A stretch of 64,000 nucleotides of DNA from an uncultured bacterium (GTDB taxonomy: Bacteria; Zixibacteria; MSB-5A5; JAABVY01; JAHJOQ01), in assembly GCA_965369655.1 (NCBI GenBank), contig CBDUQR010000002.1, positions 33,857 through 97,856 on the forward strand, in the 5' to 3' direction. Position 1 is the first letter of the stretch, and every line of letters starts with the position of its first letter. The position numbers were made by a program, and so were the translations under genes. The notes beneath the pieces were generated by a model. It saw only the letters and a list, made by a program, of their open reading frames with translations. It was not told where the DNA came from and made no database searches. Shown here piece by piece: positions 1 through 64,000 of this stretch.

Positions 1-555
1 GCGCCGTTTGACGGCGAAATCACGGCCGTATATGTTGACCCGGGAGAGATGGTTGCGCTCGGACAGATTGTCTTCACTATTGTACGGACAGATACGATTG
101 AGATCAACGTGGAAGTCTCGGTTGAGGATGCCCTGTCTCTCTGGCCGGGTATGGACGCTGATATCCGTTCGAGATCAATTCCGGATACAGTCTTTTACGG
201 GATTCTGCATTCGGTATCAGTCAAAGCGAGCGAAGTAACAAAGAGGTACCCTGTTCGAGTACTGGTTCCAAACGAATGCGGGACTCTTCTGCCCGGCATG
301 CATACTGAGATAAGAATCATTACCGGCAGCATCTCGGATGCGATTATTGTTCCACTTGATGCCATACTCAATCGCAATGGAAAGAGAGTGGTGTTTGTCG
401 TTGAAAACGGAGTGGCTGTAATGAGGGAAGTCAGCATCGTTGCAAAACAGTCTACCGATGTCGTGCTTTCATCAGGAATTGCGGCCGGGGAGACACTTGT
501 TGTCGTTGGACAGCACAGCCTTCGGGACGGCCAGGAAGTCACAATCACCGAGTAG
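1..555 (+). CDS. Efflux RND periplasmic adaptor (membrane fusion protein). It is 5'-truncated at the window edge.
   Basis: The frame is open from position 1. The C-terminal beta-barrel motifs of HlyD/AcrA-type adaptors are present (FDGEITAVYVDPGEMV, GDQVTITE-like tail). A stop 3 nt before the RND permease start suggests translational coupling. Confidence 0.85.
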   Translation, partial: APFDGEITAVYVDPGEMVALGQIVFTIVRTDTIEINVEVSVEDALSLWPGMDADIRSRSIPDTVFYGILHSVSVKASEVTKRYPVRVLVPNECGTLLPGMHTEIRIITGSISDAIIVPLDAILNRNGKRVVFVVENGVAVMREVSIVAKQSTDVVLSSGIAAGETLVVVGQHSLRDGQEVTITE

Positions 556-557
556 TC

Positions 558-3500
558 ATGAGCAAGATATCCAACTACGCTGTCAATAACCCGGTCGTCG
601 TGAACCTGTTGATGATCGGGATCATCGTCATCGGCCTGTTCTGGGCTATGCCGGGCTTGCCCCGAGAGCTTATCCCTGAGATGTCGATGAACTGGGGGTT
701 CATTATCGTCCCATATCCGGGTGTTGCTCCTGACGAGATCGAGCAATACGTGACTATCCCGGTTGAAGACGAGGTTGAAGGTATCGACGGGATCGAGACG
801 ATTACCTCAACGAGTTCCGAGGGTCTTTCTCAAGTCTCTGTGAAATTCGAGACGATGTCGGATGATGAATTCGACAAGCGTTTCCAGGATCTCGAATCGA
901 GAGTGAACTCGATGCGTGATCTGCCGGATGGGGCGGAGGATCCGATCATCATCGATTTCGGTACCGCGGAAATGCTGCCGATGGTTTCGGTTGTCATCTC
1001 GGGCGACATTCCCGAGGCCGAAATGAAAGCGATTGCCGAGGATCTCCGCGACGTCATCGAGGACATCGACGATGTCTCGAAGGCCGACATCTATGGCCTG
1101 CGCGAACGAGAGATATGGGTGGAGGTCAGTTCCTCGAAGTTAGAGTATTATGGACTGACTCTCGGCCATATCGTGACGGCCTTGAACTCGCAGAACGTGT
1201 CGATACCCGGCGGCAGGATTGACGTTGGGCGCGAAGAGTATCTGCTCCGTACGGTCGGTCAGTTCGATTCGGTCGATGAGATGCGCGATGTGATCGTGGC
1301 CTCGACGCCGGACGGCGGATTCATCAGGCTCTCGGATATCGCCGAAATCTCTGATACTTTCGAGAAACGTACCACAACTTCGAGATACAACGACCAGAAA
1401 TCGATGACGATCTCGACATCGAAGAAATCGAACGGGAATACGATCGCGCTGATAAAGCAGATCAGGCAGACATGCGAGTATTACGAGACGAAGCTGCCGC
1501 CCGGTGTGACGATTTCGATCTCCAGCGATACCGGCATCATGATTGATGAGATTCTCTCCACGTTGACAAACAACGCGTATTTCGGCCTCATACTCGTGTT
1601 GATCCTGTTGACGATTGTCATGGGCTGGCGCAATGCGCTGTTTGCGGCGATCGGCATCCCGATATCGTTCATGCTGACGTTCATATTCCTCTGGGCCAGC
1701 GGGGAGTCATTCAACGGGAACTCACTCTTCGGACTTGTGCTTGTCCTCGGAGTCGTTGTCGATGATGCGATCATCATAATCGAAAACAGCTATCGCTATT
1801 TTCAACAGGGTTACAGCTCACATCAGGCAGCCAAACTCGGTACGGCAGAGGTAGTCGGCCCGGTTACAGCAGCCACAGCAACAACTATCGCAGTATTTCT
1901 TCCTCTGATGTTTGTTCCGGGCATAATCGGGAAGTTCATGAGAATCGTACCGATTACAGTCTGCCTGACGCTCATAGCTTCTCTTTTCGAGTCATTCGTG
2001 ATACTCCCGTCGCATTTCGCGGAGTGGAGCGGCAAACTTAGGTCAAGGAAGAAGAAGCACAGACCCTGGTTCGGAAAGCTGCGTCGCCGGTATATAAAGA
2101 TGCTGGCATTCACGATCCGCCGTCGCTATGTCGCGGTTTCCTCGATTGTGGTGCTACTCTTCGTAGCGGGCGTATTCATCGTCGCGGTAGTGGGTGTGGA
2201 GCTGTTTCGCGAAGACGAGATGGATATGATGCAGATATTCGTTCAGCTTCCACCGGGAACACGAATCGAAACGACTGATGAAATTCTCAGGGATATCGAA
2301 CAGCTTGTCTGGAAACTCCCGGATGGTGAGGTCGAATCCGTTATTGGCACCGGTGGTGTTATGCAGACGGACAAGGAGTGGCTGCAACGGACGTATGTCG
2401 GGCAAGTGGTGGTTAATCTGAGGAACAAGAAAGAGCGACTCTATACGGGGCCGCAGTTGCGCGCGATGATGGATTCGCTGATCAGGCCGCTGATCGCCGG
2501 AACCGAGGACATTAGAGTTGCAACTATCAATACCGGTCCGCCTGTGGGAGCGCCAATCGAGTTCAAGATCAAGGGGAAACATTTCGATCAACTCGAAAAG
2601 CTTGCCGATGAACTCAAAGACTCGCTCGCGACAGTTCCGGGCGTCTACAGCATCAACGACGATTTCCAGCTTGGCAAGAGGGAGCTTAAGGTCGAGGTCG
2701 ATATCGAGCGCGCGGCGATGCTCGGTCTCGACGTCGCAACGGTCGCTGCGGCTGTCGGCGGCGCATTCGACGGGATCCCGGCTGGCGTGTACCGGGATGG
2801 CGACGACGAGGTCGATATAATCGTCAAGTATGATAGGGGAAGCAGGAACGAACTTGATGATCTTCAGAATCTCAAGATCATGAACAGGTTCGGTCAGTTG
2901 ATCGCATTCAGGGATGTTGCCACGGTCCAGACCGATCAGGGCTACGCTGACATCCATCGATTCGATGGCGACAGGGCGATCACCGTCTCGGCTGAAATCG
3001 ACAAGGCGCAGAGCACTATCGACGTTGCTATCAACAAAATTGTCGAATCATACGAAGCGATCTCTCCAAAATACCCAGGGTACAGGATCGACTTCGGCGG
3101 AGAATTCAAAGAATTCGAGACAGCGTTCGACAATATCATAATGCTTTTCATGGTCGGAATGATACTGATATATGCTATCCTCGGCGCACAGTTCAAATCG
3201 TTTGCGCAGCCGCTCATTATCATGTTTACGATACCGTTCGCTGTGATCGGCGCGGCGCTCGGACTGTTCGTGACGGGCAATCCGTTTTCGATCGCCACCA
3301 TGTACGGCATCGTGGCACTTGCGGGGATCGTGGTGAACGACTCGCTCGTATTGATCAGCTTCGTCAACAGCCGTCGTGTGACAGGAGCGGAGAGGCTTCG
3401 CGCTGTCATGAAAGCCGGCCTGATCCGGCTGCGACCAATCATCCTGACGTCGATCACTACGATATTTGGTCTTCTGCCGATGACGCTCGGTCTTGGCGGT

Positions 3501-3689
3501 AAATCCTTGACATGGTCACCGCTCGCGAACACGATCGTCTGGGGGCTCTCAGTCGCGACATTGATGACGCTCTTTATCATTCCAGCGCTGTATCTGATAG
3601 TCAGCGACATATCGAGATACTTCGGGGTGTCGAGATTCAAATCCGATGTAACAGACAGATCGCTGAGAAAGAGATTCCTGACTCGATAG
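558..3689 (+). CDS. RND efflux transporter permease (AcrB/CzcA superfamily), 1043 aa
   Basis: It has the 12-TM architecture with two large periplasmic loops and conserved RND motifs (GLVLVLGVVVDDAIIIIEN, repeated in the second half). It directly follows the adaptor gene. Confidence 0.9.
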   Translation: MSKISNYAVNNPVVVNLLMIGIIVIGLFWAMPGLPRELIPEMSMNWGFIIVPYPGVAPDEIEQYVTIPVEDEVEGIDGIETITSTSSEGLSQVSVKFETMSDDEFDKRFQDLESRVNSMRDLPDGAEDPIIIDFGTAEMLPMVSVVISGDIPEAEMKAIAEDLRDVIEDIDDVSKADIYGLREREIWVEVSSSKLEYYGLTLGHIVTALNSQNVSIPGGRIDVGREEYLLRTVGQFDSVDEMRDVIVASTPDGGFIRLSDIAEISDTFEKRTTTSRYNDQKSMTISTSKKSNGNTIALIKQIRQTCEYYETKLPPGVTISISSDTGIMIDEILSTLTNNAYFGLILVLILLTIVMGWRNALFAAIGIPISFMLTFIFLWASGESFNGNSLFGLVLVLGVVVDDAIIIIENSYRYFQQGYSSHQAAKLGTAEVVGPVTAATATTIAVFLPLMFVPGIIGKFMRIVPITVCLTLIASLFESFVILPSHFAEWSGKLRSRKKKHRPWFGKLRRRYIKMLAFTIRRRYVAVSSIVVLLFVAGVFIVAVVGVELFREDEMDMMQIFVQLPPGTRIETTDEILRDIEQLVWKLPDGEVESVIGTGGVMQTDKEWLQRTYVGQVVVNLRNKKERLYTGPQLRAMMDSLIRPLIAGTEDIRVATINTGPPVGAPIEFKIKGKHFDQLEKLADELKDSLATVPGVYSINDDFQLGKRELKVEVDIERAAMLGLDVATVAAAVGGAFDGIPAGVYRDGDDEVDIIVKYDRGSRNELDDLQNLKIMNRFGQLIAFRDVATVQTDQGYADIHRFDGDRAITVSAEIDKAQSTIDVAINKIVESYEAISPKYPGYRIDFGGEFKEFETAFDNIIMLFMVGMILIYAILGAQFKSFAQPLIIMFTIPFAVIGAALGLFVTGNPFSIATMYGIVALAGIVVNDSLVLISFVNSRRVTGAERLRAVMKAGLIRLRPIILTSITTIFGLLPMTLGLGGKSLTWSPLANTIVWGLSVATLMTLFIIPALYLIVSDISRYFGVSRFKSDVTDRSLRKRFLTR

Positions 3690-3739
3690 CTAAGTAGAAC
3701 ACAACTCGAAAATTCTATTCCACCAGCAAAGAAAGTATC

Positions 3740-3768
3740 TTGACTAATCTGTCGACTTGTGGTATAAT
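3740..3768 (+). promoter_or_regulatory. Sigma70-like promoter with extended -10 (TTGACT-N17-TGgTATAAT), upstream of the 3886 gene
   Basis: TTGACT is at 3740-3745 and TATAAT at 3763-3768, separated by a 17-nt spacer that ends in TGG. This is the only sense-strand consensus promoter in the 196-nt gap. Confidence 0.4.
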
Positions 3769-3885
3769 TTCTATACAAGAGCGCGGTAATAGCTTCTACC
3801 CCTCCTATTTTATCACCGTCGTATCAAGGTGTACTGGTGCACCTGATTGCATCAGAACAACAAACAACTTCATAAGGAGGACGCC

Positions 3886-4722
3886 ATGAAGTGTTCGACC
3901 AGTATCATCCTGACAATCCTGCTGTCGATTTCGTTTATTGGCAGTACGGCATTGGCACAATTACCGGGGGACTGCAACGGATCTGGAGGAATCGACATCG
4001 ACGACGTGGTTTTAATCACATCCTACTTGTTGGAAGGGGACCAAGTTCCGACACCGGAATCAAGATCGAACTGTGACTGTGACAATAACCCTGGAATCTC
4101 GTTGGCTGATGCAGCGTTTATTATAGAAAGCATCTTCAATGGTCAGCAGTTGTTCCCGCCGACTGGCACAAAACTGACCAGGGGTTCCAGATCGACGATG
4201 TTCACAGGCGGACGGGCTACCGGGCTTCCGGGCATGGACAGGATAACTGTCCACATCGCAGTCGAGCCAAATGAAACCATCAACGGATTTCTGATACCGT
4301 TCTCTTACGCTTCACTGGCAGGCGACGCGGATATAAGCCTGACAAGCGTCGATTTTACGGGTTCCCTTCTTGAAGGATCGATAGTAGCGGTTATTGACGA
4401 TTCGAACAAGGTTCTCATGCTGTATGATGATCCACTTGCTCCGCCGAGTCTTACAGGGGGGACAATTGGACTTCTGGCCACTGTCTACTTCACCCAGAAT
4501 GCTCCCGGGAACGCTGTAGCGCTTCTCAAGACATCGACCGACAGGGTATCGCCGCTGCTCTTCCCGGAAGATTTTGTGAGTGATGATGGAGCACGGGTGC
4601 TTTATCCGGGCTTTGTCGAAAGGCCTATTGGCGATATTGACTGTTCATACTCCGTGGATATTGACGATGTTGTTGGAATGATAGGTTACATTTTTTCCGG
4701 CTTGCCGATCTGTTACTGGTAG
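3886..4722 (+). CDS. Secreted adaptor protein: N-terminal double dockerin-like repeat, cohesin-like beta-sandwich segment, C-terminal single dockerin-like repeat
   Basis: There is an AGGAGG RBS 7 nt upstream of ATG 3886 (the six-frame ORF start at 3847 lacks an RBS). A signal peptide is present (MKCSTSIILTILLSISFIGSTALA). Dockerin-like Ca-binding repeats are GDCNGSGGIDIDDVVLITSYLL, CDCDNNPGISLADAAFIIESIF and a third copy DIDCSYSVDIDDVVGMIGYIF. The central segment (RITVHIAVEPNETINGFLIPFSYASLAGDADISLTSVDFTGSLLEGSIVAVIDDSNKVLMLYDD) has the alternating hydrophobic pattern of cohesin modules. Confidence 0.6.
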   Translation: MKCSTSIILTILLSISFIGSTALAQLPGDCNGSGGIDIDDVVLITSYLLEGDQVPTPESRSNCDCDNNPGISLADAAFIIESIFNGQQLFPPTGTKLTRGSRSTMFTGGRATGLPGMDRITVHIAVEPNETINGFLIPFSYASLAGDADISLTSVDFTGSLLEGSIVAVIDDSNKVLMLYDDPLAPPSLTGGTIGLLATVYFTQNAPGNAVALLKTSTDRVSPLLFPEDFVSDDGARVLYPGFVERPIGDIDCSYSVDIDDVVGMIGYIFSGLPICYW

Positions 4723-4914
4723 CAAAATACCTGGGTCAGGACTGCCTGTCACTCGTCTCAGGACGAACAGGGGTCCTGACCTGTTACTCCTGGATTATCC
4801 TGGCAACGCTCGATGGTATCCATCCTGTTTCGCCATCCGATTTCCGGCATTGAAGAGCGTGTAAGTATTTTATGTAAGCGGCCATGATGTGTATTGATTT
4901 GAAGGAGGATACAC

Positions 4915-5170
4915 ATGGTCGACAAGCGCGACGATGCAGACAAGCTCATTGATGAGCTGATCGCAGGCTAAGTTCCCGAGGAGATAGTTGGCGAGGGTGG
5001 TCTACAGCAAGCCCTTACCAAACGGGTCTACGAACGGGCTTTTGAGGTGGAGATGACGCATCATCTGGGTTACCCGCCCAGAGCCCCCGAGGGCAGGAAC
5101 ACGGGCAACTCCCGTAATGGAAAGACCACCAAAACAGTCAAGACCGGGACCGAGTCGGTCGCAGATCCCG
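4915..5170 (+). pseudogene. IS256-family (mutator-type) transposase N-terminal remnant with an in-frame TAA
   Basis: There is a GGAGGA RBS before ATG 4915. The translation MVDKRDDADKLIDELIAG*VPEEIVGEGGLQQALTKRVYERAFEVEMTHHLGYPPRAPEGRNTGNSRNGKTTKTVKT matches the conserved IS256 transposase N-terminus (…LGY…GNSRNG…KTVKT). An in-frame stop lies at 4969-4971. Homology is lost after about 85 codons and no DDE domain follows. Confidence 0.6.
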
Positions 5171-5369
5171 TCATTGACCCCGATCTTCTCCCTCCGGGAT
5201 CCCGTGGGAGAGGGGATCCTGAGGGAGTTGCATTTCTGCCGAAACTACCTTTTGGGACAACCTCTCCACATGTGCCGATGGCGTTCAAGGTGGGGCAGAC
5301 TCTTCGAGGCACAGGACTCGCGAGGAGAGGCTGTCCCAAAAGTAGGTCGTGTTCCGAACCTGATGTAAT

Positions 5370-5600
5370 TCGGTCTCTGATCCCGATCCCGAGGGACTGG
5401 CAGGCTTCGCCTGCTGCGGAACGCCGACCTACTGGAGACCAGGACTTATGAGACAACCTCAGGACGTCTGCCGCCCACAGGAAACAGATCGCCACGTCGC
5501 TGTCGCTCCTCGCGATGACGTCGATTCCTGTTCACACCATGAGGGTTTTCTTAACAAGCCCGTCCTTTCCGGTTGCGATTGCTATATCCGATCAGTTGTC
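5370..5600. repeat. Noncoding repeat module, family C copy 1 (co-linear with 63385-63582)
   Basis: It shares ordered sub-motifs with the 63385-63582 copy: CGGTC..GATCCCGATCCYGAGGGAC, then AGATCRCCACGTCG..CGCTCCT..GATGACG, then TTTTCWAACAAGCCC. Confidence 0.45.
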
Positions 5601-5602
5601 TG

Positions 5603-6817
5603 TTAGCTTGAATATGGATCTTTGCCCTGGAGCTTGTCAGCGTAGAGCGGCGACATGGCAAGAAGCTTCTCGATAATCTCAGGCATGACCGAGATCATGT
5701 AGTCGACCTCTTCCTCACTGTTGTCCTTGCCCATCGAGACTGTGAGCGATCCCGAGCACAACTCCGCCGGAACGCCTACCGCCGTCAGCACATGCGATGT
5801 GACGAGATCTTCTTCGTCCTTACCCCGCAGGTTGGATGCGCACGCCGATCCTGATGCACACATGACGCCTTTCATGTTGAGCATCAGAAGCAGTGATTCG
5901 CCTTCGATGTACCTGATCCAGAAGCTGACATGTCCGGGCAGCCGGTACATCGGATGGCCGGTAAATTCGAGGAATTCGACATTGTTGTCGAGCCAGTCCC
6001 AGAGTTTTGTCTGGAGATTATCGAGGTGCTCGGTTCTTGACGGCGTTTCATCTATGGCGATTTCGCATGCTTTGCCCATTCCAACAATGCCGGGCAGATT
6101 CTCGGTGCCGGACCTGTAGCCCATTTCCTGCATTCCGCCGTCGAGCTGGCACTTGAGCAGGTTTCCGCTTTTCACATAGAGCGCGCCGACTCCCTTCGGC
6201 CCGTACATATTGTGCGACGAGAGCGTCATCGAGTCGACGTCGAGAAGGCGTACATCGATCGGGATGTTGCCGCCAGCCGCCGCAGCATCGGTGTGAAAAA
6301 ACACTCCCATCTCAGATGCAAACTTCCCAATGTCACCGATCTTCTGGACGGTCCCGATCTCGGAGCTTGCAGACTGTACGATCACCATCGCGGTATCGGC
6401 GCGAATCGCTTTGCGAACAGCAATCGGATCAACCCTGCCGTATTTGTCGCATTCGACGAGCGTGATTTCGTAGTCATCCTGCCTGAGTGCGTGGAACTGG
6501 CTGAGTACCGAGAAGTGTTCGATCGACGACGCGACAATATGCCTGCCCTTGTCCCGGTTGGCCTGCAGAAAGCCTTTGATCGCAAGGTTGTTCGATTCGG
6601 TCGCGCCGGAAGTGAAGATCACTTCATCCGATTCGGCGTTGATAAGACTTGCGACCTGCTCGCGAGCCTTGTCGAGCGCCTGCCCCGCCGCAACACCCTG
6701 CTTGTGGATGTGCGACGACGGGTTGCCGTAAAACTCTGAGAAATATGGCAGCATTGCCTCGACAACGCGCCTGTCGACCGGCGTCGTGGACTGGTGGTCG
6801 AAGTATATATTTCTCAT
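5603..6817 (-). CDS. nifS: Cysteine desulfurase (NifS/IscS class V aminotransferase)
   Basis: The 404-aa protein has the N-terminus MRNIYFDHQSTTPVDRRVVEAML and a PLP-lysine region (SSHNMYGPKGVGALY). A NifU scaffold gene follows on the same strand. Confidence 0.85.
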   Translation of the reverse strand: MRNIYFDHQSTTPVDRRVVEAMLPYFSEFYGNPSSHIHKQGVAAGQALDKAREQVASLINAESDEVIFTSGATESNNLAIKGFLQANRDKGRHIVASSIEHFSVLSQFHALRQDDYEITLVECDKYGRVDPIAVRKAIRADTAMVIVQSASSEIGTVQKIGDIGKFASEMGVFFHTDAAAAGGNIPIDVRLLDVDSMTLSSHNMYGPKGVGALYVKSGNLLKCQLDGGMQEMGYRSGTENLPGIVGMGKACEIAIDETPSRTEHLDNLQTKLWDWLDNNVEFLEFTGHPMYRLPGHVSFWIRYIEGESLLLMLNMKGVMCASGSACASNLRGKDEEDLVTSHVLTAVGVPAELCSGSLTVSMGKDNSEEEVDYMISVMPEIIEKLLAMSPLYADKLQGKDPYSS

Positions 6818-6919
6818 GCGCTTAATATATTCGTGATGGTCAAGTAGGGCAGGAGTGCCTCACTCCTGCCGCAACAAGATGGCAGGTGTCGGGGACACCT
6901 GCACTACTCGGTTGGGGAG

Positions 6920-7327
6920 TCAATTTTCTTTCGATTCATCTCCTTCGTGCGATTCCCTGAACTGCTTCAGCGCTTTCGCAAGAGCTTCCTCGGCCATCAC
7001 CGAGCAATGGTGCTTCACAGGCGGCAGGCCTCCGAGAGCATCGATAACCTGACGATTGGTGATTTCTTCGGCCTCTTCGATGGTCTTGCCCTTGATTATT
7101 TCCGTGAGCATAGATGATGCGGCGATTGCGGCGCCGCAACCGAATGTCTTGAATTTCGCATCGATTATTATACCGTTCTCGACCTTAAGGTACAGCCTCA
7201 TCATATCCCCGCATGCCGGGTTGCCGACATCGGCGATCACGTCGGCATCCTTGATCTCACCCATGTTGCGAGGGTTGGTGAAATGCTCCATCACTGTTTC
7301 TGAATATGGATACAACCTGCCTGACAT
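6920..7327 (-). CDS. nifU: Fe-S cluster assembly scaffold NifU/IscU
   Basis: The protein contains HFTNPRNMGEIKDADVIADVGNPACGDMMRLYLKV…FKTFGCGAAIAASS…KHHCSVMAEEALKAA, the three conserved Cys and His of the U-type scaffold. The start is set at the internal Met (MSGRLYPYSETVMEHF), not at the longer six-frame ORF. Confidence 0.85.
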   Translation of the reverse strand: MSGRLYPYSETVMEHFTNPRNMGEIKDADVIADVGNPACGDMMRLYLKVENGIIIDAKFKTFGCGAAIAASSMLTEIIKGKTIEEAEEITNRQVIDALGGLPPVKHHCSVMAEEALAKALKQFRESHEGDESKEN

Positions 7328-7548
7328 CGATCTTACTCCAACATTGACCCACCCGCCGCTGCGCTCTGGGTGGGCTATAGACTGTTGTCTCAGGCGCACG
7401 TTATATGCGCACATTTTGCCAGCACATATTATACACGAAAATTCTCTTTTTCAAAGGGAAAAAGTGTCCGGTTTTGGACATTACAGATTCGGCTGCGCAG
7501 TCGAGGATATCTTCAGCGAGGAGCAGTTCGAGAGGATCGCGATCGGTA

Positions 7549-10500
7549 TCACGCGGGTTGGAGCTTAACTCGATCCAATTCAGTTCTGATTGCCGCTCCG
7601 ATGGTTGCCTTGGTAAAGGGCTTCCTGACATAAGCACCAGCGCCGAGCGCCTGAGCCCAGAGCACCAGCCCCGACTCTGCGAACCCGGATACGATGATCG
7701 CTTTCTGGCCGGGGTGAATCCTGGAAATCAGCCTGTAGGTCTCGGCTCCGTCTATTCCGGGTGGCATGATCATATCAAGAATCAGGAGGTCCTGTGGATT
7801 ATCCTTCAGGAATTCAATTGCTTTCTCGCCACTCTCGACTGCGCTGACGGCGTAGCCAAGCTTCTTCAGGATTCTGGTGGAGACATCACGCTGGACCTCA
7901 TCATCGTCGATAATCAGTATCGTTTCGGTACCACCGACGATCTGCACAGATTCCTGCTCGTCAGCGGTCTTTCGGGTGATAGGGAAGTAGAGGTAGAACG
8001 ATGTCCCTCCTCCGACATTGCTGCTCAAGTCCAGGTATCCATTGTGGTCTTTCATGACTGCATCGACAACGCTCAAGCCAAGTCCTGAGCCCCGTTTCTT
8101 GTCAGCAGTCTTGGATGTAAAGAAAGGATCGAATATCTTCTGGATTATGTCGTCCGGGATGCCGCAGCCGGTATCGGATATGATTACCTTGACATACTCG
8201 CCCTTGGGGACGCGACCGTAGACTATGCTCACATCATCAACATAGTAGTTCTTGGTCTTCACGGTAATCGTTCCCACGCCATGCAAAGCATCCTGAGCAT
8301 TGCACAATAGATTCGAAATGCACCGATCAATCTGGGCAGCGCCTCCCATGACATTCATCAAATCGTCGCAGAGGTCAGTTTCGCAGCTTATCGTGCCGGA
8401 TCGGGTATCTATCACATTGACGGCGTGCGACACAATCCTGTTCAGGTTTATTACTTCCTGATTGTAATGGCCTCTTCTGCCCATGGCCAGGAGGTCCTGG
8501 TTGATATCACTTATCCTCTCCGCCGCGTTTTCGATATCATCAAGGTATATCAAGGCTGGATGGTTGTCCGGGAGTTCATCGCGAATCATATCCGGGTATG
8601 CCATTAACGGAGCCAGCAGATTGTTGAAATCATGGGCTACCTGCCCGGCAATCTTTCCCGCTGTCTCAAGACGTTCAGCGCGAGATTCGAGTGCCCGGAG
8701 GCGTCTGGTCTCGGTGATGTCGATAACATTACCAAACGCACCGATATATCTGCCGTTTTCGTCGAGGCGGGGAGAGACGGATACAAGCAGGATTCTCCGA
8801 TTGTTCTTTGCGGTGGTGATTTCGAGTTCATACTTGGAGGATTCCCCTCTCAGTCGGCATGCGGTTTGTTGCAGGATTATCTCCTTCTGGTCCGAATCAG
8901 CATAGTCCAGAAGAGACTTTCCGATCATCTTTTCAGGATCATCTTCCTCGAAGATACTCGCGCATGCCGGGTTGCAGAAGGTGACCTTTTCGTTCTCATC
9001 TACGACAACGATTCCCTCCAGCAGCGAAGAAAACAACTCGTCGTACTGGCTCTCCGACTTCTTCAGTGCATCCTCCACCTGTTTGCACTCGGTGATGTCG
9101 ATGCCCAACCCGATCAGATAAGTCCTCCCTTCGATCACCACTCTTCTACCGGTGAAGTAATACGGAGTTTTCATTCCCTCCTTGGTAACAAGAAGGTTCT
9201 CCATTGAACTCCAACCCTTATCGTAAACCTCCTGCATTCTTCTCGCGCATTTATCCCTCTCCGGTCCCTCTTCGAAGAAGTCCAAGAACGCCATCAGTTG
9301 GAGTTCTTCCTCTGAATATCCAGTAACTTGCGCCCAATTGTCGTTTCTTGACTGGAGAAGTCCGCTGTCTTTTTCAATGACATAAGAGAGCCCCGGCATA
9401 CTTTGGATAATGTTGGATGAATAATCCCGCTCGGCCTGCAGCAGGGTCTCCGCCCGCTTGCGCTCGGTGATGTCAAATACCCTCGCCTGAAGCACTTCCT
9501 TACCATTCAGCTCCATCTTATCAAGCAACACTTGGGCAGGAAAATCAGTACCGTCCAAACGTCGGTGTAAATGCTCAAACCGCGCGCTGCCTTCTTTTAT
9601 GGCAAGTGCAATATTGTTCTTGGCATAACTCATCGAATCAGTGCCGTCCGGCTGGGTCGGAGGCGAGAAATCGGCCGGATGCCTGTTACAAAATTCCTCT
9701 TTGGTGGCACAACCGAAAAGTCGCAGCGTCGCATCATTGCAATCAAAAAAACCTTTCTCATCGAGGAGCATTATCGAATCGCTAGACGAATCGTACAGGA
9801 CCTGGAGCTTGATCTTACTCTCGCGTATTGCCTCCTCCGCCCGTTTGCGCTCAGTGATGTCCAGCAGGATTCCGATGGAGCCGACAACCTGACCGGAATC
9901 GTCGCGAATAGGTACGGCATAGTCGCTGATCCACTTGACGTCCCCAGATGAGGTTTGGATGCGAACATCGGCTCTGTACTGCGCAGTTTCACCCCGCCGG
10001 AAGACTTCGCCGTAGGTGGCGTGATCTTCCGGACCGTCAGGATCCGTTACCACCTGTTCCATAATTATCTCGCTGTAAGCCTGTGGGGAGAACTCTTTCT
10101 GCGCAATACCAATCAGGTTTTCAATCCCGGCTCCGACGAAGACATACTTGCCGCTGGCCAGATCGAACTGATATGGAACTCCGCTCGCATTCTCGATGGT
10201 GCTTCGGTAAATCGATTCCGATTCACGCAGCGCCCTCTCCGCCTGTTTGCGCTCGGTGATGTCGCGAGCAATTCCGCACAGACCGATGATCTTGCCGGAG
10301 GTGTCGTACATCGGCACTTTGATGGTATGGAAGGTTATCTGAACCCCTTGAATAGGCTTGGTGTGTTCCTCCTCAACGGTCTCCCCACCAAGAACGCGAG
10401 AGTCCACTTCCCTGATGTGGGAGCCTGCTTCCGTTCCGAAGATATCTTCATCTGTCCGACCGATCAGCTCAAAGACCGAAAGTTCGAAAAGCCTCTCCAT

Positions 10501-11739
10501 GGTTGGGTTTACTTGTGTATATCTCAGAGAGTTGTCCTTGATAAAGACAGAGTCCTTAGCCGTCTCGAAGACTGCACGGAAACATTCCTCGCTCTCCCGC
10601 AGGGCCGCCGTTCGCTCATCTACAAGCGTCTCAACGAAACTGGCGCGGTTTCGCATCAGCATAAGTTGAGAAACTACGAGCGCAGTGAGCGCGAGGCCTC
10701 CGAGCAGGATGATCCATTGTATCCATAGGGAGTAAGCATCGAGATAGCCAGGCGATGGCGTACAGCGTATCTCCCAGGTCCGGTCAGCTATTTTGAAAGA
10801 AGTAACATATCTCAGGTTTGTACTATTATCAATTTTGAGCAGGGAATCACTCGTCTCCCAGTTGCGCAAGCGCGCCCAGTGCTGGCAAAGAAATTGCTCA
10901 CCGGGAGGTGAGGAGAGATCAATCACCTGAATATCTGTTCCTCTGGGGTCCTGTTTCCAAATTATACCCGTAAGGATATCGATAACTCGTACAGCAGAGA
11001 AGACAACGCCTTTGATAGCCGCACGGCGTTCTTCAATTGTCGAGATGGGCAAATCCTTTTCGTAAACAGGTCGATAAGCGATGACTGCCAGTTTGTTACT
11101 CTGCTCGCATGGTATTAGTATCGGACCAGTGATCGTAGACTGGTCTAAATCACGCGCTCGCTCAATCGCTTTGCGCTGGCTCGGTTTCGAGAACATATCC
11201 AAGCCCATCGCCCAATCGAGCTGCGGCAAGTGATACAGAACCGGATAGTACTCCTCGCGAGCAGGCGCGACTGCTGTGTCACCCAAATGAGAACCATCGT
11301 GGATATTGCAGTTAGCCAACCCTTCAACTTGCAGAGCTCGCTCAAAGTCGCTGCGGTTTGCGTGAGTTATGCGGGGCGCCCAGCCAAAAGCGTCGATTTC
11401 GGGGTGATTCACGAGTGCAGGTGCGGTAAACTGGATGAATTCATCACGGTCCACGAATTGCGAGCCGTCATAGAATCGCCCGAGAGCTTTGAGTTCGTCC
11501 AGGTGTCGATTAGCTTTATTCTCAAAGAGCAAACATCGTGTCTCGGCCAGTCGTTCGAAATCGAACTTGCGCAGCTCCCTCTCCCAGCTTCCCACCAGTA
11601 TACATGCTATTACGGACAACATTATTCCGATGAGCGCAGCAAACACTGCAGTATTCTGCCGCACGCGACCGGGTCGTGGATATTCCTCGTGGTTCTCAGC
11701 GTGAGGAAGGCTTCGGCCAAATGACTCTGTCTTACTCAC
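7549..11739 (-). CDS. Hybrid sensor histidine kinase: TM-CHASE sensor, ~5 PAS/PAC domains, HisKA, HATPase_c, C-terminal receiver
   Basis: The start is GTG with a GGGGGAG RBS. Domains by motif: a CHASE-like periplasmic domain between two TM helices, repeated PAS S-box blocks (ITERKRAEEAL-type linkers), an H-box (AHDFNNLLAPLMAYPD), an N/G-box (ISDTGCGIP…GSGLGLSVV) and a receiver (LIIDDDEVQRD…LDMIMP…KP). Confidence 0.85.
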   Translation of the reverse strand: MSKTESFGRSLPHAENHEEYPRPGRVRQNTAVFAALIGIMLSVIACILVGSWERELRKFDFERLAETRCLLFENKANRHLDELKALGRFYDGSQFVDRDEFIQFTAPALVNHPEIDAFGWAPRITHANRSDFERALQVEGLANCNIHDGSHLGDTAVAPAREEYYPVLYHLPQLDWAMGLDMFSKPSQRKAIERARDLDQSTITGPILIPCEQSNKLAVIAYRPVYEKDLPISTIEERRAAIKGVVFSAVRVIDILTGIIWKQDPRGTDIQVIDLSSPPGEQFLCQHWARLRNWETSDSLLKIDNSTNLRYVTSFKIADRTWEIRCTPSPGYLDAYSLWIQWIILLGGLALTALVVSQLMLMRNRASFVETLVDERTAALRESEECFRAVFETAKDSVFIKDNSLRYTQVNPTMERLFELSVFELIGRTDEDIFGTEAGSHIREVDSRVLGGETVEEEHTKPIQGVQITFHTIKVPMYDTSGKIIGLCGIARDITERKQAERALRESESIYRSTIENASGVPYQFDLASGKYVFVGAGIENLIGIAQKEFSPQAYSEIIMEQVVTDPDGPEDHATYGEVFRRGETAQYRADVRIQTSSGDVKWISDYAVPIRDDSGQVVGSIGILLDITERKRAEEAIRESKIKLQVLYDSSSDSIMLLDEKGFFDCNDATLRLFGCATKEEFCNRHPADFSPPTQPDGTDSMSYAKNNIALAIKEGSARFEHLHRRLDGTDFPAQVLLDKMELNGKEVLQARVFDITERKRAETLLQAERDYSSNIIQSMPGLSYVIEKDSGLLQSRNDNWAQVTGYSEEELQLMAFLDFFEEGPERDKCARRMQEVYDKGWSSMENLLVTKEGMKTPYYFTGRRVVIEGRTYLIGLGIDITECKQVEDALKKSESQYDELFSSLLEGIVVVDENEKVTFCNPACASIFEEDDPEKMIGKSLLDYADSDQKEIILQQTACRLRGESSKYELEITTAKNNRRILLVSVSPRLDENGRYIGAFGNVIDITETRRLRALESRAERLETAGKIAGQVAHDFNNLLAPLMAYPDMIRDELPDNHPALIYLDDIENAAERISDINQDLLAMGRRGHYNQEVINLNRIVSHAVNVIDTRSGTISCETDLCDDLMNVMGGAAQIDRCISNLLCNAQDALHGVGTITVKTKNYYVDDVSIVYGRVPKGEYVKVIISDTGCGIPDDIIQKIFDPFFTSKTADKKRGSGLGLSVVDAVMKDHNGYLDLSSNVGGGTSFYLYFPITRKTADEQESVQIVGGTETILIIDDDEVQRDVSTRILKKLGYAVSAVESGEKAIEFLKDNPQDLLILDMIMPPGIDGAETYRLISRIHPGQKAIIVSGFAESGLVLWAQALGAGAYVRKPFTKATIGAAIRTELDRVKLQPA

Positions 11740-12022
11740 CGGTTGTCTACTCCCCCTCAGTTAGCGCGGCGCCAACGAAGTCAGGATGGCATGCTCCCGG
11801 AGCGCTTCTCGATGTCAGTGCGTTGGAGAAAACTCTTTTGTTTGTATCGGCAGATTGTGCGATAATTACACTCGCTCCGGTCCAAGTCACACCTGCTGCG
11901 CCCTGCAAACGGTTGAGATATACACCGCATGAACGCGCGACGATGTTTTTTCGGTTTATTTCGCGGCGGTATTTAGTTATATATAATGGTTAGGTATGGT
12001 ATTTTGAGAAGCGAGGTGAATT

Positions 12023-12907
12023 ATGTATTACGATAGAGATCCCAGGTGGAAATTGAAAGTCGGGCTGGCCGAGATGCTGAAGGGCGGCGTCATAATGGAT
12101 GTCACGAATGCCGAGCAAGCCAAAATCGCTGAGGATGCCGGCGCTGTCGCGGTCATGGCGCTCGAACGCGTGCCTTCCGATATTCGCGCACAGGGCGGCG
12201 TTGCGAGGATGGCAAACGTCGAGGTCATCCAGAAAATAAAGGAAACTGTTTCCATCCCGGTCATGGCCAAGTGCAGGATCGGTCATTTCGCCGAAGCGCA
12301 GGTACTTCAGGAACTCGAAGTCGACTACGTGGACGAATCCGAAGTGCTGACGCCCGCCGACGAGCAGTTCCATGTCGACAAGTGGCCGTACAAGGTGCCA
12401 TTCGTGTGCGGTTGCAGGAATCTCGGAGAGGCGCTCAGACGAATCTCCGAAGGCGCAGCGATGATTCGTACAAAGGGCGAGGCAGGTTCCGGCAATATCG
12501 TCGAGGCTGTCAGACATATGCGCATGGTGATGTCCCATATCAGGCGGTTGCAGGCAATGAATCCTGAAGAGTTAAAGAACGAAGCTCAGGAGATGAGAGT
12601 ACCGATTGAAATCGTAACTGAGACCGCGAAACTCGGTAAGCTTCCGGTACCCAATTTCGCAGCGGGTGGAATCGCTACTCCGGCGGATACATCGCTGATG
12701 ATGCAACTCGGCGCAGAGGCAGTGTTCGTTGGCAGTGGCATCTTCAAGTCCTCCGATCCGCCCAAACGAGCCAGGGCTATTGTCGAAGCGACCACGCACT
12801 GGGATAATCCGAAAGCTGTGCTCGATGCCACACGGCCGCTCGGTGACGCGATGGAAGGACTTGACATCAGAGAGATTCCTGAAGACAAACTTCTCCAGAC
12901 AAGATAG
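12023..12907 (+). CDS. pdxS: Pyridoxal 5'-phosphate synthase lyase subunit PdxS
   Basis: GAGGTG RBS. The protein is diagnostic for PdxS/Pdx1 ([50 protein letters not shown]…[13 protein letters not shown]…GEAGSGN). Confidence 0.9.
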
Positions 12908-12925
12908 TATTGGGGTCGATGATAT

Positions 12926-13546
12926 TTGTTATTCGATACCGGCAGTTTTCTGCCGGTATCTGATTTTGGACAACTTGTGAGTAAAGATACGGTCGGCATA
13001 CTGGCTCTGCAGGGTGACTTCGAGATGCATCGACAGATGTTCGAGCGCATCGGTGCGTCGGTATCGCTTGTCAGGACCTCCGATGAACTGGATCGTGTGG
13101 GCAGGCTCGTGATCCCCGGCGGTGAATCGAGTACGATGTTTCTACTGATCAAACGGTATGACCTGATGCAGCCCATTCTCAGATTCGCGTCCGACAGGCC
13201 GATTTGGGGAACATGCGCCGGGCTGCTTCTGCTGGCGGCGCGAATCGATGATCCTCAGATATCACCATTCGGTCTGATCGATATAGGCGCGTCCAGAAAC
13301 GCCTATGGTCGCCAGATCGAATCGTTCGTTGCCGACGGCGTTCTCCGGCTCGACAAATCCGAAAAACCGTATGAGATGGTGTTTATTCGCGCGCCGAAGA
13401 TCGTGAGTATCTCAGAAAGCGTCGATGTCATCGGATGGTGCGGCAATGAGATCACTATGGCGAGGCAGGGTAGAATCTTAGTGACGGCATTTCACCCGGA
13501 ATTAACTGAAGATACGGCGATTCACGAGTATTATCTCAGCATGTGA
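12926..13546 (+). CDS. pdxT: Pyridoxal 5'-phosphate synthase glutaminase subunit PdxT
   Basis: It has the class I glutamine amidotransferase triad context (GILALQGDF…LVIPGGESST…GTCAGLLLLA…HPE). The true start may be GTG 12977. It lies immediately downstream of pdxS. Confidence 0.85.
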   Translation: MLFDTGSFLPVSDFGQLVSKDTVGILALQGDFEMHRQMFERIGASVSLVRTSDELDRVGRLVIPGGESSTMFLLIKRYDLMQPILRFASDRPIWGTCAGLLLLAARIDDPQISPFGLIDIGASRNAYGRQIESFVADGVLRLDKSEKPYEMVFIRAPKIVSISESVDVIGWCGNEITMARQGRILVTAFHPELTEDTAIHEYYLSM

Positions 13547-13620
13547 TGCTGGTCTGAGCATGACACCAGTGACGTCGGATAGGTGGCCGAGTCGAGTGTC
13601 TTCGGACGCTTGGACACAGA

Positions 13621-14412
13621 TTACATCTCGTCAGCTTCGACAAACATCGTAATTCCCGCGAATTTGTCGTCTTTATCCAGTACCGGGATTGTGCGAATCC
13701 TGGCGTTGAGGGGCTTGATTCCATTACCGCGCAGGTTCAGAGTTCCCTTGAATCTCTTCTTGTGGCTGTTCAGCATCAGCTTGGTGACCGCTTTTTCCGG
13801 ATTGCTTTCATCGAGTATCATTGCCAGCGGCACGCCGATAAGAGCCTGTTCGTCGACGTGGAACAGCTTTGCCGCCTTTGTGTTCATGAATGTTATTCTC
13901 TCGGAATTATCAACTTTAATTATTGCCGAAGGGACTTCCTGTAACACGTCTTCAAGTTCCCGAATTCTCGCCTTGTCATTCTTGAGACTCGTGATTTCGA
14001 CAAGTGTTCCGAGAATGGCGGGAGAGCCTTCGTACGTGCAACGTACTCCTCGAACAAGTGCATCGATGATGCTCCCGTCTTTCCTGACGAGTTTCAGTTC
14101 ATATTCCTCGATTTGCGATTCGCCAGTGAGCCGTTTGCGAGCTCTTCGCTGCATCTCGTCCCAGGAACTCGGCCCGATAACCATCCTGAGTTCGATAGGA
14201 CTGAGATCATCATCGTCATAACCAAGCATTTCGCGGATGTATGGATTATAGAAGAGAAGATGGGATTGGTTGATTATGTATATCCCGACAAGCGCGTTCT
14301 CGACGAGAGTTTTGTACTTTTGTTCGGACTCGACCACGAGTTGTCTGACAACCTTCTGCGTGTCTATATCCCGAATTGTTTCCTCGAGAAAACTGCCTTT
14401 TGCCAATTCCAA
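13621..14412 (-). CDS. PAS-domain protein (two PAS/PAC folds, no output domain)
   Basis: The 263-aa protein has two PAS S-box-like segments (ENALVGIYIINQSHLLFYNPYIREMLGY…; AIIKVDNSERITFMNTKAAKLFHV…). No kinase, GGDEF or HTH domain is present. Confidence 0.7.
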   Translation of the reverse strand: MELAKGSFLEETIRDIDTQKVVRQLVVESEQKYKTLVENALVGIYIINQSHLLFYNPYIREMLGYDDDDLSPIELRMVIGPSSWDEMQRRARKRLTGESQIEEYELKLVRKDGSIIDALVRGVRCTYEGSPAILGTLVEITSLKNDKARIRELEDVLQEVPSAIIKVDNSERITFMNTKAAKLFHVDEQALIGVPLAMILDESNPEKAVTKLMLNSHKKRFKGTLNLRGNGIKPLNARIRTIPVLDKDDKFAGITMFVEADEM

Positions 14413-14526
14413 ACCCCGCTGTTGAGTGGTTTGCTACAACTTGTTGTTGATAATGATGTTGTCGGCAGAAGGAGAAGATTCTTTACGGCCCGTGATTCGT
14501 CGTCAAAAGTTGCAGTATGAAACCCC

Positions 14527-15012
14527 TTATTCCAATTCCTTGAAAGCTCTGATTATCAGGTGAGGAGAATCGGCTTGCATGATGCTGTCGATGAATCCGG
14601 GGTGCTCCATCTTTTCGGCAAGCGCCTTGAAGACTTTGAGATAGAGAGTGTCATCGTACGGGGGGGCAGCCATACAGAAGAAAAGCCTGACCGGCAGACC
14701 GTCGGGGGCGTCGAACTCGTAGCCTTCAGAGTGTCGCCCGATGGCGATTACGAATTCTTTGGCCTGCATTGTCCTGACATGGGGGACTGCGATATGATTT
14801 CCGATTGCTGTCGTGGCCTGTTTCTCGCGGTTGATGAGGTCCAATGTTAACTTGTTCTTGTTCGAAACCTTACCCGAAGTATCAAGCAATTCGACGAGTT
14901 CACGGATTATTGTCTCCTTCATCGAATTGACTTCTTTTCTTGTATGGCCATTATCGGGATCCGGGGGCTCGAAATCGCTGTCCATCCGCAACTTGATGCG
15001 TTCCGGCCTCAT
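14527..15012 (-). CDS. ptsN: PTS EIIA type-2 (nitrogen-regulatory PtsN-like) protein
   Basis: It carries the active-site His context (TTAIGNHIAVPHVRTMQAKEFVIAIGRHSEGYEFDAPDGLPVRLFFCMAAPP). The N-terminus RPERIKLRMDSD is typical of EIIA-Ntr, so the start is set at the internal Met (MRPERI). Confidence 0.7.
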   Translation of the reverse strand: MRPERIKLRMDSDFEPPDPDNGHTRKEVNSMKETIIRELVELLDTSGKVSNKNKLTLDLINREKQATTAIGNHIAVPHVRTMQAKEFVIAIGRHSEGYEFDAPDGLPVRLFFCMAAPPYDDTLYLKVFKALAEKMEHPGFIDSIMQADSPHLIIRAFKELE

Positions 15013-15522
15013 GTATCTCGATATGTTCAAGCTAATCCTTTCATCAGTACAATGTTACGTCAATACTTGTATCGCACGATACCGCCGAATACTTGAATAG
15101 TCAATTAGAAAATCTTGACGATAATGTCGCGATGAGGGGTAGGTGGCTGCGACTACGTTTCTGCACTTAGTTTGAGCAGGTCACGTAACTCATTGTCCTG
15201 AAGTACGCTCATGGAAATAGTTGATCCAAGTTTTCTCTTGACACATTGCGTGTACCTGTTATATTGAGCATGTTGATTATGGTCCGCTCTCGGGGGATGG
15301 CGGATAGCGGCTGACTGACGGCCGCAGTTGTTCGTAATTACTCGCTTCGTCTGTACCCTTCGTCGAGTTGCATGTGCTTGAGGCTCGAAAGTTTTGTTCA
15401 AGAATACAATGTATGTAGGATTCCAAATTGCTGATAAGGAGGTGAAACAGCACAGGAGTTTATGTGGGGTTTGGTCTGAGGACCACACTTATTTTTTAAG
15501 ACTTGACAACAGGAGGATTTCA

Positions 15523-18500
15523 ATGAAATCTGCGAAATTCTTAGCAATCTTTGTGGTACTTGCGGTTCTCTTTGCCGTTCCTGCGTTCGCGCAGGATACT
15601 GGCGTTCTGGACACCGTCCGCTGGGTACCGGAGAGTACGACGTGGACGATCGATGCCGCAGGAGATTCGCTCTTCTCGATCGAGGTCTTTGGCTGGACGG
15701 ACCAGAGTATTACAGCTCTTTCACTCGGTTTCAAGATCCCGACGAGCTCCGGTGGCGGCACCGGTCATGATGATTCGCTGATAGTGGTTGATTCATTTAA
15801 TTTCACTATGTCGACGGGCTTTCCAGTACCATGGGCCTGGAGCGCGGTGGATTCAGCGCGCTTCGCAGATGATTTTCTACGGCACAGCTTGTACAATGGC
15901 ATCCTGCTCGGACGGATCATGCCGACCTTCCCTGCGAATACATCATCTAAGATTGGTGATCTGTTCATCAATATCCCTGATCCCACCTTGCTGCCATGTG
16001 AGTTCGACATAGCTATCGACTCGGTCTTTTTCCCGCCTGCTGGGGCTTTCAAGTTCTCTCCCTCTGGCGGCTCAGGCTACGCGCCTGAGTATGTAGGTGC
16101 GACAATTCATGTGGTGAACAATATCTGTATTCCTGATGAGGAACCGACAATTTACCTCAATCCGACAAGCTTTACATTTAACGCTGTCGAGAATGGTTCC
16201 AATCCGGTCGCGCAATCACTCAGTATCATTAATACAGGTTCTGGAACACTGAACTGGACAGCATCAGTTGATCAGACATGGTTGACTCTTGCCGCATACA
16301 GTGGTACAGGAGATGGTGCAGTAAATGTATTAGCTAATAGAGGTAGTTTGACTGCTGGCACTTACAATGGTACGGTGACAGTGTCTGATCCTGCGGCGAC
16401 GAATAATCCGCAGACAGCATCAGTGACATTTATCATTGCACCGGCTCCACCTGAGATCGTGCTCGATACGACGAGCTTTACGTTCGATGCAATTGAAGGT
16501 GGACCGAATCCGGATGATGATACTCTCTGGATCTCAAATGGCGGTGGTGGAACGCTCGACTGGTCGGTTGGCGATGATGCAACCTGGCTGACCACTACTC
16601 CCGTTGCGGGTACCGGAGACGGATACACCGTCCTGAGCGTGAATGTCTCAGGCCAGCAAGTCGGCACTCACGTTGCGACTGTTTTTGTCACCGATCCTGC
16701 CGCAAGCAATACTCCTCAGACGGTTGATGTTACACTGAATATTGTATGCGACCCATCTGAGATAGAGGTGACTCCGTTGAGTTTCACATTCGATGCTGTC
16801 GAAGGTGGACCGAATCCACCGGCACAGAATATGTTAATTGGAAGTAGTGGTTCTTGCGACGTCAATTGGACTGCAACGATTATAGCTGGATGGCTTTCAC
16901 TTTCTGAATATTCCGGAACTGCGGCGTCGAGTGTCGATATTTCTGTGGACATCTTGGGATTAGACGCCGGTACTTATGAAGATACTATCGTGATTTCACA
17001 CGATGGGATCAATGAAAGTCCCGTTAAAGTTCCAGTGACGCTGTATGTTAATTGCATTCCGGCAGAGTTGGAGACTTCACCATCGAGCTTCGCTTTTGAT
17101 GCTCAGGAGGATGGCGCAAATCCGACCCCGCAGATCCTGCACATTACAAATGGTGGGACTTGTGAACTATATTGGGGTGCAAGTAATTCTCAGCCCTGGC
17201 TCACGCTTTCTGATTACTCTGGAACTGGCCCCATTGATATCGATGTCATGGTTGATATAACCAGCATGACTGCTGGCGAGTACCACGATACGATTGTCGT
17301 ATTCGATGATGGCAGTCAAATTGACACCATACCTGTTGTGCTCACAATCGGTACAGAGCCGCTGTTGATGGTTGCGCCGAGCGAGCTCAATTTCACCGCT
17401 CCGGATGGCGGACCGAATCCTGCTTCTCAGGATGTTGATATTACATCGACCGACTCGCCTGATACGGAGCTTGAGTGGGTCGTTATTGAGCCTGGCAAGC
17501 CTATCGCCTGGTTGAGTTATGATCCGGCTTTGGGCACCACCCCTTCGGTTATGACTGTCAGTGTAAATATGGATGGGCTGTCTGCGGGTGTTTACAACGA
17601 CAGCATAATGCTTACGAAGAATGTTCCGGACAAGGACGATATCGGCGATACGGTGACTGTCTATGCTGAATTGACGGTTACTGGTGTTCCGGAAATCGAT
17701 CTGATTCCGAATTACTTCTTCTTCACCTGGGAAGAGGGTTCACCGATTGTTCCTGATGACCAGGATATGAATATCACCAACACAGGCTCCGGTACCCTGA
17801 ACTGGACTCTCTATGATACCGAGCTGATTGGCTGGCTTGATCCGTCGGCGTTTTCAGGTACCGCGCCATCGGTGGTGACACTTTCGATAGACACTGGTCC
17901 ATCACTTACAGCCGGCAACATATATGTTGACACGATTGTAGTTGAATGTGCTGATGCGATCAATCCGCTCGAGATTGCGATTGTCGAGCTTGAAGTGACC
18001 GAACCGCCGGTGCTTGACGACGACACGGTCTGGGTTGGAAATACAAGCGGACTTCCCGGCGAGCAGGTTATCGTTCCTGTGACTTTCGCCAACAGTGTAT
18101 ATCTGTCAGGCATCTCACTGCCGCTTATCTTTGACGATATGCTGGCGAAAATCGACAATGGTATTACCTGTGACTCGGTCTCGTTCATCGGGTCGAGGGT
18201 CGACTACATTGGCGCGAAGCCAGTCACGATTGACAATATCAACAAGACTGTACTGGCAGGTGTGATAGTTATTAGCGAGCCGCTAATTCCGGCAGGCAAC
18301 GGCCTGATGGCGAACCTGTATTTCTCGATCGCTCCGGGCGCCGCACCGGGAATCGTTCCGATAGACTCGACGTTTATCCTTCCTGCAAACGAACTGATGT
18401 TCGCTGACAGCCTTGGTGGCGCGATCTATCCGGAGTTCTTCTATGGAACAATTGAGATTCTCGAACCACCTTCGACGGCTTGCCTCGAGGTCAGCGATGG

Positions 18501-20562
18501 CTTCTTTGATTTCCAGGCGATTGTAAGCGGTCCGAATCCTTACGATCAGTACCTTGACATCATCAACTGTGGTGATGTGGAACTCAACTGGGATGCCTGG
18601 ACTCATGTAGGTACGTGGCTGAGCATCGATCCAACAACGGGAGTGGATGATGCAACGGTGACTCTCTCAGTCGATATTACAGGTCTTCCGGAAGGTGATT
18701 ACATCGATTCAATTACTGTTGATGCCGGTGATGCCGACAATTCACCGCAGTACGTACATGTTGACTTGCACGTTGGCCCGCCGTTGTCACAGTACATCTC
18801 AGGCGTCGTGCAGGATCCTGCCGACGTAGTGATTGACGGCGCGACTGTCGAGCTCTGGGATGTGTTCCCCACTGGTACCATCCTCGAGACGGCAACTTCA
18901 GCAGGCGATGGTTCGTTCATGTTCACTGGTTACACAGGTTATTATGTGGTCCGTGCGTACAAGAACGGTTACTATCAGAATTTCATGGATGTGACCGCGC
19001 CAGACGAGGCTGTTGTCATAGTCCTGACGCCGACTGGCACGCCAACTCCTACCAACGAGTGGGTGGATCTCTACTGTGACATGGCCATGTTCGAGGATTA
19101 TCCGATCCTCCCGGGTGATGTCGTAGAAGCTTACGATCCGGACGGTATTCTCTGCGGTCAGTATTTCGTCACCGAGATTGGCAAGTACGGCTTCATGCCG
19201 GTCTACCGCGACGACGACTTCACACCTGGTATCGACGAAGGTTGTGATCCGGGTGACGCGATCACGGTGATGCTCAACGGCTTCGATATGACTCCGTACC
19301 TCGGTGCTCCGTTATTCTGGACCCAGAATGGTGACAGGATCGAAGCATGCTTCGATGGTTACATCATCGACGAGATTTGCATGGATCTCTGCGAGGGTTG
19401 GAACCTGATCTCGTGGAATGTCGATACGGAAGTTGACGACATCGACGTCGTTATGCTTCCGATCATGGATTACATTGACGTCATGCTTGGATTCGAACAG
19501 GGTGCGTTGACGTTCGATCCCGATTATCCTGAGTTCTCTACGCTCGAGTTTGTCGACCACTACCACGGTTACTGGGTCAAGATGACTCAGGCTGCCGAGT
19601 TCTGCGTATCAGGTTTGCCGGTCGATCCATCGACGCCAATCTCTCTCGAAGAAGGCTGGAACCTTGCGTCCTATCTGCCTGATGGCGTTATGGCCACAGA
19701 GGAAGCTCTGGTTTCGATTCTTGACGTGCTGATCGTCGCTCTCGGATTCAACTGCGAAGAGGGCGGTATGGTGTACGATCCTGAGAATCCTGGCATGTCT
19801 GACCTCGAATTCCTTGGCCCAGGATTTGGATACTGGTACAAGGTCACTCAGGATGTCATGCTGACCTATCCGAGCGATGTTCCGTGGGCTGCGATGTTCT
19901 CCGGTGAGCCGGACAAGACATCGGCCAAGCTTGCCGTGCTGAAAGATGTTACTCCTACGACTCAGTGGGTGGATATCTTCGGCGGCAATGTCACGATTGA
20001 CGGTCGTGCGCTTGCAACCGGTTCGATCGTCGAGGCTGTCGATGAACACGGCGCCGTTTGTGGCGCGTTCGAGATCAAAGCCTCCGGCAGACTCGGTTTC
20101 ATGGCGGTCTATGGCGATGACATGACAACTTCAGATACGTACGAAGGTCCGACTACGGGCGGTACGTTTTACCTCGTGGTGGACGGCATCGCGACAGAGG
20201 AGACATTCGTGTGGACCGGGCACGGCGAGCGTGTCGAGATCGGCGCCCTGAGCTCTCTCGGTGGCGGCGGCGTAACGCTTCCGGATGCTTACGTACTGGA
20301 GCAGAACTATCCGAACCCGTTCAATCCGAAGACCAGCATCTCGTTCAGCGTCGGTAACGATGCTTATGTGAATCTGGTCGTATACAACCTTCTTGGCGAA
20401 GTTGTGAATGTTCTGGTCGATGAATTCAGAGCCGCCGGCGACTACACGGTCGACTGGAACGGTGACGACCTGAGCGGACGCACAGTCTCTTCCGGCGTCT
20501 ACTTCTACAAGCTGACGTCCGGCGACTATACTGAGACCAGGAAGATGATGTTGATGAAGTAA
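15523..20562 (+). CDS. Giant T9SS-sorted scaffoldin-like surface protein (1679 aa). It contains 7 BACON-type Ig repeats, a cohesin-like module, a CarboxypepD_reg-like domain, two novel ~77-aa W/CG repeats, two EGWNL repeats and a C-terminal T9SS sorting domain.
   Basis: There is an AGGAGGA RBS before ATG 15523 and a signal peptide (MKSAKFLAIFVVLAVLFAVPAFA). Seven repeats fit the BACON pattern SFTF(D/N)A.EGGPNP…LNW…WL…SGTGDG…AGTY…VTV…NPQT. The cohesin-like segment is VWVGNTSGLPGEQVIVPVTFANSVYLSGISLPLIFDD…NLYFSIAPGAAPGIVPID. The C-terminal YPNPFNPKTSISF…GVYFYKL…RKMMLMK is a T9SS C-terminal domain. Confidence 0.8.
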   Translation: MKSAKFLAIFVVLAVLFAVPAFAQDTGVLDTVRWVPESTTWTIDAAGDSLFSIEVFGWTDQSITALSLGFKIPTSSGGGTGHDDSLIVVDSFNFTMSTGFPVPWAWSAVDSARFADDFLRHSLYNGILLGRIMPTFPANTSSKIGDLFINIPDPTLLPCEFDIAIDSVFFPPAGAFKFSPSGGSGYAPEYVGATIHVVNNICIPDEEPTIYLNPTSFTFNAVENGSNPVAQSLSIINTGSGTLNWTASVDQTWLTLAAYSGTGDGAVNVLANRGSLTAGTYNGTVTVSDPAATNNPQTASVTFIIAPAPPEIVLDTTSFTFDAIEGGPNPDDDTLWISNGGGGTLDWSVGDDATWLTTTPVAGTGDGYTVLSVNVSGQQVGTHVATVFVTDPAASNTPQTVDVTLNIVCDPSEIEVTPLSFTFDAVEGGPNPPAQNMLIGSSGSCDVNWTATIIAGWLSLSEYSGTAASSVDISVDILGLDAGTYEDTIVISHDGINESPVKVPVTLYVNCIPAELETSPSSFAFDAQEDGANPTPQILHITNGGTCELYWGASNSQPWLTLSDYSGTGPIDIDVMVDITSMTAGEYHDTIVVFDDGSQIDTIPVVLTIGTEPLLMVAPSELNFTAPDGGPNPASQDVDITSTDSPDTELEWVVIEPGKPIAWLSYDPALGTTPSVMTVSVNMDGLSAGVYNDSIMLTKNVPDKDDIGDTVTVYAELTVTGVPEIDLIPNYFFFTWEEGSPIVPDDQDMNITNTGSGTLNWTLYDTELIGWLDPSAFSGTAPSVVTLSIDTGPSLTAGNIYVDTIVVECADAINPLEIAIVELEVTEPPVLDDDTVWVGNTSGLPGEQVIVPVTFANSVYLSGISLPLIFDDMLAKIDNGITCDSVSFIGSRVDYIGAKPVTIDNINKTVLAGVIVISEPLIPAGNGLMANLYFSIAPGAAPGIVPIDSTFILPANELMFADSLGGAIYPEFFYGTIEILEPPSTACLEVSDGFFDFQAIVSGPNPYDQYLDIINCGDVELNWDAWTHVGTWLSIDPTTGVDDATVTLSVDITGLPEGDYIDSITVDAGDADNSPQYVHVDLHVGPPLSQYISGVVQDPADVVIDGATVELWDVFPTGTILETATSAGDGSFMFTGYTGYYVVRAYKNGYYQNFMDVTAPDEAVVIVLTPTGTPTPTNEWVDLYCDMAMFEDYPILPGDVVEAYDPDGILCGQYFVTEIGKYGFMPVYRDDDFTPGIDEGCDPGDAITVMLNGFDMTPYLGAPLFWTQNGDRIEACFDGYIIDEICMDLCEGWNLISWNVDTEVDDIDVVMLPIMDYIDVMLGFEQGALTFDPDYPEFSTLEFVDHYHGYWVKMTQAAEFCVSGLPVDPSTPISLEEGWNLASYLPDGVMATEEALVSILDVLIVALGFNCEEGGMVYDPENPGMSDLEFLGPGFGYWYKVTQDVMLTYPSDVPWAAMFSGEPDKTSAKLAVLKDVTPTTQWVDIFGGNVTIDGRALATGSIVEAVDEHGAVCGAFEIKASGRLGFMAVYGDDMTTSDTYEGPTTGGTFYLVVDGIATEETFVWTGHGERVEIGALSSLGGGGVTLPDAYVLEQNYPNPFNPKTSISFSVGNDAYVNLVVYNLLGEVVNVLVDEFRAAGDYTVDWNGDDLSGRTVSSGVYFYKLTSGDYTETRKMMLMK

Positions 20563-20574
20563 CAGCCCTTTAAC

Positions 20575-20608
20575 GGCAGGGCGGTTAGAACCCGCCCTGC
20601 CCTTTCTC
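20575..20608 (+). terminator. Rho-independent terminator
   Basis: A perfect 10-bp stem (GGCAGGGCGG / CCGCCCTGCC) has a 6-nt loop and is followed by CTTTCTC. Confidence 0.6.
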
Positions 20609-20619
20609 GGAGGTGACTC

Positions 20620-21669
20620 TTGAAGAAATTCAAACGTAATATCGCGAGGCTGTTACCTCTCTTGTTGTTGTCAGTCCTTATGGCGTCATCCGCAAGCGCT
20701 CAGGTAATTCCGACAGACCAGTGGGTGCATTTCTGGAGCCCGAGTTCGACCTTAAATGGACAGCCGCTGCCGATTGGAGCGATTGTTGACACATATGATC
20801 CGGACGGCGTACATTGCGGTCGGTTCATCGTCCATACTACCGGTCAGTACGGTTACCTTTCAGTTTACCATGATGATAGTTACACGCCGGGTGTCGATGA
20901 GGGTGCGCTTTCCGGCGATACGATCACAATCATGGTAAATGGCGTACTGGCAGATGTTCTTGGTCCTGACGATCCCGAGTGGACGTTCAACTTCGCATTT
21001 CTGAACATCGACCTGGGCGTTCTGATCAATCTTGCGCTCGAGTTGACTACTCCACTTGACGACGTGGGAGCGCCAAACGGTTTCGTCGATTACACGTACA
21101 AGGTGAAGAATACCGGTGAGGGGATCGATTTCTTCAACCTCGAAGCTGTTTCATCCGGTGGATGGACAGTCGAAATTCTCGGCGGCGACGCCACAGGCTA
21201 CCTGAATCCGGGGGAGGAGACAGATGTAGTCGTGCGAGTCCATGTACCAGGCACTGCCCAGGATGGCGATACCGATGATCTGACTCTGACCGCCAGTTCA
21301 GCTATGGATGCCACCGTATCTGAGAGCGGTACAGTGACGACCTCGGTGATCGAAAGCGCCGCAGGGGATCCCTATGATCCTCTCATTCCGGGCGTGTTTC
21401 ATCTTCGCCAGAACTTCCCGAATCCGTTTAATCCTGTGACGACAATCGAGTTCTCGATCGAAAAGGCGATGGACGTCGAGTTGATCGTTTACAACGTTAT
21501 CGGGCAGGAGGTCAAAACGCTGGCCAACCGTCATCTGGAGATAGGCATGCATCAGTTCGAATGGGATGCCACAGATGAGAGTGGACAGAAAGTTGCAAGC
21601 GGAATCTACTTCTATCGACTTATCACTGATGAGTACGCGAGAACGCGCAAAATGATGCTGATGAAATAA
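20620..21669 (+). CDS. T9SS C-terminal-domain secreted protein (349 aa) sharing the W/CG repeat with the scaffoldin
   Basis: The start is TTG with a GGAGGTG RBS. It has a signal peptide and one copy of the W/CG domain (DQWVHFWSP…PDGVHCGRFIV…YGYLSVYHDD…TIMVNGV). Its T9SS C-terminal domain (FPNPFNPVTTIEFS…GIYFYRL…RKMMLMK) is near-identical in pattern to that of the scaffoldin. Confidence 0.75.
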   Translation: MKKFKRNIARLLPLLLLSVLMASSASAQVIPTDQWVHFWSPSSTLNGQPLPIGAIVDTYDPDGVHCGRFIVHTTGQYGYLSVYHDDSYTPGVDEGALSGDTITIMVNGVLADVLGPDDPEWTFNFAFLNIDLGVLINLALELTTPLDDVGAPNGFVDYTYKVKNTGEGIDFFNLEAVSSGGWTVEILGGDATGYLNPGEETDVVVRVHVPGTAQDGDTDDLTLTASSAMDATVSESGTVTTSVIESAAGDPYDPLIPGVFHLRQNFPNPFNPVTTIEFSIEKAMDVELIVYNVIGQEVKTLANRHLEIGMHQFEWDATDESGQKVASGIYFYRLITDEYARTRKMMLMK

Positions 21670-21692
21670 TTCACCCTGTCCTGTTGTTGAGT

Positions 21693-21727
21693 CGGAGCCC
21701 TTCCCATGAGGAGGGGCTCATTTTTTT
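21693..21727 (+). terminator. Probable Rho-independent terminator
   Basis: An imperfect GC-rich hairpin (GGAGCCCTTCCC..GGAGGGGCTC) is followed by ATTTTTTTC. Confidence 0.45.
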
Positions 21728-22131
21728 CAGGTTGTGTCTTCTCCGCAATCCGGCATCGAGATGAGCATAATTGTCGACAGAAACTTTCGGGAGTCCGCGA
21801 AAAATCTGACCGCACCCGAGCTGACAATCGGATTCAATGATCTCAAGCTCATTGGATTGGGGCGTTCATCATGTCCGAATACTATCGGAGCCTGTACAGC
21901 CTGTATGTCGTTCGGGTTCATTTCTTCCAGTTCAACACGCCAGAGCATTCGCGGCATCGAGCAGTGAACCATACGCTGTCGGATGTTTTCTTCTGCCGGC
22001 GTGTCACTGTCCGAATCGCAGACTGAGTCACTCTGGGCGAGAATGAGTCCGTGATCGGTGGAATTGGGACTCCCCCAATCGGGAGAATCACAGCAGTTGT
22101 ACTTGGCGAATATGTGTTCGTGCATGTCCAT
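21727..22131 (-). CDS. Hypothetical protein (weak call)
   Basis: It is the only ORF over 100 aa in a 690-nt gap. The product is Cys/Asp-rich with no recognisable domain and no clear RBS. Confidence 0.25.
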   Translation of the reverse strand: MDMHEHIFAKYNCCDSPDWGSPNSTDHGLILAQSDSVCDSDSDTPAEENIRQRMVHCSMPRMLWRVELEEMNPNDIQAVQAPIVFGHDERPNPMSLRSLNPIVSSGAVRFFADSRKFLSTIMLISMPDCGEDTT

Positions 22132-22355
22132 TTGTTAATTGTACGACAACTGAAGGACAATATCGGGCGGCTCTCTGTTGTCGTCAATATAGAACCGGTG
22201 TCATCAATCTCGAATCATTCAAGACGTTTTTTGGATTGACAGGGATGCCCGCAGGTCCTTTTATGGGGGTAGTTAGGCACGGGTCTGATGACGGGATGCT
22301 GTATCTCTTATTGTTGGCAATCCCGTATCAGCCGGAATACCCGAGGAGTGCATGA

Positions 22356-22760
22356 ATGGATGAAGCTGCAACGCAGCAACAGGACATGGTCGTATCGCCG
22401 TTTGCGACCGAGTTTGAGTTTGAACTTCCCAAGGGATACATCGACGACTATGGAAACGTGCATCGAGTCGGCAGAATGAGACTTGCGAACGCGAAGGACG
22501 AGATAGCGCCGCTTTCTGATCCTTTAGTGAGGGAGAACAAAGCGTATCTGGTGATATTGATTCTGTCGAGAGTGATAACGAGTCTTGGTAAAATCGAAAT
22601 CGTCACGCCTGAGACAGTCGAACGATTGTTCTCGGCTGACATTTCATACCTTCAGGACTTTTATCAGAAGATCAATACCGATGGCGATGCGGTTGTCCCG
22701 GCGAAATGTCCGTCGTGCGGGCATGCGTTTGAGGTGGAGTATAAATGCCTGGGAAAATGA
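22356..22760 (+). CDS. Phage tail assembly chaperone-like protein (gpG/gpE-type), 134 aa
   Basis: The core (GNVHRVGRMRLANAKDEIAPLSDPLVRENKAYLVILILSRVITSLGKIEIVTPETVERLFSADISYLQDFYQKIN) has the pattern of tail assembly chaperones, and the tail is a C-terminal Zn-ribbon-like CPSCGH. The ORF ends at a G GGA AAA TGA slippery site. Confidence 0.55.
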   Translation: MDEAATQQQDMVVSPFATEFEFELPKGYIDDYGNVHRVGRMRLANAKDEIAPLSDPLVRENKAYLVILILSRVITSLGKIEIVTPETVERLFSADISYLQDFYQKINTDGDAVVPAKCPSCGHAFEVEYKCLGK

Positions 22761-22924
22761 CGGGCTACCCCCGTGAAGAGATATTTCGGGAGGTGGCCTT
22801 TATCGCATATCACTTTCACTGGAGACTCGATGATATAATGGTTCTGGACCACGGGACACGGCACAGGTTCATCGAGGAGATTTCGGGAATAAACCGTCGT
22901 ATCAACGAGAACAGGTCGACATGA
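22745..22924 (+). CDS. Small ORF in the -1 frame overlapping the end of the preceding gene. It is the probable frameshift extension (GT/E'-like) of the chaperone.
   Basis: The 59 codons (MPGKMTGYPREEIFREVAFIAYHFHWRLDDIMVLDHGTRHRFIEEISGINRRINENRST) are too short for the ORF track. They lie in the -1 frame relative to 22356-22760 and begin inside the slippery heptamer region. Confidence 0.45.
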   Translation: MPGKMTGYPREEIFREVAFIAYHFHWRLDDIMVLDHGTRHRFIEEISGINRRINENRST

Positions 22925-23000
22925 AAGCAAGGATGAAACACGATATGGCTGACGGTGCGACCGCGGTCGGCCACAGAGGAGTAACAGAAAAGGAGAAGAC

Positions 23001-23852
23001 ATGTTGAAGAAGCTGGCTATTCTATTGACGATCAGTCTGCTGATCCTCGGATGTTCGCCATCGGAAGAGACCGACGCCGAAACGACGCAGTCGGATTCTT
23101 ACGTCACTATTGCGTACACGATGAAGGTGTCCGGAATACCGATGATGGCTGAGATGACGTTCAATCAGAAGTATCTTACCGATGGCGCGATTGGCAGAGT
23201 TGAAATGGAATCGATCATTCCTGTCGGAGAGGATACGAAGACCTCGAAGTTCAGCACTATCATCGACGTCGATAACCGCGTCGTGCATTATGTCAATGAC
23301 GTCTCGAAAACGTTTGCGACCGTACCTTTCCCCGACTCGCTCAGCACGCCGCCGATGACCTCACCGGAAATGACGATCAGCGTCGAGCCTAACGGGCAGG
23401 TGGATACGATTGCGGGTATCGAGTGCGACGGTATCGATCTTGCGCTGGAAATCTCATTCGTCGCTCAGGATCAACCTGTGAAATCGACCATGAGCGGGAC
23501 GCTCTGGACCAGCGAGGATTTCCCCGGCTACGCCTCATATCAGGCGTTCCAGGAGAAGACCAGGAATGCGCTTCCGTCCGGCCAGATGCAGAGCGGGGGT
23601 TTCCTTGATTTCCTGACGAGATTCGGGATGAGCCGTGAGAACCTCGATTCGTTGTATGCTGCCATGAAAGGTTTCCCGTTCTCCGGTGATCTCGTAATCA
23701 CATTGAACAAAGGTCTGCCGAATAGCTTTGACCTGAACACTAGGCTCGAAATGATCGAGACAAACACTGATGCGATCGACCGAGCGCTGTTTTCGGTACC
23801 TGAAGAATACACCGAGACAGAAGTCATGCAGATCATGATGCCGTCGAAGTAG
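23001..23852 (+). CDS. Hypothetical lipoprotein
   Basis: It has a signal peptide with a lipobox (LLILGCS) and no recognisable catalytic motifs. Confidence 0.6.
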   Translation: MLKKLAILLTISLLILGCSPSEETDAETTQSDSYVTIAYTMKVSGIPMMAEMTFNQKYLTDGAIGRVEMESIIPVGEDTKTSKFSTIIDVDNRVVHYVNDVSKTFATVPFPDSLSTPPMTSPEMTISVEPNGQVDTIAGIECDGIDLALEISFVAQDQPVKSTMSGTLWTSEDFPGYASYQAFQEKTRNALPSGQMQSGGFLDFLTRFGMSRENLDSLYAAMKGFPFSGDLVITLNKGLPNSFDLNTRLEMIETNTDAIDRALFSVPEEYTETEVMQIMMPSK

Positions 23853-23993
23853 TTTCACTCGGCGGCTGTTTGTGTTTTGATAGAAAGGCTGTGCTTCGCC
23901 GCTCCTTCAGGTGAGTGATTTCACAGGCGGCGGTGCATGGCCTTATCTCTATTCGATTAGCGTTATGTGTCGGGGAGGGCCGTTCTTAATCGC

Positions 23994-24629
23994 ATGGACA
24001 CATCCTGGATCAAGACCGCAAAGCGTTTGGAGAACGATCTTGCGGAATATCGCAGCCTGAAGATACGGCACGCCGAAGATGACACACTTGCTGCAATAAA
24101 AGCTCAACTCGATCGGCGCTACGCTCAGATGGCGGCGTTTGCTCTGGGGCTGCCTGATGCAGATATTAGTTTCGACTGCGACCTCGAATCGATGACCGAG
24201 CAATGGGTCGGCGTTGAAGGTCTCCGGTCGGTATTCGGACCCTCAGCCATTTCATCCTCACCGCCGTATATCTCAGCCGAACTGATCGGCTATGCCGGGA
24301 AACTCACCGATAGAAGTATAGCTACGGGTGTTTCCGACATGCCGGATCCCGTCGATAAGGGCGGACAGGTTACATATACATCCGCTCGAGCGCCGATGCT
24401 CGCTGATCATCTTCTGCAAAAATACGCAAGGAGAACTCTGCCGTCTAATGGCGTGTTTCAGGATGCACAGAGACTCGCAGAGGATTTCGCGAGTCGCAAC
24501 AGCGCAGCACATATCCAGACTGTCGAGCGTCGCATTGGTTGCGGGGTCAGGCTGGATGCGGCTCAATCAAAGTATGATCTGGAGGCCCGAGGTGCAGATT
24601 CGCTGCCGAGTTTTTGCCATATCAAGTAG
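23994..24629 (+). CDS. Hypothetical protein
   Basis: The 211-aa ORF has ordinary composition and no recognised domain. Its start is uncertain (ATG 23967 or 23994). Confidence 0.45.
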   Translation: MDTSWIKTAKRLENDLAEYRSLKIRHAEDDTLAAIKAQLDRRYAQMAAFALGLPDADISFDCDLESMTEQWVGVEGLRSVFGPSAISSSPPYISAELIGYAGKLTDRSIATGVSDMPDPVDKGGQVTYTSARAPMLADHLLQKYARRTLPSNGVFQDAQRLAEDFASRNSAAHIQTVERRIGCGVRLDAAQSKYDLEARGADSLPSFCHIK

Positions 24630-24661
24630 CGCTGTCTCAACAGTTATGCTGATAATCGCGA

Positions 24662-26017
24662 ATGATTAGACTAACTCGCAGAAATACGATTGTAATCATT
24701 ATTGTTTGCGCACTGGCTGCCGCTTGTGTGACGTCCTACCTGTTGTTTCTCGTTCCAGCCGATGATCTGGAAATGTCTCTCTCGGAACGGCTCGGTATCG
24801 CTGAGCCATCTGGCGAGTTTCGTCTCTGGGTCAACAGTTTTCCCGAGGGCGCGGAGGTTCTGCTTGATGATTCGCTTGTAGGACAAACTCCTCTCTCGCT
24901 GGTGGAGTTGCCGGCTGGTCAGTACCTGGTATCTCTTCGCAGCGAGCGGTTCCATGCGGTCGATACTATCATTTTGGTTTCTGATGAAGGCAGCGTTGAA
25001 CTGCCGCTGTTCGTACTCCAGAGGACAATTCGTCTCGAAAGCATACCATCCGGAGCAGTCGTGATTCTGAATGGCGAGGAGCTGTCCGGTGTGACACCAA
25101 TTGAAATTCGCCAGCCATCGAGCGACACGTTCCTTGTTTCATACGCTCACCCTGATCTTGGAGGAATCTGGCTTTCCGCTGTAGACCCGTCCGACGGATC
25201 GGCAATCGTTCCGCTGGGTCAGCGATGGGAGATCGACAACGGTGACCCATTGGTCCTTCACGGTTTGTTCAGCAAAATGTGCACTCTTCGGACGGTTCCG
25301 ACTTTTGCTTATATTTATCTGCAAGAGACCGACAGCCTCCTCGGCCTCACCGGTCAGCCAATTGAATTACCCTGTGGCATGAGGGAATATGTGCTCACGA
25401 AAGATGATTTCAACACCCTGACAATCGAACTCGATGCATGTGCCGAGGGCGCATGGGACAACCTGTTTGAATTGACACACGTTCTCCGTGTAAGCGCGGT
25501 CTCGTTCGAAGCGCCCGACGGCGACGACATTGGTGCGATGATCACCACGCTTCAAAGTGGATCGATTGTGGAGTCCGTCAATGAGCGGACGCCTGCAGAT
25601 ATTGAACTCAGGGGGGTTGAATACCGACTCTGTCTTCAGGCTGATGGCTTCGTTGATACCTGTGTGGTGATATCTGCAAGCCAGACGTTAATCAAGGTGA
25701 AAATGAAGAGACGGGGACTTGCTCCAGATCTGTCGGGAGCGGTTCCGGTCTCTGGCGCCGAGCGGGTAGAGTTCCTGGTGCGCGACAAGAGGAGCAAGTC
25801 CGGGCTGCCGGGTGTCGATGTCATTGCGCGATTCAAGAGCGAGAACCGGACTGTACTGTTAGGAGTAACCGACAGCGCCGGTTACCTGGCTGTCGATCTT
25901 ACACCCGGTAAGTATGAATTCAGACTCGTCAAGGAAGGATACAAGCAGGTCAGGAAGAAACATACCGTGAAGCGGGGCCAGACCAAATGGTTTGACATTT
26001 TGCTCAAGACGAACTGA
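24662..26017 (+). CDS. PEGA-domain membrane-anchored protein with C-terminal carboxypeptidase-regulatory-like fold
   Basis: It has an N-terminal TM helix and at least two PEGA motifs (FPEGAEVLLDDSLVGQTPL; IPSGAVVILNGEELSGVTPIEI). The C-terminal segment is (GVDVIARFKSENRTVLLGVTDSAGYLAVDLTPGKYEFRLVKEGY). Confidence 0.7.
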   Translation: MIRLTRRNTIVIIIVCALAAACVTSYLLFLVPADDLEMSLSERLGIAEPSGEFRLWVNSFPEGAEVLLDDSLVGQTPLSLVELPAGQYLVSLRSERFHAVDTIILVSDEGSVELPLFVLQRTIRLESIPSGAVVILNGEELSGVTPIEIRQPSSDTFLVSYAHPDLGGIWLSAVDPSDGSAIVPLGQRWEIDNGDPLVLHGLFSKMCTLRTVPTFAYIYLQETDSLLGLTGQPIELPCGMREYVLTKDDFNTLTIELDACAEGAWDNLFELTHVLRVSAVSFEAPDGDDIGAMITTLQSGSIVESVNERTPADIELRGVEYRLCLQADGFVDTCVVISASQTLIKVKMKRRGLAPDLSGAVPVSGAERVEFLVRDKRSKSGLPGVDVIARFKSENRTVLLGVTDSAGYLAVDLTPGKYEFRLVKEGYKQVRKKHTVKRGQTKWFDILLKTN

Positions 26018-26109
26018 GTCGTCCCCAATTGTTGCACACAGTCGGCAGCGTGCGGCGTGCGTCGATTTTGTTGTTGCTATATCTGCACGATCTGTTTTTT
26101 AGGTTACTT

Positions 26110-27168
26110 ATGAAAGTTGAGATCATTGGAAAGACCGACGTGGGATTGCAGCGTGATGCGAATGAGGATTCGTTCGGCATTCTCGAATCCAAACGCCTGG
26201 CTGTCGTGTGTGACGGTATGGGCGGTCATGCAGCTGGCGAAGTTGCTTCGCGCTGCGCGGTAGATACATTACTGAGTCTGTACAAAGGCGCCGAGATTCC
26301 GGATGCTGCAGGCGACGCATTCGAATTGTCACCCGAACTGAGCGAGGAGGCTCGATTCCTCGTTTCTTCCGTACGAATCGCGAATACACGCACATATCTG
26401 ATGTCGGAGGCGGACCCGCGACTTGCGGGCATGGGTACGACTATTGTCGCAGCCGTATTCAGCGGCGGATCGATCACGATTAGTCATGTCGGAGATTCGC
26501 GAGCCTACCGGATCAGGAAAAACAGTCTGAGCCAACTGACCGTGGATCACTCGCTCGTGAGTGAGTTGCTGGCGTCAGGACGGATCACTCAGGAGAAAGC
26601 AGGGGAGTATCCTAATCGCAACATTATCACGCGAGCGCTCGGTGTCAGGGAACGAGTCAGGGTTGACGTACGCGAGCAATGTGTCGAGGCTGGTGATCTC
26701 TTTCTTCTATGCAGTGACGGCCTGACGGGAATGGTGAAAGAGACGGAGATTCTTCGCATAATCACTGACAGCGATGGCGACCTCGATACGATGGCCGACA
26801 GGCTGATTGCCGCCGCCAATGAGGGAGGCGGTGGGGATAACATTACGTGCGTTCTCGCTCGTGTGACCAGTGTCACGGAAAAGGACGTGCATGATGTGGA
26901 AATGACAACTCTGACGGTGCCGGAGGAGAGGGACTCGGAGCTTGCCGCTCAACGTATTGTGAGTGATGCGCTGGAGTCGATGCCCGAGGGCATGGCTGGG
27001 AATTCGTCCGGCGCAGATGACGCCGATTCTGCTCCTCCGAAGTCTCGCAGGTTCCCCGGCCTTCTGATAATCTGTCTGGTGGCCGCAGTGGCGCTGATTC
27101 TGCTGGCGTTTGTGGCCGATGTTACCGGTACGCGTGAGGCATTGTCCCGAATGTTCGGTCTCAATTGA
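26110..27168 (+). CDS. PP2C-family Ser/Thr protein phosphatase with C-terminal TM anchor
   Basis: PP2C motifs are present (EIIGKTDVGLQRDANEDSF…AVVCDGMGGHAAGEVAS…LLCSDGLTGMV…GGGDNITCVL). A hydrophobic helix (FPGLLIICLVAAVALILLAFV) lies near the C-terminus. Confidence 0.8.
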   Translation: MKVEIIGKTDVGLQRDANEDSFGILESKRLAVVCDGMGGHAAGEVASRCAVDTLLSLYKGAEIPDAAGDAFELSPELSEEARFLVSSVRIANTRTYLMSEADPRLAGMGTTIVAAVFSGGSITISHVGDSRAYRIRKNSLSQLTVDHSLVSELLASGRITQEKAGEYPNRNIITRALGVRERVRVDVREQCVEAGDLFLLCSDGLTGMVKETEILRIITDSDGDLDTMADRLIAAANEGGGGDNITCVLARVTSVTEKDVHDVEMTTLTVPEERDSELAAQRIVSDALESMPEGMAGNSSGADDADSAPPKSRRFPGLLIICLVAAVALILLAFVADVTGTREALSRMFGLN

Positions 27169-27251
27169 CCCTTAAATCCATCAAGAATGAATGCCTGAAT
27201 TGATCTCCGGATCAGTTTGTCTTCCCAGTATAGAAGTGTCCGGATAAAGCA

Positions 27252-27282
27252 AAAGGAGCGACCCGTTAGGGCCGCTCCTTTG
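27252..27282 (-). terminator. Rho-independent terminator of 27332-30541 (this copy has one stem mismatch)
   Basis: The plus strand reads AAAAGGAGCGACCCGTTAGGGCCGCTCC. On the minus strand the hairpin is followed by a T-tract. The terminator of the paralogue (30847-30878) has the same sequence. Confidence 0.5.
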
Positions 27283-27331
27283 ATTTACTCAGCCTGATAC
27301 AGTCAGTATCAGAGCCGTAGTGGACATGTTA

Positions 27332-30300
27332 TTAGCAGCAGGCAGCCGGATCGGGCGCTGGTCCTCCACCGAAGATGTAGTTGATCAGATACACTACATC
27401 ATCGATGTCGATACCGCCCAAACCGTTGGCATCACCGCAACAGATATGATCCACAGGCTCTGGTCCGCCACCGAAGATATAGTTGATCAGATACACCACA
27501 TCATCGATGTCGACACCACCAGAACCGTTAGCATCGCCCGAAACGCAATCGGACACAGGCTCACAACCCGGACAGTCAATGTTAGCACAGATCCAGGTCT
27601 TACCCTTATCGATGAGATTTTGCAGATCTGAAAGGCCTGTAAGGCTCGAGGCCTTCACCTTGCAGTATACGACGCACTCCTCTGCTGCAAGTGTGAGATC
27701 CTGAGCGATGACGTACACCGAATTGAGGTCCTCTACTGAATCCGAGGCGAGAAATCCGGTATGTGTAGCCAACAGATTGCCTATTTCGGCAGGTACATAA
27801 CCGGAGTTATCATACACCCAGGTGTCGTTTTCGAGGACGATGGCACCAACGATATCACCACAGAAGGATGCGCCGCCATAGTAGTCCTCGTAAGGCGAAC
27901 TGCCGGCGGGACCATACTGGTAGACCATCTGTCTGTCTTCATCGACTCCGGACTGGTTGTCACTGCCGTCTTCGCCGTCCGGTATATCCCAGTCGATACC
28001 TTCACCGAGATGGATGGTGATAGCGGCATCGGTGTTGTTGCAGACTTCAACGCGCTCGATCAGTACACAGACATCCGGGTGCTTCGGCACGTACCACTCA
28101 ATCACACCGGTGATGGCTGAGTCTGGAGTAGCCCACTCGCCGTGAGCGTAGTCGTAGTTGACATCATCCACAAGTATCAGCGAGTCTAAAGCGACGAAGC
28201 TGACTTTGCTGTTGGAGCCGTCGAACATCGAGAAGAATGTCTGAGAGACGTCGTCAGCATATGTCACGATGATACCCTCGTCGTACATTGGCGCGAACTC
28301 TTCGAGGAACCAGAACATATTGCCGAGATCACTGCGTTGAGCAACACCGGCTCTCGGGACGTTCCAGACGCCGATAGACCAGCAAGCGGTCGACAGAATT
28401 TCGTATTCCGGCGGGAAGTACTTACAGGCGACCAGAAGGTTGACAGGAATGTCGACTTGATCGGAACCTTCAGTACTGGTCAGACTGACACTCACGTTAC
28501 CGATTTCGGCGGTTTCGTTGGCCACCGGGCCAACGTCCACGGTGATAGTGGCTACGGTATTGATACCAGCCGTCACCGTACCGGTACCGCCGGTGATGCT
28601 CATCCAGCTTTCAGTTTCGCTTACAATGTAGCCGATCTCGACGTTACCGGTGTTGACGATAACGACATCAAACGACGTCGTAGTCGGCATCGTGCAGTCG
28701 GTACCGCTCGTGGGAGAGATTATCACAGACTGGTCCTCAGGAGCGACCGAATAGCTGAAAATGGCTTCCGGAGTGAAGCATGGGTACGTGGCGTAGAGAA
28801 CCTCGTTCTCGGTTTCTTCTCCCTCATCGTGAACGAACGAGCCAGCGTCATGGTCGCTGACGTAGAAGAGGTGCAGTACACCAGACGAGTATTTGGCCAT
28901 CGATCCGAAGTTCTCGTTGTGGCATGCACCGGCCACACAGCCGTCGGAGTATGTATTGGTCAGGTTGACATAAGTGCCGAGCTTGACCGGGACGCCGCTG
29001 CCAGCGGTCGTCAGTGTGTCGAATTCGTCCAGGGTGCCGTCGGGACCCCATGTGATGCCGCCATCGCTCGATGCAGTCAGGCAGAATTCGCCGTTTGCAT
29101 AACCATTTGCGGAGCAATCACCGTTGTTGTCACCACGGGGCCAGGTTCCAAAACGAGTAAACGAAACGTACATGTTGCCGTCGCATTCGGAGATGTTGAT
29201 TCTGGAAATGGCGCCGAGACCACCACCGATACCGCCGCTGCAGAATCCAGTCGGGGAGGTAGCGTCGAGAACGCGCGATATGACGTTGCTGGACTGATCC
29301 CAGTGCCACATATTGCCGCGGAACAGCGGCTGGCAAGGATCATCTTCTCTGAAATCAGGAGTCAGCCAAATGATGTGAAGGTCCCCGTCAGAGTCGTAGA
29401 CGGCTGATATTTCCGATTGAGCCTTGTGCACAAAATTGATGGGGTCAAGTGTTCCTCCCTCGGTGTAGTCAGTGATGTTGACTTCCGAACCCCAGGTGGC
29501 GCCGCCGTCAGTCGATTCCATGTAGACTATGTCGTGTTGTACCCACTGGAAGTTATTGAGATCGCCGGCAGGGTTGCCATCGCCATCACAACTGTTTCTC
29601 GGGTCACCCTGCTCGTAGAAAGGTTTGCACCAGATGAGGGCCACGTCGTCCGATGTCGGAGCGGGATCAGAGCGAACAGTAGCATTGACCGTATGGGAAG
29701 CATCGATGTAGAGGCCGAGCGTGTCGGTAGAGGTACCGGGGCACTCAGCGAGATCACCGTCAATATACCGATAGTAGATGATCGATTGTATCGACTCGTC
29801 AGGAAGAGCCACCGGCGGCGACTCGGTTGAGACTATGTGCAGTATCTCTTCGCCGGTTGTCAGTTTCTGGAACTCACCTACCGGCCAAATGTATGCATCA
29901 CCTTCATTTGTGCCGGACATTTCTCCCTGGCAGTTCGGTGGACCCGGCGCCCAGCGACTCACGTCAGGAAGGGCTTGAGGAAAGTAGCCGGACGGTGGCA
30001 TCATATCTATGCCCGACCTTGTGGAATAGAGCGCCGAACCCGGGCCTGCATGCCAGAATCCGACCGCAACACCGGCGTCGGTGACGTCAATAGTGGTATA
30101 TCCGCCATTGTTGGCAGATGCTGAATTCCCGGTGTGGCCCCACACCCATGCGCTGGGAGTAGTGATTTTGCGAGAGTTGTAATATATTCTCCGAAAACCG
30201 CTATGATCAGTCGGATGGCCTCTCATCCAGAGAAAGTGAACATATTCCAAACCGCTACCCTGGAAGTTCGGCGTGTAAGCGATCTGCCTCCCCATCGTGC

Positions 30301-30541
30301 CGTTTTTTTGATATTCGTAGTAGGTCACGCCGACTGTGTCGCCGATTGGATTCTGACGCGAAGCAGCGCCTGAAGGGCCGAGCCTCGGGCCGCTCGGTGT
30401 GTCATCACCGGCGATGCTCTTGTAAGGTTTCATCTTGTAGGACTGGCTGGTGGCGTCATCGACATTGGCGATGGCCGAACCCGCAAAGATCAAGAGTGTG
30501 ATCATCGCGATAGCCAGTACAAAATTCTTGCTGGAAATCAT
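27332..30541 (-). CDS. Secreted BNR-repeat (sialidase-like beta-propeller) protein with a C-terminal tandem dockerin-type repeat; paralogue A, 1069 aa
   Basis: It has a signal peptide (MISSKNFVLAIAMITLLIFAGSAIA). BNR motifs are present (STDGGATWGS, SSDGGITWGPDG). The C-terminus is GDANGSGGVDIDDVVYLINYIFGGGPEP…GDANGLGGIDIDDVVYLINYIFGGGPAP, two canonical dockerin Ca-binding segments. It is about 80% identical to 30915-34154 over the C-terminal third. Confidence 0.8.
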   Translation of the reverse strand: MISSKNFVLAIAMITLLIFAGSAIANVDDATSQSYKMKPYKSIAGDDTPSGPRLGPSGAASRQNPIGDTVGVTYYEYQKNGTMGRQIAYTPNFQGSGLEYVHFLWMRGHPTDHSGFRRIYYNSRKITTPSAWVWGHTGNSASANNGGYTTIDVTDAGVAVGFWHAGPGSALYSTRSGIDMMPPSGYFPQALPDVSRWAPGPPNCQGEMSGTNEGDAYIWPVGEFQKLTTGEEILHIVSTESPPVALPDESIQSIIYYRYIDGDLAECPGTSTDTLGLYIDASHTVNATVRSDPAPTSDDVALIWCKPFYEQGDPRNSCDGDGNPAGDLNNFQWVQHDIVYMESTDGGATWGSEVNITDYTEGGTLDPINFVHKAQSEISAVYDSDGDLHIIWLTPDFREDDPCQPLFRGNMWHWDQSSNVISRVLDATSPTGFCSGGIGGGLGAISRINISECDGNMYVSFTRFGTWPRGDNNGDCSANGYANGEFCLTASSDGGITWGPDGTLDEFDTLTTAGSGVPVKLGTYVNLTNTYSDGCVAGACHNENFGSMAKYSSGVLHLFYVSDHDAGSFVHDEGEETENEVLYATYPCFTPEAIFSYSVAPEDQSVIISPTSGTDCTMPTTTSFDVVIVNTGNVEIGYIVSETESWMSITGGTGTVTAGINTVATITVDVGPVANETAEIGNVSVSLTSTEGSDQVDIPVNLLVACKYFPPEYEILSTACWSIGVWNVPRAGVAQRSDLGNMFWFLEEFAPMYDEGIIVTYADDVSQTFFSMFDGSNSKVSFVALDSLILVDDVNYDYAHGEWATPDSAITGVIEWYVPKHPDVCVLIERVEVCNNTDAAITIHLGEGIDWDIPDGEDGSDNQSGVDEDRQMVYQYGPAGSSPYEDYYGGASFCGDIVGAIVLENDTWVYDNSGYVPAEIGNLLATHTGFLASDSVEDLNSVYVIAQDLTLAAEECVVYCKVKASSLTGLSDLQNLIDKGKTWICANIDCPGCEPVSDCVSGDANGSGGVDIDDVVYLINYIFGGGPEPVDHICCGDANGLGGIDIDDVVYLINYIFGGGPAPDPAACC

Positions 30542-30846
30542 AGCTTCTTTCCCTCTGTTGAAGTGAAAAGTTACTTACTTTCATAACATCGACTCCGGCG
30601 ACTTAATTCATCACCGGAACTGATTGAGGATTAAGATTCCTCGGGGCAATCTCTGATCCGATTGAACATATTCCCTCCTCTGTTACAAACAGTTTGGCGT
30701 ACTTAAGAGAGCGGTGAGTATTCTTCTACTATTAGTATAATAATTGCAACTGCTTACAAGTCAAGACAAAAAGAACATCACAGGGGAGCGGTTGCGGCGT
30801 GTGCTCAGTGGGCGGTGCGCTGGGGACAGGCCTGTTTCCAGGCAGT

Positions 30847-30878
30847 GAAAAAAAGGAGCGGCCTGTTAGGGCCGCTCC
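30847..30878 (-). terminator. Rho-independent terminator of 30915-34154
   Basis: GGAGCGGCC-TGTTA-GGGCCGCTCC is a perfect 9-bp stem. It is preceded on the plus strand by an A8 run, which is a T8 run after the hairpin on the minus strand. Confidence 0.55.
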
Positions 30879-30914
30879 CATTTGGTCTTCATCTGTTGCC
30901 TGATTCGAAATCAA

Positions 30915-33900
30915 CTAACAGATATCAACGGGCGGAGGTCCTCCACCGAAGATGTAGTTAATCAGGTAGACTACGTCATCGATGTCGACGCCACCAGAAC
31001 CATTTGCGTCGCCGCAGCAATTATCCTGCACAGGCGGAGGTCCGCCACCGAAGATGTAGTTAATCAGATAGACTACGTCATCGATGTCGACACCGCCACT
31101 GCCGTTTGCGTCACCAGGCACGCAGTCGGGGCCACTGCTAACACAGCCGGGACAGTCGATTTCCGGTGTGTCGGCGATGAATTCCTTGCCCTTATCGATG
31201 AGATTCTGCAGATCCAAAAGGCTTGTAAGGCTCGAGGCCTTCACCTTGCAGAACGTGGTGCAGGCCTGTGCATCGAGGGTAAGATTCTGAGCGATGACGT
31301 ACACCGAATTGAGGTCCTCGGCTGGGTCCGGATTTGGGGCGACAAATCCGGTATGTGTAGCCAGCAGATTACCTATGTCGGCAGGTATGTAACCGGAGTT
31401 CGGATACACCCAGACATCGTTTTCGAGGACGATGGTACCGACGATGTCAACGCAGAAGGATGCACCACCGTGGTAGTCCTCGTAAGGCGAACTGCCAGTG
31501 GGACCATGCTGGTAGACCATCTGTCTGTCGGTATCGACTCCGCAATTGTTGTCAGATCCATCATCTCCATCCGGGAAGTCCCAGTCGATACCTTCACCGA
31601 GATGGATGGTGATAGCAGCATCAGAGTTGTTGCAGACTACGACGCGCTCGATCAGCACACAGTACACCGGGTGCTTCGGCGTGTACCAGTCGATAGTGCC
31701 GGTGATGACAGAGTCCGGAGTGGCCCACAGGCCATTGGCCTGTTCATAGGTGGAATGGTCTGTAACAGTCAATGGTCCCATGGCTATGAAGCTGGCATCA
31801 CTGTCAGAGCCGTCGAACATCGAGAAGAATGTCTGAGAGACATCCTCAGCGTATGTCAAGATGAGACCCTCGTCATACATCGGAGCAACATCCTCGACAA
31901 ACCACCACATGTTGCCCTCGTCATTTCTCTGAGCGAGTCCGGCTCTCGGAACGTTCCAGACGCCGACTGACCAGCAGTGTGTCGAGATCAGGGCATATTC
32001 GGGCACATAGTACAGGCACTCGACATGCGCCGTGACATCAACCACAATTCCCGATGCACTGCCAGCGGAGCTGGTCAGGTCGATTGTTACCGTCCCAGGG
32101 TATTCGCCCTCGGCCCCGATCGGACCAACTGTCATGACGACATCAGCCGTTGGATTGATGCCGGCAGTGATTGTACCACTACCGGAAGCAGGATTCAACC
32201 ATGACTGGTCGGATGTGAACGTATAGTTGATCGGAACGTTTCCTGCGTTCGTGATCGTAATAGTGAAGTCGTCGGTGTATTCGATAGTACAGTCGGGTAC
32301 GCCATTCGGTGCGATCGGCACGAACGCGCTTGATGGATCAACTCTGTAATCGAACGTACCTTCCGGCTCGAAGCACGGATATGTCATGTACATATATGCG
32401 TTATTTGTGTATTCACCTTCCGCATCCACAACGACGGCTGCGCCGGGATGGTTGTCGTCAATGTACGCGATATGTACGACGTCGGTCGAGTACTTGGCCA
32501 TGCTTGACCAGTGTTCGCTGTGGCAATCGCCAGCCACGCAATCGTCAGTGCGAGTGTTGGTCACGTTGACTGCCGTGCCAGTTTTCACTGCGGTACCTGT
32601 TCCTCCGGTCGTGAGGTAGTCGTATGGAGGAGCGGCAGCGTCCGGACCCCACGTGATACCACCGTCGCTGGAACCTGTCAGGAAGATGTCACCGTTGAGA
32701 AACATCAGATCCGAGTAGTCTCCACCAACACTGTCATGAATAACCATGGCAGGGTCCATTGTTGTGTCAGGATGAGCGCCGAAACGGGTGAACGAAACAT
32801 AGAGCCTCTCGTCACACTCGGAGATATTCGGCTTGCTGGTCATTATGTTCCACACACCGGTGTTCGAGAAAGTACCACCGGGTCCTCTGAAGAGGAAGGG
32901 CATCGTGGCGTCGTAGACCGGGGTGATTTCCTGGTTGAAATCATCCCAATGCCACATCATGGTGGTATAGTAGCTTCCTTCACACGCACCGGCAGCGGGC
33001 CATACCGGAGTATTCCAGACAATGTGCAGTGTGCCGAGATGGTCATACAGCGCAGTCACATCTGTATACGCCATGTACTTGATCTCACTGATCGCGAGAG
33101 TGCCGCCGTCTGAGTAATTGGTGATGTTGGTCGGTGTCGCATCCCAGGTCACGCCGCCATCATTGGATTCGAAGTAAGCGACGTCGTGCTGCCACTGTGT
33201 GTACTCGCAATCATTATTGGGATGGTTAGGATCAGGATACATATCCTTTAGATACACGATGGCGACCTTATCCGAACCCGGGTCGGATCGGACTACCGGG
33301 GTGATGTTCTGGTCCTCGGTCATCCAGCGACCGAGAGTATCCGTAGATGTACCCGTGCACTCGTCCGTGGTATCGTTCACAATACGGTAATAGATGAAAG
33401 ACTGTATCGTGGCTGCCGGGGGTATAGGATCCCCACCCGGGTTCTCGGTGGATATGACGTGATAGACGTCATTTCCGTCGACATTGTCATACTCTATGAC
33501 CGGCCAGAGGTATTCGCTTTCCAACTCATAACCATCCTCACCTTCGCCCTCGCAGTTTGGCGGAGCCGGTTGCTGAAGCTTGGAGAACGGGGTGTTCGGC
33601 GGCATTAGGTCCTTGCCAGCATATGTGAAGTAAAAACCGGCGAGGCCCTCATGCCAGGAGGCGATTGCGGCGCCTTCGCTATTGACGTCGATTGTCGTAT
33701 ATCCGCCATTAGCGCCGGAGAATGATGTGCCGGCGTTATCATCGCCGTGCCTGTGAATCCATGCCTGCGGGGCACTCAACTTTCTTGCGTTGTAACGGAT
33801 ATACCTTGTCGCGCCAGGGGCGTTCCTCCACATCCAGACAAAGTGAATATATGGATGCCCATTTAGATCTGGGGTGTAAGCAATCTGTCTGCCCATTGAG

Positions 33901-34154
33901 CCGTTGTGCTGGAAGTCGTAGTATGTCAAACCTGCGGTATCACCGGGAGGCTGGGGGACAGGGCCGAAGCGTGACGGGCCGAAACGCGGCACGTCAGCGC
34001 CGATAAGTTCATCGGATCCGCCAGTTACAGCCTGAGGGGTCAATTGGCTCTCTGGACGGACGTTACTGATTTCACTTTCGATTGCCATCGCAGGTGCGGC
34101 AAGCATAAGCAGGATCGCCACCGCAAGGCAAAAGACTTTTGAATTTTCTGTCAT
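30915..34154 (-). CDS. Secreted BNR-repeat beta-propeller protein with a C-terminal tandem dockerin-type repeat; paralogue B, 1079 aa
   Basis: The start is set at MTENSKVF, with a GGAGAGG RBS. It has a signal peptide and BNR motifs (SNDGGVTWDA, SSDGGITWGPDA). The C-terminus is GDANGSGGVDIDDVVYLINYIFGGGPPP repeated twice. Confidence 0.8.
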   Translation of the reverse strand: MTENSKVFCLAVAILLMLAAPAMAIESEISNVRPESQLTPQAVTGGSDELIGADVPRFGPSRFGPVPQPPGDTAGLTYYDFQHNGSMGRQIAYTPDLNGHPYIHFVWMWRNAPGATRYIRYNARKLSAPQAWIHRHGDDNAGTSFSGANGGYTTIDVNSEGAAIASWHEGLAGFYFTYAGKDLMPPNTPFSKLQQPAPPNCEGEGEDGYELESEYLWPVIEYDNVDGNDVYHVISTENPGGDPIPPAATIQSFIYYRIVNDTTDECTGTSTDTLGRWMTEDQNITPVVRSDPGSDKVAIVYLKDMYPDPNHPNNDCEYTQWQHDVAYFESNDGGVTWDATPTNITNYSDGGTLAISEIKYMAYTDVTALYDHLGTLHIVWNTPVWPAAGACEGSYYTTMMWHWDDFNQEITPVYDATMPFLFRGPGGTFSNTGVWNIMTSKPNISECDERLYVSFTRFGAHPDTTMDPAMVIHDSVGGDYSDLMFLNGDIFLTGSSDGGITWGPDAAAPPYDYLTTGGTGTAVKTGTAVNVTNTRTDDCVAGDCHSEHWSSMAKYSTDVVHIAYIDDNHPGAAVVVDAEGEYTNNAYMYMTYPCFEPEGTFDYRVDPSSAFVPIAPNGVPDCTIEYTDDFTITITNAGNVPINYTFTSDQSWLNPASGSGTITAGINPTADVVMTVGPIGAEGEYPGTVTIDLTSSAGSASGIVVDVTAHVECLYYVPEYALISTHCWSVGVWNVPRAGLAQRNDEGNMWWFVEDVAPMYDEGLILTYAEDVSQTFFSMFDGSDSDASFIAMGPLTVTDHSTYEQANGLWATPDSVITGTIDWYTPKHPVYCVLIERVVVCNNSDAAITIHLGEGIDWDFPDGDDGSDNNCGVDTDRQMVYQHGPTGSSPYEDYHGGASFCVDIVGTIVLENDVWVYPNSGYIPADIGNLLATHTGFVAPNPDPAEDLNSVYVIAQNLTLDAQACTTFCKVKASSLTSLLDLQNLIDKGKEFIADTPEIDCPGCVSSGPDCVPGDANGSGGVDIDDVVYLINYIFGGGPPPVQDNCCGDANGSGGVDIDDVVYLINYIFGGGPPPVDIC

Positions 34155-34527
34155 TGTTCTACCTCTCCTCAAGGTTTCATCACTGGTGTTGCGCGTGATG
34201 TTGGTTCAAAGTAAGAGAAAGCCTCTAACATAAGTTGCTGTTTCAAATTCGTTAGAAGCTAAGTCGAAGTACCGGCATGCGTCCTCCTATTATGTTTTGT
34301 GTTCCGGGTCAATTGTAGTATTCAACAATACTATTTAAAGAAGAAGCTCTGCTCATGTTTAGATTAATAGACACGGCCATGAAAGTCAAGGCAAAAAACA
34401 CAATTGTTTGCCCAAAAAAAACGTGACGGAAGCTTTCGATGGCGTTTTGGGACTGACTTCCAGGACCGATATCTGGCCGGATGAACCGGCGCAATAATTG
34501 CGAAAGTACGCCGTGCAGAAGATATTG

Positions 34528-35592
34528 TCAACCTCTGTATCCACCTTCGAGCAGGTTCCCGATCGGTCGCAGCGGTTCGATATGATCGCAAATAACCTTG
34601 AAACCTGCCGTGATGGGCATCGCCAGTATGATTCCGACTCCACCCCAGAGCCAGCCCCAGTAGACCGTTGCGATCAGGACTGATGTCAGATTGATGTTAA
34701 TGCGGTCGCCGACCAGTTTCGGGGTTATGATGTTTCCTTCAAGGAACTGCAATACGAGAAAGAATATCCCGACATACATCAGCCACCACATCGACTGGTT
34801 CTCGATAGATGCAACTATCATGGGCGGGATCGCCCCCATGACCGCGCCGATGTAGGGGATCAGATTCAACGCTCCGGCGAGCGGTCCCCACACATACGCA
34901 TACGGCACGCCCATTATCAGCAGTCCGATGGTTACGACAACCGCAAGGGCAGTCGTCGTGGCGAATTTCACAGCCATGAATCCGGAGATATTACTCGATA
35001 TTTTGTCGACTATCTGCCTCGATGCGTCACTGTGCTCGCTTCCGAACAGGTTGGCCAGCTTGTCCTTGAATCCTTCCTGTTCGATCAGCACGAACGAAGT
35101 CATCAACAGCACAAGAATGGTCTTCCATAGAATGGAAAATGCAGACCCGAGTCCCGCGAAGAAGTATCTCGATATAGATGTGATTTCGCTGAACTTGATG
35201 TCTTGCAGTGGATTGATCGTCCCGTCCGAGACGTCTCCCGGAAGGTACTGTGCCAGCGACGGGAACTGATCGAGCCAGGTTGAGAGCTGTTTCTGGAATC
35301 CGGTCCAGTACTGCGGGAATTTGACGACCAGTTCACCTGCCTGGGATGCTATCAGGGCGGCGATGCTGAGGAACAGTATGAGAGTTGTCAGTACCACGAT
35401 TATGACTGCCGCCACACGTGGGAGCTTGAGTCTCATCAGCAGCTTGACAACCGGATTGAGAATGAACGCGAAGGCTATTCCGAGCAGGACCGGCAGGAGT
35501 ATCGGCTTCGCGTAGTACAGAAACACCGACATAATCATCAGCGATATGATCGGTATGGCAATTGACTGTATCTTGATAATTCGCTGTTCCAT
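34528..35592 (-). CDS. AI-2E family transporter (PerM-like permease)
   Basis: The 354-aa protein has 8 predicted TM helices. The family pattern is present (…PILLPVLLGIAFAFILNPVV…GLLIMGVPYAYVWGPLAGALNLIPYIGA…). Confidence 0.8.
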   Translation of the reverse strand: MEQRIIKIQSIAIPIISLMIMSVFLYYAKPILLPVLLGIAFAFILNPVVKLLMRLKLPRVAAVIIVVLTTLILFLSIAALIASQAGELVVKFPQYWTGFQKQLSTWLDQFPSLAQYLPGDVSDGTINPLQDIKFSEITSISRYFFAGLGSAFSILWKTILVLLMTSFVLIEQEGFKDKLANLFGSEHSDASRQIVDKISSNISGFMAVKFATTTALAVVVTIGLLIMGVPYAYVWGPLAGALNLIPYIGAVMGAIPPMIVASIENQSMWWLMYVGIFFLVLQFLEGNIITPKLVGDRININLTSVLIATVYWGWLWGGVGIILAMPITAGFKVICDHIEPLRPIGNLLEGGYRG

Positions 35593-37695
<2,103 letters not shown>

Positions 37696-38045
37696 AAACC
37701 CACCCGACGCTTTCGCTTTGGGTGGGCTACCGGTCTGATTGACTTGAGCGAGAAGCTGACTCTGTCGCTCCCGCGGAGGCGGGAGCCTATTTAACGATAA
37801 CGCATTCAATAGATTCCCGCCTGCGCGGGAATGACGCTATTTTCTTTCGCAAACATGATTACCTGCCTTTCGAATCTTTTGGGACAACCTCGGGAGGTCT
37901 ACCAGCCACAAAATGAGATTGCCACGCTCCCTTCGGTCGCTCACGATGACCGCATCGAGGGAAATTCCACAGAAAAGCAGAAGGGAGCGGCATGTGCCGA
38001 CTCCCTTGCCAAGCCATCTTGTGATTTTGACTGGTCTGTGCCGAT

Positions 38046-38276
38046 CTAATGTCCGGCGGAGTCTATCACTGCTGCGGCAGTGTCGAGCACTTCCTCCATC
38101 ATCGTAGTGTCGGTCACCACAGTGGTGTCATCCAAGATCTCGATTTCGGCCGGCGCCTCTTGTGTCACTGCCGGTGTCTCTTCTGCGGGCTGTTCTTCCT
38201 TCTTCTGTCCGCATGCGGCGATGATTAGCACAGCCATGAAAAGAACGAGACAAAAAACCAGAGTCGTGCGCCTCAT
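38046..38276 (-). CDS. Small acidic lipoprotein (76 aa)
   Basis: It has a GGGAGA RBS, a signal peptide with a lipobox (LIIAAC) and a Glu/Thr-rich tail. Confidence 0.4.
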   Translation of the reverse strand: MRRTTLVFCLVLFMAVLIIAACGQKKEEQPAEETPAVTQEAPAEIEILDDTTVVTDTTMMEEVLDTAAAVIDSAGH

Positions 38277-38475
38277 ACGCTTCTCCCTTCAAAGATTTCT
38301 TACCATAGCTTTGCGGACACGGCGATCATAGTCAACAAAAAAACGATCCCGCGCTGGGCTGATTTTGCTTGCTGGCGACCTTAAACTCGGATATTTTCGA
38401 CTTGCGGCGGTTTATGAAACAATTGGATATGCCGCACGGTAAAATTCTTAAGGCTATCGGGAAAGGACGCGGCTG

Positions 38476-39198
38476 ATGCCTGTTGTTACAATGCCCGCAG
38501 ACATGGGTAATCTCGGTTTCTTCGATCTGATCAGCCAGTCAAGCTTCTTCGCAGGTTTGATACTTCTGATTCTTGTTGTCATGTCGCTTATTTCTTGGGC
38601 GATTGTGATCGCTAAGTTCCGTCAGTACAGAACTGTTTCACGGGACAACGAGGAGTTTATCAGGCTGTTTCGCGAGCGCAAAAGGCTTATGGATGCCCAG
38701 GCGAAATGCGCTCCACGGAAGGCGAGTCCGCTTTTTACGGTGCTCGAAGATGGTTTGTCCGATCTGTCGCTTATCGTGGAGAAGAAGAAAGGACAGGGGA
38801 ATCTGCAGGCCGGGCTGGTCAAGCTCGATTCGCATGATCTCGACGCCATTTCAAAAACGCTTGAGAGATCGTCGACCGAACAGCATGCGTATCTGGAGAA
38901 GCTCGTGGTTTTCCTTGCGACAACTGCGAATACCGCGCCATTTTTTGGATTGCTGGGGACCTGCTGGGGAATTATGAATGCGTTCATGAGTATCGGTGCG
39001 AGAGGTTCCGCCTCGCTGGCGGTCGTTGCTCCGGGAATCGCCGAGGCCCTGATCGCGACCATCGTCGGGCTGGGAGCCGCGATTCCGGCGGTTATCGCCT
39101 ATAACTGGTGCAACAATAAACTGAAATTTATCGCTGACGATCTCTCCAATTTCTCGCTTGAATTCCTCTCCGCCGTGCAGAAAGAAAACGAATTTTGA
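38476..39198 (+). CDS. tolQ: MotA/TolQ/ExbB proton-channel protein (TolQ of the Tol-Pal system)
   Basis: It has three TM helices and the conserved C-terminal block (TAPFFGLLGTCWGIMNAF…GIAEALIATIVGLGAAIPAVIAYN). It is the first gene of a tolQRAB-pal-ybgF array. The start may be the internal Met at 38503. Confidence 0.8.
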   Translation: MPVVTMPADMGNLGFFDLISQSSFFAGLILLILVVMSLISWAIVIAKFRQYRTVSRDNEEFIRLFRERKRLMDAQAKCAPRKASPLFTVLEDGLSDLSLIVEKKKGQGNLQAGLVKLDSHDLDAISKTLERSSTEQHAYLEKLVVFLATTANTAPFFGLLGTCWGIMNAFMSIGARGSASLAVVAPGIAEALIATIVGLGAAIPAVIAYNWCNNKLKFIADDLSNFSLEFLSAVQKENEF

Positions 39199-39611
39199 TG
39201 CGACGTGCCCGGACATACAGGATGATGGCGGAAATCAACGTCACGAATCTCGTTGATGTTGTCCTCGTGCTGCTGATAGTCTTTATGATTTCAGCGCCTC
39301 TCTTGCAGTCCGGGATAGATATTGACTTGCCCAGGACAACTTATGTCGATAAAGAGCTTGCCGAAGGAGTGGTCATCACGATCAACAAGAAGGGCGGGAT
39401 TTTCATCGATGATATATTCTGCAGGCCTGAGCAACTCGAAGAGAAGCTGACTGAGTATATCGGACGCAAGAGAATCAGCGCTATATACCTGCGCGGTGAC
39501 AAGAATGTGAACTACGGCTCTGTGATCGATGTCATTGCGAGGCTCAAGAAGATGGGCATCGCGGATGTCGGGTTGGTTACGAAACCATTCGAAGAGGCCG
39601 AATCGAAGTGA
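39195..39611 (+). CDS. tolR: ExbD/TolR biopolymer transport protein
   Basis: It has the signature INVTNLVDVVLVLLIVFMISAPLL and overlaps tolQ by 4 nt. Confidence 0.8.
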   Translation: MMRRARTYRMMAEINVTNLVDVVLVLLIVFMISAPLLQSGIDIDLPRTTYVDKELAEGVVITINKKGGIFIDDIFCRPEQLEEKLTEYIGRKRISAIYLRGDKNVNYGSVIDVIARLKKMGIADVGLVTKPFEEAESK

Positions 39612-40336
39612 AGACCCAGGATATTCTGGTATCAGTACTGCTTCATCTGGCGTTTTTCGCCGTGATAGTGATATTCTCAGCCGCGAGGGGTCGCGCTCGG
39701 CAGTTTGATCCGGAGGATATCGCAAATGTGCAGCTCTTCGAGTCGGTGCCGATGGGAGGGAAGGCAATTGAAAAGCAAGAGCCTGAACCTGTTGAACCTG
39801 AGCCAGTCGAGTCAAAGCTACCGGATATGGCGGTCAATCAGATAGTTGAAGATTTCGTTGAGGAGGAGCCGGTGCAGATCGCGTCGATAGAGACTCCGTA
39901 CGAAATTGAGAAGAAGGAAGCCAGGAAACCCCCGAAGCCCAAACCCAAAGATACGGAGTCCAAATCATCTAAACCGGCGAAGAAGAAGGCCGTGATCGGC
40001 GATGGCGAGGTCAAGACATCGATCGGTTCCGATGGCGTATCGGGCGGTCTCGGTGTCGGTGATTTCCCGTACGACATAGGGCGAGTGACACAGTTGATAG
40101 ATCGCAACTGGGACAACCCTGTGCTGTCGCAAAAGACGCTCGCGTGTGTCGTCTATTTTCAGATCGATCGAAGCGGCAACATTCGAGGTGCCACGATCGA
40201 GACGTCATCCGGTAACAGCCAGTTCGATATGACTGCCCTGAACGCGGTGATGCGAACGAAAACGCTTCCGCCGCTGCCGGTTTCATTCAACTATGATATC
40301 CTCGGTTTTCATCTGGAGTTCGAATACACGCCGTGA
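39608..40336 (+). CDS. TolA-like/TonB C-terminal-domain energy transducer
   Basis: It has an N-terminal TM anchor, a Pro/Glu/Lys-rich linker (EPEPVEPEPVE…KPPKPKPK) and a TonB_C-like C-terminus (VYFQIDRSGNIRGATIETSSGNSQFDMTALNAVMR). Its position between tolR and tolB supports a TolA role. Confidence 0.65.
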   Translation: MKTQDILVSVLLHLAFFAVIVIFSAARGRARQFDPEDIANVQLFESVPMGGKAIEKQEPEPVEPEPVESKLPDMAVNQIVEDFVEEEPVQIASIETPYEIEKKEARKPPKPKPKDTESKSSKPAKKKAVIGDGEVKTSIGSDGVSGGLGVGDFPYDIGRVTQLIDRNWDNPVLSQKTLACVVYFQIDRSGNIRGATIETSSGNSQFDMTALNAVMRTKTLPPLPVSFNYDILGFHLEFEYTP

Positions 40337-41637
40337 GATTCCTGCTTGTCATAGCGGTGATGCTGGCCTGCCTGACTGTGCAGGTGTCCGCTCAGACTGC
40401 GGCGGATGTGACCATCAAGCTGCACAGGAGCGGGTTCGATCAGTATCGGACCTCAGTTGAGGATTTCAAGGCATCACAGTTTGTCGTCTCTCCCGAAGAA
40501 ATGAAGCTGGCGCTCGACATCGCTCAGATCGTGCGGGATGACCTCGATTTCCATATCGCGTTCAAGAATATCCCGATGGATTCGTCGCTCCTGACTGTCC
40601 TCGAAATGACTGAGATGACGCGGCTGGCGTGGAAACACCTCGGCGCCGAGTATCTTGTGACCGGGGATTTCGAGTTCACCGACGATGAAATCTCCGTGCG
40701 GTATATGATCTGGGATCTCAACAGAATGATGGAGGTCAGGTCGGATGGTTTCCGGACCGACAGGCGCAATTACCGGGCGCTCGCGCACTCGATCTCCGAT
40801 GACGTAATCTGGCGGGTGGCCGGGTATGATCCGATATTCAACACTAAGACAACATATGTCTCGGCGAAGTCGGGTAACAAAGAGATCTATGTATGTGATT
40901 ACGATGGTTCCAACGCCTATCCGCTTACCGCCAACGGTTCAATCAATATTTCGCCGGTATGGGACGCGCAGGGCAAGGCTGTTTACTATACATCGTATAA
41001 AGATGGTTCACCGGATCTGTTCCGGGTCGATCTTTCGGGCGGAAAGCACACGAAGGTGGCTTCGTTTCGCGGCCTGAATTCTGCCGCGGCGATTTCCCCC
41101 GAGAACGATGAGATATGCCTGACACTCTCGAAAGACGGCAATGCAGAGCTTTATCTTCTCGAAATCTCTGGCAAGATCAAGAGAAGGCTGACTCGCACTC
41201 GCGCAATCGAGTCATCGCCGTCGTTTGGCCCCGGTGCTCATGTCATAGCATTCTCATCCGACAGGACAGGCACGCCGCAGGTGTATCTCATGGATCGAGA
41301 GGGGCTGAACGTGCACAGGGTGACATACGAAGGCAGATACAACGATTCACCGGCGCTTTCCCCGGATGGCTCCAAAATTGCATTCGTGACCCGGACGGCT
41401 CGCGGCAATTTCGATATATGCGTCGTCGATGTCGACGGTGAGAATTTCAGGGTGATTACAAACACCGGTTCCAACGAGAACCCCCACTGGGCGCCTGACA
41501 GCTATCACCTTATCTATTCTACAAGGAGAGGGGATGTCAGCGACCTGTATATCTCCGATTTTCTGGGGCTGAATAAGCGCAAGATCACTGGCGATATGAA
41601 ATCGAGCAATCCATACTGGGGGCCAGCATCGAGGTAG
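40333..41637 (+). CDS. tolB: Tol-Pal system beta-propeller protein TolB
   Basis: It has an N-terminal TolB domain followed by repeated propeller blades with the SPDGSKIAF…DIYVVD…G pattern (4-5 copies). Confidence 0.85.
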   Translation: MRFLLVIAVMLACLTVQVSAQTAADVTIKLHRSGFDQYRTSVEDFKASQFVVSPEEMKLALDIAQIVRDDLDFHIAFKNIPMDSSLLTVLEMTEMTRLAWKHLGAEYLVTGDFEFTDDEISVRYMIWDLNRMMEVRSDGFRTDRRNYRALAHSISDDVIWRVAGYDPIFNTKTTYVSAKSGNKEIYVCDYDGSNAYPLTANGSINISPVWDAQGKAVYYTSYKDGSPDLFRVDLSGGKHTKVASFRGLNSAAAISPENDEICLTLSKDGNAELYLLEISGKIKRRLTRTRAIESSPSFGPGAHVIAFSSDRTGTPQVYLMDREGLNVHRVTYEGRYNDSPALSPDGSKIAFVTRTARGNFDICVVDVDGENFRVITNTGSNENPHWAPDSYHLIYSTRRGDVSDLYISDFLGLNKRKITGDMKSSNPYWGPASR

Positions 41638-41745
41638 AGATCAAAAGTTATTGTTGACCGGTGCGGCTAACAATAATATGTTCTTTAGCCGGTAGGTAGT
41701 GGAGTAGAAGAATTACTGTTTGAGAAAATAGAAGGAGGAAGGGAC

Positions 41746-42267
41746 ATGTTTTCACGTGTATTGGCAATTTTGGGAATCATAGCGCTGGCATCGATACTTG
41801 TGGTTGCCGGATGCGGAAAGAAGCCTGCAATTGAAGACAAGCCGGTAATTCCAGATGTGCCTGACACCACTGGGCAGGTAATCGATGAACCGGATATACC
41901 GGAGGATAAACCCGTTGTCAGGCTGACCGAGGATCAGTTAAGGATTGCGTACTTCGATTTCGACAAGTACAATCTGCGTTCCGACGCCAGAGACGCGCTC
42001 GAATACAATGCAAGACTTCTGAAGGACAATCCTGATGTTACAGTACTGATCGAGGGGCACTGCGATGAGCGCGGCACGGTCGAGTACAACCTTGCTTTGG
42101 GTGAGAAACGCGCCAAATCCGCCATGGATTATATCAAGAGTCTCGGAGTCGATGCTGATCGCCTGAACATCATATCCTACGGCAAGGAGCGTCCGATGGC
42201 ATTGGGTCACGACGAATCCGCCTGGAGCAAGAACCGTCGCGCGAAGTTCACGATAACCTCGCAGTAG
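41746..42267 (+). CDS. pal: Peptidoglycan-associated lipoprotein Pal (OmpA family)
   Basis: It has a lipobox (VVAGCG) and an OmpA_C peptidoglycan-binding domain (YFDFDKYNLRSDARDALEYNARLL…IEGHCDERGTVEYNLALGEKRAKS). Confidence 0.85.
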   Translation: MFSRVLAILGIIALASILVVAGCGKKPAIEDKPVIPDVPDTTGQVIDEPDIPEDKPVVRLTEDQLRIAYFDFDKYNLRSDARDALEYNARLLKDNPDVTVLIEGHCDERGTVEYNLALGEKRAKSAMDYIKSLGVDADRLNIISYGKERPMALGHDESAWSKNRRAKFTITSQ

Positions 42268-42276
42268 TAGATAAGT

Positions 42277-43029
42277 ATGTTGAAGACATTTGTTCTTTCA
42301 TTCCTGATCCCCATTCTCCTGTTGGCGGGATGTATGTCGTCCCGCCAATTGGACGAGATGTCGCTCAGGATGACTGTCATCGAGCAGCAGAACCGGGCAA
42401 TCGAGGAGAAGCTGATCGAACTCGACAGCCTCTCGGAGACTCTGCTTGAAGCGCTGACTGTGTTCAAGGCGCGGACCGAGTTCGCCGACGAGGCGGGCGA
42501 TGCGCGTCTCGAAGAGATTAGCGCGAAACTCAACGATGTGCTCGATCGATCTGAGAGACTGCAAGCCTCGCTTACCGCACTGCAACTCGGACTGGTGAGG
42601 ACGCCGGTCGAGGACTCGACGGCCGCCCCTGGAGACATTGTTACTGATACGTTCACATATGTCGATGCGAGGAAGCTATTCGACAGAGCTTTCAAGGACC
42701 TGACAGCAGGCGATTATGCGCTGGCGGTGCTTGGATTTACGGAGTATGTCAAACTCTATCCGAAGACTGACCAGGCTGATGACGCTCAATTCCTGATCGG
42801 CGAGGCTCACTATCGGCAGAGCGACTACGCGCGGGCTAAAAGCGCTTATGTCGATGCCGAGAAGTCATATCCTGATTCGGATCGAATGCCGACCGTTCTC
42901 TATAAACTGGGAAGATGTTACCAGGAGTTGGGCGACGATAAGAAGGCGAAGAAGTATTTCAATTTGACCGTAGAAAAGTTTCCTGAGACCCAGGAAGCGG
43001 AACTGGCGAAGGGTAAATTGGGCGGATAG
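42277..43029 (+). CDS. cpoB: Tol-Pal system protein YbgF/CpoB (coiled coil plus TPR)
   Basis: It has a signal/lipobox, an N-terminal coiled coil and C-terminal TPR repeats (YALAVLGFTEYVKLYPKTDQADDAQFLIGEAHY…). It is the last gene of the tol-pal array. Confidence 0.75.
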   Translation: MLKTFVLSFLIPILLLAGCMSSRQLDEMSLRMTVIEQQNRAIEEKLIELDSLSETLLEALTVFKARTEFADEAGDARLEEISAKLNDVLDRSERLQASLTALQLGLVRTPVEDSTAAPGDIVTDTFTYVDARKLFDRAFKDLTAGDYALAVLGFTEYVKLYPKTDQADDAQFLIGEAHYRQSDYARAKSAYVDAEKSYPDSDRMPTVLYKLGRCYQELGDDKKAKKYFNLTVEKFPETQEAELAKGKLGG

Positions 43030-43043
43030 AGAAAGGCCAACAA

Positions 43044-43556
43044 TTGGGTGATTGCCGGATATCTGTCGATGTCGCCGGTGCGAAAAATATCCCGCAGGCG
43101 AGGGGATTCTATGATCTCATGGAGAATCTCCTCAACTTCCCGATAAAAGCGAGGGGGAAATTCCACTCTTATATCCAGAGCGAGTATCTATCCATAGACA
43201 TTGATAAGAAGGGGTTCCTGCTCAACGTGGAGGTCTCTCTCCCTCGTGATGACTGGACGGCTGACCCGCGCATTGTCGTACCTGTCGGCGCCGAGATGAG
43301 CAAGCTGCGTTTCCTCGATTACCGGCTCGACATATCGGGGGAGTCGTACTTCACAAACGAGAAGAAAGACCTGCTGTATATATGCTTCTCTCAGGACCGG
43401 CATGTCAAGACATTCGAGATCGCAGAGAACATTCTCGCCGATGTCAACCTCGTGAACGAACTTGTTGGCCTGTGGCTGCTCAGTCTCGAGGAAGACTACG
43501 AATTCAAGGCGGAGATGGCGTTCCGAAAAGGTGTGGAAGTCAAGAGCCGGAAGTAG
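43044..43556 (+). CDS. Hypothetical protein
   Basis: The 170-aa ORF lies 14 nt after cpoB on the same strand. A competing antisense ORF at 43188-43601 was judged less likely. Confidence 0.4.
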   Translation: MGDCRISVDVAGAKNIPQARGFYDLMENLLNFPIKARGKFHSYIQSEYLSIDIDKKGFLLNVEVSLPRDDWTADPRIVVPVGAEMSKLRFLDYRLDISGESYFTNEKKDLLYICFSQDRHVKTFEIAENILADVNLVNELVGLWLLSLEEDYEFKAEMAFRKGVEVKSRK

Positions 43557-45330
43557 TATCTTTCTGATTCCCGTACCATTCCCAGAAACTGATCGATTCA
43601 CTGTACAGATGTTTGATAATCTGAATCTGTTGTCTTAGCATATAATCTCGTTCAAAAAGATCAGCATCGATATCTCCAAACGAGAAATCAATAGGTGGCT
43701 TAGGTTGGAATATTTCGTTCGGCTCGATAAGCCTGTAGACTATCCCCTGTGGAGCCGGTCTGAAGTACGCTTTGTCACGGAAGTCGTGTATCATGATGAA
43801 ATATTTCGGTCTGTCAGGTACTGACATAATTGCTGAAATGAGTGACTGAAAGGCATCCTCGATCACTGCCTGATCAAACTCCAGTCCACGTTCGAACAGT
43901 CTCAATTGCGGTATAAGACGTTCCCGCTCCTCTTTGATACTCCTATAAAGAGCAGAATCGATCGCTTCGATATAGTCATAGTACCAACTTCTCCGCAACA
44001 ATTCATAATCGATAGCAGTGATGTCGAGTCTTTCTTTATCGATGTTTTGCCTGTACAGGAGTGGGCTGTAGAAGCTCCAGTTGGTGGTAAGAAAAATACC
44101 GTTAGGTTCTATTGAAGCAAGCAGCATGTCGGTCTGCTTGTCGACAAAATCATAACGGCTTCGATCTGCGAAGGATCGTCCTGTGACAATTAAGTGTGTC
44201 CCCAATAAGAGAAAGATTACAGCGACGACAACAGGGGCTTCAATTTTCGGTAATCTCGGCAGCTTGTGGAATGCCAGGTCAACCAATGCTGCGATGCCGA
44301 CGGCGCAGAACAGCGCGTAGATGAATATCATCGGGAGCAGGTATGTGTCGATCTCAGGGATCGTGTATCCGGCGGCGAAGACAATGTTCAGAGCGAGAAT
44401 CACCAGCAGGCAGGCCGACAGGATTCGGTCTCTCCTGAACAAATGAATCAGTCCGAACAGAGCGGGGATAATCAGCGCGATTGGGAATTCAGTGACTGTC
44501 ATTCGGATGAGATCGAACATGCTCGATATGTGCTCATCGAATGGCTTGTTGAACATCCATGTACGATATTGCCAGCCGGAAGCGTGCCTTATGAAGTTCT
44601 CGAATGTCGATGGGTTACCCCAATTGAGTAGTGGCGATTGAGATGCTCGTATCGGTAGATACAAATACGCGCTGATCGCGATCGGCAGCATGATTGCAGC
44701 AGTCGTTGCCAGTCTGCTAAACTGACGGCGAAGATTGCGGTCGGCGATGACCCACAGCATGATCGCAGCCGCGACGAAAACGGTCGATGAGTGATTGCAG
44801 AACGACAACCCGACAATGTATGCTATCAATGCAAATATCCGGATGTCGGATCGCCCGGGGGTGAAGCGGGCACGAGTTACCAGAAAAGTGATCGCCGACA
44901 GGAAGAGAAGATGAAGAGCGTAGACTTCATTCGTGACCGACAGAATCCATACCTGAGGCGAGTAGAGAAGAAGCATGCCGGATGTTGCTGCCGCGACAAG
45001 AGTCAACGACGATTTTCTGTTTCCCGGACGCAGTGAGCCGAAAAGAATTAGGCATGTGAGAAAAAAGAAGATAGCTGAGCCGATTCCACAAACGACTGAC
45101 AGGAACGATACTGCCTGAATAACCTCACCGGGATGGAGAATGCAGAACAGTCTTCCCAGCAGCGTGTAGAGTGGATATCCCGGCGGATGCGCGATACCGA
45201 GTGTGCTGCAGGCGACGGCAAGTTCGCCTGAATCAACGAATCCTACGTAGTTGGCGGATGTCCTGACAAGCCAGGCGAAATTCACCAACAGCAGTGCGCC
45301 GACTGCAAGCTTTGCGGCTTTAGAGTTCAT
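43540..45330 (-). CDS. DUF2723-type polytopic membrane protein (GT-C-fold glycosyltransferase-like)
   Basis: The N-terminal motif (VDSGELAVACSTLGIAHPPGYPLYTLLG) is typical of DUF2723/TMEM260-like proteins. It has about 11 TM helices and a C-terminal soluble domain. Confidence 0.65.
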   Translation of the reverse strand: MNSKAAKLAVGALLLVNFAWLVRTSANYVGFVDSGELAVACSTLGIAHPPGYPLYTLLGRLFCILHPGEVIQAVSFLSVVCGIGSAIFFFLTCLILFGSLRPGNRKSSLTLVAAATSGMLLLYSPQVWILSVTNEVYALHLLFLSAITFLVTRARFTPGRSDIRIFALIAYIVGLSFCNHSSTVFVAAAIMLWVIADRNLRRQFSRLATTAAIMLPIAISAYLYLPIRASQSPLLNWGNPSTFENFIRHASGWQYRTWMFNKPFDEHISSMFDLIRMTVTEFPIALIIPALFGLIHLFRRDRILSACLLVILALNIVFAAGYTIPEIDTYLLPMIFIYALFCAVGIAALVDLAFHKLPRLPKIEAPVVVAVIFLLLGTHLIVTGRSFADRSRYDFVDKQTDMLLASIEPNGIFLTTNWSFYSPLLYRQNIDKERLDITAIDYELLRRSWYYDYIEAIDSALYRSIKEERERLIPQLRLFERGLEFDQAVIEDAFQSLISAIMSVPDRPKYFIMIHDFRDKAYFRPAPQGIVYRLIEPNEIFQPKPPIDFSFGDIDADLFERDYMLRQQIQIIKHLYSESISFWEWYGNQKDTTSGS

Positions 45331-45343
45331 CCGCCTTTAAGAT

Positions 45344-45769
45344 TTAGAACGGCAGATCGTCATCTTCGCCCGGTGTGGCTTCGGGGAAGTCGGCTTCAGC
45401 CGGAGCTGTCTGGTCGAATCCGGACGTTGATGAATCGCCTTTACGTCCGAGAAACTCCATTTTCTGGAGCACCACTTCGGAAGTGTACCGTTTGTTGCCG
45501 TCTTTATCCTCGTAGCTGCTGTTGTCGATGCGTCCTTCGATGTAGACCGGACTGCCTTTGGACAAATACTCATTTGCGACTTCGGCATGCCGGCCCCATG
45601 CGACGATACGGTGCCATGTGGTTCTTTCCTGCAGCTCGCCGCTCTTGTCCTTGAATTTCTCTGAAGTCGCTATCGAGAACTTGGTGACCGCAGTGCCGTT
45701 CGGAGTGTATCTCATCTCCGGGTCGCGCCCCAAATTGCCTATCAGAATTGCTTTGTTGACAGACGCCAT
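45344..45769 (-). CDS. ssb: Single-stranded DNA-binding protein
   Basis: It has an OB fold (MASVNKAILIGNLGRDPEMRYTPNGTAVTKFSIATSE…TTWHRIVAWGR…) and an acidic C-terminal tail (DDDLPF). Confidence 0.9.
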   Translation of the reverse strand: MASVNKAILIGNLGRDPEMRYTPNGTAVTKFSIATSEKFKDKSGELQERTTWHRIVAWGRHAEVANEYLSKGSPVYIEGRIDNSSYEDKDGNKRYTSEVVLQKMEFLGRKGDSSTSGFDQTAPAEADFPEATPGEDDDLPF

Positions 45770-45865
45770 GTAACCTCCTGTTTTGTTCGATACTGTGGGA
45801 ATATACTACAGTAGAGGTTGGTTGTCAAATTAGTTGCTCGATATTTGAAAGTCTTGACCATATTC

Positions 45866-45925
45866 AGAACCCACCCGAAGCTGCGCTTTGGACAGGAAGG
45901 GGTTTCGATCTACTCAACTATTAGT
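45866..45925. repeat. Composite short repeat (family B): AACCCACCCGAMGCT and GGACAGGWAARGGTTTCGAYCTACTCAACT
   Basis: The first motif also occurs at 37699-37713, the second at 50149-50182. The second motif overlaps the stop codon of the 45910-46686 gene. Confidence 0.4.
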
Positions 45926-46686
45926 TCCCTAGCGAAAAGATCTTTCATCATCTGATTTGTTGCGTCAATTGACAGAGACAGCAGGTCTTGTGCTTGATCC
46001 AAGTCATACCGCGCATCTGGATGTTGAGTTGGATTGCGGAAATTTATCCGGATGTTATCGAGATGATCTAATAGTGACTTCTTTGGGACGTCACTGCGTT
46101 TTCTAAGGTGCATTATCATCGCGTTCCACATCAGTGATTTAGTGCGACCACGCTTTACAATCGTCGTATAGTAATACCGGAGTGCCCCTTCAGTGCCACG
46201 CATAAGATGGAACGCTGCTGCTGTTGAGAGTGCAAAACCAATACAATGACAGGCCTGCGCAAAGTCAAACTGTGTAATTGTAGGCAATGTTGAATAGACG
46301 CCTTTGGCGAAGAGATTCCCTGGGCTATATAACAAATTGTCTAAGTCAAAACGCTTCGGCGTGACAATATACGCGTAACGGAGTTGCAACTCAGCATCAA
46401 GAGTCTTGTCGAGTTGTTCGATAGCTTCGTGGACCTCTGTCTCTAGATCGCCATCCATTTTCGAATCTACAGGCAGTTTTTTGACTCGACTTTGAATCAA
46501 GCGAAGCATCCCTGCTGCCTGATTCGTTACCTGAAGATTCAGACCGTCAGCATAACTAAGGAACTCGTTGATCCGATCCAGAAGGGAATTACTTTCTCCA
46601 TGCACAGTCATTCCCTTCTTCGAGAATCGAAGGATGTTGTAATTGTACCCGAATGCAAAATAGTCGTATATTGGGATACGCTTCAT
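45910..46686 (-). CDS. Hypothetical protein with a C-terminal HEPN-type Rx4H motif (Abi-like)
   Basis: The 258-aa protein has an AT-rich gene (~43% GC against ~55% nearby). The motif is NIRINFRNPTQHPD. It lies in an islet bounded by dispersed repeats. Confidence 0.5.
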   Translation of the reverse strand: MKRIPIYDYFAFGYNYNILRFSKKGMTVHGESNSLLDRINEFLSYADGLNLQVTNQAAGMLRLIQSRVKKLPVDSKMDGDLETEVHEAIEQLDKTLDAELQLRYAYIVTPKRFDLDNLLYSPGNLFAKGVYSTLPTITQFDFAQACHCIGFALSTAAAFHLMRGTEGALRYYYTTIVKRGRTKSLMWNAMIMHLRKRSDVPKKSLLDHLDNIRINFRNPTQHPDARYDLDQAQDLLSLSIDATNQMMKDLFARELIVE

Positions 46687-46864
46687 TAGTAGTTCCTCAC
46701 TTTCGCCTCATCGAAATCGTAATTTTAAAAAACAATAGCTCCGTCTTCAGGAATCCAGATAATTAAAAGTATATTGCAAGTGGCTTTGGTAGTCAAGCGA
46801 TTGGTGCGAAATTCGTTCACGGTATGAGTAGGGGTGAGCTCGCAGCGGAGTGAATGGTTCAGTT

Positions 46865-46936
46865 CTTGTAGGTCAAGCGCGCTCGCGCTTGACGATTAGA
46901 AAAGATGTCAAGCGGTCAGGCCGCTTGACCTACAAG
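46865..46936. repeat. Nested palindromic element (family A): a 15-bp perfect terminal inverted repeat CTTGTAGGTCAAGCG / CGCTTGACCTACAAG enclosing two inner hairpins
   Basis: It reads CTTGTAGGTCAAGCGCGCTCGCGCTTGAC…GTCAAGCGGTCAGGCCGCTTGACCTACAAG. Related elements occur at 49426-49645. Confidence 0.55.
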
Positions 46937-46992
46937 ACTGCGGATATCTGTAATCTCCTTGACTTGAATGCTCGCCTCGGTATACTTCTGTT

Positions 46993-47676
46993 ATGAGTGA
47001 TGGAAAATTATACATAGTCGCGACGCCTATCGGTAATCTCTCTGATGTTACTCAGCGAGCTGCGGACACGCTTCGTTCAGTCGATATCATCGCATGCGAA
47101 GATACAAGGCATTCTGGCAAATTGCTCAAACATCACGGTATCTCTGCGAGACTGATTCAGTACCACGATCACAACAAAGATCATTCCGCGCCCGGCATCG
47201 TCAAGATGCTTCTCGAAGGACACGATGTCGCGCTAATCACCGACTCGGGCACGCCGGGCATCTCTGATCCGGCATTTGTACTCGTGCGACTCGCGCTGGC
47301 CGATGACATAGAAATTATCACCATTCCAGGCGCCTGCGCAGCTATCGCAGCGCTCACCATCTCGGGACTGCCGATGGACAGGTTTGCGTTCGAGGGTTTC
47401 CTGCCTGTGCGAGTTGGTAGACGAAGAACGAGACTCCTGAGTGTCAAGGATGATCCGCGCACGCAAGTGTTCTACGAATCGCCTCATCGGCTTGTCAAGG
47501 TGCTCGCCGCTATGAGGGAAGTATTCGGAAACAGGAATGTGGCGATCGCGCGGGAATTGACCAAGATCCACGAAGAGGTTATCAGGGGGACGTTCGACGA
47601 CATCTTAGACCGGTTCAGCGAGTCAAAACCACGAGGGGAATTCGTCATCATTGTCGAAGGAAACACCGGCAAATAG
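46993..47676 (+). CDS. rsmI: 16S rRNA (cytidine1402-2'-O)-methyltransferase RsmI
   Basis: LYIVATPIGNLSDVTQRAADTLRSVDIIACEDTRHSGKLLKHHGI…is the tetrapyrrole-methylase-fold signature of RsmI. Confidence 0.85.
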   Translation: MSDGKLYIVATPIGNLSDVTQRAADTLRSVDIIACEDTRHSGKLLKHHGISARLIQYHDHNKDHSAPGIVKMLLEGHDVALITDSGTPGISDPAFVLVRLALADDIEIITIPGACAAIAALTISGLPMDRFAFEGFLPVRVGRRRTRLLSVKDDPRTQVFYESPHRLVKVLAAMREVFGNRNVAIARELTKIHEEVIRGTFDDILDRFSESKPRGEFVIIVEGNTGK

Positions 47677-48550
47677 CAGCAGCCGCGGACTCATCCCGGT
47701 AGATTATCTGGTCCTTGGCTACCTGATTCTTACAAGCACACTTTTTATCGTCTCAGATTGTGCTGCTTCCTGTCGAATTGTATGGCTCGGATTCAATGCA
47801 GCAGCGGCAGTGCTTGTTCTGATTCTCAGGAGAATCGACCTGCGAGCATCCGGACGCGGCGTCAGATGGCTGCGAGAATACTATCCCGTCCTGCTGTTCA
47901 CATTCTTCTATGAACAGACCCAGCCCTTAATTGACGCGTTCAGTTCAGGATGGCTCGATGCTCAGGTGGTCGAGTTCGAGATTGAGCTTCTCGGATTGCA
48001 GCCCTCGCTTGTGGTGGAGAGGTACTTCAGCCCGCTCCTGAATGATGTCATAATTGGGTGCTATGTTTCGTACTACCTTTGGCTGCCTGTGGGACTGCTG
48101 TACTTTCTGATCAGGAGTGATGAGAATACCGCTGACCAGGTTCTCACGGCGGCGACCATAGTATTCTTCATTTCATATGCGACCTTCGTTCTCTACCCGG
48201 TCGAGGGGCCGAGATACCATCTTGCAGGTCTGTTCGAAAGAGACATGGTCGGGTACATCTTCGTGCCACTGGTCGGACAGATCATGGATACTGCGGCAGT
48301 ACATGGCGGTGCCATGCCGTCGTCTCATACAGCAACCGCGCTGATCGTGCTTGTGGGACTGTTTCGTCGGTCAAGACGGCTTGGAATTCTGCTTTTGCCT
48401 GTCTTCCTCGGTCTGATGATCGGATGTGTCTGGGGGCGATTTCATTATGTATCCGATGTCGCTGTCGGGATCGCCATCGCGATTCTCGCGGAATGCCTGA
48501 CGAGGCTCATATTTGCCAGAGGATGGTTGGGAGCGCGCCGACTGCTATAA
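47651..48550 (+). CDS. PAP2-superfamily membrane protein (lipid phosphatase or inositol-phosphoryl transferase-like)
   Basis: PAP2 motifs C2 and C3 are present (PSSHTA; GRFHYVSDV) in a protein with 6 TM helices. It overlaps the rsmI end by 26 nt, so the start is uncertain. Confidence 0.7.
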   Translation: MSKETPANSSSRGLIPVDYLVLGYLILTSTLFIVSDCAASCRIVWLGFNAAAAVLVLILRRIDLRASGRGVRWLREYYPVLLFTFFYEQTQPLIDAFSSGWLDAQVVEFEIELLGLQPSLVVERYFSPLLNDVIIGCYVSYYLWLPVGLLYFLIRSDENTADQVLTAATIVFFISYATFVLYPVEGPRYHLAGLFERDMVGYIFVPLVGQIMDTAAVHGGAMPSSHTATALIVLVGLFRRSRRLGILLLPVFLGLMIGCVWGRFHYVSDVAVGIAIAILAECLTRLIFARGWLGARRLL

Positions 48551-48606
48551 AGTTGTTGATCGATCGATATAACATGAGTATCATCCTGCCTGTTTGAAAG
48601 GACCGC

Positions 48607-49422
48607 ATGTATCCTGAGATAGTCAAATTAGGACCGATAGTTATCCGCTCGTATGGATTGATGTTGGCGTTGTCGTTCTTTGCTGGTGTGCTGTTGGTGA
48701 GATATCGAGCAAAGAAGATCGGCGTCAATCCCGAGTTTGTGGTGAATTTATCGTTTATCGTCATTATTGCAGGAGTCATCGGGGCAAGGCTGTTCTACGC
48801 ATTTTATCACTGGTCGGATTTTGCCGGAGATATGCTTGATATCTTCAATCCTTTCGGATCATCTGAAGGTTTTGGAATTGCCGGTCTGAACATGCAGGGT
48901 GGATTGTTGCTCGCATTTCTGTCGGCTGTCGGTTACTGCCTGATCAGGAAGCAATCGATTGCGGTAGTATTCGACCTGTTTGCTCCGGCGGTCGCCCTTG
49001 GGATATTCATCACCCGAATCGGATGCTTCCTCAATGGCTGCTGCTTTGGTACGGAATGCGATTTGCCGTGGGCGGTTCGTTTCCCGGAGGGGAGTATTCC
49101 GAATTCGCACCTTGGCGATGTTTACATACATCCGGCGCAGTTGTATTCGTCGCTTTACGGGCTTTTGTTGTTTTTCATTCTGTCTTTTGTCGAAAAGAAG
49201 AAGACTTTTGTGGGATTGACATTCTCTCTGTTTCTCATAATCGAGGCAGTGTTTAGATACGCGATAGAATACGTTCGCTACTATGAGTATCAGATGAAGG
49301 TTGAGCTTTTCGGTGTGATGTTTACCTACAATCACATTGTCGCGATTCTGATGTTCCTGGCTGGCTGGGGATTGCTTCTATTCTTTCGCGCAAGAGTCGG
49401 ATCGAAGACACCTGCCGTTTAG
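48607..49422 (+). CDS. lgt: Prolipoprotein diacylglyceryl transferase
   Basis: Lgt signature blocks are present (GPIVIRSYGLMLALSF…RLFYAFYHW…) in a protein with 7 TM helices. Confidence 0.85.
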   Translation: MYPEIVKLGPIVIRSYGLMLALSFFAGVLLVRYRAKKIGVNPEFVVNLSFIVIIAGVIGARLFYAFYHWSDFAGDMLDIFNPFGSSEGFGIAGLNMQGGLLLAFLSAVGYCLIRKQSIAVVFDLFAPAVALGIFITRIGCFLNGCCFGTECDLPWAVRFPEGSIPNSHLGDVYIHPAQLYSSLYGLLLFFILSFVEKKKTFVGLTFSLFLIIEAVFRYAIEYVRYYEYQMKVELFGVMFTYNHIVAILMFLAGWGLLLFFRARVGSKTPAV

Positions 49423-49660
49423 ACAGTAGGTCAAGCTCACTTGGAGCTTGACTCTTCACACGTCACGCCCCTCTTCGTCAAACTCAAGACAGAGCAAGTG
49501 GGCATGTTTGTGGGCGGCAGACGTCCTCGTCTGCCCCATCCAGCGTTGACATCGGCAGATGTGGACATCTGCCCCGCACAAGTAGGTCAAGCTCACTTGG
49601 AGCTTGACACTTCACACGTCATGCCCCGAGTGGGCATGACCTACTACTCTGCGACCTAAT
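49423..49660. repeat. Highly structured intergenic region: two ~46-bp direct repeats of a family A element plus several perfect hairpins
   Basis: The direct repeats are 49426-49471 and 49581-49626 (GTAGGTCAAGCTCACTTGGAGCTTGAC(T/A)CTTCACACGTCA(C/T)GCCCC). The second is completed by GAGTGGGCATGACCTAC. Perfect hairpins are GGCAGACGTCCTCGTCTGCC and GGCAGATGTGGACATCTGCC. Confidence 0.5.
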
Positions 49661-50002
49661 CTAATAACCCGAGATGTACCGCCATTCGACTTTCTCTCCG
49701 CCATGCAGCATATACTTGTCGGATGCTATTGTGGCGGTAGTGTCATTCACGAAGTAGAGCCAGTATGCTGATCTCGTGTTGGCTGTGCTATCGATGCTTT
49801 TGACGAACACGCCTGAGGGAGATGAATCATATTCAACTTCGTGATCTGATCTGAGAAGATCGAAGACTGAGATACCGGATGAGTCGGGTAGAGCAATTGT
49901 ATGGATAGATTCCTTGCCAGATTCTGAAGAACAGTTAACCAGCAAGAGAGTTGTCAAGATCAGGAACACGGCGAGAACGAACTGTCGGGTTTGTTTCAAC
50001 AC
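49661..50002 (-). CDS. DUF4430-like secreted lipoprotein
   Basis: It has a signal/lipobox (LLVNCSS). The pattern VFDLL…VEY…GVFVKSID…YWLYFVND…GEKVEWRY matches DUF4430. Confidence 0.5.
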   Translation of the reverse strand: MLKQTRQFVLAVFLILTTLLLVNCSSESGKESIHTIALPDSSGISVFDLLRSDHEVEYDSSPSGVFVKSIDSTANTRSAYWLYFVNDTTATIASDKYMLHGGEKVEWRYISGY

Positions 50003-50298
50003 AGAAGCAGGTTACCTGTTTCACGTCCTGAGAACAAGTTTGAAAGTTGAGGTCAAATCTCGGAGTCCGCGAAGCGAACGGAGAGACTTGACAATCCTTT
50101 TTCCTTTTCGCGCTTCGCGCAAGATGTCGAAACCACCCTTCGCAGGCTCAGGACAGGTAAAGGTTTCGACCTACTCAACTGTCAAGACGTTAAATAGTTA
50201 TGAGAACTGACATGGGTTGTTCGGGACGGCGAAACAGCTTGACGTTATGTTTTGAGGCTCGTATATTTCTCAACTTAATGGAAGTGGTGTTAGCTAGT

Positions 50299-50901
50299 AT
50301 GAATTCTGATTTAAGAGCAGCATATGAATTGAAATCGCAGTATTTCGGACGATTCTGTCTGAAACTCGGGCTGACGCCCAATATGCTTACGGCTCTCAGC
50401 CTTGCTCTCAGTGTTGTTGCAGGCATTGTCCTCTGGAAAGATTACCTGATATGGGGCGCTGTATTTATCCTGCTCACCTCCTTCGCCGACATGCTCGATG
50501 GCGCTACCGCGCGAGCCGGCAAAATGGGGACCGTGTACGGCGGCATACTGGATCATGTCTCCGATCGATACGCCGAGTTTTTTATTATAGCCGGGATACT
50601 TCTTTCACAGCGTGTTCATGCAGGTTGGGCGTTGTTCGCTCTTTTTGGAATGATAATAGCATCGTACACGAGAGCGGCAGCGGAATCGATCGGCAAGATC
50701 GAGAACTGCGAAGTAGGGGCTGTCGGAAGGCTCGAAAAATTCACTATGATAATCGTCGGGCTTATCATGGAAGAGTTGTTCCCAGGATACTTTATCCTTG
50801 CCGGCGCTCTGGTTATTGTCGGAGCCGTTTCATACGTGACATCGATTCAGAGGCTCAGATTCACCAAGAAGGCGTTGCGTGAAAAGGGAGATGGTCGATG
50901 A
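50299..50901 (+). CDS. CDP-alcohol phosphatidyltransferase (probable phosphatidylinositol-phosphate synthase)
   Basis: The CDP-OH_P_transf motif is present (DMLDGATARAGKMGTVYGGILDHVSDRYAEF…), equivalent to D..DG..AR..8..G..LD…D. It is followed, with a 4-nt overlap, by a kinase and MIPS. Confidence 0.75.
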   Translation: MNSDLRAAYELKSQYFGRFCLKLGLTPNMLTALSLALSVVAGIVLWKDYLIWGAVFILLTSFADMLDGATARAGKMGTVYGGILDHVSDRYAEFFIIAGILLSQRVHAGWALFALFGMIIASYTRAAAESIGKIENCEVGAVGRLEKFTMIIVGLIMEELFPGYFILAGALVIVGAVSYVTSIQRLRFTKKALREKGDGR

Positions 50902-51815
50902 TTACCGCTGTCGGAAATCCGGTCTACGACACAATCGAAACTCCATTTATTAGGACCGATGGCAGGGTGCTCTCGGGATGCTCGACGAATTTCTGCCTTG
51001 CGCTCGCAAAACTCGGAGTCGGTTCGACGCTGGTGGGCAATATCGGTGGAGAATTCAAAGATAAGATCGTATCCGATCTCGATGGTTTCGATATCGTACG
51101 CACACTGTATGACTCTGCAGAGAGCGGAGGCTTTGGCCTGCGATACTTTGGGGATCATGGCGAGCGCGAACTGAAGCTTCTTGGTGATGCGGGTTCGATC
51201 GACAGTTTCCCGGAGGAATGTGTCGGCAGCGATTTCGTGGTATTCGGACCGATTCTCGGCGAGGTGGACCTTGCGTATATCAAGAACGTGAAGGCCGTGT
51301 CATCGGCGCAGATCGTGCTGGACCCGCAGGGGATTTTGAGGAATCACCGGAACGGTATTATATTTCACGAGAAGAAGGACGAGACCGAGGAATTGATCGG
51401 GCTTTGCGACATCGTGAAGCCGAACGAACTCGAATGCGAGGTTCTGACCGGAATCGATCCACGTGTCGATGCGAGAAGACCGGCTGAAATAATCAAATCG
51501 TGGGGGCCGAAAATTGTCGTGATAACGCTCGCGGAACTCGGTTCGGTCGTATATGACGGGGCGGATTTCATCCCGATACCGGCGTACGAGACCATCGCGA
51601 AGGACTCGACCGGCGCCGGTGATACATATATGGCAGGTTTTATATACGGATATATCAAGGGCTGGGATCTGCGCAGGTGCGGCTGCATGGGAGCGGCTGT
51701 TGCCAGCGTGATGATCGAACATACCGGTCCCGATTTTCCACTTGTTCTGGACGAGACTCTGGAGAGACAGCAGAAGCTCCTGAGACTCAACACTGAAATT
51801 GAATCTTTGAATTAG
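50898..51815 (+). CDS. PfkB-family carbohydrate/polyol kinase
   Basis: It has the ribokinase-fold N-terminus ([10 protein letters not shown]) and C-terminal anion-hole/ATP motifs ([16 protein letters not shown]). Confidence 0.75.
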
Positions 51816-51829
51816 GGAAGGGAGATTCG

Positions 51830-52993
51830 ATGGGCAAAGTACGGGTTGCTATAATCGGCGTCGGAAACTGTGCCTCATCATTCGTGCAGGGAGTGCACTA
51901 CTATCGAAACGCGTCGAAGGACGACTTTATCCCGGGCTTGATGCACGTCAATCTTGGCGGGTATCATATCTCCGACATCGAGTTCTCGGCAGCGATCGAT
52001 ATAGACAAGAACAAAGTCGGCAAGGATATCTCCGAAGCGATTTTCACTGCGCCGAACAACACTTTCAAATTCACCTCTGTACCCAAAACGGGTATAACGG
52101 TGCAGCGCGGAATGACGCACGACGGTCTCGGTAAGTATCTATCCGAGATCATCGAGAAGGCTCCCGGAGACACGGTCGACATTGTGAAGCTTCTCAAAGA
52201 CACACGCACCGACGTTGTGGTCAACTACCTGCCTGTAGGATCTGAGGAGGCGACCAAGTGGTATGTAGAGCAGATACTCGACGCCGGGTGTGGGTTTGTG
52301 AATTGTATCCCGGTGTTCATCGCCCGAGAGCCATACTGGCAGGAGAGATTCAAGAAGAGAAAACTCCCCGTCATCGGCGATGATATCAAGTCGCAGGTCG
52401 GCGCTACCATCGTGCATCGCGTCCTGACAAGACTTTTCCGTGAACGTGGAGTCAAACTCGAACGGACGAGCCAGTTGAACATTGGCGGAAACACAGATTT
52501 CCTGAACATGCTCGAACGCTCGCGCCTCGAATCGAAAAAGATATCCAAGACGAATGCCGTGTTATCGCAGCTCGACTATGACATCGGGAAAGACAATTGC
52601 CATATCGGTCCGTCAGACTATGTCCCGTGGCTGCTCGATCGGAAGTGGGCGTATATTCGCATGGAAGGCCGCACGTTTGGTGATGTCCCACTGAATATTG
52701 AGTTGAAGCTCGAGGTATGGGATTCACCTAACTCGGCCGGCGTCGTCATCGATGCCGTCAGATGCTGCAAGCTTGCGCTTGACAACGGTCTTTCCGGCGC
52801 GATGGAGGCTCCGTCGTCATATTTCAAGAAGTCCCCGCCGATTCAGTTCTACGATGACGAGGCACGCAACATGACCGAGGAGTTTATCCAGAAGTACAGC
52901 GGAAAGACTAAGAAATCGGTTCCGAAGAAGCGAACTCCAAAAACCCGGAAGACGACCCGGGAAAAAACATCGGCTCGTGCAAAGAAGAAATAG
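51830..52993 (+). CDS. ino1: myo-Inositol-1-phosphate synthase (MIPS, archaeal/bacterial type)
   Basis: It has an NAD-binding N-terminus ([22 protein letters not shown]) and a conserved catalytic core (…[14 protein letters not shown]…). A Lys-rich C-terminal tail is unusual. Confidence 0.85.
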
Positions 52994-53038
52994 GAATCAG
53001 GAAAGGCAGCTTGACCGCTGCCTTTCGTTTGAGGGATT

Positions 53039-53689
53039 GTGCGGAAAGGCGCTCTGATAACTCTTGAGGGGATCGACTATTCGGGTAAGTCGACCCAGGC
53101 GGATATTCTCGTCAAACGGCTTCGCGATCATGGCGTGGATGCCATACTAATTCGAGAACCGGGAGGCACTGATCTATCCGAGAGAATTCGCAATATCCTG
53201 CTCAGTCGCGGCGAGATAGAAATCAATCATCGGGCGGAACTTTTCCTGTTTCTGGCTGCCCGCGCGCAGCTTGTCGATTCTGAACTGCGACCATTGCTTG
53301 ACTCAGGTGAAGTCATAATCTGCGACAGGTTTTTCGATTCCACGATCGCATATCAAGGCTATGCCAGAGGTGTCCCGGTCGATCTCGTCCGGACGATGAA
53401 CTCTTTCGCGACAAAGGACCTCGACCCGGACCTTACGTTGCTCTACGATCTTCCTGTCGATGCCGCTCGGGAAAGAGGTCGTAATTCCAACAATGCGCCT
53501 GATCGACTCGAACGGGAAGAGCGGGAGTTTCACCAGAAAGTCAGAGACGGGTACCTTGCGCTTGCCGCAGAGCATTCTGACAGGATCAAAGTTATTGACG
53601 CTGCCGTTGATGTTGACAGCATCTCTGCCAAGACATGGGAACTAACGCGACATTTGCTGGAGCGACAGGGCATTGCACTCCGGGGATAA
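53039..53689 (+). CDS. tmk: Thymidylate kinase
   Basis: GTG start. It has a P-loop (LEGIDYSGKSTQ), DRY-like motifs (ICDRFFDSTIAYQG) and a lid region. Confidence 0.85.
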   Translation: MRKGALITLEGIDYSGKSTQADILVKRLRDHGVDAILIREPGGTDLSERIRNILLSRGEIEINHRAELFLFLAARAQLVDSELRPLLDSGEVIICDRFFDSTIAYQGYARGVPVDLVRTMNSFATKDLDPDLTLLYDLPVDAARERGRNSNNAPDRLEREEREFHQKVRDGYLALAAEHSDRIKVIDAAVDVDSISAKTWELTRHLLERQGIALRG

Positions 53690-53705
53690 CGTCAACCGCA
53701 TTCGG

Positions 53706-55322
53706 ATGCTCAGGGCGATCTTCTGCCCCGCTATTCTCATACTGCTGATACTGTGTGTCCTGATCGCTGTCGGAGACCAGAGATATCGAAGTGCGCGGTT
53801 TCTTGCCGCATCTATCGCCCTGGTCAGCGCCAATTCGAGCGAAGATTTCGGACCGGAGGATATATTCAATGCGTCGTGGAAGGGAATGAAAGATATCCTC
53901 GATCCGTTCACCAGTTTCATACCAGCGTCGTCATACCGCTATGTGGACGAAGAGAACCGGGGGAGTTTCGAGGGAATCGGCGTAGAGATAACCGTTCGAG
54001 ACGGCCTTGTCACGGTAATCAGCCCGATAGCAGGATCGCACGCCGAGGAGGTCGGCCTGAGACCCGGAGATCAGGTAATCTCTGTAGACTCGGTGGATGT
54101 CGCCGGGATGCCTGCGGAAGAAGTGACCCGGATGATACGCGGTCCGGCAGGCACGACAGTACTCCTCGGCATTCGTCGTCCCGGCTTCGGAGACGATATC
54201 GAAGTCGCGGTCGAGCGACGGCGTATCGGGTTGTCGAGTGTGCCGTTCAGCGGTGTTGTCGATTCGGTCGGTTACATTCGTCTGACAAGGTTCTCGCTCG
54301 GCACACCGTATGAGATCAACGATGCAATCGACAAACTGACCGCTCAGGGGATATCTTCGCTGATTCTCGATCTTCGCGGCAATCCCGGAGGGTTCATGTC
54401 GTCCGCCGTATATATCGCGGAAATGTTTTTGCCTGAGGGTGAAGTGGTCGTGGCGACGCGAAGCGCGCGTCGGTGGGAGAACTACACTGTGCGTTCTACT
54501 GACAACGGCCTGCTTGTCGATCTGCCGCTCGCAATACTTATCGATGCTGGCTCGGCGTCCGCTTCGGAGATTGTCGCAGGCGCCCTGCAGGATCACGATC
54601 GTGCGGTAATAATCGGTGACACGACATTCGGCAAGGGACTCGTTCAGACGAATCTGATGCTCGACGGGGGCAATGCGTTCAGAGTGACGACCTCGAAGTA
54701 TTACCTGCCATCGGGAAGGCTCGTGCAGAGATTCTCGGACAGAGACTGGGGGCGTCACATCGCTGTGTCGTCTGAAGAATTAGATGCCGCGTACAGGACA
54801 ACAGGGGGCAGGAGTGTCTACGGCGGCGGTGGAGTGGCTCCCGATGTGCCGTCCGTCCGTTCCGGCATCAACTATCTCTCATCCGCGCTGGCCTACGGCA
54901 GCTATTTCTTTAGATTCTCTGTGGATTATCGAGTGCTGCATGGCGACTCGATTCCCATCGAAGTAGGCAACACCGTCCTGCAGGACTTCCGCGACTATGT
55001 AAACGATAAGGGATTCGTTCCTCCTAATCCATTCCTCAGGGCGATAGACAATCTTGAGCATGAGCTTGACGGGATCGACTCGGAATTGATTCGTGACAGG
55101 ATCAATGCCATGAAGCGTACGGCTGAGTCTTTCGTCGAGCAGGAATGGATTGAGGCTGAACCGTTCATCGTGCGGCGTCTCAGGGAACGTTTCGCCAGGC
55201 AGAGTGGAGGTATCGAGGAAGTGTATCTTTCGTGCAGGCTCAGGTATGACTCTCAGATACTCACGGCAATTGACCTGCTCGAAAATCGCGAACTGTACGA
55301 CAGACTGCTGAAGGGGGATTAG
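53706..55322 (+). CDS. S41-family C-terminal processing peptidase with PDZ domain
   Basis: It has an N-terminal TM/signal sequence, a PDZ domain (GIGVEITVRDGLVTVISPIAGSHAEEVGLRPGDQVISVD) and a catalytic region (ILDLRGNPGG…SASASEIVAGAL…TFGKGLVQ). Confidence 0.8.
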   Translation: MLRAIFCPAILILLILCVLIAVGDQRYRSARFLAASIALVSANSSEDFGPEDIFNASWKGMKDILDPFTSFIPASSYRYVDEENRGSFEGIGVEITVRDGLVTVISPIAGSHAEEVGLRPGDQVISVDSVDVAGMPAEEVTRMIRGPAGTTVLLGIRRPGFGDDIEVAVERRRIGLSSVPFSGVVDSVGYIRLTRFSLGTPYEINDAIDKLTAQGISSLILDLRGNPGGFMSSAVYIAEMFLPEGEVVVATRSARRWENYTVRSTDNGLLVDLPLAILIDAGSASASEIVAGALQDHDRAVIIGDTTFGKGLVQTNLMLDGGNAFRVTTSKYYLPSGRLVQRFSDRDWGRHIAVSSEELDAAYRTTGGRSVYGGGGVAPDVPSVRSGINYLSSALAYGSYFFRFSVDYRVLHGDSIPIEVGNTVLQDFRDYVNDKGFVPPNPFLRAIDNLEHELDGIDSELIRDRINAMKRTAESFVEQEWIEAEPFIVRRLRERFARQSGGIEEVYLSCRLRYDSQILTAIDLLENRELYDRLLKGD

Positions 55323-55364
55323 CCGACGCGACTCACTCGATTGAGGATCGGCTATGGATTGATT

Positions 55365-56012
55365 ATGGGATTCTCGCTGTTTATCGATTTCGACGGTACG
55401 ATTGCGGTTCAGGATGTCGGGAACCGACTGTTCACCGCATTCAGCGGCGGCAGGAACTATGATATTGTCGAGAGGTGGAAACGCCGCGAAGTAACCTCGG
55501 TGGTCTGCCTGACCAAGGAGGCGGAACTGATTTCGGCGAGCCGGTCGGAACTTGTCGACTTCGTTTCCCAATTTGAGATTGACGAGGGGTTCGGAGGACT
55601 CTGCGACCTGTGCAGGGAGAACGATATTCCCGTCATGGTAATAAGCGACGGTCTCGATCTGTACATACACGCCATACTGGACAGGCACGGATTCGGCGAC
55701 ATACCGGTGATGTCGAATCGAGCGGTCTTCGAGAATGGACGGCTCAGGATCGAATTTCCACAATTGGATCACTCCTGCGGATTCTGCGGAAACTGCAAGG
55801 GTTCGGCAATCAGGCGGCTGACTCGCGACGTTGACAAATCGATTTTCATCGGCGATGGCTACTCTGATCTCTGTGCGATCGATGTCTCCGATTATTTGTT
55901 TGCTAAGGCGGATTTGGCGAACTATCTTGCGCAATCAGGCAGGGAGTTCATACCGTATGAAAACCTTTGTGATGTCACAGAGCGAATCAGAAGAAAGATT
56001 CTTGCCGATTAG
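55365..56012 (+). CDS. HAD-superfamily hydrolase, subfamily IB (MtnX/PSP-like)
   Basis: It has motif I (FIDFDGTI), motif II (…VISDG) and motif IV (IFIGDGYSDLCA). The start is ambiguous (TTG 55341 or ATG 55365). Confidence 0.65.
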   Translation: MGFSLFIDFDGTIAVQDVGNRLFTAFSGGRNYDIVERWKRREVTSVVCLTKEAELISASRSELVDFVSQFEIDEGFGGLCDLCRENDIPVMVISDGLDLYIHAILDRHGFGDIPVMSNRAVFENGRLRIEFPQLDHSCGFCGNCKGSAIRRLTRDVDKSIFIGDGYSDLCAIDVSDYLFAKADLANYLAQSGREFIPYENLCDVTERIRRKILAD

Positions 56013-56045
56013 AAGTGTTTCCGCCGAAAGAGAGGATACCCGGAA

Positions 56046-58553
56046 ATGAAAGCGATAATAATGGCGGGGGGATTCGGTACTCGTTTGAGGCCGCTGACAC
56101 TCGGGCTGCCAAAGCCGATGGTCCCGATAGCAAACCGTCCGATGATGGAACATGTTGTTGCCCTGCTTCGCAAGCACGGGTTCGATGAGATACGGTCGTT
56201 GCTTTATTTTCAGCCGGAGGCGATATCGGGATATTTCGGCGACGGCTCCGAATTCGGCGTCAGCATGGATTATCTTCTCTCGAAGGATGATTACGGGACG
56301 GCTGGCAGCGTACGTAGCGCGTCAGACTTTATCGGGTCAGATCGAATTCTCGTTATCTCGGGAGATGTGCTGACCGATTTCGATCTGACTGAAGCTGTCA
56401 AGTTCCATCAGGATCGCAAGTCGATGGCAACGATGCTCCTTACTCACATGGAGAATCCGAGGCAGTATGGCGTGGTAATCACTGACAAAAGCGGCCGGAT
56501 CACTCGCTTCCTCGAAAAGCCAACCTGGGGAGAGGTATTCTCCGACAAGATCAATACCGGCATTTATATTCTCGAACCTGAAGTCGTCAATATGATTCCG
56601 CATCAGAAATTCTACGATTTCTCGAAGGATCTCTTTCCCCGCCTGCTCAAAGACGACTCTCCGATGTATGGATACACGGCTGACGGATACTGGCGTGATG
56701 TTGGCAACATTCAGGAATACATGCGCGCCCACATGGATATTCTCGATGGCATCGTCAAGCTCGACCTGTCACTGAATCAGTTGGCGCACAAGGGAGCTAC
56801 TCTCTGGGTGGGCAAGAACCAGGAGGTCGATGACTCCGTCGATTTCAATGGTGTGGTAATCCTTGGCGATGGAGTCACCGTTGGTCCCAATGCGTCACTG
56901 AGTAATTGCGTGATCGGCGAGAAGACCGCTATTGGCGAGTCGGTGACTATCTCCGAGTCGGTCGTTTGGAATGGTGCGAGGATTGCTCAGGGCGCCAGTG
57001 TGACGAAGGCGATGGTTCTGTCGAATGCAACGATACGGGGCGATGCGATTCTGGAAGAGAACTCGATCGTCTCAGAGAACGCCCGCATCGGCAAGGGCGC
57101 TCGCGTGAAAGCCGGATGCAAGGTTTGGCCCGGTAAGGAAGTCGAAGATGGCGCTACACTATCGACGAGCCTGATCTGGGGGGAGAAGTGGAACAGGGAA
57201 CTGTTCACGGACGCCAAAGTATCGGGGCTGGCCAATATCGAGATCACGCCCGAGTTCGCTGCCAAGCTCGGAGCCGCTTACGGATCATCGATTCCGACCG
57301 GACAAAGCATTGTCATATCGAGGGATGCCGGGAACGCGAGCCGAATGGTAGCCCGTTCGATAATCACCGGCATACTTTCCGCAGGCGTAAACACAGAAGA
57401 TATTCGGACTCTTCCGATTCCGCTCGTCAGATATGCGCTCAAGACCGGACGTCACGCTGGCGGTATACATGTGCGGCATTCGCCTCAGGCCAAAGAGGTA
57501 ATAGATATAATATTTGTCGATGGGGACGGCCTCGATTTGCCGACTTCGCGAGCCAAATCGCTCGAAAGGTTGTTCTTCTCCGAAGATTTCCCGCGAGCTA
57601 AGCTGGATGACATAGGCCAGATCGAATACCCGATTCGGATACTCGAAGCATACAGGCAGGACTTTCTCAAAGCTATCGATGTCGATCTGGTCAGGAAAAG
57701 GCGATTCAAGGTGGTCGTCGATTATGATCACGGCGGCGCTGTGGAAGTGTTTCCGGTCATATTCGCCGCTCTGAACTGCGAGGTTATTTCGCTGAACGCG
57801 TTTATTGATCCATCGAAGATCGGCAGGGCTCCGGAGCGGACCGAAAGCTCGCTTCAGACACTCTCTTCGATTGTCAGATCATTGAACGCAGATGTCGGGT
57901 TCCTGATCGACAACAGCTCGGAGAAACTCCGGGTCGTGGACAGGGAGGGTAACAGGATTTCCGACATGCTCCTGCTGCTGCTTGTAACATCGCTGTTCCT
58001 GCGGACTCACAGAACCGAGACCATCGCCGTACCGGTTACGGCATCGATGGGTGTCGAGGCGATCGCTTCGGAGTATGGCGTCAAGGTGGTCAGGGTACGC
58101 AACGATCACCTCGCGATGATGCACGCGCTGATTAATCTCGATCCCGGATTTGTTGGCGGGACGCGAGGCGGGTTCATCTATCCCGGATTCCAGAGAGGCA
58201 CCGACGCTATGTTCTCTGCTGTCAAGATTCTCGAGTTGATGGCTATGAGCGGCGCCACGCTCGCTGAGATTCGCTCGGAGTACGAGGGTTATTTCATGGA
58301 TGAGATTGAAGTGTACTGCGACTGGGCCGCTAAGGGGAGAGTGATGCGCCGCCTGATGGAGCACTCAGCCGACAGGAAGCGGGATCTCGTCGATGGAGTC
58401 CGCATCAACTTCGATGATCACTGGGTGCTTGTGACGCCGGATCGCAATAAGGCGTCGTTCTGGGTGATCGCCGAATCGAGGGACGAGGATTTGACCGCCA
58501 GGACGCTCTCGGAGTACAGTTCATACATCTCAGAGTGGCAATCTGAGGCTTAG
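56046..58553 (+). CDS. Bifunctional sugar-1-phosphate nucleotidyltransferase / phosphohexomutase (835 aa)
   Basis: It has an N-terminal NTP_transferase (IIMAGGFGTRLRPLT…KPM), a left-handed beta-helix hexapeptide region and a C-terminal phosphogluco/mannomutase-like alpha/beta/alpha domains I-III. Confidence 0.75.
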   Translation: MKAIIMAGGFGTRLRPLTLGLPKPMVPIANRPMMEHVVALLRKHGFDEIRSLLYFQPEAISGYFGDGSEFGVSMDYLLSKDDYGTAGSVRSASDFIGSDRILVISGDVLTDFDLTEAVKFHQDRKSMATMLLTHMENPRQYGVVITDKSGRITRFLEKPTWGEVFSDKINTGIYILEPEVVNMIPHQKFYDFSKDLFPRLLKDDSPMYGYTADGYWRDVGNIQEYMRAHMDILDGIVKLDLSLNQLAHKGATLWVGKNQEVDDSVDFNGVVILGDGVTVGPNASLSNCVIGEKTAIGESVTISESVVWNGARIAQGASVTKAMVLSNATIRGDAILEENSIVSENARIGKGARVKAGCKVWPGKEVEDGATLSTSLIWGEKWNRELFTDAKVSGLANIEITPEFAAKLGAAYGSSIPTGQSIVISRDAGNASRMVARSIITGILSAGVNTEDIRTLPIPLVRYALKTGRHAGGIHVRHSPQAKEVIDIIFVDGDGLDLPTSRAKSLERLFFSEDFPRAKLDDIGQIEYPIRILEAYRQDFLKAIDVDLVRKRRFKVVVDYDHGGAVEVFPVIFAALNCEVISLNAFIDPSKIGRAPERTESSLQTLSSIVRSLNADVGFLIDNSSEKLRVVDREGNRISDMLLLLLVTSLFLRTHRTETIAVPVTASMGVEAIASEYGVKVVRVRNDHLAMMHALINLDPGFVGGTRGGFIYPGFQRGTDAMFSAVKILELMAMSGATLAEIRSEYEGYFMDEIEVYCDWAAKGRVMRRLMEHSADRKRDLVDGVRINFDDHWVLVTPDRNKASFWVIAESRDEDLTARTLSEYSSYISEWQSEA

Positions 58554-58610
58554 GGGGCACTATAATCTGTTGTCATTCAGGCTCTTGCGCCGCGCCTGAA
58601 ATGCCTTGAC

Positions 58611-60281
58611 TTGTATTTCCGGCATGTATATACTTCGACCCAATATGTCATATCTGTGGCTGTTTGCAAGGGAGATCGAATAAAGTTGTTTAAGTATCTG
58701 AGCATTGCGGCTCTCGTGGCCCTGCTTGCAGTTGAATCGTCCTTCTGTAATCCCGGATTTGATTCCGGGACGCCATCAGACAGCCTGAAGCCGGTTCTTG
58801 CCAGGGACCGACTGGAGGCCTCGGTTCTCGACAAAGTTGTTGATCCCGACGAATACTATGTTGGTCCCGGCGACATGTTCGCAATCGTCTTCGGCGGCAA
58901 ACTGGTGAATCGCTATACGCTCGAAGTGACGCCGGAAGGCGTCCTGCTTATACCGGAGTTCGGCCCTGTCGATGTCGCCGGTGTTTCGCTCTCGACAGCC
59001 AAAGAGAGAATCCTGCGAGCGCTTCGCAGCAGGTACAGAGATGTGGATATCTCGATTTTCCTCGTGCAGTTGCGCAGGGTCAAGGTCACGGTCTCCGGTG
59101 AAGTGCTGTTTCCGGGTGTATATATCCTGTCTGCCAGCGACAGAGTCAGCGAAGCGATCAGGATGGCCGGAGGAGCGGGGGAACACTCGTCTGAGAGAAA
59201 CATCATTCTCTTTCGTGGCGACCGGCAGCTCATGGTCGATCTGCAGAAGTATTTCAGAGTTGATGTGAAAGACGCCAATCCGTATGTGCGCGAGGGGGAT
59301 ATCGTTCTTGTGCCGATATCCGAAAGTGTGATCAACAGGATCGGCATCTACGGCGCGGTCCGTTCGCCGGGTGATCACGAATTCGCGTCCGGTGATAATC
59401 TGCTCGACCTGATAATGCTGGCGTACGGACTCACGACGGACGCCGATTCGTTATCCTGCGAGATAGTACGATTCGAGTCGGACAGGCTTACGACGAGGAC
59501 GATGATCGTGTCACTGCCCGCTGGCGATGAATGGCTTGATAGCGTTAGACATGTTCAATTGCTTCCCGATGACAGGATTTACTTTCGGTCCATCCCTGAG
59601 TTTCACAAGAAAGCTCAGGTCGTTATCTATGGAGAAGTCGTCTATCCGGGCGCGTATCCGATAATTGAGGATGTCACCAAACTCAGTGAAGTGATCGAGA
59701 TGGCAGGCGGTCTTACGGAAAACGCCTCGCTCTCTGAGGCAAGGATGGAGAGAGCAGGTTATGAATCGATCGAAGAGGGGGAGTTTGAGCGCCAGTTGAA
59801 ACTCTCGGCGGAGGAACTCAACGACATAGAAAGAGAATACCTGAGGGCTCAGTCGATCGGCAACCCGGGTCGTGTCTCGGTCGATTTCAAGAGGCTGCTT
59901 GTCGACAAAGAAGGGCGACACGACATCGCGCTGAAGAATCGAGACATGATTATCATACCCCGGCTGAGTCGTACGGTTCGAGTGATAGGCAAAATAACGC
60001 GCCCCGGCCTTGTGGTTCACATATCCGGCATGAATGCCAAATACTACATAGAGCAGGCTGGCGGGTTCGGCTGGCGGGCGAATAAGGGCAAGATAAGAAT
60101 AATCAAGGCAGCATCAGGTGCGATTGTGAAGCCGTCAGGCAAGGTTCCGATCGAGGTCGGCGACGCCATAGTCGTTCCGGAGAAGAGTGAACGCAATTGG
60201 TGGAATACGGCTAAGGATGTCGGTATCTTTCTTGCAAACCTGGCCACTGTCTACATTGTGATCGATCAGGTAATAGAGTAA
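58611..60281 (+). CDS. Polysaccharide export protein (Wza/SLBB-domain family)
   Basis: A Poly_export motif is present (YYVGPGDMFAIVFGG…YTLEVTPEGVLLIPEFGPVDVAGVSLSTAKERI), followed by repeated SLBB-like segments. The start may be TTG 58686, with a GGGAGA RBS and the signal peptide FKYLSIAALVALLAV. Confidence 0.7.
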   Translation: MYFRHVYTSTQYVISVAVCKGDRIKLFKYLSIAALVALLAVESSFCNPGFDSGTPSDSLKPVLARDRLEASVLDKVVDPDEYYVGPGDMFAIVFGGKLVNRYTLEVTPEGVLLIPEFGPVDVAGVSLSTAKERILRALRSRYRDVDISIFLVQLRRVKVTVSGEVLFPGVYILSASDRVSEAIRMAGGAGEHSSERNIILFRGDRQLMVDLQKYFRVDVKDANPYVREGDIVLVPISESVINRIGIYGAVRSPGDHEFASGDNLLDLIMLAYGLTTDADSLSCEIVRFESDRLTTRTMIVSLPAGDEWLDSVRHVQLLPDDRIYFRSIPEFHKKAQVVIYGEVVYPGAYPIIEDVTKLSEVIEMAGGLTENASLSEARMERAGYESIEEGEFERQLKLSAEELNDIEREYLRAQSIGNPGRVSVDFKRLLVDKEGRHDIALKNRDMIIIPRLSRTVRVIGKITRPGLVVHISGMNAKYYIEQAGGFGWRANKGKIRIIKAASGAIVKPSGKVPIEVGDAIVVPEKSERNWWNTAKDVGIFLANLATVYIVIDQVIE

Positions 60282-60322
60282 GAAAACGCAGCTTTTGAAG
60301 GCTCTGAGGCATTGAGGTTAAT

Positions 60323-61333
60323 ATGATAAACATCGGTATGGTCGGGGTGGGAGCCTGGGGAAGGCATCTCCTGAGAAACTTCGCAAACCTGCCCGGCTGT
60401 CGCGTGAAAACTGTCTGTGATCTGAGCGAAAAAGTAAGATCGACTGTCGAAGCCACGTATCCCGGCGTGCGAGCGGTTGAGGATTTCGGGGAGATCACGT
60501 CTGATTCCGAGATCAACGCGGTCGTGATCGCTACGACGCCTGAGACGCACTATAAGCTCGCTGCTGCGGCTCTCGGGTCCGGCAAGGATGTATATGTCGA
60601 GAAACCGCTCGTTCTGAAGATCGCGGACGGGGAGGACCTGATCAAGCTGGCGAAGAACAACCAGAGAATTCTGATGGTCGGTCATATCATGGTGTATCAT
60701 CCTGCCATCCTTCACTTAAAGAAGATTATCGACTCGGGCGAACTCGGAGAGATATACTACGTTTATGCCTCCCGGCTGAATCTCGGAAAGGTACGGGAGA
60801 TCGAGAATGCTCTCTGGAGTTTTGCTCCGCATGACATATCGATAGCGCTGTTCCTTCTCGGGCAGGAGCCTGTCAGTGTTACATCAGTCGGGCAGTCGTA
60901 TCTGCAGCGGTCGAAAGGTATTCAGGATGTGTCATTTATGACTATGCTTTTTGCAGACGGCAAAATGGCGAATGTCCATGTGTCGTGGCTTGACCCCAAT
61001 AAAGTTCGCAAGCTGACTGTGGTTGGATCAAAGAAGATGGCGGTTCTCGACGATGCGAGCGCGTCGGAGAAGCTCAGGATATATGACAAGGGCGTAGAAG
61101 TAGCGACTGATTTTCAGACCTACGGCGAGTTCCTGTCACTTCGGACAGGCGACATTGTGATCCCGAAAATCGACTCGTCGGAACCTTTGCGGAGCGAGTG
61201 TTTACATTTTATTAAGTGCGTTGAGGATAGAACCAAACCGAGGTCCGATGGCGTGGAGGGACTCAAGGTGCTGAAGATTCTCGCGGCTGCTCAGAAGTCC
61301 ATGGAGAACGGTGGCGTTCCAGCCAGGATATAA
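60323..61333 (+). CDS. Gfo/Idh/MocA-family NAD-dependent sugar dehydrogenase (WbpB-like)
   Basis: It has a Rossmann N-terminus (INIGMVGVGAWGRHLLRNF) and the family consensus EKPL…DGEDL. Confidence 0.8.
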   Translation: MINIGMVGVGAWGRHLLRNFANLPGCRVKTVCDLSEKVRSTVEATYPGVRAVEDFGEITSDSEINAVVIATTPETHYKLAAAALGSGKDVYVEKPLVLKIADGEDLIKLAKNNQRILMVGHIMVYHPAILHLKKIIDSGELGEIYYVYASRLNLGKVREIENALWSFAPHDISIALFLLGQEPVSVTSVGQSYLQRSKGIQDVSFMTMLFADGKMANVHVSWLDPNKVRKLTVVGSKKMAVLDDASASEKLRIYDKGVEVATDFQTYGEFLSLRTGDIVIPKIDSSEPLRSECLHFIKCVEDRTKPRSDGVEGLKVLKILAAAQKSMENGGVPARI

Positions 61334-61342
61334 GAGGAATTT

Positions 61343-62089
61343 ATGGTTAAATATGTATCTCCAACAGCTAAGATCGGTGAGATGACTATCATTGGACGTT
61401 TCTGCGTGATCGATGATGACGTTACGATTGGTGAGAACTGCATCCTGGGAAACAATGTCGTGGTCTATCCGGGCGCGACTATCGGAAACAATGTGAGGAT
61501 AGACGACGGTACTGTGATCGGAAAGCAGCCGATGCGGGCTGCGAACTCTGCGGTCACTAAAGACCAGGAACTTGAGCCTGCAAGAATCGGTGATAACTGC
61601 ATCATCGGGACTAATGTCGTAATCTATGCCGGTTCGATCATAGGCGAGAAGGTCCTCGTGGCGGACCTCTCGACAATACGCGAAAATGTAACGATTGGCG
61701 ATTTCACGATCGTCGGAAGATGTGTCGCGATTGAGAATTTCTGCAAGATCGGCTCCTACTGTAAACTGGAGACCAATGTATATATCACGGCGTTCTCGGA
61801 GCTCGAAGACAGAGTTTTCGTGGCGCCCTGTGTGGCGACATCGAACGACAATTTTGTCGGGCGCACAAAGGAACGATTCAAATACTTCAAAGGTGTAACA
61901 ATCAGGAAAGGCGGCAGAATCGGTCTGAACGCGACGATTCTACCCGGCAAGGTGATCGGCGAGGATACGCTCGTCGCGGCTGGAGCACTGGTGACTGCCG
62001 ACACGCCCGCACGGAAGATCGTTGCCGGCGTACCTGCGAAAGTCTTCCGGGATGTGCCGGAGGAACAGCTCCTCGAAAATCAGGAATAG
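61343..62089 (+). CDS. Hexapeptide-repeat sugar N-acetyltransferase (WbpD-like)
   Basis: It has continuous left-handed beta-helix hexapeptides (IGENCILGNNVVVYPGATIGNNVRIDDGTVIG…). Confidence 0.75.
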   Translation: MVKYVSPTAKIGEMTIIGRFCVIDDDVTIGENCILGNNVVVYPGATIGNNVRIDDGTVIGKQPMRAANSAVTKDQELEPARIGDNCIIGTNVVIYAGSIIGEKVLVADLSTIRENVTIGDFTIVGRCVAIENFCKIGSYCKLETNVYITAFSELEDRVFVAPCVATSNDNFVGRTKERFKYFKGVTIRKGGRIGLNATILPGKVIGEDTLVAAGALVTADTPARKIVAGVPAKVFRDVPEEQLLENQE

Positions 62090-62101
62090 AAAGGACCCGG
62101 A

Positions 62102-63208
62102 ATGCAAGTACCGCTCCTGGACTTGAACAGGCAGTATAAGACTATCAAGAAAGAAATCGATGATGCCGTGATGACGGTGCTGGAACACTGTCGTTTCATC
62201 AACGGTCCCGAAGTGAAGCAATTCGAAGAAGAAGTTGCCGCATTCTGTGGCGTGAAGTATGGAATCGGAGTGAACTCAGGGACGGATGCTCTTCTCATTT
62301 CGCTGAGAGCCTGCGGAGTAGGTAAGGGCGACGAAGTCATAACGAGTACATTCTCGTTTTTCGCAACCGCCGGCGTCATCTCTCGTCTTGGGGCGAAGCC
62401 TGTCTTCATCGACATCGATCCGACATATTACAATATCGACATCGCAGCGATAGAGGATGCGATAACATCCCGGACGAAGGTAGTTATACCGGTCCACCTG
62501 TTTGGGCAGTGCGTCGATATGGATGCGATTCTCGAAATCTGCAAGCGAAAACATCTGATGGTCGTGGAAGATGCAGCACAGGCGCTGTCGGCCACGTACA
62601 AAGACCGGAAGGCCGGGACTATCGGAGATTTCGGCTGTTTCTCTTTCTTCCCATCGAAGAACCTCGGCGCCGCAGGCGATGCCGGGATGATTGTCTCGGA
62701 TCGCGAGAGCGAGGTGGAGTTCTCTCGCACGCTTCGCGTGCATGGAGCAAAGCCGAAATACTATCATTCGCATATTGGCTATAACAGCAGGCTGGACACT
62801 ATTCAGGCCGCGATACTCTCGGTGAAGCTCAGGCACCTGCCGGAATGGTCTGATGCGAGACGTGCAAAAGCAGCTGTCTACGATCAAGCTTTCGCCGACG
62901 TCGAGCAGGTCACGACGCCGTGCGTCATGGACGGCAATCGTCACATCTATCACCAGTATACGATTGCAGTACCGAACCGCGATGAACTGCGTGACCACTT
63001 GCGGGAAAAGAGTATCGGGTGTGAGACATATTATCCTGTCCCCCTGCATGCCCAGGAATGCTATGCAGAACTCGGATACCGGCCCGGTGCGCTGCCGGTT
63101 TCGGAGCAGAAGGCGAATGAAGTGATCTCGCTGCCGGTTTTCCCGGAGCTGACCGAGGATGAGCAGCAGTATGTGATCGAAATAATCAAGGCGTTTTACA
63201 GTCGGTAA
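62102..63208 (+). CDS. DegT/DnrJ/EryC1/StrS-family PLP-dependent sugar aminotransferase (WbpE-like)
   Basis: The N-terminus is MQVPLLDLNRQYKTIKKEIDDAV. The PLP-Lys context is FSFFPSKNLGAAGDAGMI. Confidence 0.85.
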   Translation: MQVPLLDLNRQYKTIKKEIDDAVMTVLEHCRFINGPEVKQFEEEVAAFCGVKYGIGVNSGTDALLISLRACGVGKGDEVITSTFSFFATAGVISRLGAKPVFIDIDPTYYNIDIAAIEDAITSRTKVVIPVHLFGQCVDMDAILEICKRKHLMVVEDAAQALSATYKDRKAGTIGDFGCFSFFPSKNLGAAGDAGMIVSDRESEVEFSRTLRVHGAKPKYYHSHIGYNSRLDTIQAAILSVKLRHLPEWSDARRAKAAVYDQAFADVEQVTTPCVMDGNRHIYHQYTIAVPNRDELRDHLREKSIGCETYYPVPLHAQECYAELGYRPGALPVSEQKANEVISLPVFPELTEDEQQYVIEIIKAFYSR

Positions 63209-63267
63209 GGCGACTCCATATATTTCTGGATTGATCGATCCAGTGTGCAGCAGAAAAGCAAATCATG

Positions 63268-63300
63268 AGTGCGGCCGTTGCGGGCCGCGCTTTGCTATTT
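63268..63300 (+). terminator. Possible Rho-independent terminator
   Basis: The GCGGCC-GTTGC-GGGCCGC hairpin is followed by GCTTTGCTATTT. Confidence 0.4.
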
Positions 63301-63384
63301 GGTCGGACATTCCGACATTAAGGGCTTGTTGAGAAAGGCAGTTGAGATGGAATCCCGAGCGGCCAATGGATTCCGCCGTCATTG

Positions 63385-63582
63385 CGAGCAACCGTCGGTC
63401 GCCGATCCCGATCCTGAGGGACGAGGGGATCCCCGAGGGACAGGGAGCGTGGCGATCTCATGTCAAACAGCGTACTACAAGAATCGAGATCACCACGTCG
63501 TTACCGCTCCTTGTGATGACGACTGCGAGGACCTGCGCCCGAAATGGATTTTTCAACAAGCCCATGAACGTGAGTTTGCGAG
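63385..63582. repeat. Noncoding repeat module, family C copy 3, ending at the flippase ATG
   Basis: It contains CGGTCGCCGATCCCGATCCTGAGGGAC, GAGATCACCACGTCGTTACCGCTCCTTGTGATGACGAC and TTTTTCAACAAGCCC in the same order as 5370-5600. Confidence 0.45.
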
Positions 63583-64000
63583 ATGTTTGTTAAGGACAGC
63601 ATAAACACTTTCATTCTTCGCTGTGGCGTTATGCCCCTTGCATTTGTGATCTCGATCGTCGTCTCGAATCTCGGGCAGGAGATCAAGGGACAGATCGCCA
63701 TCGTACTCTTTGTCGTTGGCCTGCTGAAACTGATTATGACGATGGGTTTTGAGGCAGCGGTCATCTACTATCTGAGAAGGAGTAAGTACGATTTCGATAC
63801 ATTGACGAGGAATCTTAACCTTGCCTATCCGGTCCTGTTCGTCGTCTGGTCTGCGATTCTGATTCCCTCGTTTTACTTTCTGCATGTGCAGGGCCTTTTT
63901 GGTGAGATCGGCTTTATCCTTGTAGGTGCGGCCTTTGTCATAGCTCCTTTCGACATCCTTCTCGACATCCAGATTGGCATTCTGTCAGGGACGGGTGAAA
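63583..64000 (+). CDS. Polysaccharide flippase-like membrane protein (Wzx/MOP superfamily), 3'-truncated by the window end
   Basis: The frame is open from ATG 63583 to the end of the window. It is absent from the ORF track because no stop is reached. The product has consecutive TM helices (MPLAFVISIVVSNLG…IAIVLFVVGLLKLIMTMGFEAAVIYYL). Confidence 0.5.
   Translation, partial: MFVKDSINTFILRCGVMPLAFVISIVVSNLGQEIKGQIAIVLFVVGLLKLIMTMGFEAAVIYYLRRSKYDFDTLTRNLNLAYPVLFVVWSAILIPSFYFLHVQGLFGEIGFILVGAAFVIAPFDILLDIQIGILSGTGE

What the first reader, a model, noticed from the sequence alone, without database searches (positions are those of the whole stretch)
3886..34154. Candidate non-cellulosomal cohesin-dockerin surface-assembly system coupled to type IX secretion
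The window holds all parts of a cohesin-dockerin interaction network but none of the Clostridial context. There is a 1679-aa scaffoldin-like protein with a cohesin-like module and a T9SS C-terminal sorting domain (15523-20562), and a second T9SS-sorted protein sharing a novel domain with it (20620-21669). There are two large secreted BNR-propeller proteins that each end in a tandem dockerin-type Ca-binding repeat (27332-30541, 30915-34154), and a small secreted dockerin-cohesin-dockerin adaptor (3886-4722). T9SS C-terminal-domain cargo is covalently attached to the outer membrane surface in FCB bacteria. A cohesin on a T9SS-anchored scaffold could therefore recruit dockerin-tagged BNR/sialidase-like enzymes into a surface complex. 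From the sequence alone, such a modular, anchored assembly looks new for this lineage.
Basis: partly seen in the sequence, partly recalled or inferred. Interest (0 to 1): 0.85.

Follow-up and report, generated by a model that had tools for sequence, protein, structure and literature searches.

The report
Cohesin-dockerin surface kit in Zixibacteria
An uncultured Zixibacteria genome encodes real but very divergent cohesin and dockerin "plug-and-socket" modules, with the sockets on proteins that carry a type IX secretion tag. They probably hang non-cellulolytic proteins on the cell surface, an arrangement already inferred from genomes in one sister phylum but never tested.

Summary
All five ORFs exist at the stated coordinates and every module call survives testing.

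- **Cohesins:** the two putative cohesins miss Pfam's threshold on their own. They belong to a family of at least 325 protein clusters. The family profile hits only cohesins among solved structures (best E 2e-9), and the AlphaFold models (pLDDT 93 and 86) match only cohesin structures.
- **Dockerins:** they match Pfam Dockerin_1 and solved type I dockerins.
- **T9SS tags:** both C-terminal sorting domains pass TIGR04183.
- **Lineage:** Candidatus Zixiibacteriota.

Comparative data support a working link:
- At least 71 of 156 family members combine cohesin with a T9SS C-terminal domain (CTD).
- The propeller cargo family carries either a dockerin or a CTD at its C-terminus.
- One related MAG has a minimal cohesin-CTD gene directly upstream of a cargo gene.

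Caveats:
- The five genes form four separate transcription units among housekeeping genes.
- Binding, anchoring and T9SS machinery are untested.
- The cargo is not shown to be a sialidase.
- The "dockerin-cohesin-dockerin" adaptor ends in only half a dockerin.
- The same concept was published for Cloacimonadota in 2021.

Verdict: a new member of a kind so far known only from genome inference. Interest is moderate.

The parts
3740..3768 (+). Promoter-like site upstream of P1 (TTGACT-17-TATAAT with TG)
   Evidence: 11 of 12 consensus matches. It lies between the AcrB stop (3689) and the P1 start (3886). This is a consensus match only.
3886..4722 (+). P1: 278-aa secreted adaptor made of signal peptide, dockerin, cohesin and a single C-terminal F-hand repeat
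   Evidence: The architecture is conserved in 13 proteins of about 280 aa.
3964..4161 (+). P1 N-terminal dockerin (aa 27-92), with two F-hand repeats (DCNGSGGIDIDD... and DCDNNPGISLAD...)
   Evidence: Pfam Dockerin_1 scores 26.8 bits against a cut-off of 22.9, covering profile positions 1-55 of 57. The best PDB hit is 5m2o_B, a group I dockerin, at E 1.6e-4. The model shows helices 38-50, 57-63 and 73-85.
4174..4635 (+). P1 cohesin module (aa 97-250)
   Evidence: It is 27% identical to the P2 cohesin over 139 aa, E 4e-7. The family HMM gives E 2e-34. The AF2 model has pLDDT 86.5, and the top 36 Foldseek PDB hits are all cohesins.
4639..4710 (+). P1 C-terminal single F-hand (dockerin half-repeat), GDIDCSYSVDIDDVVGMIGYIF
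   Evidence: The window dockerin HMM matches one repeat only, E 5e-4. The repeat is conserved across the P1 family. The model shows a single helix at 259-271.
15238..15265 (+). Promoter-like site upstream of P2 (TTGACA-16-TATATT with TG)
   Evidence: the best site in the 20-kb scan, 11 of 12 matches. This is a consensus match only.
15523..20562 (+). P2: 1679-aa T9SS-sorted scaffold-like protein
   Evidence: NCBI names its closest homologues 'T9SS type A sorting domain-containing protein [Ca. Zixiibacteriota]'.
15586..16173 (+). P2 N-terminal degenerate cohesin-like module (aa 22-217)
   Evidence: An HMM built from the N-terminal cohesins of 39 homologues matches in two colinear pieces: aa 22-96 (E 6e-5) and aa 163-217 (E 1e-8). 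Orthologues have a clear cohesin at this position.
16144..17967 (+). Six BACON-like Ig repeats (aa 208-815)
   Evidence: Pfam BACON_2 scores 122.5 bits. The repeat boundaries come from a self-HMM.
18001..18504 (+). P2 cohesin module (aa 827-994)
   Evidence: Pfam Cohesin gives only 17 bits. The family profile matches PDB cohesins, best 4uyp_A at E 2.2e-9. The AF2 model has pLDDT 93.3, and the top 34 Foldseek PDB hits are all cohesins, with TM up to 0.86.
18478..18996 (+). Seventh BACON-like repeat (aa 986-1075) and a CarboxypepD_reg-like domain (aa 1092-1158)
   Evidence: CarboxypepD_reg scores 27.4 bits, below its cut-off of 32.3.
19033..20220 (+). Two copies of the uncharacterised 'X' domain (19033-19308 and 19933-20220) flanking two 'GWNL' repeats (19363-19884)
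   Evidence: There is no Pfam or PDB sequence match.
20275..20559 (+). P2 T9SS type A C-terminal sorting domain (aa 1585-1679)
   Evidence: TIGR04183 scores 37.3 bits (cut-off 23) and PF18962 scores 33.2 bits (cut-off 27).
20620..21669 (+). P3: 349-aa protein with signal peptide, X domain (20692-20973), an Ig-like middle and a T9SS CTD (21382-21666). It is co-transcribed with P2.
   Evidence: The P2-P3 pair is conserved in L046, L047 and L048. The intergenic gap is 57 nt with no strong terminator-like hairpin in it; a weak 5-pair one on the opposite strand at 20565-20582 was listed.
21695..21719 (+). Terminator-like hairpin after P3
   Evidence: 10-bp stem with 7 GC pairs, followed by a T-run.
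27252..27281 (-). Terminator-like hairpin after P4
   Evidence: 13-bp stem with 8 GC pairs.
27332..30541 (-). P4: 1069-aa secreted protein. It has an Asp-box propeller-like N-terminal region (about 28772-30364), a BACON-like Ig domain (28469-28720), an unknown C-terminal domain (27572-28459) and a dockerin (27344-27550).
27344..27550 (-). P4 dockerin (aa 998-1066), with two near-identical F-hand repeats GDANG[SL]GG[VI]DIDDVVYLINYIFGGG
   Evidence: Pfam Dockerin_1 scores 19.8 bits (cut-off 22.9), covering profile positions 2-56 of 57. The regex and HMM both hit it.
30854..30879 (-). Terminator-like hairpin after P5. P4's own promoter-like site lies at 30737-30764.
30915..34154 (-). P5: 1079-aa paralogue of P4 (53% identity) with the same architecture. 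Its dockerin is at 30918-31130.
   Evidence: Dockerin_1 scores 26.7 bits. PDB phmmer returns type I dockerins, best 5nrm_B at E 7.5e-5.

Best explanation
The window comes from a Candidatus Zixiibacteriota chromosome. It holds several parts of a genome-wide, non-cellulolytic cohesin-dockerin network whose cohesins sit on T9SS-sorted proteins.

**Proposed mechanism.**
- P2 and its operon partner P3 are exported by Sec. Their type A C-terminal domains then take them across the outer membrane through the T9SS, and they stay on or near the cell surface.
- P2 displays one functional type I-like cohesin on a stalk of BACON-like Ig repeats. It also carries a degenerate cohesin-like module at its N-terminus.
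- P4 and P5 are large Asp-box propeller proteins of unknown activity. Each ends in a symmetric two-repeat dockerin that binds such a cohesin in a Ca-dependent way and so tethers the protein to the surface.
- P1 carries both a dockerin and a cohesin and acts as an adaptor or extender.
- In this lineage the dockerin serves as an alternative to the T9SS CTD as a C-terminal surface-attachment tag.

**Shown here.** The identity of every module, the operon structure, the lineage, the wide spread of the cohesin+CTD architecture, and the dockerin/CTD alternation on one cargo family.

**Inferred.** Which dockerin binds which cohesin, that P2 stays attached to the cell, that a T9SS is present, and how the CTD-less dockerin proteins leave the periplasm.
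For: **Cohesin identity.**
- An exhaustive profile search found 325 proteins at E<=1e-3.
- The family profile against PDB sequences gave 25 hits, of which 24 are cohesins; the best is E 2.2e-9.
- 17 of 48 domain segments and 25 of 63 full-length members hit PF00963, best E 2.6e-59.
- The AF2 models (pLDDT 93.3 and 86.5) have only cohesins as their top 34 and top 36 Foldseek PDB hits. Type I cohesins fit best, at TM 0.8-0.86 normalised to the target.

**Dockerin identity.**

**CTD identity.**

**Lineage.** The closest locus is 82% identical and lies in a Zixiibacteriota MAG.

**Evidence for a functional link.**
- At least 71 of 156 cohesin-family proteins end in a T9SS CTD. Ten of them are minimal proteins of about 270 aa: signal peptide, cohesin, CTD. 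Pfam independently finds Por_Secre_tail in 36 of 63 members.
- The P4/P5 propeller family occurs as a roughly 1100-aa form ending in a dockerin (Zixibacteria and some MAGs labelled Ignavibacteria). It also occurs as a roughly 680-aa form ending in a T9SS CTD in other FCB-like MAGs.
- In L039, a Zixibacteria MAG, a cohesin-CTD gene lies 71 nt upstream of a P4-family gene.
- In L006 a gingipain-like Peptidase_C25 ends in a dockerin. C25 gingipains are the classic T9SS CTD cargo (established knowledge).

**Gene organisation.** The P2-P3 operon is conserved.
Against: - No binding test or co-folding was possible, so the specific P2/P1 to P4/P5 pairings are guesses.
- Scaffold and cargo genes are not syntenic elsewhere. 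Four P2-orthologue loci with up to 10 kb of flank hold no dockerin ORF. Of 37 P4-family loci, only L039 holds a cohesin.
- The window has no T9SS machinery gene, and I could not search the rest of the genome.
- P4 and P5 have a signal peptide but no known way across the outer membrane.
- P2 has only one convincing cohesin.
- Many type A CTD cargos in other bacteria are released rather than anchored (established knowledge).
- P1 holds a cohesin and dockerins in one chain. Its compact model (pTM 0.77) leaves open self-binding or polymerisation rather than adaptor function.
Confidence: 0.55

Rival explanations
1. The modules are real but these five proteins are not partners. The genome holds many cohesin and dockerin genes. 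The P4/P5 dockerins bind cohesins encoded elsewhere, such as minimal cohesin-CTD anchors, and the P2 cohesin recruits other cargo such as dockerin-tagged peptidases or adhesins. The co-occurrence of the five genes in one 64-kb window is then incidental.
For: - The genes form four separate transcription units among housekeeping genes.
- Scaffold-cargo proximity is not conserved.
- Dockerin-tagged proteins of many kinds cluster in related loci.
- The repeats of the P1 dockerin differ from those of P4 and P5 at the usual recognition positions (my reading of the sequences). This suggests more than one specificity.
Against: - In L039 a cohesin-CTD gene does sit beside a P4-family gene.
- This rival changes only who binds whom, not the nature of the system.
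Confidence: 0.25
2. P1 and similar proteins that hold both a cohesin and a dockerin self-assemble head to tail, or fold back on themselves. They would form an extracellular matrix or coat, or an auto-inhibited state, rather than acting as adaptors. The network would then be structural (coat, biofilm or adhesion) rather than a means of enzyme display.
For: - 13 proteins have the dockerin-cohesin-dockerin layout, 19 have cohesin-dockerin, and some have dockerin-cohesin-dockerin-cohesin-dockerin.
- The P1 model is compact, with pTM 0.77 for the whole chain.
- Cargo and scaffold domains are mostly Ig, cadherin, FG-GAP or BACON-like, and no glycoside hydrolase was seen.
Against: - C25 and reprolysin-like peptidases also carry dockerins.
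- Model coordinates and PAE were not available, so intramolecular docking is not shown.
Confidence: 0.12
3. The 'cohesin' and 'dockerin' modules are only fold relatives with other roles. The beta-sandwich would be a carbohydrate-binding or spacer domain, and the dockerin-like repeats would be Ca-dependent stabilising caps. No cohesin-dockerin complex would form.
For: - The window cohesins fall below Pfam's cut-off.
- Sequence identity to solved cohesins is only 15-22%.
- Many non-cellulosomal cohesin/dockerin-like modules have no shown partner (established knowledge, Peer et al. 2009, cited in PMC8542988).
Against: - Profile and fold searches return cohesins exclusively, not CBMs or other sandwiches, until well down the lists.
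- Cohesins and dockerins co-occur in the same proteins and genomes and on a shared cargo family. That is hard to explain without an interaction.
Confidence: 0.08

Closest known systems
Putative cellulosome-like complex of Candidatus Stygibacter (Cloacimonadota), Williams et al. 2021, PMC8542988
   Same: - It is a diderm FCB-group lineage known only from MAGs.
- It has a non-catalytic scaffoldin-like protein with cohesins and a T9SS-type conserved C-terminal domain for surface attachment.
- Signal-peptide proteins end in dockerins, including a gingipain-like C25 peptidase. A dockerin-tagged C25 peptidase also occurs in the related Zixibacteria locus L006.
   Different: - The Stygibacter scaffoldin is 3,755 aa with tandem cohesins and CBM2/CBM3 modules, and its cargo includes GH18 and GH57 enzymes.
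- P2 has one good cohesin, BACON-like Ig repeats and no CBM.
- The cargo in the window is an Asp-box propeller of unknown activity.
- Small dockerin-cohesin-half-dockerin adaptors, minimal cohesin-CTD anchors and the P2-P3 operon with the X domain are not described there.
- Both systems are inferred from sequence alone.
Clostridial cellulosomes (e.g. C. thermocellum CipA with OlpB/SdbA anchors; type I cohesin-dockerin pairs such as 1ohz, 3ul4, 4dh2)
   Same: - The cohesin fold is the same, with TM 0.77-0.86 to type I cohesins.
- The dockerins are two-repeat F-hand modules. The near-identical repeats in P4 and P5 are as expected for a dual binding mode.
- Adaptor proteins carry both a cohesin and a dockerin.
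   Different: - The host is a Gram-negative FCB bacterium, not a Firmicute.
- Anchoring would be by T9SS CTD, not by SLH domains or sortase.
- No glycoside hydrolase or CBM was found on any part.
- The scaffold has a single cohesin.
- The cohesins are too divergent for Pfam's threshold.
Non-cellulosomal cohesin-dockerin pairs, e.g. the Clostridium perfringens toxin complexes in which the NanJ sialidase dockerin binds cohesin (X82) modules of GH84 enzymes (Adams et al. 2008, from memory), and the survey by Peer et al. 2009
   Same: Cohesin-dockerin pairing is used outside cellulose degradation. A BNR/Asp-box protein carries the dockerin.
   Different: - The C. perfringens proteins are secreted toxins and enzymes of a Gram-positive bacterium, with known catalytic domains and measured binding.
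- Here the catalytic identity is unknown and the cohesins carry T9SS tags.
T9SS type A CTD cargo attachment in Porphyromonas gingivalis (gingipains cleaved by PorU and linked to A-LPS)
   Same: P2 and P3 have an N-terminal signal peptide and a C-terminal type A sorting domain above the TIGR04183 cut-off.
   Different: - The lineage is Zixibacteria, where T9SS machinery, the PorU sortase and an A-LPS acceptor have not been shown.
- Here part of the cargo repertoire carries a dockerin in place of the CTD.

Membership tests
Cohesin (Pfam PF00963; type I cohesin fold) | Significant match to cohesin sequence models | tested here: met
   Alone, the P2 segment scores 17 bits against a cut-off of 24.1, and the P1 segment gives no hit. 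By family the feature is met. A profile of 48 homologous segments hits PDB cohesins only among its significant matches (best E 2.2e-9). 17 of 48 segments and 25 of 63 full-length homologues hit PF00963, best E 2.6e-59.
Cohesin (Pfam PF00963; type I cohesin fold) | Nine-stranded flattened beta-sandwich (jelly-roll) superimposable on solved cohesins | tested here: met
   The AF2 model of the P2 module has pLDDT 93.3 and pTM 0.86. Its top 34 Foldseek PDB hits are all cohesins, with E down to 1e-9, TM up to 0.86 and rmsd 2.0-2.5 A. For the P1 model, the top 36 hits are all cohesins.
Cohesin (Pfam PF00963; type I cohesin fold) | Ca-dependent, high-affinity binding of a dockerin | not testable with these tools
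   No complex prediction or experiment was available.
Dockerin type I (Pfam PF00404) | Two tandem F-hand repeats of about 22 residues, each with a 12-residue Ca-binding loop (D-x-[DN]-x-[DNS]-G-...-D) followed by a helix, and a match across the whole model | tested here: met
   P1 scores 26.8 bits and P5 26.7, against a cut-off of 22.9, and the matches span the model. P4 scores 19.8 bits with the same repeats. PDB phmmer hits are type I dockerins. The P1 model shows the three-helix layout. P1's C-terminal element has only one repeat and does not meet this feature.
Dockerin type I (Pfam PF00404) | Binding to a cognate cohesin | not testable with these tools
   Not tested.
T9SS type A CTD cargo (TIGR04183 / PF18962) | C-terminal sorting domain above the curated cut-off, at the extreme C-terminus, plus an N-terminal Sec signal peptide | tested here: met
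   TIGR04183 scores 37.3 bits (P2) and 30.9 bits (P3), against a cut-off of 23. PF18962 scores 33.2 bits (P2), above its cut-off of 27, and 26.7 bits (P3), just below it. The signal peptides were read from the sequence; no predictor was run.
T9SS type A CTD cargo (TIGR04183 / PF18962) | T9SS machinery (SprA/Sov, PorV, PorU, GldK-N) encoded in the same genome | not testable with these tools
   None of the roughly 45 window genes scanned is a T9SS component. The only indirect support is that CTD proteins are frequent in Zixibacteria loci and that NCBI annotates them as T9SS-sorted.
T9SS type A CTD cargo (TIGR04183 / PF18962) | CTD cleavage and covalent attachment to the cell surface | not testable with these tools
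   This needs proteomics or biochemistry.
Cellulosome | Scaffoldin with multiple cohesins and a cellulose-binding CBM, plus dockerin-bearing glycoside hydrolases | tested here: not met
   P2 has one cohesin, a degenerate one, and no CBM. No GH or CBM family was found on P1-P5, on 63 cohesin-family proteins, or on 9 dockerin proteins from related loci. It works like a cellulosome's assembly principle but is not a cellulosome.
GH33 sialidase (for P4/P5) | Asp-box (S-x-D-x-G-x-T-W) repeats | tested here: met
   There are two canonical boxes, STDGGATW and SSDGGITW, and both are conserved across the family. The family profile gives local hits to sialidase Asp-boxes at E 3e-6.
GH33 sialidase (for P4/P5) | Global similarity to the sialidase catalytic propeller, with the Arg triad and the Tyr/Glu nucleophile pair | tested here: inconclusive
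   The matches cover only 25-60 residues around the Asp-boxes. BNR Pfam models score below their cut-offs. Only one Arg is invariant in 17 and in 25 homologues.

The most novel reading that the evidence does not exclude
**Hitch-hiker secretion.** In this reading the dockerin is not only a surface tether but a detachable substitute for the T9SS signal. Dockerin-tagged proteins lack a CTD (P4, P5, C25 peptidases, adhesins). They would bind cohesin-CTD carriers in the Ca-containing periplasm and be carried through the T9SS translocon with them. The carriers would be the abundant minimal proteins of about 270 aa (signal peptide, cohesin, CTD) or P2 itself. One CTD would then serve many cargos.

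**Points consistent with it.**
- The same propeller family alternates between a CTD and a dockerin.
- The minimal cohesin-CTD proteins have no other evident role.
- One such gene lies directly upstream of a cargo gene.
- No export route for the dockerin proteins was identified.

**Points against it.** Nothing tests it directly. The size of the folded complexes argues against it, and an unexamined T2SS could do the job.
Probability: 0.08. Interest if true: 0.85.

Novelty: new member of a known kind. Interest (0 to 1): 0.45.

Why it matters
If the network works as proposed, the cohesin-dockerin principle is a general device for decorating the outer surface of diderm FCB bacteria, not a cellulose-degrading speciality of Firmicutes. 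The decorations would be proteases, adhesins and propeller proteins, and the device would be plugged into the T9SS.

The practical lesson is about annotation. The cohesins of this family mostly fall below Pfam's threshold, and NCBI names the proteins only as T9SS-sorted. Such systems are therefore under-counted in candidate phyla. A family profile like the one built here recovers hundreds of clusters.

The dockerin/CTD alternation on one cargo family gives T9SS researchers a concrete question: how do CTD-less partners reach the surface? It also offers designer-scaffold engineers a divergent set of cohesin-dockerin pairs that may not cross-react with existing ones.

The idea is not new in itself. 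It was inferred for Cloacimonadota in 2021, and nothing here has been tested by experiment.

Tried and rejected
- A plain Pfam scan of the cohesin segments gave only a sub-threshold hit for P2 and none for P1.
- A word-indexed homologue search with the P2 cohesin found nothing. With the 48-sequence profile it found only 3 proteins. That tool is blind to this family, and the exhaustive search was needed.
The one genome scan was therefore spent on the P4/P5 alignment.
- A metagenome scan with P2 alone found nothing. It worked with an alignment of orthologues.
The cargo fold remains unknown.
- The afdb50 fold library was not available.
- Exact look-ups of AcrB and P4 found no record. The look-up of the last window gene gave only short contigs with polysaccharide-synthesis genes. 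No T9SS genes were reached.

**Domains that stayed unidentified**
- The P4 C-terminal domain profile against the PDB gave no hit.
- The X domain gave no Pfam hit and no PDB hit.

**Literature and RNA scans**
- No paper joins Zixibacteria with dockerin or with the T9SS, and none joins Latescibacteria with cohesin and dockerin.
- Peer et al. 2009 is not held in the library.
- There are no tRNA or Rfam matches in the window.

**Hypotheses rejected**
- Thrombospondin or generic EF-hand identity for the dockerins: the matches span the whole dockerin model and hit dockerin structures.
- An unrelated beta-sandwich for the cohesins.
- A cellulosome proper: there are no CAZymes or CBMs.
- A single operon or island: the genes form four transcription units and GC content is uniform at about 0.49-0.55.

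Full report
**1. What is in the sequence**

Each starts with a hydrophobic Sec-type leader; this is my reading, and no predictor was run. The rest of the window is ordinary chromosome. It encodes AcrB/HlyD efflux, NifS/NifU, a CHASE-PAS hybrid kinase, PdxS/PdxT, PTS EIIA, PEGA and PP2C proteins, an AI-2E transporter, LigA, ExbB/TonB/TolB, Lgt, an S41 peptidase and polysaccharide-synthesis genes. GC content is uniform at about 0.49-0.55. There are no tRNA or Rfam hits.

The five genes lie in three places and form four transcription units.
- P1 has its own strong promoter-like site at 3740-3768.
- P2 and P3 are 57 nt apart. They share the best promoter-like site of the region (15238-15265) and a strong terminator right after P3 (21695-21719).
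- P4 and P5 each have their own promoter-like site and terminator.

So this is not one island or operon.

**2. Module identities**

*Dockerins.*
- Pfam Dockerin_1 spans the full model. It passes its cut-off in P1 and P5 and falls just short in P4, whose repeats are almost identical to those of P5.
- phmmer against PDB sequences returns dockerins almost exclusively.
- A Ca-loop-plus-helix pattern, run over all six frames, hits only these three ORFs.
- The P4 and P5 dockerins have two nearly identical repeats (GDANGSGGVDIDDVVYLINYIFGGG). That is the pattern expected for a dual binding mode.
- The thrombospondin and generic EF-hand alternatives are rejected.

*T9SS CTDs.* TIGR04183 passes clearly in P2 (37.3 bits) and P3 (30.9 bits), against a cut-off of 23.

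*Cohesins.* This was the weak point of the finding.
- On its own, the P2 segment scores 17 bits against PF00963 (cut-off 24.1). The P1 segment scores nothing.
- The two segments are homologous to each other, at 27% identity over 139 aa and E 4e-7.
- An exhaustive profile search with both segments found 325 representative proteins at E<=1e-3 and 88 at E<=1e-10.
- A 48-sequence alignment of these modules (A2) matched 25 PDB sequences. Of these, 24 are cohesins, and the best is ScaC cohesin 4uyp_A at E 2.2e-9.
- 17 of the 48 segments hit Pfam Cohesin and no other family.
- AlphaFold2 on A2 gave a confident model, with pLDDT 93.3 and pTM 0.86. Its top 34 Foldseek PDB matches are all cohesins. Type I cohesins fit best: E about 1e-9, TM up to 0.86 normalised to the target, rmsd 2.0-2.5 A.
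- A full-length P1 model (13-sequence alignment, pLDDT 86.5) shows a three-helix dockerin, a beta-sandwich and one C-terminal helix. Its top 36 PDB matches are again all cohesins.
- Both modules are therefore divergent type I-like cohesins.

- P1 ends in a single F-hand repeat, which is half a dockerin. This repeat is conserved across the P1 family.
- P2 also has a degenerate cohesin-like module at aa 22-217. Orthologues have a clear cohesin at that position.

*Full P2 layout*: signal peptide, degenerate cohesin, six BACON-like Ig repeats, cohesin, a seventh BACON-like repeat, a CarboxypepD_reg-like domain, an X domain, two 'GWNL' repeats, a second X domain, and the CTD.

**3. Lineage and relatives**

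A scan of one genome per GTDB species with the P4/P5 alignment gave 37 loci. The closest, at 82% identity, and most of the others are Candidatus Zixiibacteriota MAGs. NCBI names the closest P2 homologues 'T9SS type A sorting domain-containing protein [Candidatus Zixiibacteriota]' and does not mention the cohesin.

**4. Evidence that the parts work together**

(a) *Architecture census.* Among 156 proteins carrying this cohesin family, at least 71 end in a T9SS CTD and 50 carry dockerins. Thirteen have P1's dockerin-cohesin-half-dockerin layout. Ten are minimal proteins of about 270 aa: signal peptide, cohesin, CTD. Curated Pfam models on a sample of 63 agree: 36 hit Por_Secre_tail, 25 hit Cohesin (best E 2.6e-59) and 13 hit Dockerin_1. 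None has a glycoside hydrolase.

(b) *Cargo alternation.* The P4/P5 propeller family comes in two forms. One is about 1100 aa and ends in a dockerin. It occurs in Zixibacteria and a few MAGs labelled Ignavibacteria, often in tandem arrays of two to four. The other is about 680 aa and ends in a T9SS CTD. It occurs in Calditrichota-like and unclassified MAGs. The two C-terminal tags are therefore interchangeable on one cargo type.

(c) *Adjacency.* In Zixibacteria locus L039 a gene for signal peptide, cohesin and CTD lies 71 nt upstream of a P4-family gene.

(d) *Other dockerin cargo.* In L006 the neighbour of the P4 orthologue is a gingipain-like Peptidase_C25 ending in a dockerin. Other dockerin cargos in these loci are cadherin/Big_9 adhesin-like proteins, an FG-GAP protein and a reprolysin-like protein.

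(e) *Operon conservation.* The P2-P3 pair is conserved in three metagenome contigs.

*Against a tight link.* P2-orthologue loci with up to 10 kb of flank contain no dockerin ORF. P4-family loci other than L039 contain no cohesin. The proximity of scaffold and cargo in this window is therefore not conserved.

**5. Most likely mechanism**

P2 and P3 are exported by Sec and then by the T9SS through their CTDs, and they stay at the surface. The P2 cohesin, and cohesin-CTD anchors encoded elsewhere in the genome, bind dockerins in a Ca-dependent way. P4 and P5 are tethered through their dockerins. P1 extends or bridges the network.

*Shown here:* module identities, gene organisation, lineage, and the comparative patterns in section 4.

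*Inferred:*
- Which dockerin binds which cohesin.
- Whether P2 is retained on the cell. Type A CTD cargo is released in some Bacteroidota (established knowledge).
- Whether the genome has T9SS machinery. There is none in the window, it could not be searched elsewhere, and no paper was found.
- How the CTD-less dockerin proteins cross the outer membrane.

I put about 0.55 on the overall model. The main rival, at 0.25, is that the modules belong to such a network but these particular five proteins are not each other's partners.

**6. What the cargo is**

P4 and P5 have two canonical Asp-boxes. A 17-sequence family profile hits sialidases in the PDB, but only over the 25-60 residues around those boxes. 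BNR Pfam models stay below their cut-offs. Only one arginine is invariant, whereas a sialidase needs three. The 300-aa domain before the dockerin has no Pfam or PDB sequence match. 'Sialidase-like enzyme' is therefore not established. 'Asp-box propeller-like protein of unknown activity' is what the data support.

**7. Comparison with what is known**

- *Assembly principle.* It is that of the cellulosome, but the defining cellulosome features are absent: multi-cohesin scaffoldin, CBM, dockerin-bearing CAZymes, and SLH or sortase anchoring.
- *Non-cellulosomal modules.* Cohesin and dockerin modules outside cellulosomes have long been known (Peer et al. 2009, cited in PMC8542988).
- *Closest precedent.* Williams et al. 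2021 (PMC8542988) inferred a cellulosome-like complex from Cloacimonadota MAGs. Its scaffoldin-like protein carries tandem cohesins, CBMs and a T9SS-type CTD. Its dockerin-tagged enzymes include a C25 peptidase.
- *Literature for this lineage.* I found no paper linking Zixibacteria to dockerins or to the T9SS.

This is therefore a new member, in a new phylum and with different cargo and scaffold design, of a kind so far known only from genome inference.

**8. Verdict**

Novelty is 'new member of a known kind' and interest is moderate (0.45).

The most novel reading still open is hitch-hiker secretion, in which dockerin cargo rides through the T9SS on cohesin-CTD carriers. I give it about 0.08.

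Noticed in passing
window 19033-19308, 19933-20220 (P2) and 20692-20973 (P3); also L046, L047, L048, L050-L054: An uncharacterised, well-conserved domain of about 85 aa ('X'; invariant P-T..W, CG, G..G, Y.DD, EG). It has no Pfam or PDB sequence match. In the complete proteins I examined it occurs in those ending in a T9SS CTD (several further X-bearing ORFs are cut at contig ends). It is present in up to three copies per protein.
   Followed up: partly
window 15238-21719; L046, L047, L048: P2 and P3 form a conserved two-gene unit. In three metagenome contigs a P2 orthologue is followed directly by an X-domain/CTD protein of about 350-370 aa. The window has one promoter-like site upstream of the pair and one strong terminator after P3.
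   Followed up: yes
window 19363-19884 (P2 aa 1281-1454): Two tandem repeats of about 85 aa, each beginning with (E)GWNL. They have no Pfam match and lie between the two X domains.
   Followed up: partly
L005-L041 (P4/P5 relatives), e.g. L010, L012, L033, L038 versus L015, L017, L022-L029: The Asp-box propeller family ends either in a dockerin (about 1100 aa, often in tandem arrays of 2-4 genes) or in a T9SS CTD (about 680 aa). The choice depends on lineage.
   Followed up: yes
L006:5866-9456 (-), next to the P4 orthologue: A gingipain-like Peptidase_C25, with its propeptide and C-terminal Ig domain, ends in a dockerin rather than the T9SS CTD that gingipains carry in Porphyromonas.
   Followed up: partly
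L039:6117-7085 and 7156-8112: A minimal protein made of signal peptide, cohesin and T9SS CTD is encoded 71 nt upstream of a P4-family gene in another Zixibacteria MAG. Ten similar proteins of about 255-293 aa occur among the 156 family members.
   Followed up: yes
L042/L043:8733-9707, upstream of the P1 homologue at 10001-10843: A second P1-like gene appears split over two reading frames (dockerin plus first half of the cohesin, then the rest of the cohesin plus an F-hand). It is a frameshifted duplicate or an assembly error.
   Followed up: no
window 27344-27600, 30918-31170 and 3950-4130, 4639-4719: Cysteines bracket the dockerin repeats (CPGC...DC, ICC/NCC between repeats, AACC at the P4 end, C as the last residue of P5; GDCNG, CDCD, DIDCS, ICYW in P1). 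The CDCD motif is nearly invariant in the P1 family. This suggests disulfide stapling, which is not typical of clostridial dockerins.
   Followed up: no
window 23001-27168: The genes between P3 and P4 are a DUF4412 protein, a 220-aa protein with no Pfam hit, a protein with two PEGA domains and a CarboxypepD_reg domain, and a PP2C phosphatase. They are probably an envelope or signalling cluster. No link to the finding was established.
   Followed up: no
window 43540-45330 (-) and 56046-63208 (+): A TMEM260-like protein O-mannosyltransferase homologue, and a polysaccharide export/biosynthesis cluster (NTP-transferase/PGM fusion, Wza-like SLBB exporter, DegT aminotransferase). These could bear on surface glycan or glycoprotein synthesis, and hence on what T9SS cargo is attached to. 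This was not examined.
   Followed up: no

Follow-up and report, generated by a model that had tools for sequence, protein, structure and literature searches.

The 278-aa secreted protein described here combines a two-repeat dockerin, a cohesin domain and a further single dockerin repeat, and is best read as the smallest, cargo-less member of a family of proteins that share a dockerin-cohesin (Doc-Coh) cassette. Cohesins and dockerins are classic high-affinity connectors that have been studied almost entirely in the cellulosomes of Gram-positive bacteria and have found wide use in synthetic biology. The present family packs such a pair into a compact, almost linker-free unit of 250 aa, and its labelled members belong to a lineage without a cellulosome signature in the data considered here. 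The protein may act as a cargo-less, Ca2+-dependent and non-cellulosomal connector or cross-linker of large secreted proteins that carry dockerin tags, a proposal whose chances are judged to be about even. Even if this function should not hold, proteins so far annotated as 'hypothetical' can now be given their domains with confidence. The features discussed below are listed in Table 1; the window is the whole stretch of 64,000 nucleotides that was analysed.

Table 1. Features of the small-protein locus and of the candidate partner genes, in window coordinates
Feature	Position	Strand	Details
Sigma-70-like promoter	3740..3768	+	TTGACT-N17-TATAAT, TG upstream of the -10 box
5' leader	3769..3885	+	about 111 nt; RBS AAGGAGG at 3874-3880
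CDS, 278 aa	3886..4722	+	ATG start; signal peptide, dockerin, cohesin, single dockerin repeat
Predicted Sec signal peptide, residues 1-24	3886..3957	+	MKCSTSIILTILLSISFIGSTALA, then QLPGD; read from sequence
Two-repeat dockerin, residues 27-87	3964..4146	+	repeat 1 GDCNGSGGIDIDDVV, repeat 2 CDCDNNPGISLADAA; conserved Cys30/Cys63/Cys65 triad
Cohesin-fold domain, residues 97-245	4174..4620	+	nine beta-strands
Single dockerin repeat, residues 247-278	4624..4719	+	GDIDCSYSVDIDDVVGMIGYIFSGLPICYW; putative Cys253-Cys276 disulfide clasp
Strong hairpin 3' of the stop codon	4733..4782	+	terminator-like, without a T-run
Remnant of an SH3-domain gene, last 23 codons	4787..4855	-	cut off at the synteny break
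IS256-family transposase fragment, N-terminal part	4915..5154	+	Transposase_mut positions 10-74 of 379; in-frame TAA at 4969-4971
C-terminal symmetric dockerin of a 1069-aa secreted protein	27335..27541	-	gene 27332-30541; candidate cohesin ligand
C-terminal symmetric dockerin of its 1085-aa paralogue	30918..31121	-	gene 30915-34172; Pfam Dockerin_1 26.7 bits; candidate cohesin ligand

Domain architecture of the 278-aa protein

The complete double dockerin that the initial annotation had placed at the N-terminus is recognized as such by Pfam. Dockerin_1 (PF00404) matches residues 27-82 with 26.8 bits, above the cut-off of 22.9, and the same model matches 29 of the 33 family members. Two tandem Ca2+-binding loop-helix repeats make up a three-helix module, whose best sequence matches in the PDB are cellulosomal dockerins. 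The three cysteines of this module are either jointly present or jointly absent across the family.

Searches of Pfam, NCBIfam and PDB sequences with the single protein returned the N-terminal dockerin only, and the central and C-terminal pieces scanned alone against Pfam gave no further domain. The Pfam Cohesin model (PF00963) has no direct match at E-values up to 10, neither in the full protein nor in the isolated domain, and matches 0 of the 33 family members at E-values up to 1. A word-indexed homologue search recovered seven relatives only, and AF2 run on an alignment of eight sequences gave an unusable model (pLDDT 55). An exhaustive HMMER search yielded 444 matches, among them some 30 clusters of proteins of roughly 280 aa with the same layout, and on an alignment of 33 sequences AF2 gave a model with a pLDDT of 92.3 and, over the full 278-aa chain, a pTM of 0.83. 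Exactly nine strands, which form a jelly-roll sandwich, lie between residues 99 and 244 of this model, and the top 37 matches of a Foldseek comparison with the PDB are all cohesins. A sequence profile of the central domain, with more distant cassette relatives included, finds the solved cohesin 4uyp_A at an E-value of 1.1e-7, followed by nine matches of which seven are cohesins. In one relative (P0032), residues 356-448 match Pfam Cohesin (34.1 bits versus 24.1) and align to residues 117-209 of the query. Cohesin homology holds via the profile and such intermediates, though the Pfam Cohesin model is blind to the domain itself. The cohesin-like core proposed at the outset is thereby retained as a nine-stranded cohesin sandwich, but its length is about 150 aa and not about 100 aa.

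A weak similarity to CBM2 modules, with 6qfs at Foldseek ranks 38-39 and profile E-values of about 0.9 to 1exg and 6qfs, would be in keeping with a central sandwich that is a carbohydrate-binding module, in which case the protein would be a dockerin-tagged lectin. However, in both fold searches the top ranks go to cohesins throughout, and their E-values are two orders of magnitude better than those of CBMs; with a profile match to a cohesin at 1e-7 and a Pfam-positive homologous region in P0032, a lectin is hardly credible.

The further dockerin-like segment reported at the extreme C-terminus also finds support. Residues 247-278 were not detected by a Pfam scan of the segment alone; a family profile of residues 245-278 matches dockerin repeats almost exclusively when compared with the PDB (4dh2_B at an E-value of 8.7e-7), and all 16 matches below an E-value of 0.003 are dockerins. 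The same profile matches both repeats of the Pfam-positive dockerins of the window with 36-47 bits. The segment consists of one Ca2+ loop and one helix (residues 259-271 in the AF2 model) and corresponds to half a dockerin, while two distant family members (P0070 and P0122) have two repeats at this position. The lone third repeat is probably clasped by a disulfide between Cys253 in the loop and Cys276 in the tail, because the two residues covary among family members: the tail cysteine occurs in 22 of the 23 members that have the loop cysteine and in none of the 10 that lack it.

Repeat 1 and repeat 3 co-evolve. At the helix and recognition positions, their likeness is 24.75 within proteins and 19.79 between proteins, and none of 5000 permutations reached the observed score. 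The same permutation test revealed no co-evolution of repeat 2 with either repeat 1 or repeat 3.

The linkers are very short, with about 10 residues between dockerin and cohesin and about 3 between cohesin and third repeat, and are predicted with a confidence above 90. Since the pTM of 0.83 applies to the whole chain while the cohesin accounts for only 54% of it, the model suggests that the three modules are joined as one rigid body.

The Doc-Coh cassette family and the cellulosome

The family comprises about 30 clusters at 50% identity with one common architecture, and every named member is annotated as 'hypothetical protein'. The Doc-Coh cassette was found in 64 of 154 retrieved proteins, and the dockerin stands directly before the cohesin in 64 out of 64. 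Apart from the Doc-Coh-half-Doc layout of the small protein, the arrangements (Doc-Coh)x2, Doc-Coh-cargo-Doc and cargo-Doc-Coh-Doc occur, and the cassette is also present at the ends of large secreted proteins. The two family members with an organism label both come from Zixibacteria MAGs; a scan of a genome collection with a 7-sequence alignment found one locus, in a Zixibacteria MAG. Full-text literature searches for Zixibacteria or Latescibacteria in combination with dockerin or cohesin, and for the PDB code 8X3A, found nothing.

In the reading of the initial annotation, the protein would be a true cellulosomal adaptor scaffoldin that links the dockerins of enzymes to an anchoring scaffoldin, and the IS256 context would suggest a recent acquisition. 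The protein does unite one cohesin and a dockerin in a small secreted, non-catalytic polypeptide, as in ScaC and ScaH of Ruminococcus flavefaciens, its structural matches are cellulosomal cohesins and an IS256 fragment lies nearby. The nature of the dockerin-bearing proteins argues against this role. The 61 large relatives carry FG-GAP, TSP3 (thrombospondin-3), subtilase (S8), M14, PKD, beta-helix and BACON domains as well as arrays of 8-12 dockerins, and neither a glycoside hydrolase (GH) nor a CBM is among their 25 commonest Pfam families. Likewise, the window contains no GH or CBM cargo and no scaffoldin, and a search with the family HMMs found no other cohesin-like domain in its 64 kb. Its largest ORF (15394-20562, 1722 aa), which we take to be the 'big scaffoldin' of the initial annotation, combines four BACON_2 domains with a type IX secretion tail. 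The Zixibacteria labels of the relatives also speak against a cellulosome. For the 64-kb window the cellulosomal reading is largely refuted, and together with its postulated IS256 origin, which is taken up below, it is considered very improbable.

Several known systems resemble the protein in part. ScaC and ScaH of R. flavefaciens reportedly have the module order Coh-Doc, in contrast to Doc-Coh-half-Doc here. Their linkers are long and flexible whereas those of the present protein span a few residues, and the dockerin partners here are not carbohydrate-active enzymes. Moreover, the labelled relatives are Zixibacteria, presumably of Gram-negative type, the window holds no SLH or sortase anchoring system, and the extra single repeat with its putative disulfide clasp and the Cys triad set the protein apart. 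The non-cellulosomal cohesins of Archaeoglobus fulgidus (2xdh) and of the Clostridium perfringens sialidase and NagJ (2vo8, 2w1n) differ in lineage and architecture; unlike them, the cassette family is invisible to the Pfam Cohesin model (0/33). The best PDB match of the whole-family profile (E-value 3e-9) is the double-dockerin protein Clo1313_0689 of C. thermocellum (8x39, 8x3a). As in the small protein, the dockerin repeats of Clo1313_0689 number more than two, but they form adjacent, complete dockerins, whereas the third repeat here stands alone with the cohesin in between. A cohesin and a dockerin are also united in Amy4 of the R. bromii amylosome, whose cohesin binds the dockerins of other enzymes as well as its own (PMC4611034). 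Amy4 is a large GH13 amylase, whereas the small protein lacks both catalytic and cargo domains, and its binding is a prediction.

The protein adds to the known class of non-cellulosomal cohesin-dockerin proteins, within which it is distinguished by the Doc-Coh-half-Doc order, the near absence of linkers, a single repeat with a putative disulfide clasp, a conserved Cys triad and a cohesin that has diverged beyond the reach of the Pfam model.

Possible roles of the cassette

Besides the small protein's own, the only dockerins of the window are the C-termini of the 1069-aa and 1085-aa paralogues, which are 52.5% identical and whose only other Pfam matches are weak ones to BACON_2. These dockerins are almost perfectly symmetric and contain GDANGSGGVDIDDVVYLINYIFGGGP twice. 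Their signature, GSGGxDIDDVV, is common to repeat 1 of the small protein (GDCNGSGGIDIDDVV) and is shared by repeat 3 (SVDIDDVV) but not by repeat 2 (CDCDNNPGISLADAA). This match between the small protein and the large paralogues is a resemblance at the level of sequence.

In the proposed connector role, the small protein would be exported via Sec as a three-site Ca2+-binding protein composed of the two-repeat dockerin, the cohesin and the extra dockerin repeat. Its cohesin would serve as receptor for the symmetric C-terminal dockerins of large, non-enzymatic proteins that the same genome encodes for secretion; two candidates lie at 27-34 kb. Its own dockerin repeats would offer a surface of similar specificity to a second cohesin, which may belong to another copy or to an anchor encoded outside the window. 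In this way it would connect or cross-link the components of a protein assembly, on the surface or secreted, that is not a cellulosome. R. bromii Amy4, with its two kinds of binding, provides a precedent. Against this role count that no anchoring module (SLH, sortase signal, lipobox or type IX tail) and, in 64 kb, no second cohesin was found, and that Sec export by itself would take the protein no further than the periplasm of a presumably diderm cell. Such a function would provide a handle on how these uncultured bacteria organise their many dockerin-tagged giant surface proteins, and would supply protein engineers with a new and small cohesin-dockerin pair that is possibly orthogonal.

It is also conceivable, but rather unlikely, that the protein serves self-assembly only. 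The dockerin of one copy would then bind the cohesin of the next, since the short linker bars binding in cis. Instead of serving as an adaptor for other proteins, the copies would build Ca2+-dependent head-to-tail chains or closed oligomers, for instance as a component of a matrix or sheath. The strict placement of the dockerin immediately N-terminal to the cohesin, the tandem (Doc-Coh)x2 fusions and a tandem paralogue of the gene in one orthologous locus (L002) are consistent with this possibility, and co-evolution of repeats 1 and 3 is expected if both must fit one cohesin. Self-aggregation via its own cohesin and dockerin is known from R. bromii Amy4 (PMC4611034). On the other hand, the large proteins of the same genome, with the same dockerin signature, would compete for the cohesin, and a lone repeat, as at the C-terminus, may be insufficient for binding.

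Somewhat less probable still is a permanent contact in cis, with the N-terminal dockerin seated on its own cohesin, for example in a stable Ca2+-dependent stalk or cap. To the same low degree, Doc-Coh could then be regarded as a single structural unit without free connector function. The fixed arrangement of all modules implied by the pTM, the short and confidently predicted linkers and the adjacency of dockerin and cohesin in every cassette protein would all agree with such a unit. In the cohesin topology, however, strand 1 belongs to the sheet opposite the canonical binding face (8-3-6-5), and an 11-residue linker would have to span the distance from the dockerin C-terminus to this strand. 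A cis-locked unit also fails to account for the additional terminal dockerin of cassette proteins and for the co-evolution of repeat 1 with the terminal repeat.

A wider interpretation, which is tentative and on balance improbable, regards the cassette as the rigid, self-complementary block from which Zixibacteria and related uncultured bacteria build assemblies by an undescribed cohesin-dockerin system; that such a system would have nothing to do with polysaccharide degradation is put forward just as tentatively. If it existed, large adhesin- or protease-like proteins would join into head-to-tail chains through the cassette at one end of each and the symmetric dockerin at the opposite end, and the 280-aa cargo-less protein would be the cross-linker or chain terminator of such chains. 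The clasped repeat that co-evolves with repeat 1 would then be a new kind of half-dockerin, by which the same recognition surface is shown twice.

Gene, regulatory elements and the IS256 fragment

The ORF of the initial annotation is a real gene, with an ATG start and the ribosome binding site AAGGAGG upstream. The N-terminus bears, by eye, the signs of a signal peptide (Lys2, a hydrophobic core and A-L-A before the predicted cut at Gln25), and a signal peptide is present in every full-length family member. The promoter, which had been labelled 'textbook', matches 11 of 12 consensus positions. Both hexamers are kept in the closest relative (locus L001), and the leader is about 90% identical between the two and better conserved than what precedes the -35 box. 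TTGACA-17-TAxxxT boxes are also found upstream of the orthologues in L002 and L005, at -138 to -156. The leader RNA matched no Rfam family with a meaningful score, its fold stability is not significant (z -1.6) and no structure is conserved across four orthologues, distant ones included; a riboswitch-like leader was dropped on these grounds. Downstream of the stop codon, the hairpin folds with -33.4 kcal/mol (z -4.0), and none of 200 shuffled sequences folds as well. With its conserved promoter and leader and this hairpin, the gene looks stand-alone, in line with its description as monocistronic.

The initial annotation had also pointed to a decayed IS256 transposase immediately behind the gene, and had taken it as a sign of mobility or recent acquisition. 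A fragment with an in-frame TAA is indeed present, but the hairpin and the SH3 remnant intervene. In the closest relative, an 81%-identical orthologue is found in the corresponding position behind the RND pump, and no IS is present. The contig of this orthologue is collinear with window positions 1-4855 (4.86 kb) at 89% nucleotide identity, and the collinear block comprises the upstream RND efflux operon, the promoter, the leader, the gene and the hairpin. Past the break, the contig continues into a complete SH3-domain gene. Because this gene is complete there and cut to its last 23 codons in the window, it was the neighbour that was damaged: the IS-associated rearrangement truncated the SH3 gene and not the small-protein gene.

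The GC content of the gene is about 0.50, the same as that of its flanks, and dN/dS versus the orthologue is 0.23. The neighbourhoods of other, more distant orthologues are unrelated and free of IS. Their contexts differ, the closest one excepted, and reveal no conserved partner gene. IS-adjacent synteny, which had been suggested as a check, is not seen either: the single IS256 fragment (about 65 codons) has no counterpart at the orthologous loci that were compared. Recent horizontal acquisition was rejected on composition, synteny and dN/dS. A gene borne or mobilised by IS256 was rejected as well, given a single fragment of this size with an in-frame stop and a collinear orthologue without IS; the syntenic orthologue, the normal GC content and the purifying selection equally count against the IS256 origin of a cellulosomal adaptor. 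The IS256 fragment is an unrelated, incidental scar. The gene itself, with a promoter of its own and a terminator-like hairpin, would appear to reside on the chromosome, to be inherited vertically and to be subject to purifying selection. In the distant orthologues, too, it is always a stand-alone gene.

Apparently separated halves of a dockerin in the small protein

Within the alignment of the small-protein family (A2), repeat 1, which lies in the N-terminal dockerin, and repeat 3, the lone C-terminal repeat, were found to co-evolve within proteins, and the observed score was matched by 0 of 5000 permutations. Repeat 2 belongs to a distinct and conserved type (CDCDxxPG). The small protein looks as if it were an ordinary dockerin whose two symmetric halves have been separated by repeat 2 and the cohesin.

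Family members have either all three of Cys30, Cys63 and Cys65 or none of them. The Ca2+ loops of a canonical dockerin occupy the two opposite ends of the module, and the triad would for this reason not be explained by a simple intradomain disulfide. The mature protein contains an odd number of cysteines (5).

A second gene of the same dockerin-cohesin-lone repeat layout, a tandem paralogue, lies immediately upstream of the orthologue P0004 in locus L002, and locus L003 carries an identical copy. A single in-frame TAA splits this paralogue in the middle of the cohesin. Since the split copy is seen in two independent assemblies, it represents either a pseudogene inactivated by a nonsense codon or an assembly feature common to both.

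Dockerins and type IX tails on other proteins

The two large secreted paralogues encoded side by side at 27-34 kb share 52.5% identity and end in two-repeat dockerins that are almost perfectly symmetric and flanked by Cys pairs (…DCPGC…, …ICC…, …ACC). In their first ~1000 residues, Pfam finds only weak BACON_2 matches and one M-factor match, the latter weak and implausible. The type IX tail proteins of the window (see table) show that the large secreted proteins of this genome carry tags of both kinds, type IX tails as well as C-terminal dockerins.

Three environmental relatives (P0031, P0033 and P0039) consist of 8-12 dockerin modules in tandem, in one case fused to a subtilase. Compared to the usual scaffolds, which offer many sockets per chain, these proteins are inverted and present many plugs per chain.

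Features discussed in the text (window positions unless L002 is named)
Feature	Position	Strand	Remarks
Leader CCCCTCCT	3795-3810
RBS AAGGAGG	3874-3880
N-terminal dockerin	3964-4146		contains repeat 1
Cys30, Cys63, Cys65	3973-3975, 4072-4074, 4078-4080		in two Ca2+ loops of N-terminal dockerin
Repeat 3	4624-4719
Intervening stretch	5155-5602
nifS-like gene	5603-6817	-
1722-aa protein	15394-20562	+	four BACON_2, one CarboxypepD_reg, type IX secretion C-terminal sorting domain
349-aa protein	20620-21669	+	FlgD_ig, Por_Secre_tail; next after 1722-aa protein
Secreted protein, ~1070 aa	27332-30541	-	paralogue of adjacent product
Secreted protein, ~1085 aa	30915-34172	-	paralogue of adjacent product
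Tandem paralogue	L002 5868-6710
In-frame TAA	L002 6351-6353

Leader and downstream flank

In the minimum-energy fold of the leader, which is not significantly stable (z -1.6), CCCCTCCT pairs with the RBS. This element is conserved in the closest orthologue, and its pairing with AAGGAGG is not conserved in distant orthologues. Between the IS256 fragment and the nifS-like gene, both strands contain open frames that matched no family, and this stretch may represent more decayed IS or rearrangement debris.

Follow-up and report, generated by a model that had tools for sequence, protein, structure and literature searches.

To our knowledge, assembly through cohesins and dockerins is understood almost entirely from Gram-positive cellulosomes, whose scaffoldins are fixed to the cell wall by SLH modules or by sortase. 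Cohesin and dockerin modules outside cellulosomes, reportedly treated by Peer et al. in 2009, are found in enzymes or small proteins, such as the A. fulgidus cohesin (2xdh) and the cohesins of C. perfringens toxin complexes (2vo8, 2w1n, 2o4e); we know of none reported with a type IX secretion system (T9SS) anchor or in the conserved architecture found here. BACON repeats are known as spacers from published work on other proteins. In the Cloacimonadota, a scaffoldin-like protein with a T9SS C-terminal sorting domain (CTD) was inferred from a metagenome-assembled genome only, that of 'Ca. Stygibacter'; it has 3755 aa, its numerous cohesins are arranged in tandem and accompanied by CBM2/CBM3 domains, and identified hydrolases and peptidases carry the dockerins (PMC8542988).

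We analyzed a 64,000 nt stretch of DNA from an uncultured member of the Zixibacteria (the window), which encodes a 1679-aa protein comparable to these systems. Likened by description, this and the 'Ca. Stygibacter' protein are both from the FCB group, large and non-catalytic, with cohesins, a T9SS CTD, and dockerin-bearing secreted proteins in the same genome; conversely, the protein described here has two cohesins and BACON spacers, together with a W/CG-EGW cassette and a partner gene that is conserved. The anchoring scaffoldins of Gram-positive bacteria (SdbA, OlpB and Orf2p of C. thermocellum, ScaC of A. cellulolyticus, and ScaE of R. flavefaciens) carry an SLH or sortase anchor, whereas here there is a T9SS CTD in a diderm, together with BACON_2 Ig spacers and a 420-aa cassette without known homolog; additionally, there is no CBM3 or recognized CAZyme payload, and one of the cohesins is strongly divergent. 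Tandem BACON-type Ig repeats are shared with multi-BACON T9SS proteins of Bacteroidota and BACON proteins of crAss-like phages (PF19190, PF13004), and many homologs are annotated as 'BACON domain-containing' or 'T9SS type A sorting domain-containing'; however, instead of cohesins and the cassette, most of them have domains of catalytic or lectin type (PQQ dehydrogenase, LamG, malectin, peptidase M23). The features of the locus are collected in Table 1.

Table 1. Features of the locus, with coordinates in the window and residues of the 1679-aa protein; L001 is a syntenic orthologous locus.
Feature	Coordinates	Residues	Strand	Evidence
Candidate adaptor, ~278 aa: signal peptide, type I dockerin, cohesin-like module, C-terminal single F-hand	3886..4722		+	Pfam, HMM
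Sigma-70-like promoter candidate, TTGACA-N16-(TG)TTATATT	15238..15265		+	Promoter scan
RBS AGGAGG, 5 nt before ATG	15512..15517		+	Seen in sequence, conserved in L001
Sec signal peptide (MKSAKFLAIFVVLAVLFAVPAFA|Q)	15523..15591	1-23	+	Predicted by reading the sequence; same N-terminus in orthologs P0002 and P0007
Divergent cohesin-family module with insertions	15595..16137	25-205	+	hhalign
Six BACON_2 (PF19190) Ig-like repeats	16138..17988	~206-822	+	Pfam E 7e-36, self-BLAST, alignment
Type-I-like cohesin module	17998..18492	826-990	+	
Seventh BACON_2 repeat	18490..18768	~990-1082	+	Self-BLAST, alignment
CarboxypepD_reg-like (transthyretin-like) beta-sandwich	18775..19032	~1085-1170	+	Pfam PF13620, below cut-off
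W/CG module copy A, first of the pre-CTD cassette	19045..19365	1175-1281	+	
Two EGWNL...GYW(V/Y)K alpha/beta modules	19366..19881	1282-1369 and 1370-1453	+	Self-BLAST, hhalign
W/CG module copy B	19951..20259	1477-1579	+	BLAST, hhalign
T9SS type A C-terminal sorting domain and stop codon	20308..20562	1596-1679	+	TIGR04183, Por_Secre_tail
Intercistronic hairpin, 10-bp perfect stem, 7-nt loop, no U-tract	20575..20601		+	
Partner gene, 349 aa: signal peptide, one W/CG module (copy-A type), Ig-like domain, T9SS CTD	20620..21669		+	Profile match
Canonical intrinsic terminator, 10-bp stem then T7	21695..21719		+	Terminator scan
Dockerin-bearing secreted protein, 1068 aa: BNR/Asp-box motifs, BACON-like region, C-terminal double dockerin	27332..30541		-	
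Paralog of ORF 27332..30541, ~1080 aa: C-terminal double dockerin (GDANGSGGVDIDDVVYLINYIFGGGP twice)	30915..34172		-	Pfam

The domain order and repeat counts given by the first-pass annotation were borne out by Pfam, self-BLAST and alignment. The BACON_2 family was recognized in five stretches (122.5 bits, cut-off 25), and self-BLAST, run with 100-aa pieces of the protein, retrieved two further copies beyond these (E 1e-8 to 1e-13), which with the alignment makes the seven copies in Table 1; the first six match each other with E values of 1e-8 to 1e-28 and the seventh is also related to them (e.g., aa 217-297 vs. 995-1076, E 1e-13). The CarboxypepD_reg match (E 4.4e-6, 27.4 bits) is under the 32.3-bit cut-off, which is passed at the homologous position by P0135 (45 bits), P0150 (40.5) and P0123 (37.8). 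The two W/CG copies are 34% identical (BLAST E 7e-15; hhalign 99.9%) and the two EGW modules 42% identical (BLAST E 1e-13; hhalign 99.8%). Relationship of W/CG to CarboxypepD_reg was not clear (hhalign only 22%, E 9e-4), and that of EGW to cohesin or BACON was discarded (hhalign <1%). The T9SS CTD was recognized by TIGR04183 (37.3 bits, cut-off 23, E 2e-9) and by Por_Secre_tail (PF18962; 33.2 bits, cut-off 27, aa 1596-1676); placed at the extreme C-terminus, and with an N-terminal Sec signal peptide predicted from the sequence, it gives the protein both features of a T9SS type A cargo. The whole protein had no match in PDB with phmmer, the isolated N-terminal domain and the W/CG and EGW modules had none in Pfam even at E 10, and neither a CBM nor a recognized catalytic domain was found with Pfam or NCBIfam.

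The internal cohesin, which we regard as a canonical type-I-like module, matched Pfam Cohesin (PF00963) with 16.6 bits (E 0.0095), not reaching the curated cut-off of 24.1, and 12 out of 26 homologous modules match this family at E <0.1, the best at 1e-5. A profile of the family of this module retrieved eight matches from PDB, seven of them cohesins (best E 7e-4), and the module conforms to the nine-stranded flattened beta-sandwich (jelly-roll) of cohesins, superposing on their solved structures. The first-pass annotation counted this single cohesin-like module, overlooking the N-terminal 180 aa: the orthologs of the N-terminal module (family A3) align with the cohesin-module family (A4) over 149 columns (hhalign 97.8%, E 7.6e-13), and both have in common the motifs DT[VL]R, SLxF, and IDSxFFPPAGxFxF. 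By profile comparison, the N-terminal module is thus a second, divergent cohesin-family module; it contains insertions and may no longer bind dockerins.

Three ORFs in the window bear dockerins. The candidate adaptor, starting at an ATG with an RBS seen in the sequence, and the longer of the two paralogs each reach 26.7 bits with Dockerin_1 (cut-off 22.9), the adaptor also matching a cohesin-family HMM (E 1.1e-9), whereas the remaining paralog scores 19.8 bits, below the same cut-off; the sequences of the paralogs show duplicated Ca-binding F-hand motifs. No GH, PL, CE or recognized catalytic domain was found in the dockerin proteins, with weak matches only to BNR/Asp-box and BACON-like sequences, and none has a T9SS CTD. 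Compared to what defines a scaffoldin, we found two cohesin-family modules on a secreted protein without catalytic domain, where at least two are expected, and dockerin-bearing partners in the same genome; conversely, we found no substrate-targeting CBM with dockerins on carbohydrate-active enzymes. The earlier description of the protein as scaffoldin-like gains support from its three dockerin-bearing neighbors, but not as to a CBM or recognized enzyme domains.

With moderate confidence, and from sequence comparisons, we propose that the protein is an outer-membrane-anchored scaffoldin analog that displays dockerin-tagged proteins at the cell surface. An outer membrane is indicated by Tol-Pal genes in the window; no match to the T9SS machinery families (SprA, PorV, PorU, PorK-N) was found among the window ORFs scanned. 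The protein would be exported by Sec and passed through the T9SS, with removal of the CTD, so that its C-terminus would be fixed to the outer membrane with the cassette as a base; the BACON repeats would be a spacer of a few tens of nm, as estimated from the domain count, holding the two cohesins at mid-height and at the tip of the stalk. The cohesins would there capture dockerin-tagged secreted proteins, namely the two BNR/Asp-box paralogs and the dockerin-cohesin adaptor, making the protein a T9SS-anchored counterpart of the Gram-positive anchoring scaffoldins. This scaffoldin reading leaves unexplained how dockerin proteins without a CTD pass across the outer membrane.

For the scaffoldin reading, dockerin ORFs were found within 6 kb of the cassette gene in nine of 81 related loci, with no match in the reversed-sequence control; against it, both dockerin paralogs are missing from L001. 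One alternative, which we consider unlikely, would be a surface protein acting as a fibrillar adhesin or binding glycans, whose BACON and cohesin-like modules would themselves attach directly to polysaccharide, mineral or other cells, the nearby dockerin genes being unrelated.

The first-pass annotation called the protein a mosaic; it is not a unique one, but belongs to a conserved family whose fixed core runs from a cohesin through CarboxypepD_reg and the cassette to the CTD, with a BACON repeat optionally following the cohesin. The cassette is a 420-aa block (W/CG-EGW-EGW-W/CG) directly preceding the CTD, without any match in Pfam, NCBIfam or PDB; likewise, its profile retrieved only chance matches from PDB sequences (E ~0.5). 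A word-indexed homolog search with the cassette found only 22 proteins, and family size was thus taken from an exhaustive HMMER scan, which detected the cassette in 4646 protein clusters, always adjoining the CTD. The cassette proteins from the 80 best genome loci and from the P0002 locus make up a set of 82 relatives, belonging to Zixibacteria, Ignavibacteria and Calditrichota. Of these, 66 have a cohesin within 200 aa before the cassette, in most cases at a fixed distance of 81-92 aa or 180-184 aa, and the same placement was seen in 57 out of 126 informative metagenome representatives. Literature searches retrieved no paper for Zixibacteria with dockerin, and nothing relevant for Ignavibacteria, Zixibacteria or Calditrichaeota with cohesin; the protein therefore belongs to a large family for which we found no description in the literature. 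More tentatively, the conserved core and its partner gene could be an undescribed surface docking platform displaying dockerin-tagged proteins on the outer membrane across phyla of the FCB group (Zixibacteria, Ignavibacteria, Calditrichota), with the cassette as a new domain assembly serving as its membrane-proximal base. In a bolder version, dockerin proteins lacking a CTD would be bound in the periplasm by the cassette-adjoining cohesin and travel with it as passengers through the T9SS translocon.

The intergenic region upstream of the gene is 492 nt long with a 44% GC content (52% in the window), is divergent and shared with a PTS EIIA gene, and Rfam retrieved nothing in the 5′ region. The 490-nt AT-rich leader described earlier is thus correct in length and composition, but corresponds to a divergent intergenic region, from which the predicted promoter would generate a 5′ UTR of about 255 nt. 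This candidate promoter, previously situated at 15247-15275, exists but some 9 nt away (Table 1); it ranked first in the scan (11/12 matches, extended -10), and in L001 both hexamers are conserved while the spacer diverges. The strong RBS noted before was confirmed. An upstream AAGGAGGTGA block was discarded as a conserved uORF marker, since the 5-codon ORF of the window has no counterpart in L001.

Downstream, positions 3-98 of the partner protein match the cassette profile (hmmsearch E 1e-29), and an equivalent small W/CG-Ig-CTD gene follows the cassette gene by no more than 122 nt in 54 of 81 related loci. The hairpin between both genes (dG -27.8 kcal/mol, z -3.6) has a tail of CUUUCU, and the partner gene starts 18 nt downstream; L001 keeps the hairpin, where one G-C pair is replaced by A-U in a compensatory manner, there is no T-tract and the tail reads GUGUCA. 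A Rho-independent terminator has a U-tract directly after a GC-rich hairpin, which is lacking here, and the terminator scan did not call this structure. The perfect terminator hairpin of the first-pass annotation is thus perfect in its 10-bp stem, but it lies between two genes without a U-tract and the terminator is found after the second gene. For these reasons, and because the partner is conserved, we discarded a monocistronic gene with its own terminator; as judged by its conservation, the hairpin is an intercistronic element in an orthologous two-gene unit. The gene would be co-transcribed with its small partner, and the partner protein probably joins the cassette at the cell surface.

The co-conservation of a partner sharing the W/CG module could also suit a structural role in a surface layer that depends on the T9SS, with cassette and partner building a lattice or coat, and with cohesins serving for self-assembly instead of recruiting a payload; in Tannerella, the S-layer is made of the T9SS cargo proteins TfsA and TfsB. 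In line with this, the cassette is much more conserved than its passengers, always abuts the CTD, and its AF2 model (pTM 0.71) suggests a compact four-module unit. Nevertheless, there is no evidence for oligomerization, the several cassette paralogs with different passengers present per genome suit an anchoring base better, and a lattice would explain neither the fixed position of the cohesin nor the presence of dockerins, and we thus consider this reading quite improbable.

The ORF is a stop-free frame of 1679 codons largely made of repeats, as annotated before, with about 83% of the protein in internally repeated modules. Its orthologs have the same start, at the MK... signal peptide, whereas the database gene call for P0001 starts 38 codons too early. 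P0001 is an identical protein from a public ENA contig that is shorter (18.7 kb) and was probably assembled separately, and full-length collinear orthologs (51-55% identity across 88% of the length) are syntenic; the gene is real because its ORF is intact, an identical protein exists elsewhere and it has collinear orthologs. The earlier view of the repeats as old duplications also held, with no tandem array detected by TRF and with direct repeats exceeding neither 48 nt nor 81% identity. Although the gene is repeat-rich and derives from metagenome-type sequence, an assembly artifact or decaying repeat gene is practically inconceivable with repeats only 29-49% identical in protein sequence, an unbroken frame, and the support from that second contig and the orthologs.

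The plug-and-socket parts of cohesin-dockerin systems appear here joined to a diderm type IX secretion anchor, in a stereotyped architecture that hundreds to thousands of proteins share among uncultured lineages of sediments and the subsurface, which raises the question of the route to the surface for dockerin proteins without a T9SS signal. If the cohesins bind the neighboring dockerins, a new orthogonal pair and a T9SS display scaffold would be at hand for engineering in Gram-negative hosts; likewise, the large, uncharacterized pre-CTD cassette and the partner gene would gain a function, and multi-protein complexes on the cell surface would be general among Zixibacteria and Ignavibacteria.

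Translation of 15523–20562 (+) yields an uninterrupted open frame of 1,679 aa, 100% identical to the database copy P0001, whose called ATG lies 38 codons further upstream. The orthologues P0002 and P0007 share the signal peptide MK...AxA/QDTG as their N-terminus, which makes 15523 the real start. Pfam, NCBIfam, self-BLAST and alignment returned essentially the domain architecture of the first-pass annotation: BACON_2 (Pfam) covers five stretches with 122.5 bits, Por_Secre_tail and TIGR04183 (Pfam, NCBIfam) each exceed their cut-off at aa 1596–1676, and the carboxypeptidase-regulatory-like sandwich gives a sub-threshold match to CarboxypepD_reg (Pfam) at aa 1092–1158 (27.4 bits versus a cut-off of 32.3). 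Piecewise self-BLAST and alignment recovered the seven BACON-type repeats as announced, six before the cohesin (aa ~206–822) and one after it (~990–1082), with pairwise identities of 29–49%, as well as the paired W/CG (99.9% in profile–profile comparison) and EGWNL (99.8%) modules. Since the repeat gene has no tandem array or long direct repeat at the DNA level, the repeats are old duplications, as proposed, and an origin as an assembly artefact is very unlikely; a public 18.7-kb contig, shorter and probably assembled separately, encodes an identical protein, and collinear orthologues with 51–55% identity add further weight against an artefact.

Features of the studied protein and of the surrounding window (nucleotide positions unless marked aa)
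Feature	Position	Strand	Description
Promoter-like site	15238–15265		TTGACA-N16-TGTTATATT; best match of the region
W/CG modules	aa 1175–1281 and 1477–1579		self-BLAST and alignment
EGWNL modules	aa 1282–1369 and 1370–1453		self-BLAST and alignment
Partner gene	20620–21669	+	349 aa: W/CG, Ig-like domain, CTD
Canonical terminator	21695–21719		3′ of partner gene
Dockerin paralogue 1	27332–30541	−	~1070 aa
Dockerin paralogue 2	30915–34172	−	~1070 aa, in tandem with paralogue 1
Adaptor-type ORF	3886–4722	+	~278 aa, small secreted protein

The module at aa 826–990 falls by itself below the Pfam Cohesin threshold (E 0.0095). Pfam Cohesin matches 12 of 26 homologous modules of relatives (best E 1e-5), and seven of the eight PDB matches of the family profile are cohesins, the top one being 6kg8_A (E 7e-4, nearly the whole domain covered). 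The annotation had recognised this cohesin-like module and left the N-terminal ~180 aa unassigned; hhalign pairs the orthologue family of this region with the cohesin family (97.8% probability, E 7.6e-13), so that the protein carries two cohesin-family modules, the distal (N-terminal) one divergent and with insertions.

The 421-aa W/CG-EGW-EGW-W/CG block, here the cassette, had no match in Pfam, NCBIfam or PDB sequences. An exhaustive HMMER search over 1.84 billion cluster representatives retrieved 4646 proteins with E ≤ 1e-3, 394 of them with E ≤ 1e-30. In the full-coverage matches examined, the cassette ends nearly always 84–105 residues from the C-terminus, and thus directly before the T9SS C-terminal domain (CTD), behind N-terminal regions of 0 to ~3000 aa; the small number of proteins that deviate seem to be truncated. 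The GTDB species genomes yielded 177 relatives, and the 80 top-ranking ones belong to Zixibacteria/GN15, Ignavibacteria(les), Calditrichota and unclassified FCB bacteria, in genomes often holding several paralogues. Among the 82 cassette proteins from the loci of these 80 plus that of P0002 (81 loci), 68 have at least one cohesin and 66 have the last cohesin ending at most 200 aa before the cassette. The gap is mostly fixed, at 81–92 aa (one transthyretin-like sandwich) or 180–184 aa (BACON plus sandwich), the latter being the subfamily of the studied protein. Metagenome proteins, a sample with less bias, have the cohesin near the cassette in 57 of 126 informative cases, the remainder having HYR, PKD or IgGFc-binding-type passengers. 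An AF2 model of the four modules (pLDDT 85.3, pTM 0.71) suggests that they probably pack as one unit, because this pTM is high for a bead-on-string arrangement.

In 54 of the 81 loci, from Zixibacteria, Ignavibacteria and Calditrichota alike, the cassette gene has a same-strand neighbour no more than 122 nt downstream, a partner ORF of 340–480 aa with a single W/CG at its start; the 349-aa gene 3′ of the studied gene is this partner. Of the 28 cassette proteins without it, 6 of the 28 have too short a downstream sequence to tell. In L001, the orthologous locus of Zixibacteria MAG GCA_043823925.1, synteny extends from PdxS/PdxT to PP2C and includes both genes. Near the position matching the 1395-aa hybrid histidine kinase at 7549–11739 (−; CHASE, several PAS, HisKA, HATPase and receiver domains), L001 encodes no more than a PAS protein of 280 aa.

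The ribosome-binding site of the studied gene is as annotated. The perfect terminator assigned to it is a real hairpin (20575–20601), yet lacks a U-tract; it lies 18 nt 5′ of the partner start, with the partner's own GGAGGTGA ribosome-binding site between, and L001 keeps it with a compensatory base-pair change, likewise without a U-tract. Both genes most likely form one operon, in which the hairpin would be an intercistronic element acting on stability or attenuation. Upstream, the reported AT-rich leader is a 492-nt intergenic region of 44% GC between the studied gene and a divergent PTS EIIA gene; the TTGACA-N16-TATATT candidate placed there is indeed the best match, although not at 15247–15275. 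Conservation of both hexamers in L001 with a diverged spacer supports its function, and its position implies a ~255-nt 5′ UTR, which has no match in Rfam and may be a new regulatory leader. Between 15266–15522 (+) and L001 9467–10003, the blocks CGGGGGA.GGCG, TCTGTACCCT.CGTCGAGTTG, TGAGGCTCGAA and GAAGGAGGTGAAA are kept at 55% protein identity.

Scanning the window revealed three dockerin-bearing ORFs, so that both halves of a cohesin–dockerin system are apparently encoded within 15 kb of the studied gene. Besides a signal peptide, the two ~1070-aa paralogues contain BNR/Asp-box motifs (SxDGGxTW) and a BACON-like stretch, and each carries at its C-terminus a textbook type I dockerin with perfectly duplicated segments; neither has a T9SS CTD, no recognised catalytic domain was found in them, and both are missing from the otherwise syntenic L001. 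The third, listed from TTG 3847, has an ATG at 3886 with an AAGGAGG ribosome-binding site; its signal peptide, type I dockerin, cohesin-family module (E 1.1e-9 against a cohesin HMM built here) and single C-terminal F-hand give a layout of the putative adaptor-scaffoldin type. In the distant Zixibacteria-type homologues P0013 and P0015, extra cohesins and a single dockerin-like segment (DVNxSGxVxxxDVxxIRRYLA) replace the cassette, which places cohesins and dockerin in one protein, ahead of the CTD. In L026, L029 and L047, a dockerin ORF (~500–700 aa) in the same orientation as the cassette gene ends ~220–260 nt 5′ of it, which hints that dockerin and cohesin genes are linked at the operon level in some MAGs labelled Ignavibacteria.

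Starting from the observed domain content, cohesin fold, CTD, nearby dockerin ORFs, conserved architecture and partner gene, we propose that, following established T9SS biology, the protein would be exported by Sec, translocated by the T9SS, relieved of its CTD by cleavage and attached covalently at the outer-membrane surface. The cassette would then form the base and the N-terminus would point outward. By analogy with cellulosomes, the cohesins would catch dockerin-tagged secreted proteins, directly or through a dockerin–cohesin adaptor, and the BACON repeats would be spacers; as a working guess, the membrane-proximal cassette would associate with the partner protein. Tol-Pal-type genes in the window (38476–43029, +: MotA/TolQ/ExbB family protein, TolB, TPR/YfiO-like protein) indicate a diderm envelope with an outer membrane. 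Downstream of the operon, a DUF4412 protein (23001–23852, +) and a PEGA plus CarboxypepD_reg protein (24662–26017, +) may also belong to the envelope or the cell surface; these genes and the PP2C phosphatase (26029–27168) keep synteny in L001. A polysaccharide-export and sugar-nucleotide cluster occupies 56–63 kb.

In function, the studied protein comes closest to the anchoring scaffoldins known from Gram-positive cellulosomes, and a T9SS-CTD scaffoldin-like protein has been inferred from a Cloacimonadota MAG (PMC8542988). The studied protein differs in anchoring chemistry, spacers, cassette and partner gene and in lacking a CBM or known enzymes. Within the literature that could be searched, we found no paper tying Zixibacteria, Ignavibacteria or Calditrichota to cohesin or dockerin. 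The cassette is probably a new domain assembly, and this wider family context is more interesting than the architecture of the studied protein itself.

Follow-up and report, generated by a model that had tools for sequence, protein, structure and literature searches.

The window, a stretch of 64,000 nucleotides from an uncultured Zixibacteria bacterium, encodes three copies of a real, widespread and hitherto unnamed protein domain (designated X here) that adopts a seven-stranded transthyretin/prealbumin-like β-sandwich fold and occurs specifically in surface proteins secreted through the T9SS in the FCB group (Zixibacteria, Ignavibacteria, KSB1, Marinimicrobia, Balneolales and some Bacteroidota). 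Its recognition fills a gap in the domain catalogue rather than pointing to a new kind of biology. As for what the domain does, opinion can be fairly evenly divided on the reading that we favour, namely that X and the conserved cassette that houses it form a rigid stalk module near the cell surface, probably metal-stabilised, in the manner of SdrD-B/CnaB stalk domains.

Extent, signature and family of domain X

A preliminary description of the window had picked out three similar stretches of protein sequence. These are real: in-frame translation reproduces them exactly and places them in two adjacent open reading frames on the same strand, designated A and B. The copies are 32–45% identical in pairwise BLASTP comparisons (E = 1e-18 to 1e-27), far beyond chance, and a search of every frame of the window with a three-copy HMM brings up no further copy (next match E > 4). 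The size first given, 77 amino acids, was wrong. The unit measures ~103 amino acids, as seen in the alignment of the first two copies (which extends to a conserved W-T-x-N-G-D-x-x-E), in relatives that align to profile positions 1–103 and in tandem copies in relatives, which abut with a spacing of ~104 amino acids. With these boundaries, BLASTP and HMM matches place the copies, all on the + strand, at positions 19048–19362 (X1; A residues 1176–1280), 19954–20256 (X2; A residues 1478–1578) and 20710–21024 (XB; B residues 31–135). X1, modelled by AF2 with a pLDDT of 95.1, has a complete acidic site, a Cys10–Cys101 pair and an additional Cys66. X2, a divergent subtype located ahead of the sorting domain, is without the Cys pair, and D63 and D70 are missing from its acidic set. 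XB has the complete acidic set and begins three residues past the predicted signal-peptide cleavage site; N-terminal X copies in general begin 2–4 residues past the signal peptide.

A word-indexed protein search with the three-copy profile returned nothing, and relatives came instead from an exhaustive HMMER protein search, which yielded 1,824 representatives at E ≤ 1e-3 (1,025 of them at E ≤ 1e-10), representatives being clusters at 50% identity (at least 1,800). A genome scan confirmed 178 genomic stretches, nearly all of them in MAGs of Zixibacteria and Ignavibacteria with several loci per genome, the query being a 10-sequence subtype alignment that biases these loci towards X1-like copies; KSB1, Marinimicrobia, Balneolales and Bacteroidota are also represented. 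The domains found alongside X are FlgD_ig and Por_Secre_tail sorting domains, PKD, Big_9, cadherin-like, He_PIG, HYDIN-like Ig and BACON_2 domains.

Across 330 instances, the motifs listed in the preliminary description prove to be a true family signature: W5 (81%), G33 (87%), C36 (74%), G37 (99%), G45 (93%), Y53 (95%), D55/D56 (86–88%) and N77-G78 (66–74%). Conservation is concentrated in loops (Gly, Asp/Glu) and not in the core alone, which is also the expected look of a binding site, and takes in an acidic βD/βE loop of 11–12 residues. The acidic residues are retained or lost jointly (r = 0.43–0.74), whilst Cys10 and Cys101, located in the X1 model on the first and the last strand, are found together in 66 of 66 instances (13.8 expected), and only in X1 (65/96). 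Shared ancestry confounds these covariation statistics, several of the residues having been lost as a group in the X2 subtype. From this pattern we infer a Cys10–Cys101 disulfide in X1 and, on sequence grounds, an acidic loop site (D30/D55/T59/D63/E64) that probably binds a cation.

The paralogy between the three copies is old and position-specific, and their positions are not interchangeable. Nearest neighbours fall within the same class for X1 (27/28), X2 (27/28) and XB (24/28), and X1 is 47.4% identical to XB of the same locus and 45.6% identical to XB of different loci. Since identity within a locus matches that between loci, and each position forms a group of its own, a recent local duplication is ruled out as the origin of the three copies; the recurrence of X in A and B reflects an old conserved architecture.

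No named family fits X, as the preliminary description had suspected: Pfam, NCBIfam and PDB searches gave no confident match. Isolated copies matched nothing in Pfam at E ≤ 10 except Cadherin_4 (E = 0.047, one copy) and nothing in NCBIfam, whilst the PDB, searched by sequence and by profile, gave no matches other than antibody light chains (E ≥ 0.06). A PKD, CARDB or lectin variant had been named as the kind of known domain that X might prove to be, but Pfam gave no confident match of this kind; PKD, CARDB, lectin and CBM families lack significant matches among the isolated copies and 65 diverse members alike, and PKD matches in relatives fall on other regions of those proteins. Two further candidates were rejected. 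No Lys is conserved in X (maximum 15% in any column; 21 of 330 instances have Lys at positions 3–12) and a CnaB-type isopeptide domain (PF05738) is therefore excluded; hhalign gave probabilities of only 2.6% and 0.8% for relatedness to, respectively, the T9SS sorting domain and the G module described below. Fold searches covered PDB libraries, and the alignment rows used for structure prediction were substrings of protein-search matches. Public records name X proteins only as ‘T9SS type A sorting domain-containing’, ‘PKD repeat’ or ‘hypothetical’, and our literature search found no paper that ties Zixibacteria to T9SS or describes an X-like domain.

Genes A and B and the C-terminal cassette

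Gene A (15523–20562, + strand) encodes a 1679-amino acid T9SS cargo, starting from the ATG at MKSAKFL, and gene B (20620–21669, + strand) a small partner of 349 amino acids with the layout signal peptide–X–Ig-like–T9SS sorting domain. Judged by eye from the sequence, both signal peptides are of the Sec type: MKSAKFLAIFVVLAVLFAVPAFA in A (residues ~1–23), with cleavage ahead of Q at AFA-Q, and MKKFKRNIARLLPLLLLSVLMASSASA in B (residues 1–27), with cleavage ahead of Q at ASA-Q. That both are T9SS proteins, as originally proposed, is supported by TIGR04183, whose curated cutoff of 23 bits is exceeded by A (37.3 bits) and by B (30.9 bits). The type A sorting domains lie at 20308–20559 (A residues 1596–1679) and 21409–21666 (B), both on the + strand, and are 46% identical to one another; PF18962 scores 33.2 bits on A (cutoff 27) and 26.7 bits, just under the cutoff, on B, FlgD_ig matching A as well as B (39.6 bits in Pfam). 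Between X and the sorting domain of B is a CARDB/NEW3-like, Ig-like domain (21025–21408, + strand) with weak Pfam/NCBIfam matches only, all below cutoff (FixG_C 1.1e-3, NPCBM_assoc 2e-3, choice_anch_T 5.6e-4).

In protein A the signal peptide is followed by a variable head, which carries BACON_2 repeats, and by a conserved C-terminal cassette (Pfam: BACON_2 7e-36, Por_Secre_tail 6.7e-8). This tail, ~570 amino acids in length, runs CarboxypepD_reg–X1–G–G–X2–T9SS sorting domain. Its first element (18796–18996, + strand; A residues 1092–1158) matches PF13620 at E = 4.4e-6 and 27.4 bits, the cutoff of 32.3 not being reached, and in relatives a homologous CarboxypepD_reg-like domain immediately precedes X1 in all 64 instances. 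The two ‘GWNLxS...GYW’ modules, G1 (19372–19623; A residues 1284–1367) and G2 (19624–19878; A residues 1368–1452), both on the + strand, were delineated with a local HMM that picks up 207 modules of this kind, spread over 103 of 152 proteins; neither has a Pfam match and both appear as mixed α/β in a model of the cassette (pLDDT 88.6, pTM 0.72). The sole disordered linker predicted in that model is ahead of X2 (19879–19953, + strand; model residues 281–298, pLDDT < 50), and the pTM suggests a fixed domain arrangement. Adhesin-like heads of many different kinds are joined to this cassette: 79 of 152 proteins share A’s layout of variable region–X–G–G–X–C-terminal sorting domain, with cassette lengths of 394–408 amino acids.

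A promoter-like site is found 5′ of gene A (15238–15265, + strand; TTGACA-16-TATATT plus extended TG, 11/12 in a consensus scan and a pattern match only). The 57-nucleotide A–B spacer contains a perfect 10-bp GC-rich hairpin without a T-run (20575–20601, + strand) and B has a TTG start preceded by the ribosome-binding site GGAGGTGA, both read from the sequence. Directly 3′ of the B stop codon is a terminator-like hairpin with 10 pairs (7 GC) and a T-run (21695–21729, + strand). A homologous small X–Ig–sorting-domain gene is located 3′ of the large cassette gene at 27 of 53 evaluable loci in FCB-group phyla, the two genes of a pair sharing an orientation and almost touching, with gaps of −1 to 81 nucleotides; at the other 26 loci the partner is absent although 1.3 kb or more of sequence is available downstream. 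A pure spacer role for X leaves this conserved small partner beside half of the large genes unexplained.

Possible roles of domain X

The preliminary description took the recurrence of the domain to suggest a shared binding function. Fold and context fit a structural stalk module no less well. Once the T9SS has exported A and the sorting domain has been removed, the cassette would be the part of A nearest the outer membrane, where it could serve as a rigid stalk or pedestal keeping the variable head off the cell. X would add stiffness through its acidic loop site, probably cation-bound, and in X1 through a disulfide clamping the first strand to the last, whilst X2 may act as a spacer ahead of the sorting domain, comparable to the IgSF domain of gingipains.

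We consider it unlikely, but deserving of attention, that X is instead a ligand-binding module, for example a Ca2+-dependent carbohydrate-binding domain that grips a cell-envelope or environmental glycan through its acidic loop and aromatic residues. The lack of any CBM or lectin match by sequence or profile argues against this, as do CBM20 fold scores that do not surpass those of transthyretin, CnaB or PapC and the rarity of enzymes amongst the partners of X (two FGE-sulfatase and four InhA-like in 41 proteins). Moreover, the position of X2 is equally conserved even though much of its acidic site is gone, and a fixed place in a constant tail by the sorting domain suits a scaffold over substrate targeting.

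More doubtful is a role in protein–protein interaction, in which B, as anchor or adaptor, would dock by its N-terminal X domain on the X–G–G–X cassette of A, the adhesin. The conserved, co-oriented, near-abutting gene pairs in several phyla are in keeping with this, as are the promoter-like site before A, B’s own ribosome-binding site and a strong terminator-like site that follows B alone. XB also forms an orthologue group of its own, which argues for selection on that copy specifically, and transthyretin-like sandwiches often associate by edge strands. Half of the large genes nonetheless lack the partner, the likeness of X1 and XB within a locus is uninformative on interaction and neighbouring paralogous surface-protein genes commonly show no physical interaction. 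An extension of this idea, which we regard as speculative and rather improbable, is that the CarboxypepD_reg–X–G–G–X cassette and the small X–Ig–sorting-domain partner make up a previously unrecognised two-component surface-display platform in uncultured FCB phyla, with the partner as dedicated anchor/adaptor through X–X or X–G contacts and with interchangeable heads on a common pedestal; such a system could be likened to polymorphic heads on a constant secretion/anchoring tail.

Least probable of all is that X has no separate status and is a divergent CarboxypepD_reg or Big_6/CnaB-type Ig domain: the fold class is shared, hhalign aligns X with 64 CarboxypepD_reg-like neighbours at 42.5% probability (controls 0.4–2.6%) and nine of the 65 diverse members have weak, sub-threshold Big_6 (PF17936) matches (best E = 1.3e-4), but the hhalign match spans only 35 of ~101 columns, none of the window copies matches Big_6, no member reaches the gathering score of any Pfam family, PF13620 matches none of the three copies (E ≤ 10) and is not among the top families for the 65 members (E ≤ 1), X is ~25–35 residues longer than CarboxypepD_reg (an 82-position profile) with an invariant signature of its own and no conserved Lys, and the two sit side by side as distinct units in all 64 cassettes.

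Whichever role applies, X and the ‘GWNL...GYW’ module leave ~400 residues blank per protein in many large surface proteins of uncultured Zixibacteria, Ignavibacteria, KSB1 and Marinimicrobia. Naming X, G and the constant tail would allow better annotation of ‘hypothetical’ or ‘T9SS sorting domain-containing’ proteins, and the tail offers a simple marker with which to pick out variable heads that are probably substrate- or partner-binding. Nothing known about T9SS or β-sandwich modules is overturned; the analysis provides a testable hypothesis for T9SS cargo presentation at the cell surface beyond the well-studied Bacteroidota.

Comparison with known β-sandwich systems

The stalk reading invites comparison with the SdrD_B (PF17210) and Cna_B (PF05738) domains of Gram-positive adhesin stalks, although these have no sequence or profile match to X, differ in taxonomic range and belong to proteins anchored by LPXTG/sortase A, whereas X proteins have a T9SS sorting domain. 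SdrD B-like domains hold Ca2+ in EF-hand-like loops; in X the acidic residues are kept or lost together and Ca2+ binding would follow by analogy. The intramolecular isopeptide bond that defines CnaB-type domains, which links a Lys of the first strand to an Asn/Asp of the last with the aid of a catalytic acid, is impossible in X without a conserved Lys. The C-terminal or plug-type β-sandwich of the PapC usher resembles X at the level of fold only (10–15% identity) and is a periplasmic domain of an outer-membrane usher, a context wholly unlike that of X.

Closer to hand is CarboxypepD_reg (PF13620), whose characteristic transthyretin-like seven-strand sandwich X shares. X is longer, however, with an acidic βD/βE loop and its own W/CG/VY-DD/DEG/NG signature, and the two are distinct neighbours, not variants of one another. 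In position, a parallel can be drawn with the IgSF domains of the gingipains RgpB and Kgp and of PPAD, which, like X2, are β-sandwiches placed just before the sorting domain with a short linker. The RgpB IgSF domain has been proposed to be a spacer or insulator that influences processing of the sorting domain (PMC4804311). The Kgp domain (4rbm) gives a weak Foldseek match to X (E = 0.09, TM 0.32) and the sequences are unrelated. X is also found far from the sorting domain, as X1, as XB and in N-terminal arrays, and its role is therefore not confined to the IgSF-like position.

Copies of X and the proteins that carry them

Three stretches described earlier as ~77-aa 'W…CG…VY.DD' repeats translate in frame exactly as first reported, and the similarity between them is real, with pairwise identities of 32–45% and E values of 1e-18 to 1e-27. 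They had, however, been cut too short: the full unit, here called X, measures ~103 aa by the profile match of its relatives, which covers profile positions 1 to ~103. The alignment of the first two copies spans 100 residues, and tandem copies in relatives abut at a spacing of ~104 residues (at 28–132 and 136–240 in the related protein P0016, for example). The complete units, all on the + strand, are X1 (19048–19362), X2 (19954–20256) and XB (20710–21024). With all frames of the window considered, an HMM of the three copies found no additional X.

X1 and X2 lie in protein A (15394/15523–20562, +; 1679 aa from the ATG at MKSAKFL) and XB in protein B, encoded by the adjacent ORF (20620–21669, +; 349 aa). 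Both proteins begin with a typical signal peptide, and matches to TIGR04183 at their C-termini (37.3 bits for A and 30.9 bits for B, against a cutoff of 23), together with Pfam, identify T9SS type A sorting domains (CTD). The residue following the predicted signal-peptide cleavage is Gln in A (AFA|QD; 15523–15600, +), in B (ASA|QV; 20620–20710, +) and in most of the relatives with X at the N-terminus ('AQV.PTNEWV'; N-termini of P0001–P0017). This recalls the 'Q-rule' of Bacteroidetes, which yields an N-terminal pyroglutamate.

When 1.84 billion cluster representatives were searched exhaustively with HMMER, 1,824 X proteins passed E <= 1e-3; of these, 1,025 reached E <= 1e-10 and 211 reached E <= 1e-30, and a single protein held as many as six copies. 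A word-indexed protein search with X found nothing. A genome scan in which each species was represented once confirmed X in 178 stretches, nearly all in MAGs of Zixibacteria and Ignavibacteria/Ignavibacteriales and a few in KSB1, Marinimicrobia, Balneolales and Bacteroidota, with several X loci per genome. Of the related loci the nearest is L001, from a Zixibacteria MAG, which runs collinear with the window for ~5 kb at 75% nucleotide identity. The flanking genes of the window are also common to a second related locus, L003, and the window is accordingly assigned to a zixibacterium. Just 3' of the A–B pair is a 134-aa ORF (22356–22760, +) that has no Pfam match and ends in a CPSCGH motif, zinc-ribbon-like in look; in L003, which is a syntenic locus of Zixibacteria, this region is conserved at ~70% nucleotide identity.

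Conserved residues and a candidate cation site

Residue frequencies were taken from 330 instances of X. Glycines and aromatic residues are prominent (W5, 81%; G23, 91%; G33, 87%; G37, 99%; G45, 93%; G48, 85%; Y53, 95%; G65, 92%; G69, 94%; W91, 89%), as are acidic positions (D30, 75%; D55, 86%; D56, 88%; D63, 75%; E64, 80%; D/E70, 95%), together with C36 (74%) and T59 (76%). In an AlphaFold2 model of X1, built from a 65-sequence alignment (pLDDT 95.1, pTM 0.86), the domain is all-beta with seven main strands; most acidic positions map to the turn that links strand B to strand C and to the long D–E loop, which is of fixed length (11–12 residues) and confidently modelled. D30, D55, T59, D63 and E64 are retained or absent as a group (r 0.43–0.74), while D32, N77 and D96 vary independently. 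Because the correlation is confounded by phylogeny, the single cation site that we infer in X is a candidate only. The full acidic set is present in 209 of the 330 instances, X1 and XB of the window among them; X2 is without D63 and D70.

The preliminary description suggested a shared binding function, and X might accordingly be read as a Ca2+-dependent glycan- or ligand-binding module. Conservation of the loop speaks for this, as does the exposure of N-terminal copies such as XB, which start 2–4 residues past the signal peptide ('...AQV.PTNEWV'), but we regard it as unlikely.

The conserved tail and the gene pair

Local HMMs were built for X, for the CTD and for G, a 'GWNLxS...GYW' module. 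By these HMMs, 79 of 152 proteins share the layout of A (variable N-terminal region-X-G-G-X-CTD) and ~95 contain the X-G-G-X block. The 150 matches listed are in order of whole-protein score, which favours multi-copy proteins. Immediately upstream of X1 there is a CarboxypepD_reg-like domain in all 64 of 64 instances (18796–18996, +, in the window), and the conserved tail is therefore CarboxypepD_reg-X1-G-G-X2-CTD, ~570 aa long, with an X1-to-X2 block of 394–408 aa in at least 60 loci. Heads of many kinds precede it, adhesin-like for the most part (PKD, Big_9, cadherin-like, He_PIG, HYDIN-like Ig, BACON_2, MAM), with few enzymes. An AlphaFold2 model of the cassette (pLDDT 88.6, pTM 0.72) has mixed alpha/beta G modules and one disordered linker, between the second G and X2 (model residues 281–298).

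Some relatives from outside the window (P0004, P0008 and P0002) carry N-terminal X arrays instead of the cassette, X alternating with a ~110-aa spacer at a period of ~208–215 aa. Protein A also contains a weak cohesin-like stretch (~18028–18369, +; Pfam Cohesin E 0.022, below cutoff), and two large neighbours (27332–30541, –, and 30915–34172, –) contain Dockerin_1 and BACON_2; cohesin–dockerin pairing between A and these neighbours could occur in a zixibacterium.

A small gene, encoding a protein of ~340–470 aa with an X-...-CTD layout, comes after the big cassette gene in 27 of 53 evaluable loci, on the same strand and with a gap of -1 to 81 nt. The other 26 have no such gene although 1.3 kb or more of sequence extends downstream, and 12 further loci, in which the contig ends too soon, were left out of the count. 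Conservation of the pair would suit X as a protein–protein docking module joining small partner to cassette, yet a partner is missing for half of the big genes and we think this reading improbable. In the window, a promoter-like site upstream of A (15238–15265), a strong terminator-like hairpin 3' of B (21695–21719), a perfect 10-bp GC-rich hairpin with no T-run in the 57-nt A–B spacer (GGCAGGGCGG...CCGCCCTGCC; 20575–20601, +) and a GGAGGTGA site preceding the TTG start of B together fit co-transcription of A and B. The spacer hairpin might determine how strongly A is expressed relative to B, or make the mRNA more stable.

X domains were compared across 28 big/small pairs, one from the window and the others from 27 loci. 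In 27/28 cases an X1 is closest to the X1 of another locus; the figure is the same for X2 and 24/28 for XB, and mean X1–XB identity is 47.4% within a locus versus 45.6% between loci. By these comparisons the copies arose as paralogues long ago and not by recent duplication. X2 is divergent, often missing the D-P-x-G and D-E-G-A-x-P-G-D motifs. X1 has a Cys10/Cys101 pair in 65/96 instances; the two cysteines co-occur in 66/66 instances, against 13.8 expected by chance, and the pair was found in no position other than X1. Beyond this pair and the family-wide Cys36, X1 of the window has a fourth cysteine, Cys66 (DEGCDPGD), seen also in a few close relatives (P0126, P0034), which might pair with Cys36.

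Naming, fold class and a proposed structural role

X is not a named domain in Pfam, NCBIfam, PDB searches or public record names, so the observation of a repeated, unassigned domain stands, its length apart; the larger cassette and the gene pair were invisible to the first reading. For isolated copies Pfam gave no match at E <= 10 except Cadherin_4 for one copy (E 0.047). NCBIfam gave none for X, and PDB sequences returned antibody light chains only (E >= 0.06), whether the query was one copy or a 65-member profile. Scanned one by one, 65 diverse members gave Big_6 as the sole recurrent signal, sub-threshold, in 9/65 (best E 1.3e-4). Host proteins are publicly named 'T9SS type A sorting domain-containing protein', 'PKD repeat protein' or 'hypothetical protein', and we found no paper on Zixibacteria and T9SS together, nor on an X-like domain.

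Compared profile to profile with the CarboxypepD_reg-like domains found in its own host proteins, X gave 42% probability over 35 columns (controls 0.4–2.6%), which is in keeping with distant common ancestry but not with membership. That X is merely a divergent CarboxypepD_reg or Big_6 domain is very doubtful, being unsupported by the profile tests. Foldseek found no PDB match to the X model at E <= 1e-3; the best was the C-terminal domain of the PapC usher (E 4.5e-3, TM 0.44–0.54), followed by CnaB2, SdrD, UafA, Bap and a carboxypeptidase D domain. By these matches X belongs to the transthyretin/prealbumin-like beta-sandwich class, without a close solved relative. A CnaB-type isopeptide is excluded since no Lys is conserved (at most 15% in any column). 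X is a new domain family of known fold class and of an already known type of surface-protein module. Its value is chiefly for annotation, but it also offers a testable hypothesis on surface display in uncultured FCB phyla.

On the reading we favour, though we hold it with evenly divided confidence, X is a structural module in the cell-proximal pedestal of T9SS-anchored surface proteins. X would be stiffened by the probable cation site, and X1 further by a putative disulfide from first strand to last, whose place in the topology matches that of the CnaB isopeptide bond. The proposed way of working is like that of the SdrD-B and CnaB stalk domains, and X2 can be compared to the gingipain IgSF domain, a proposed spacer before the sorting domain (PMC4804311).
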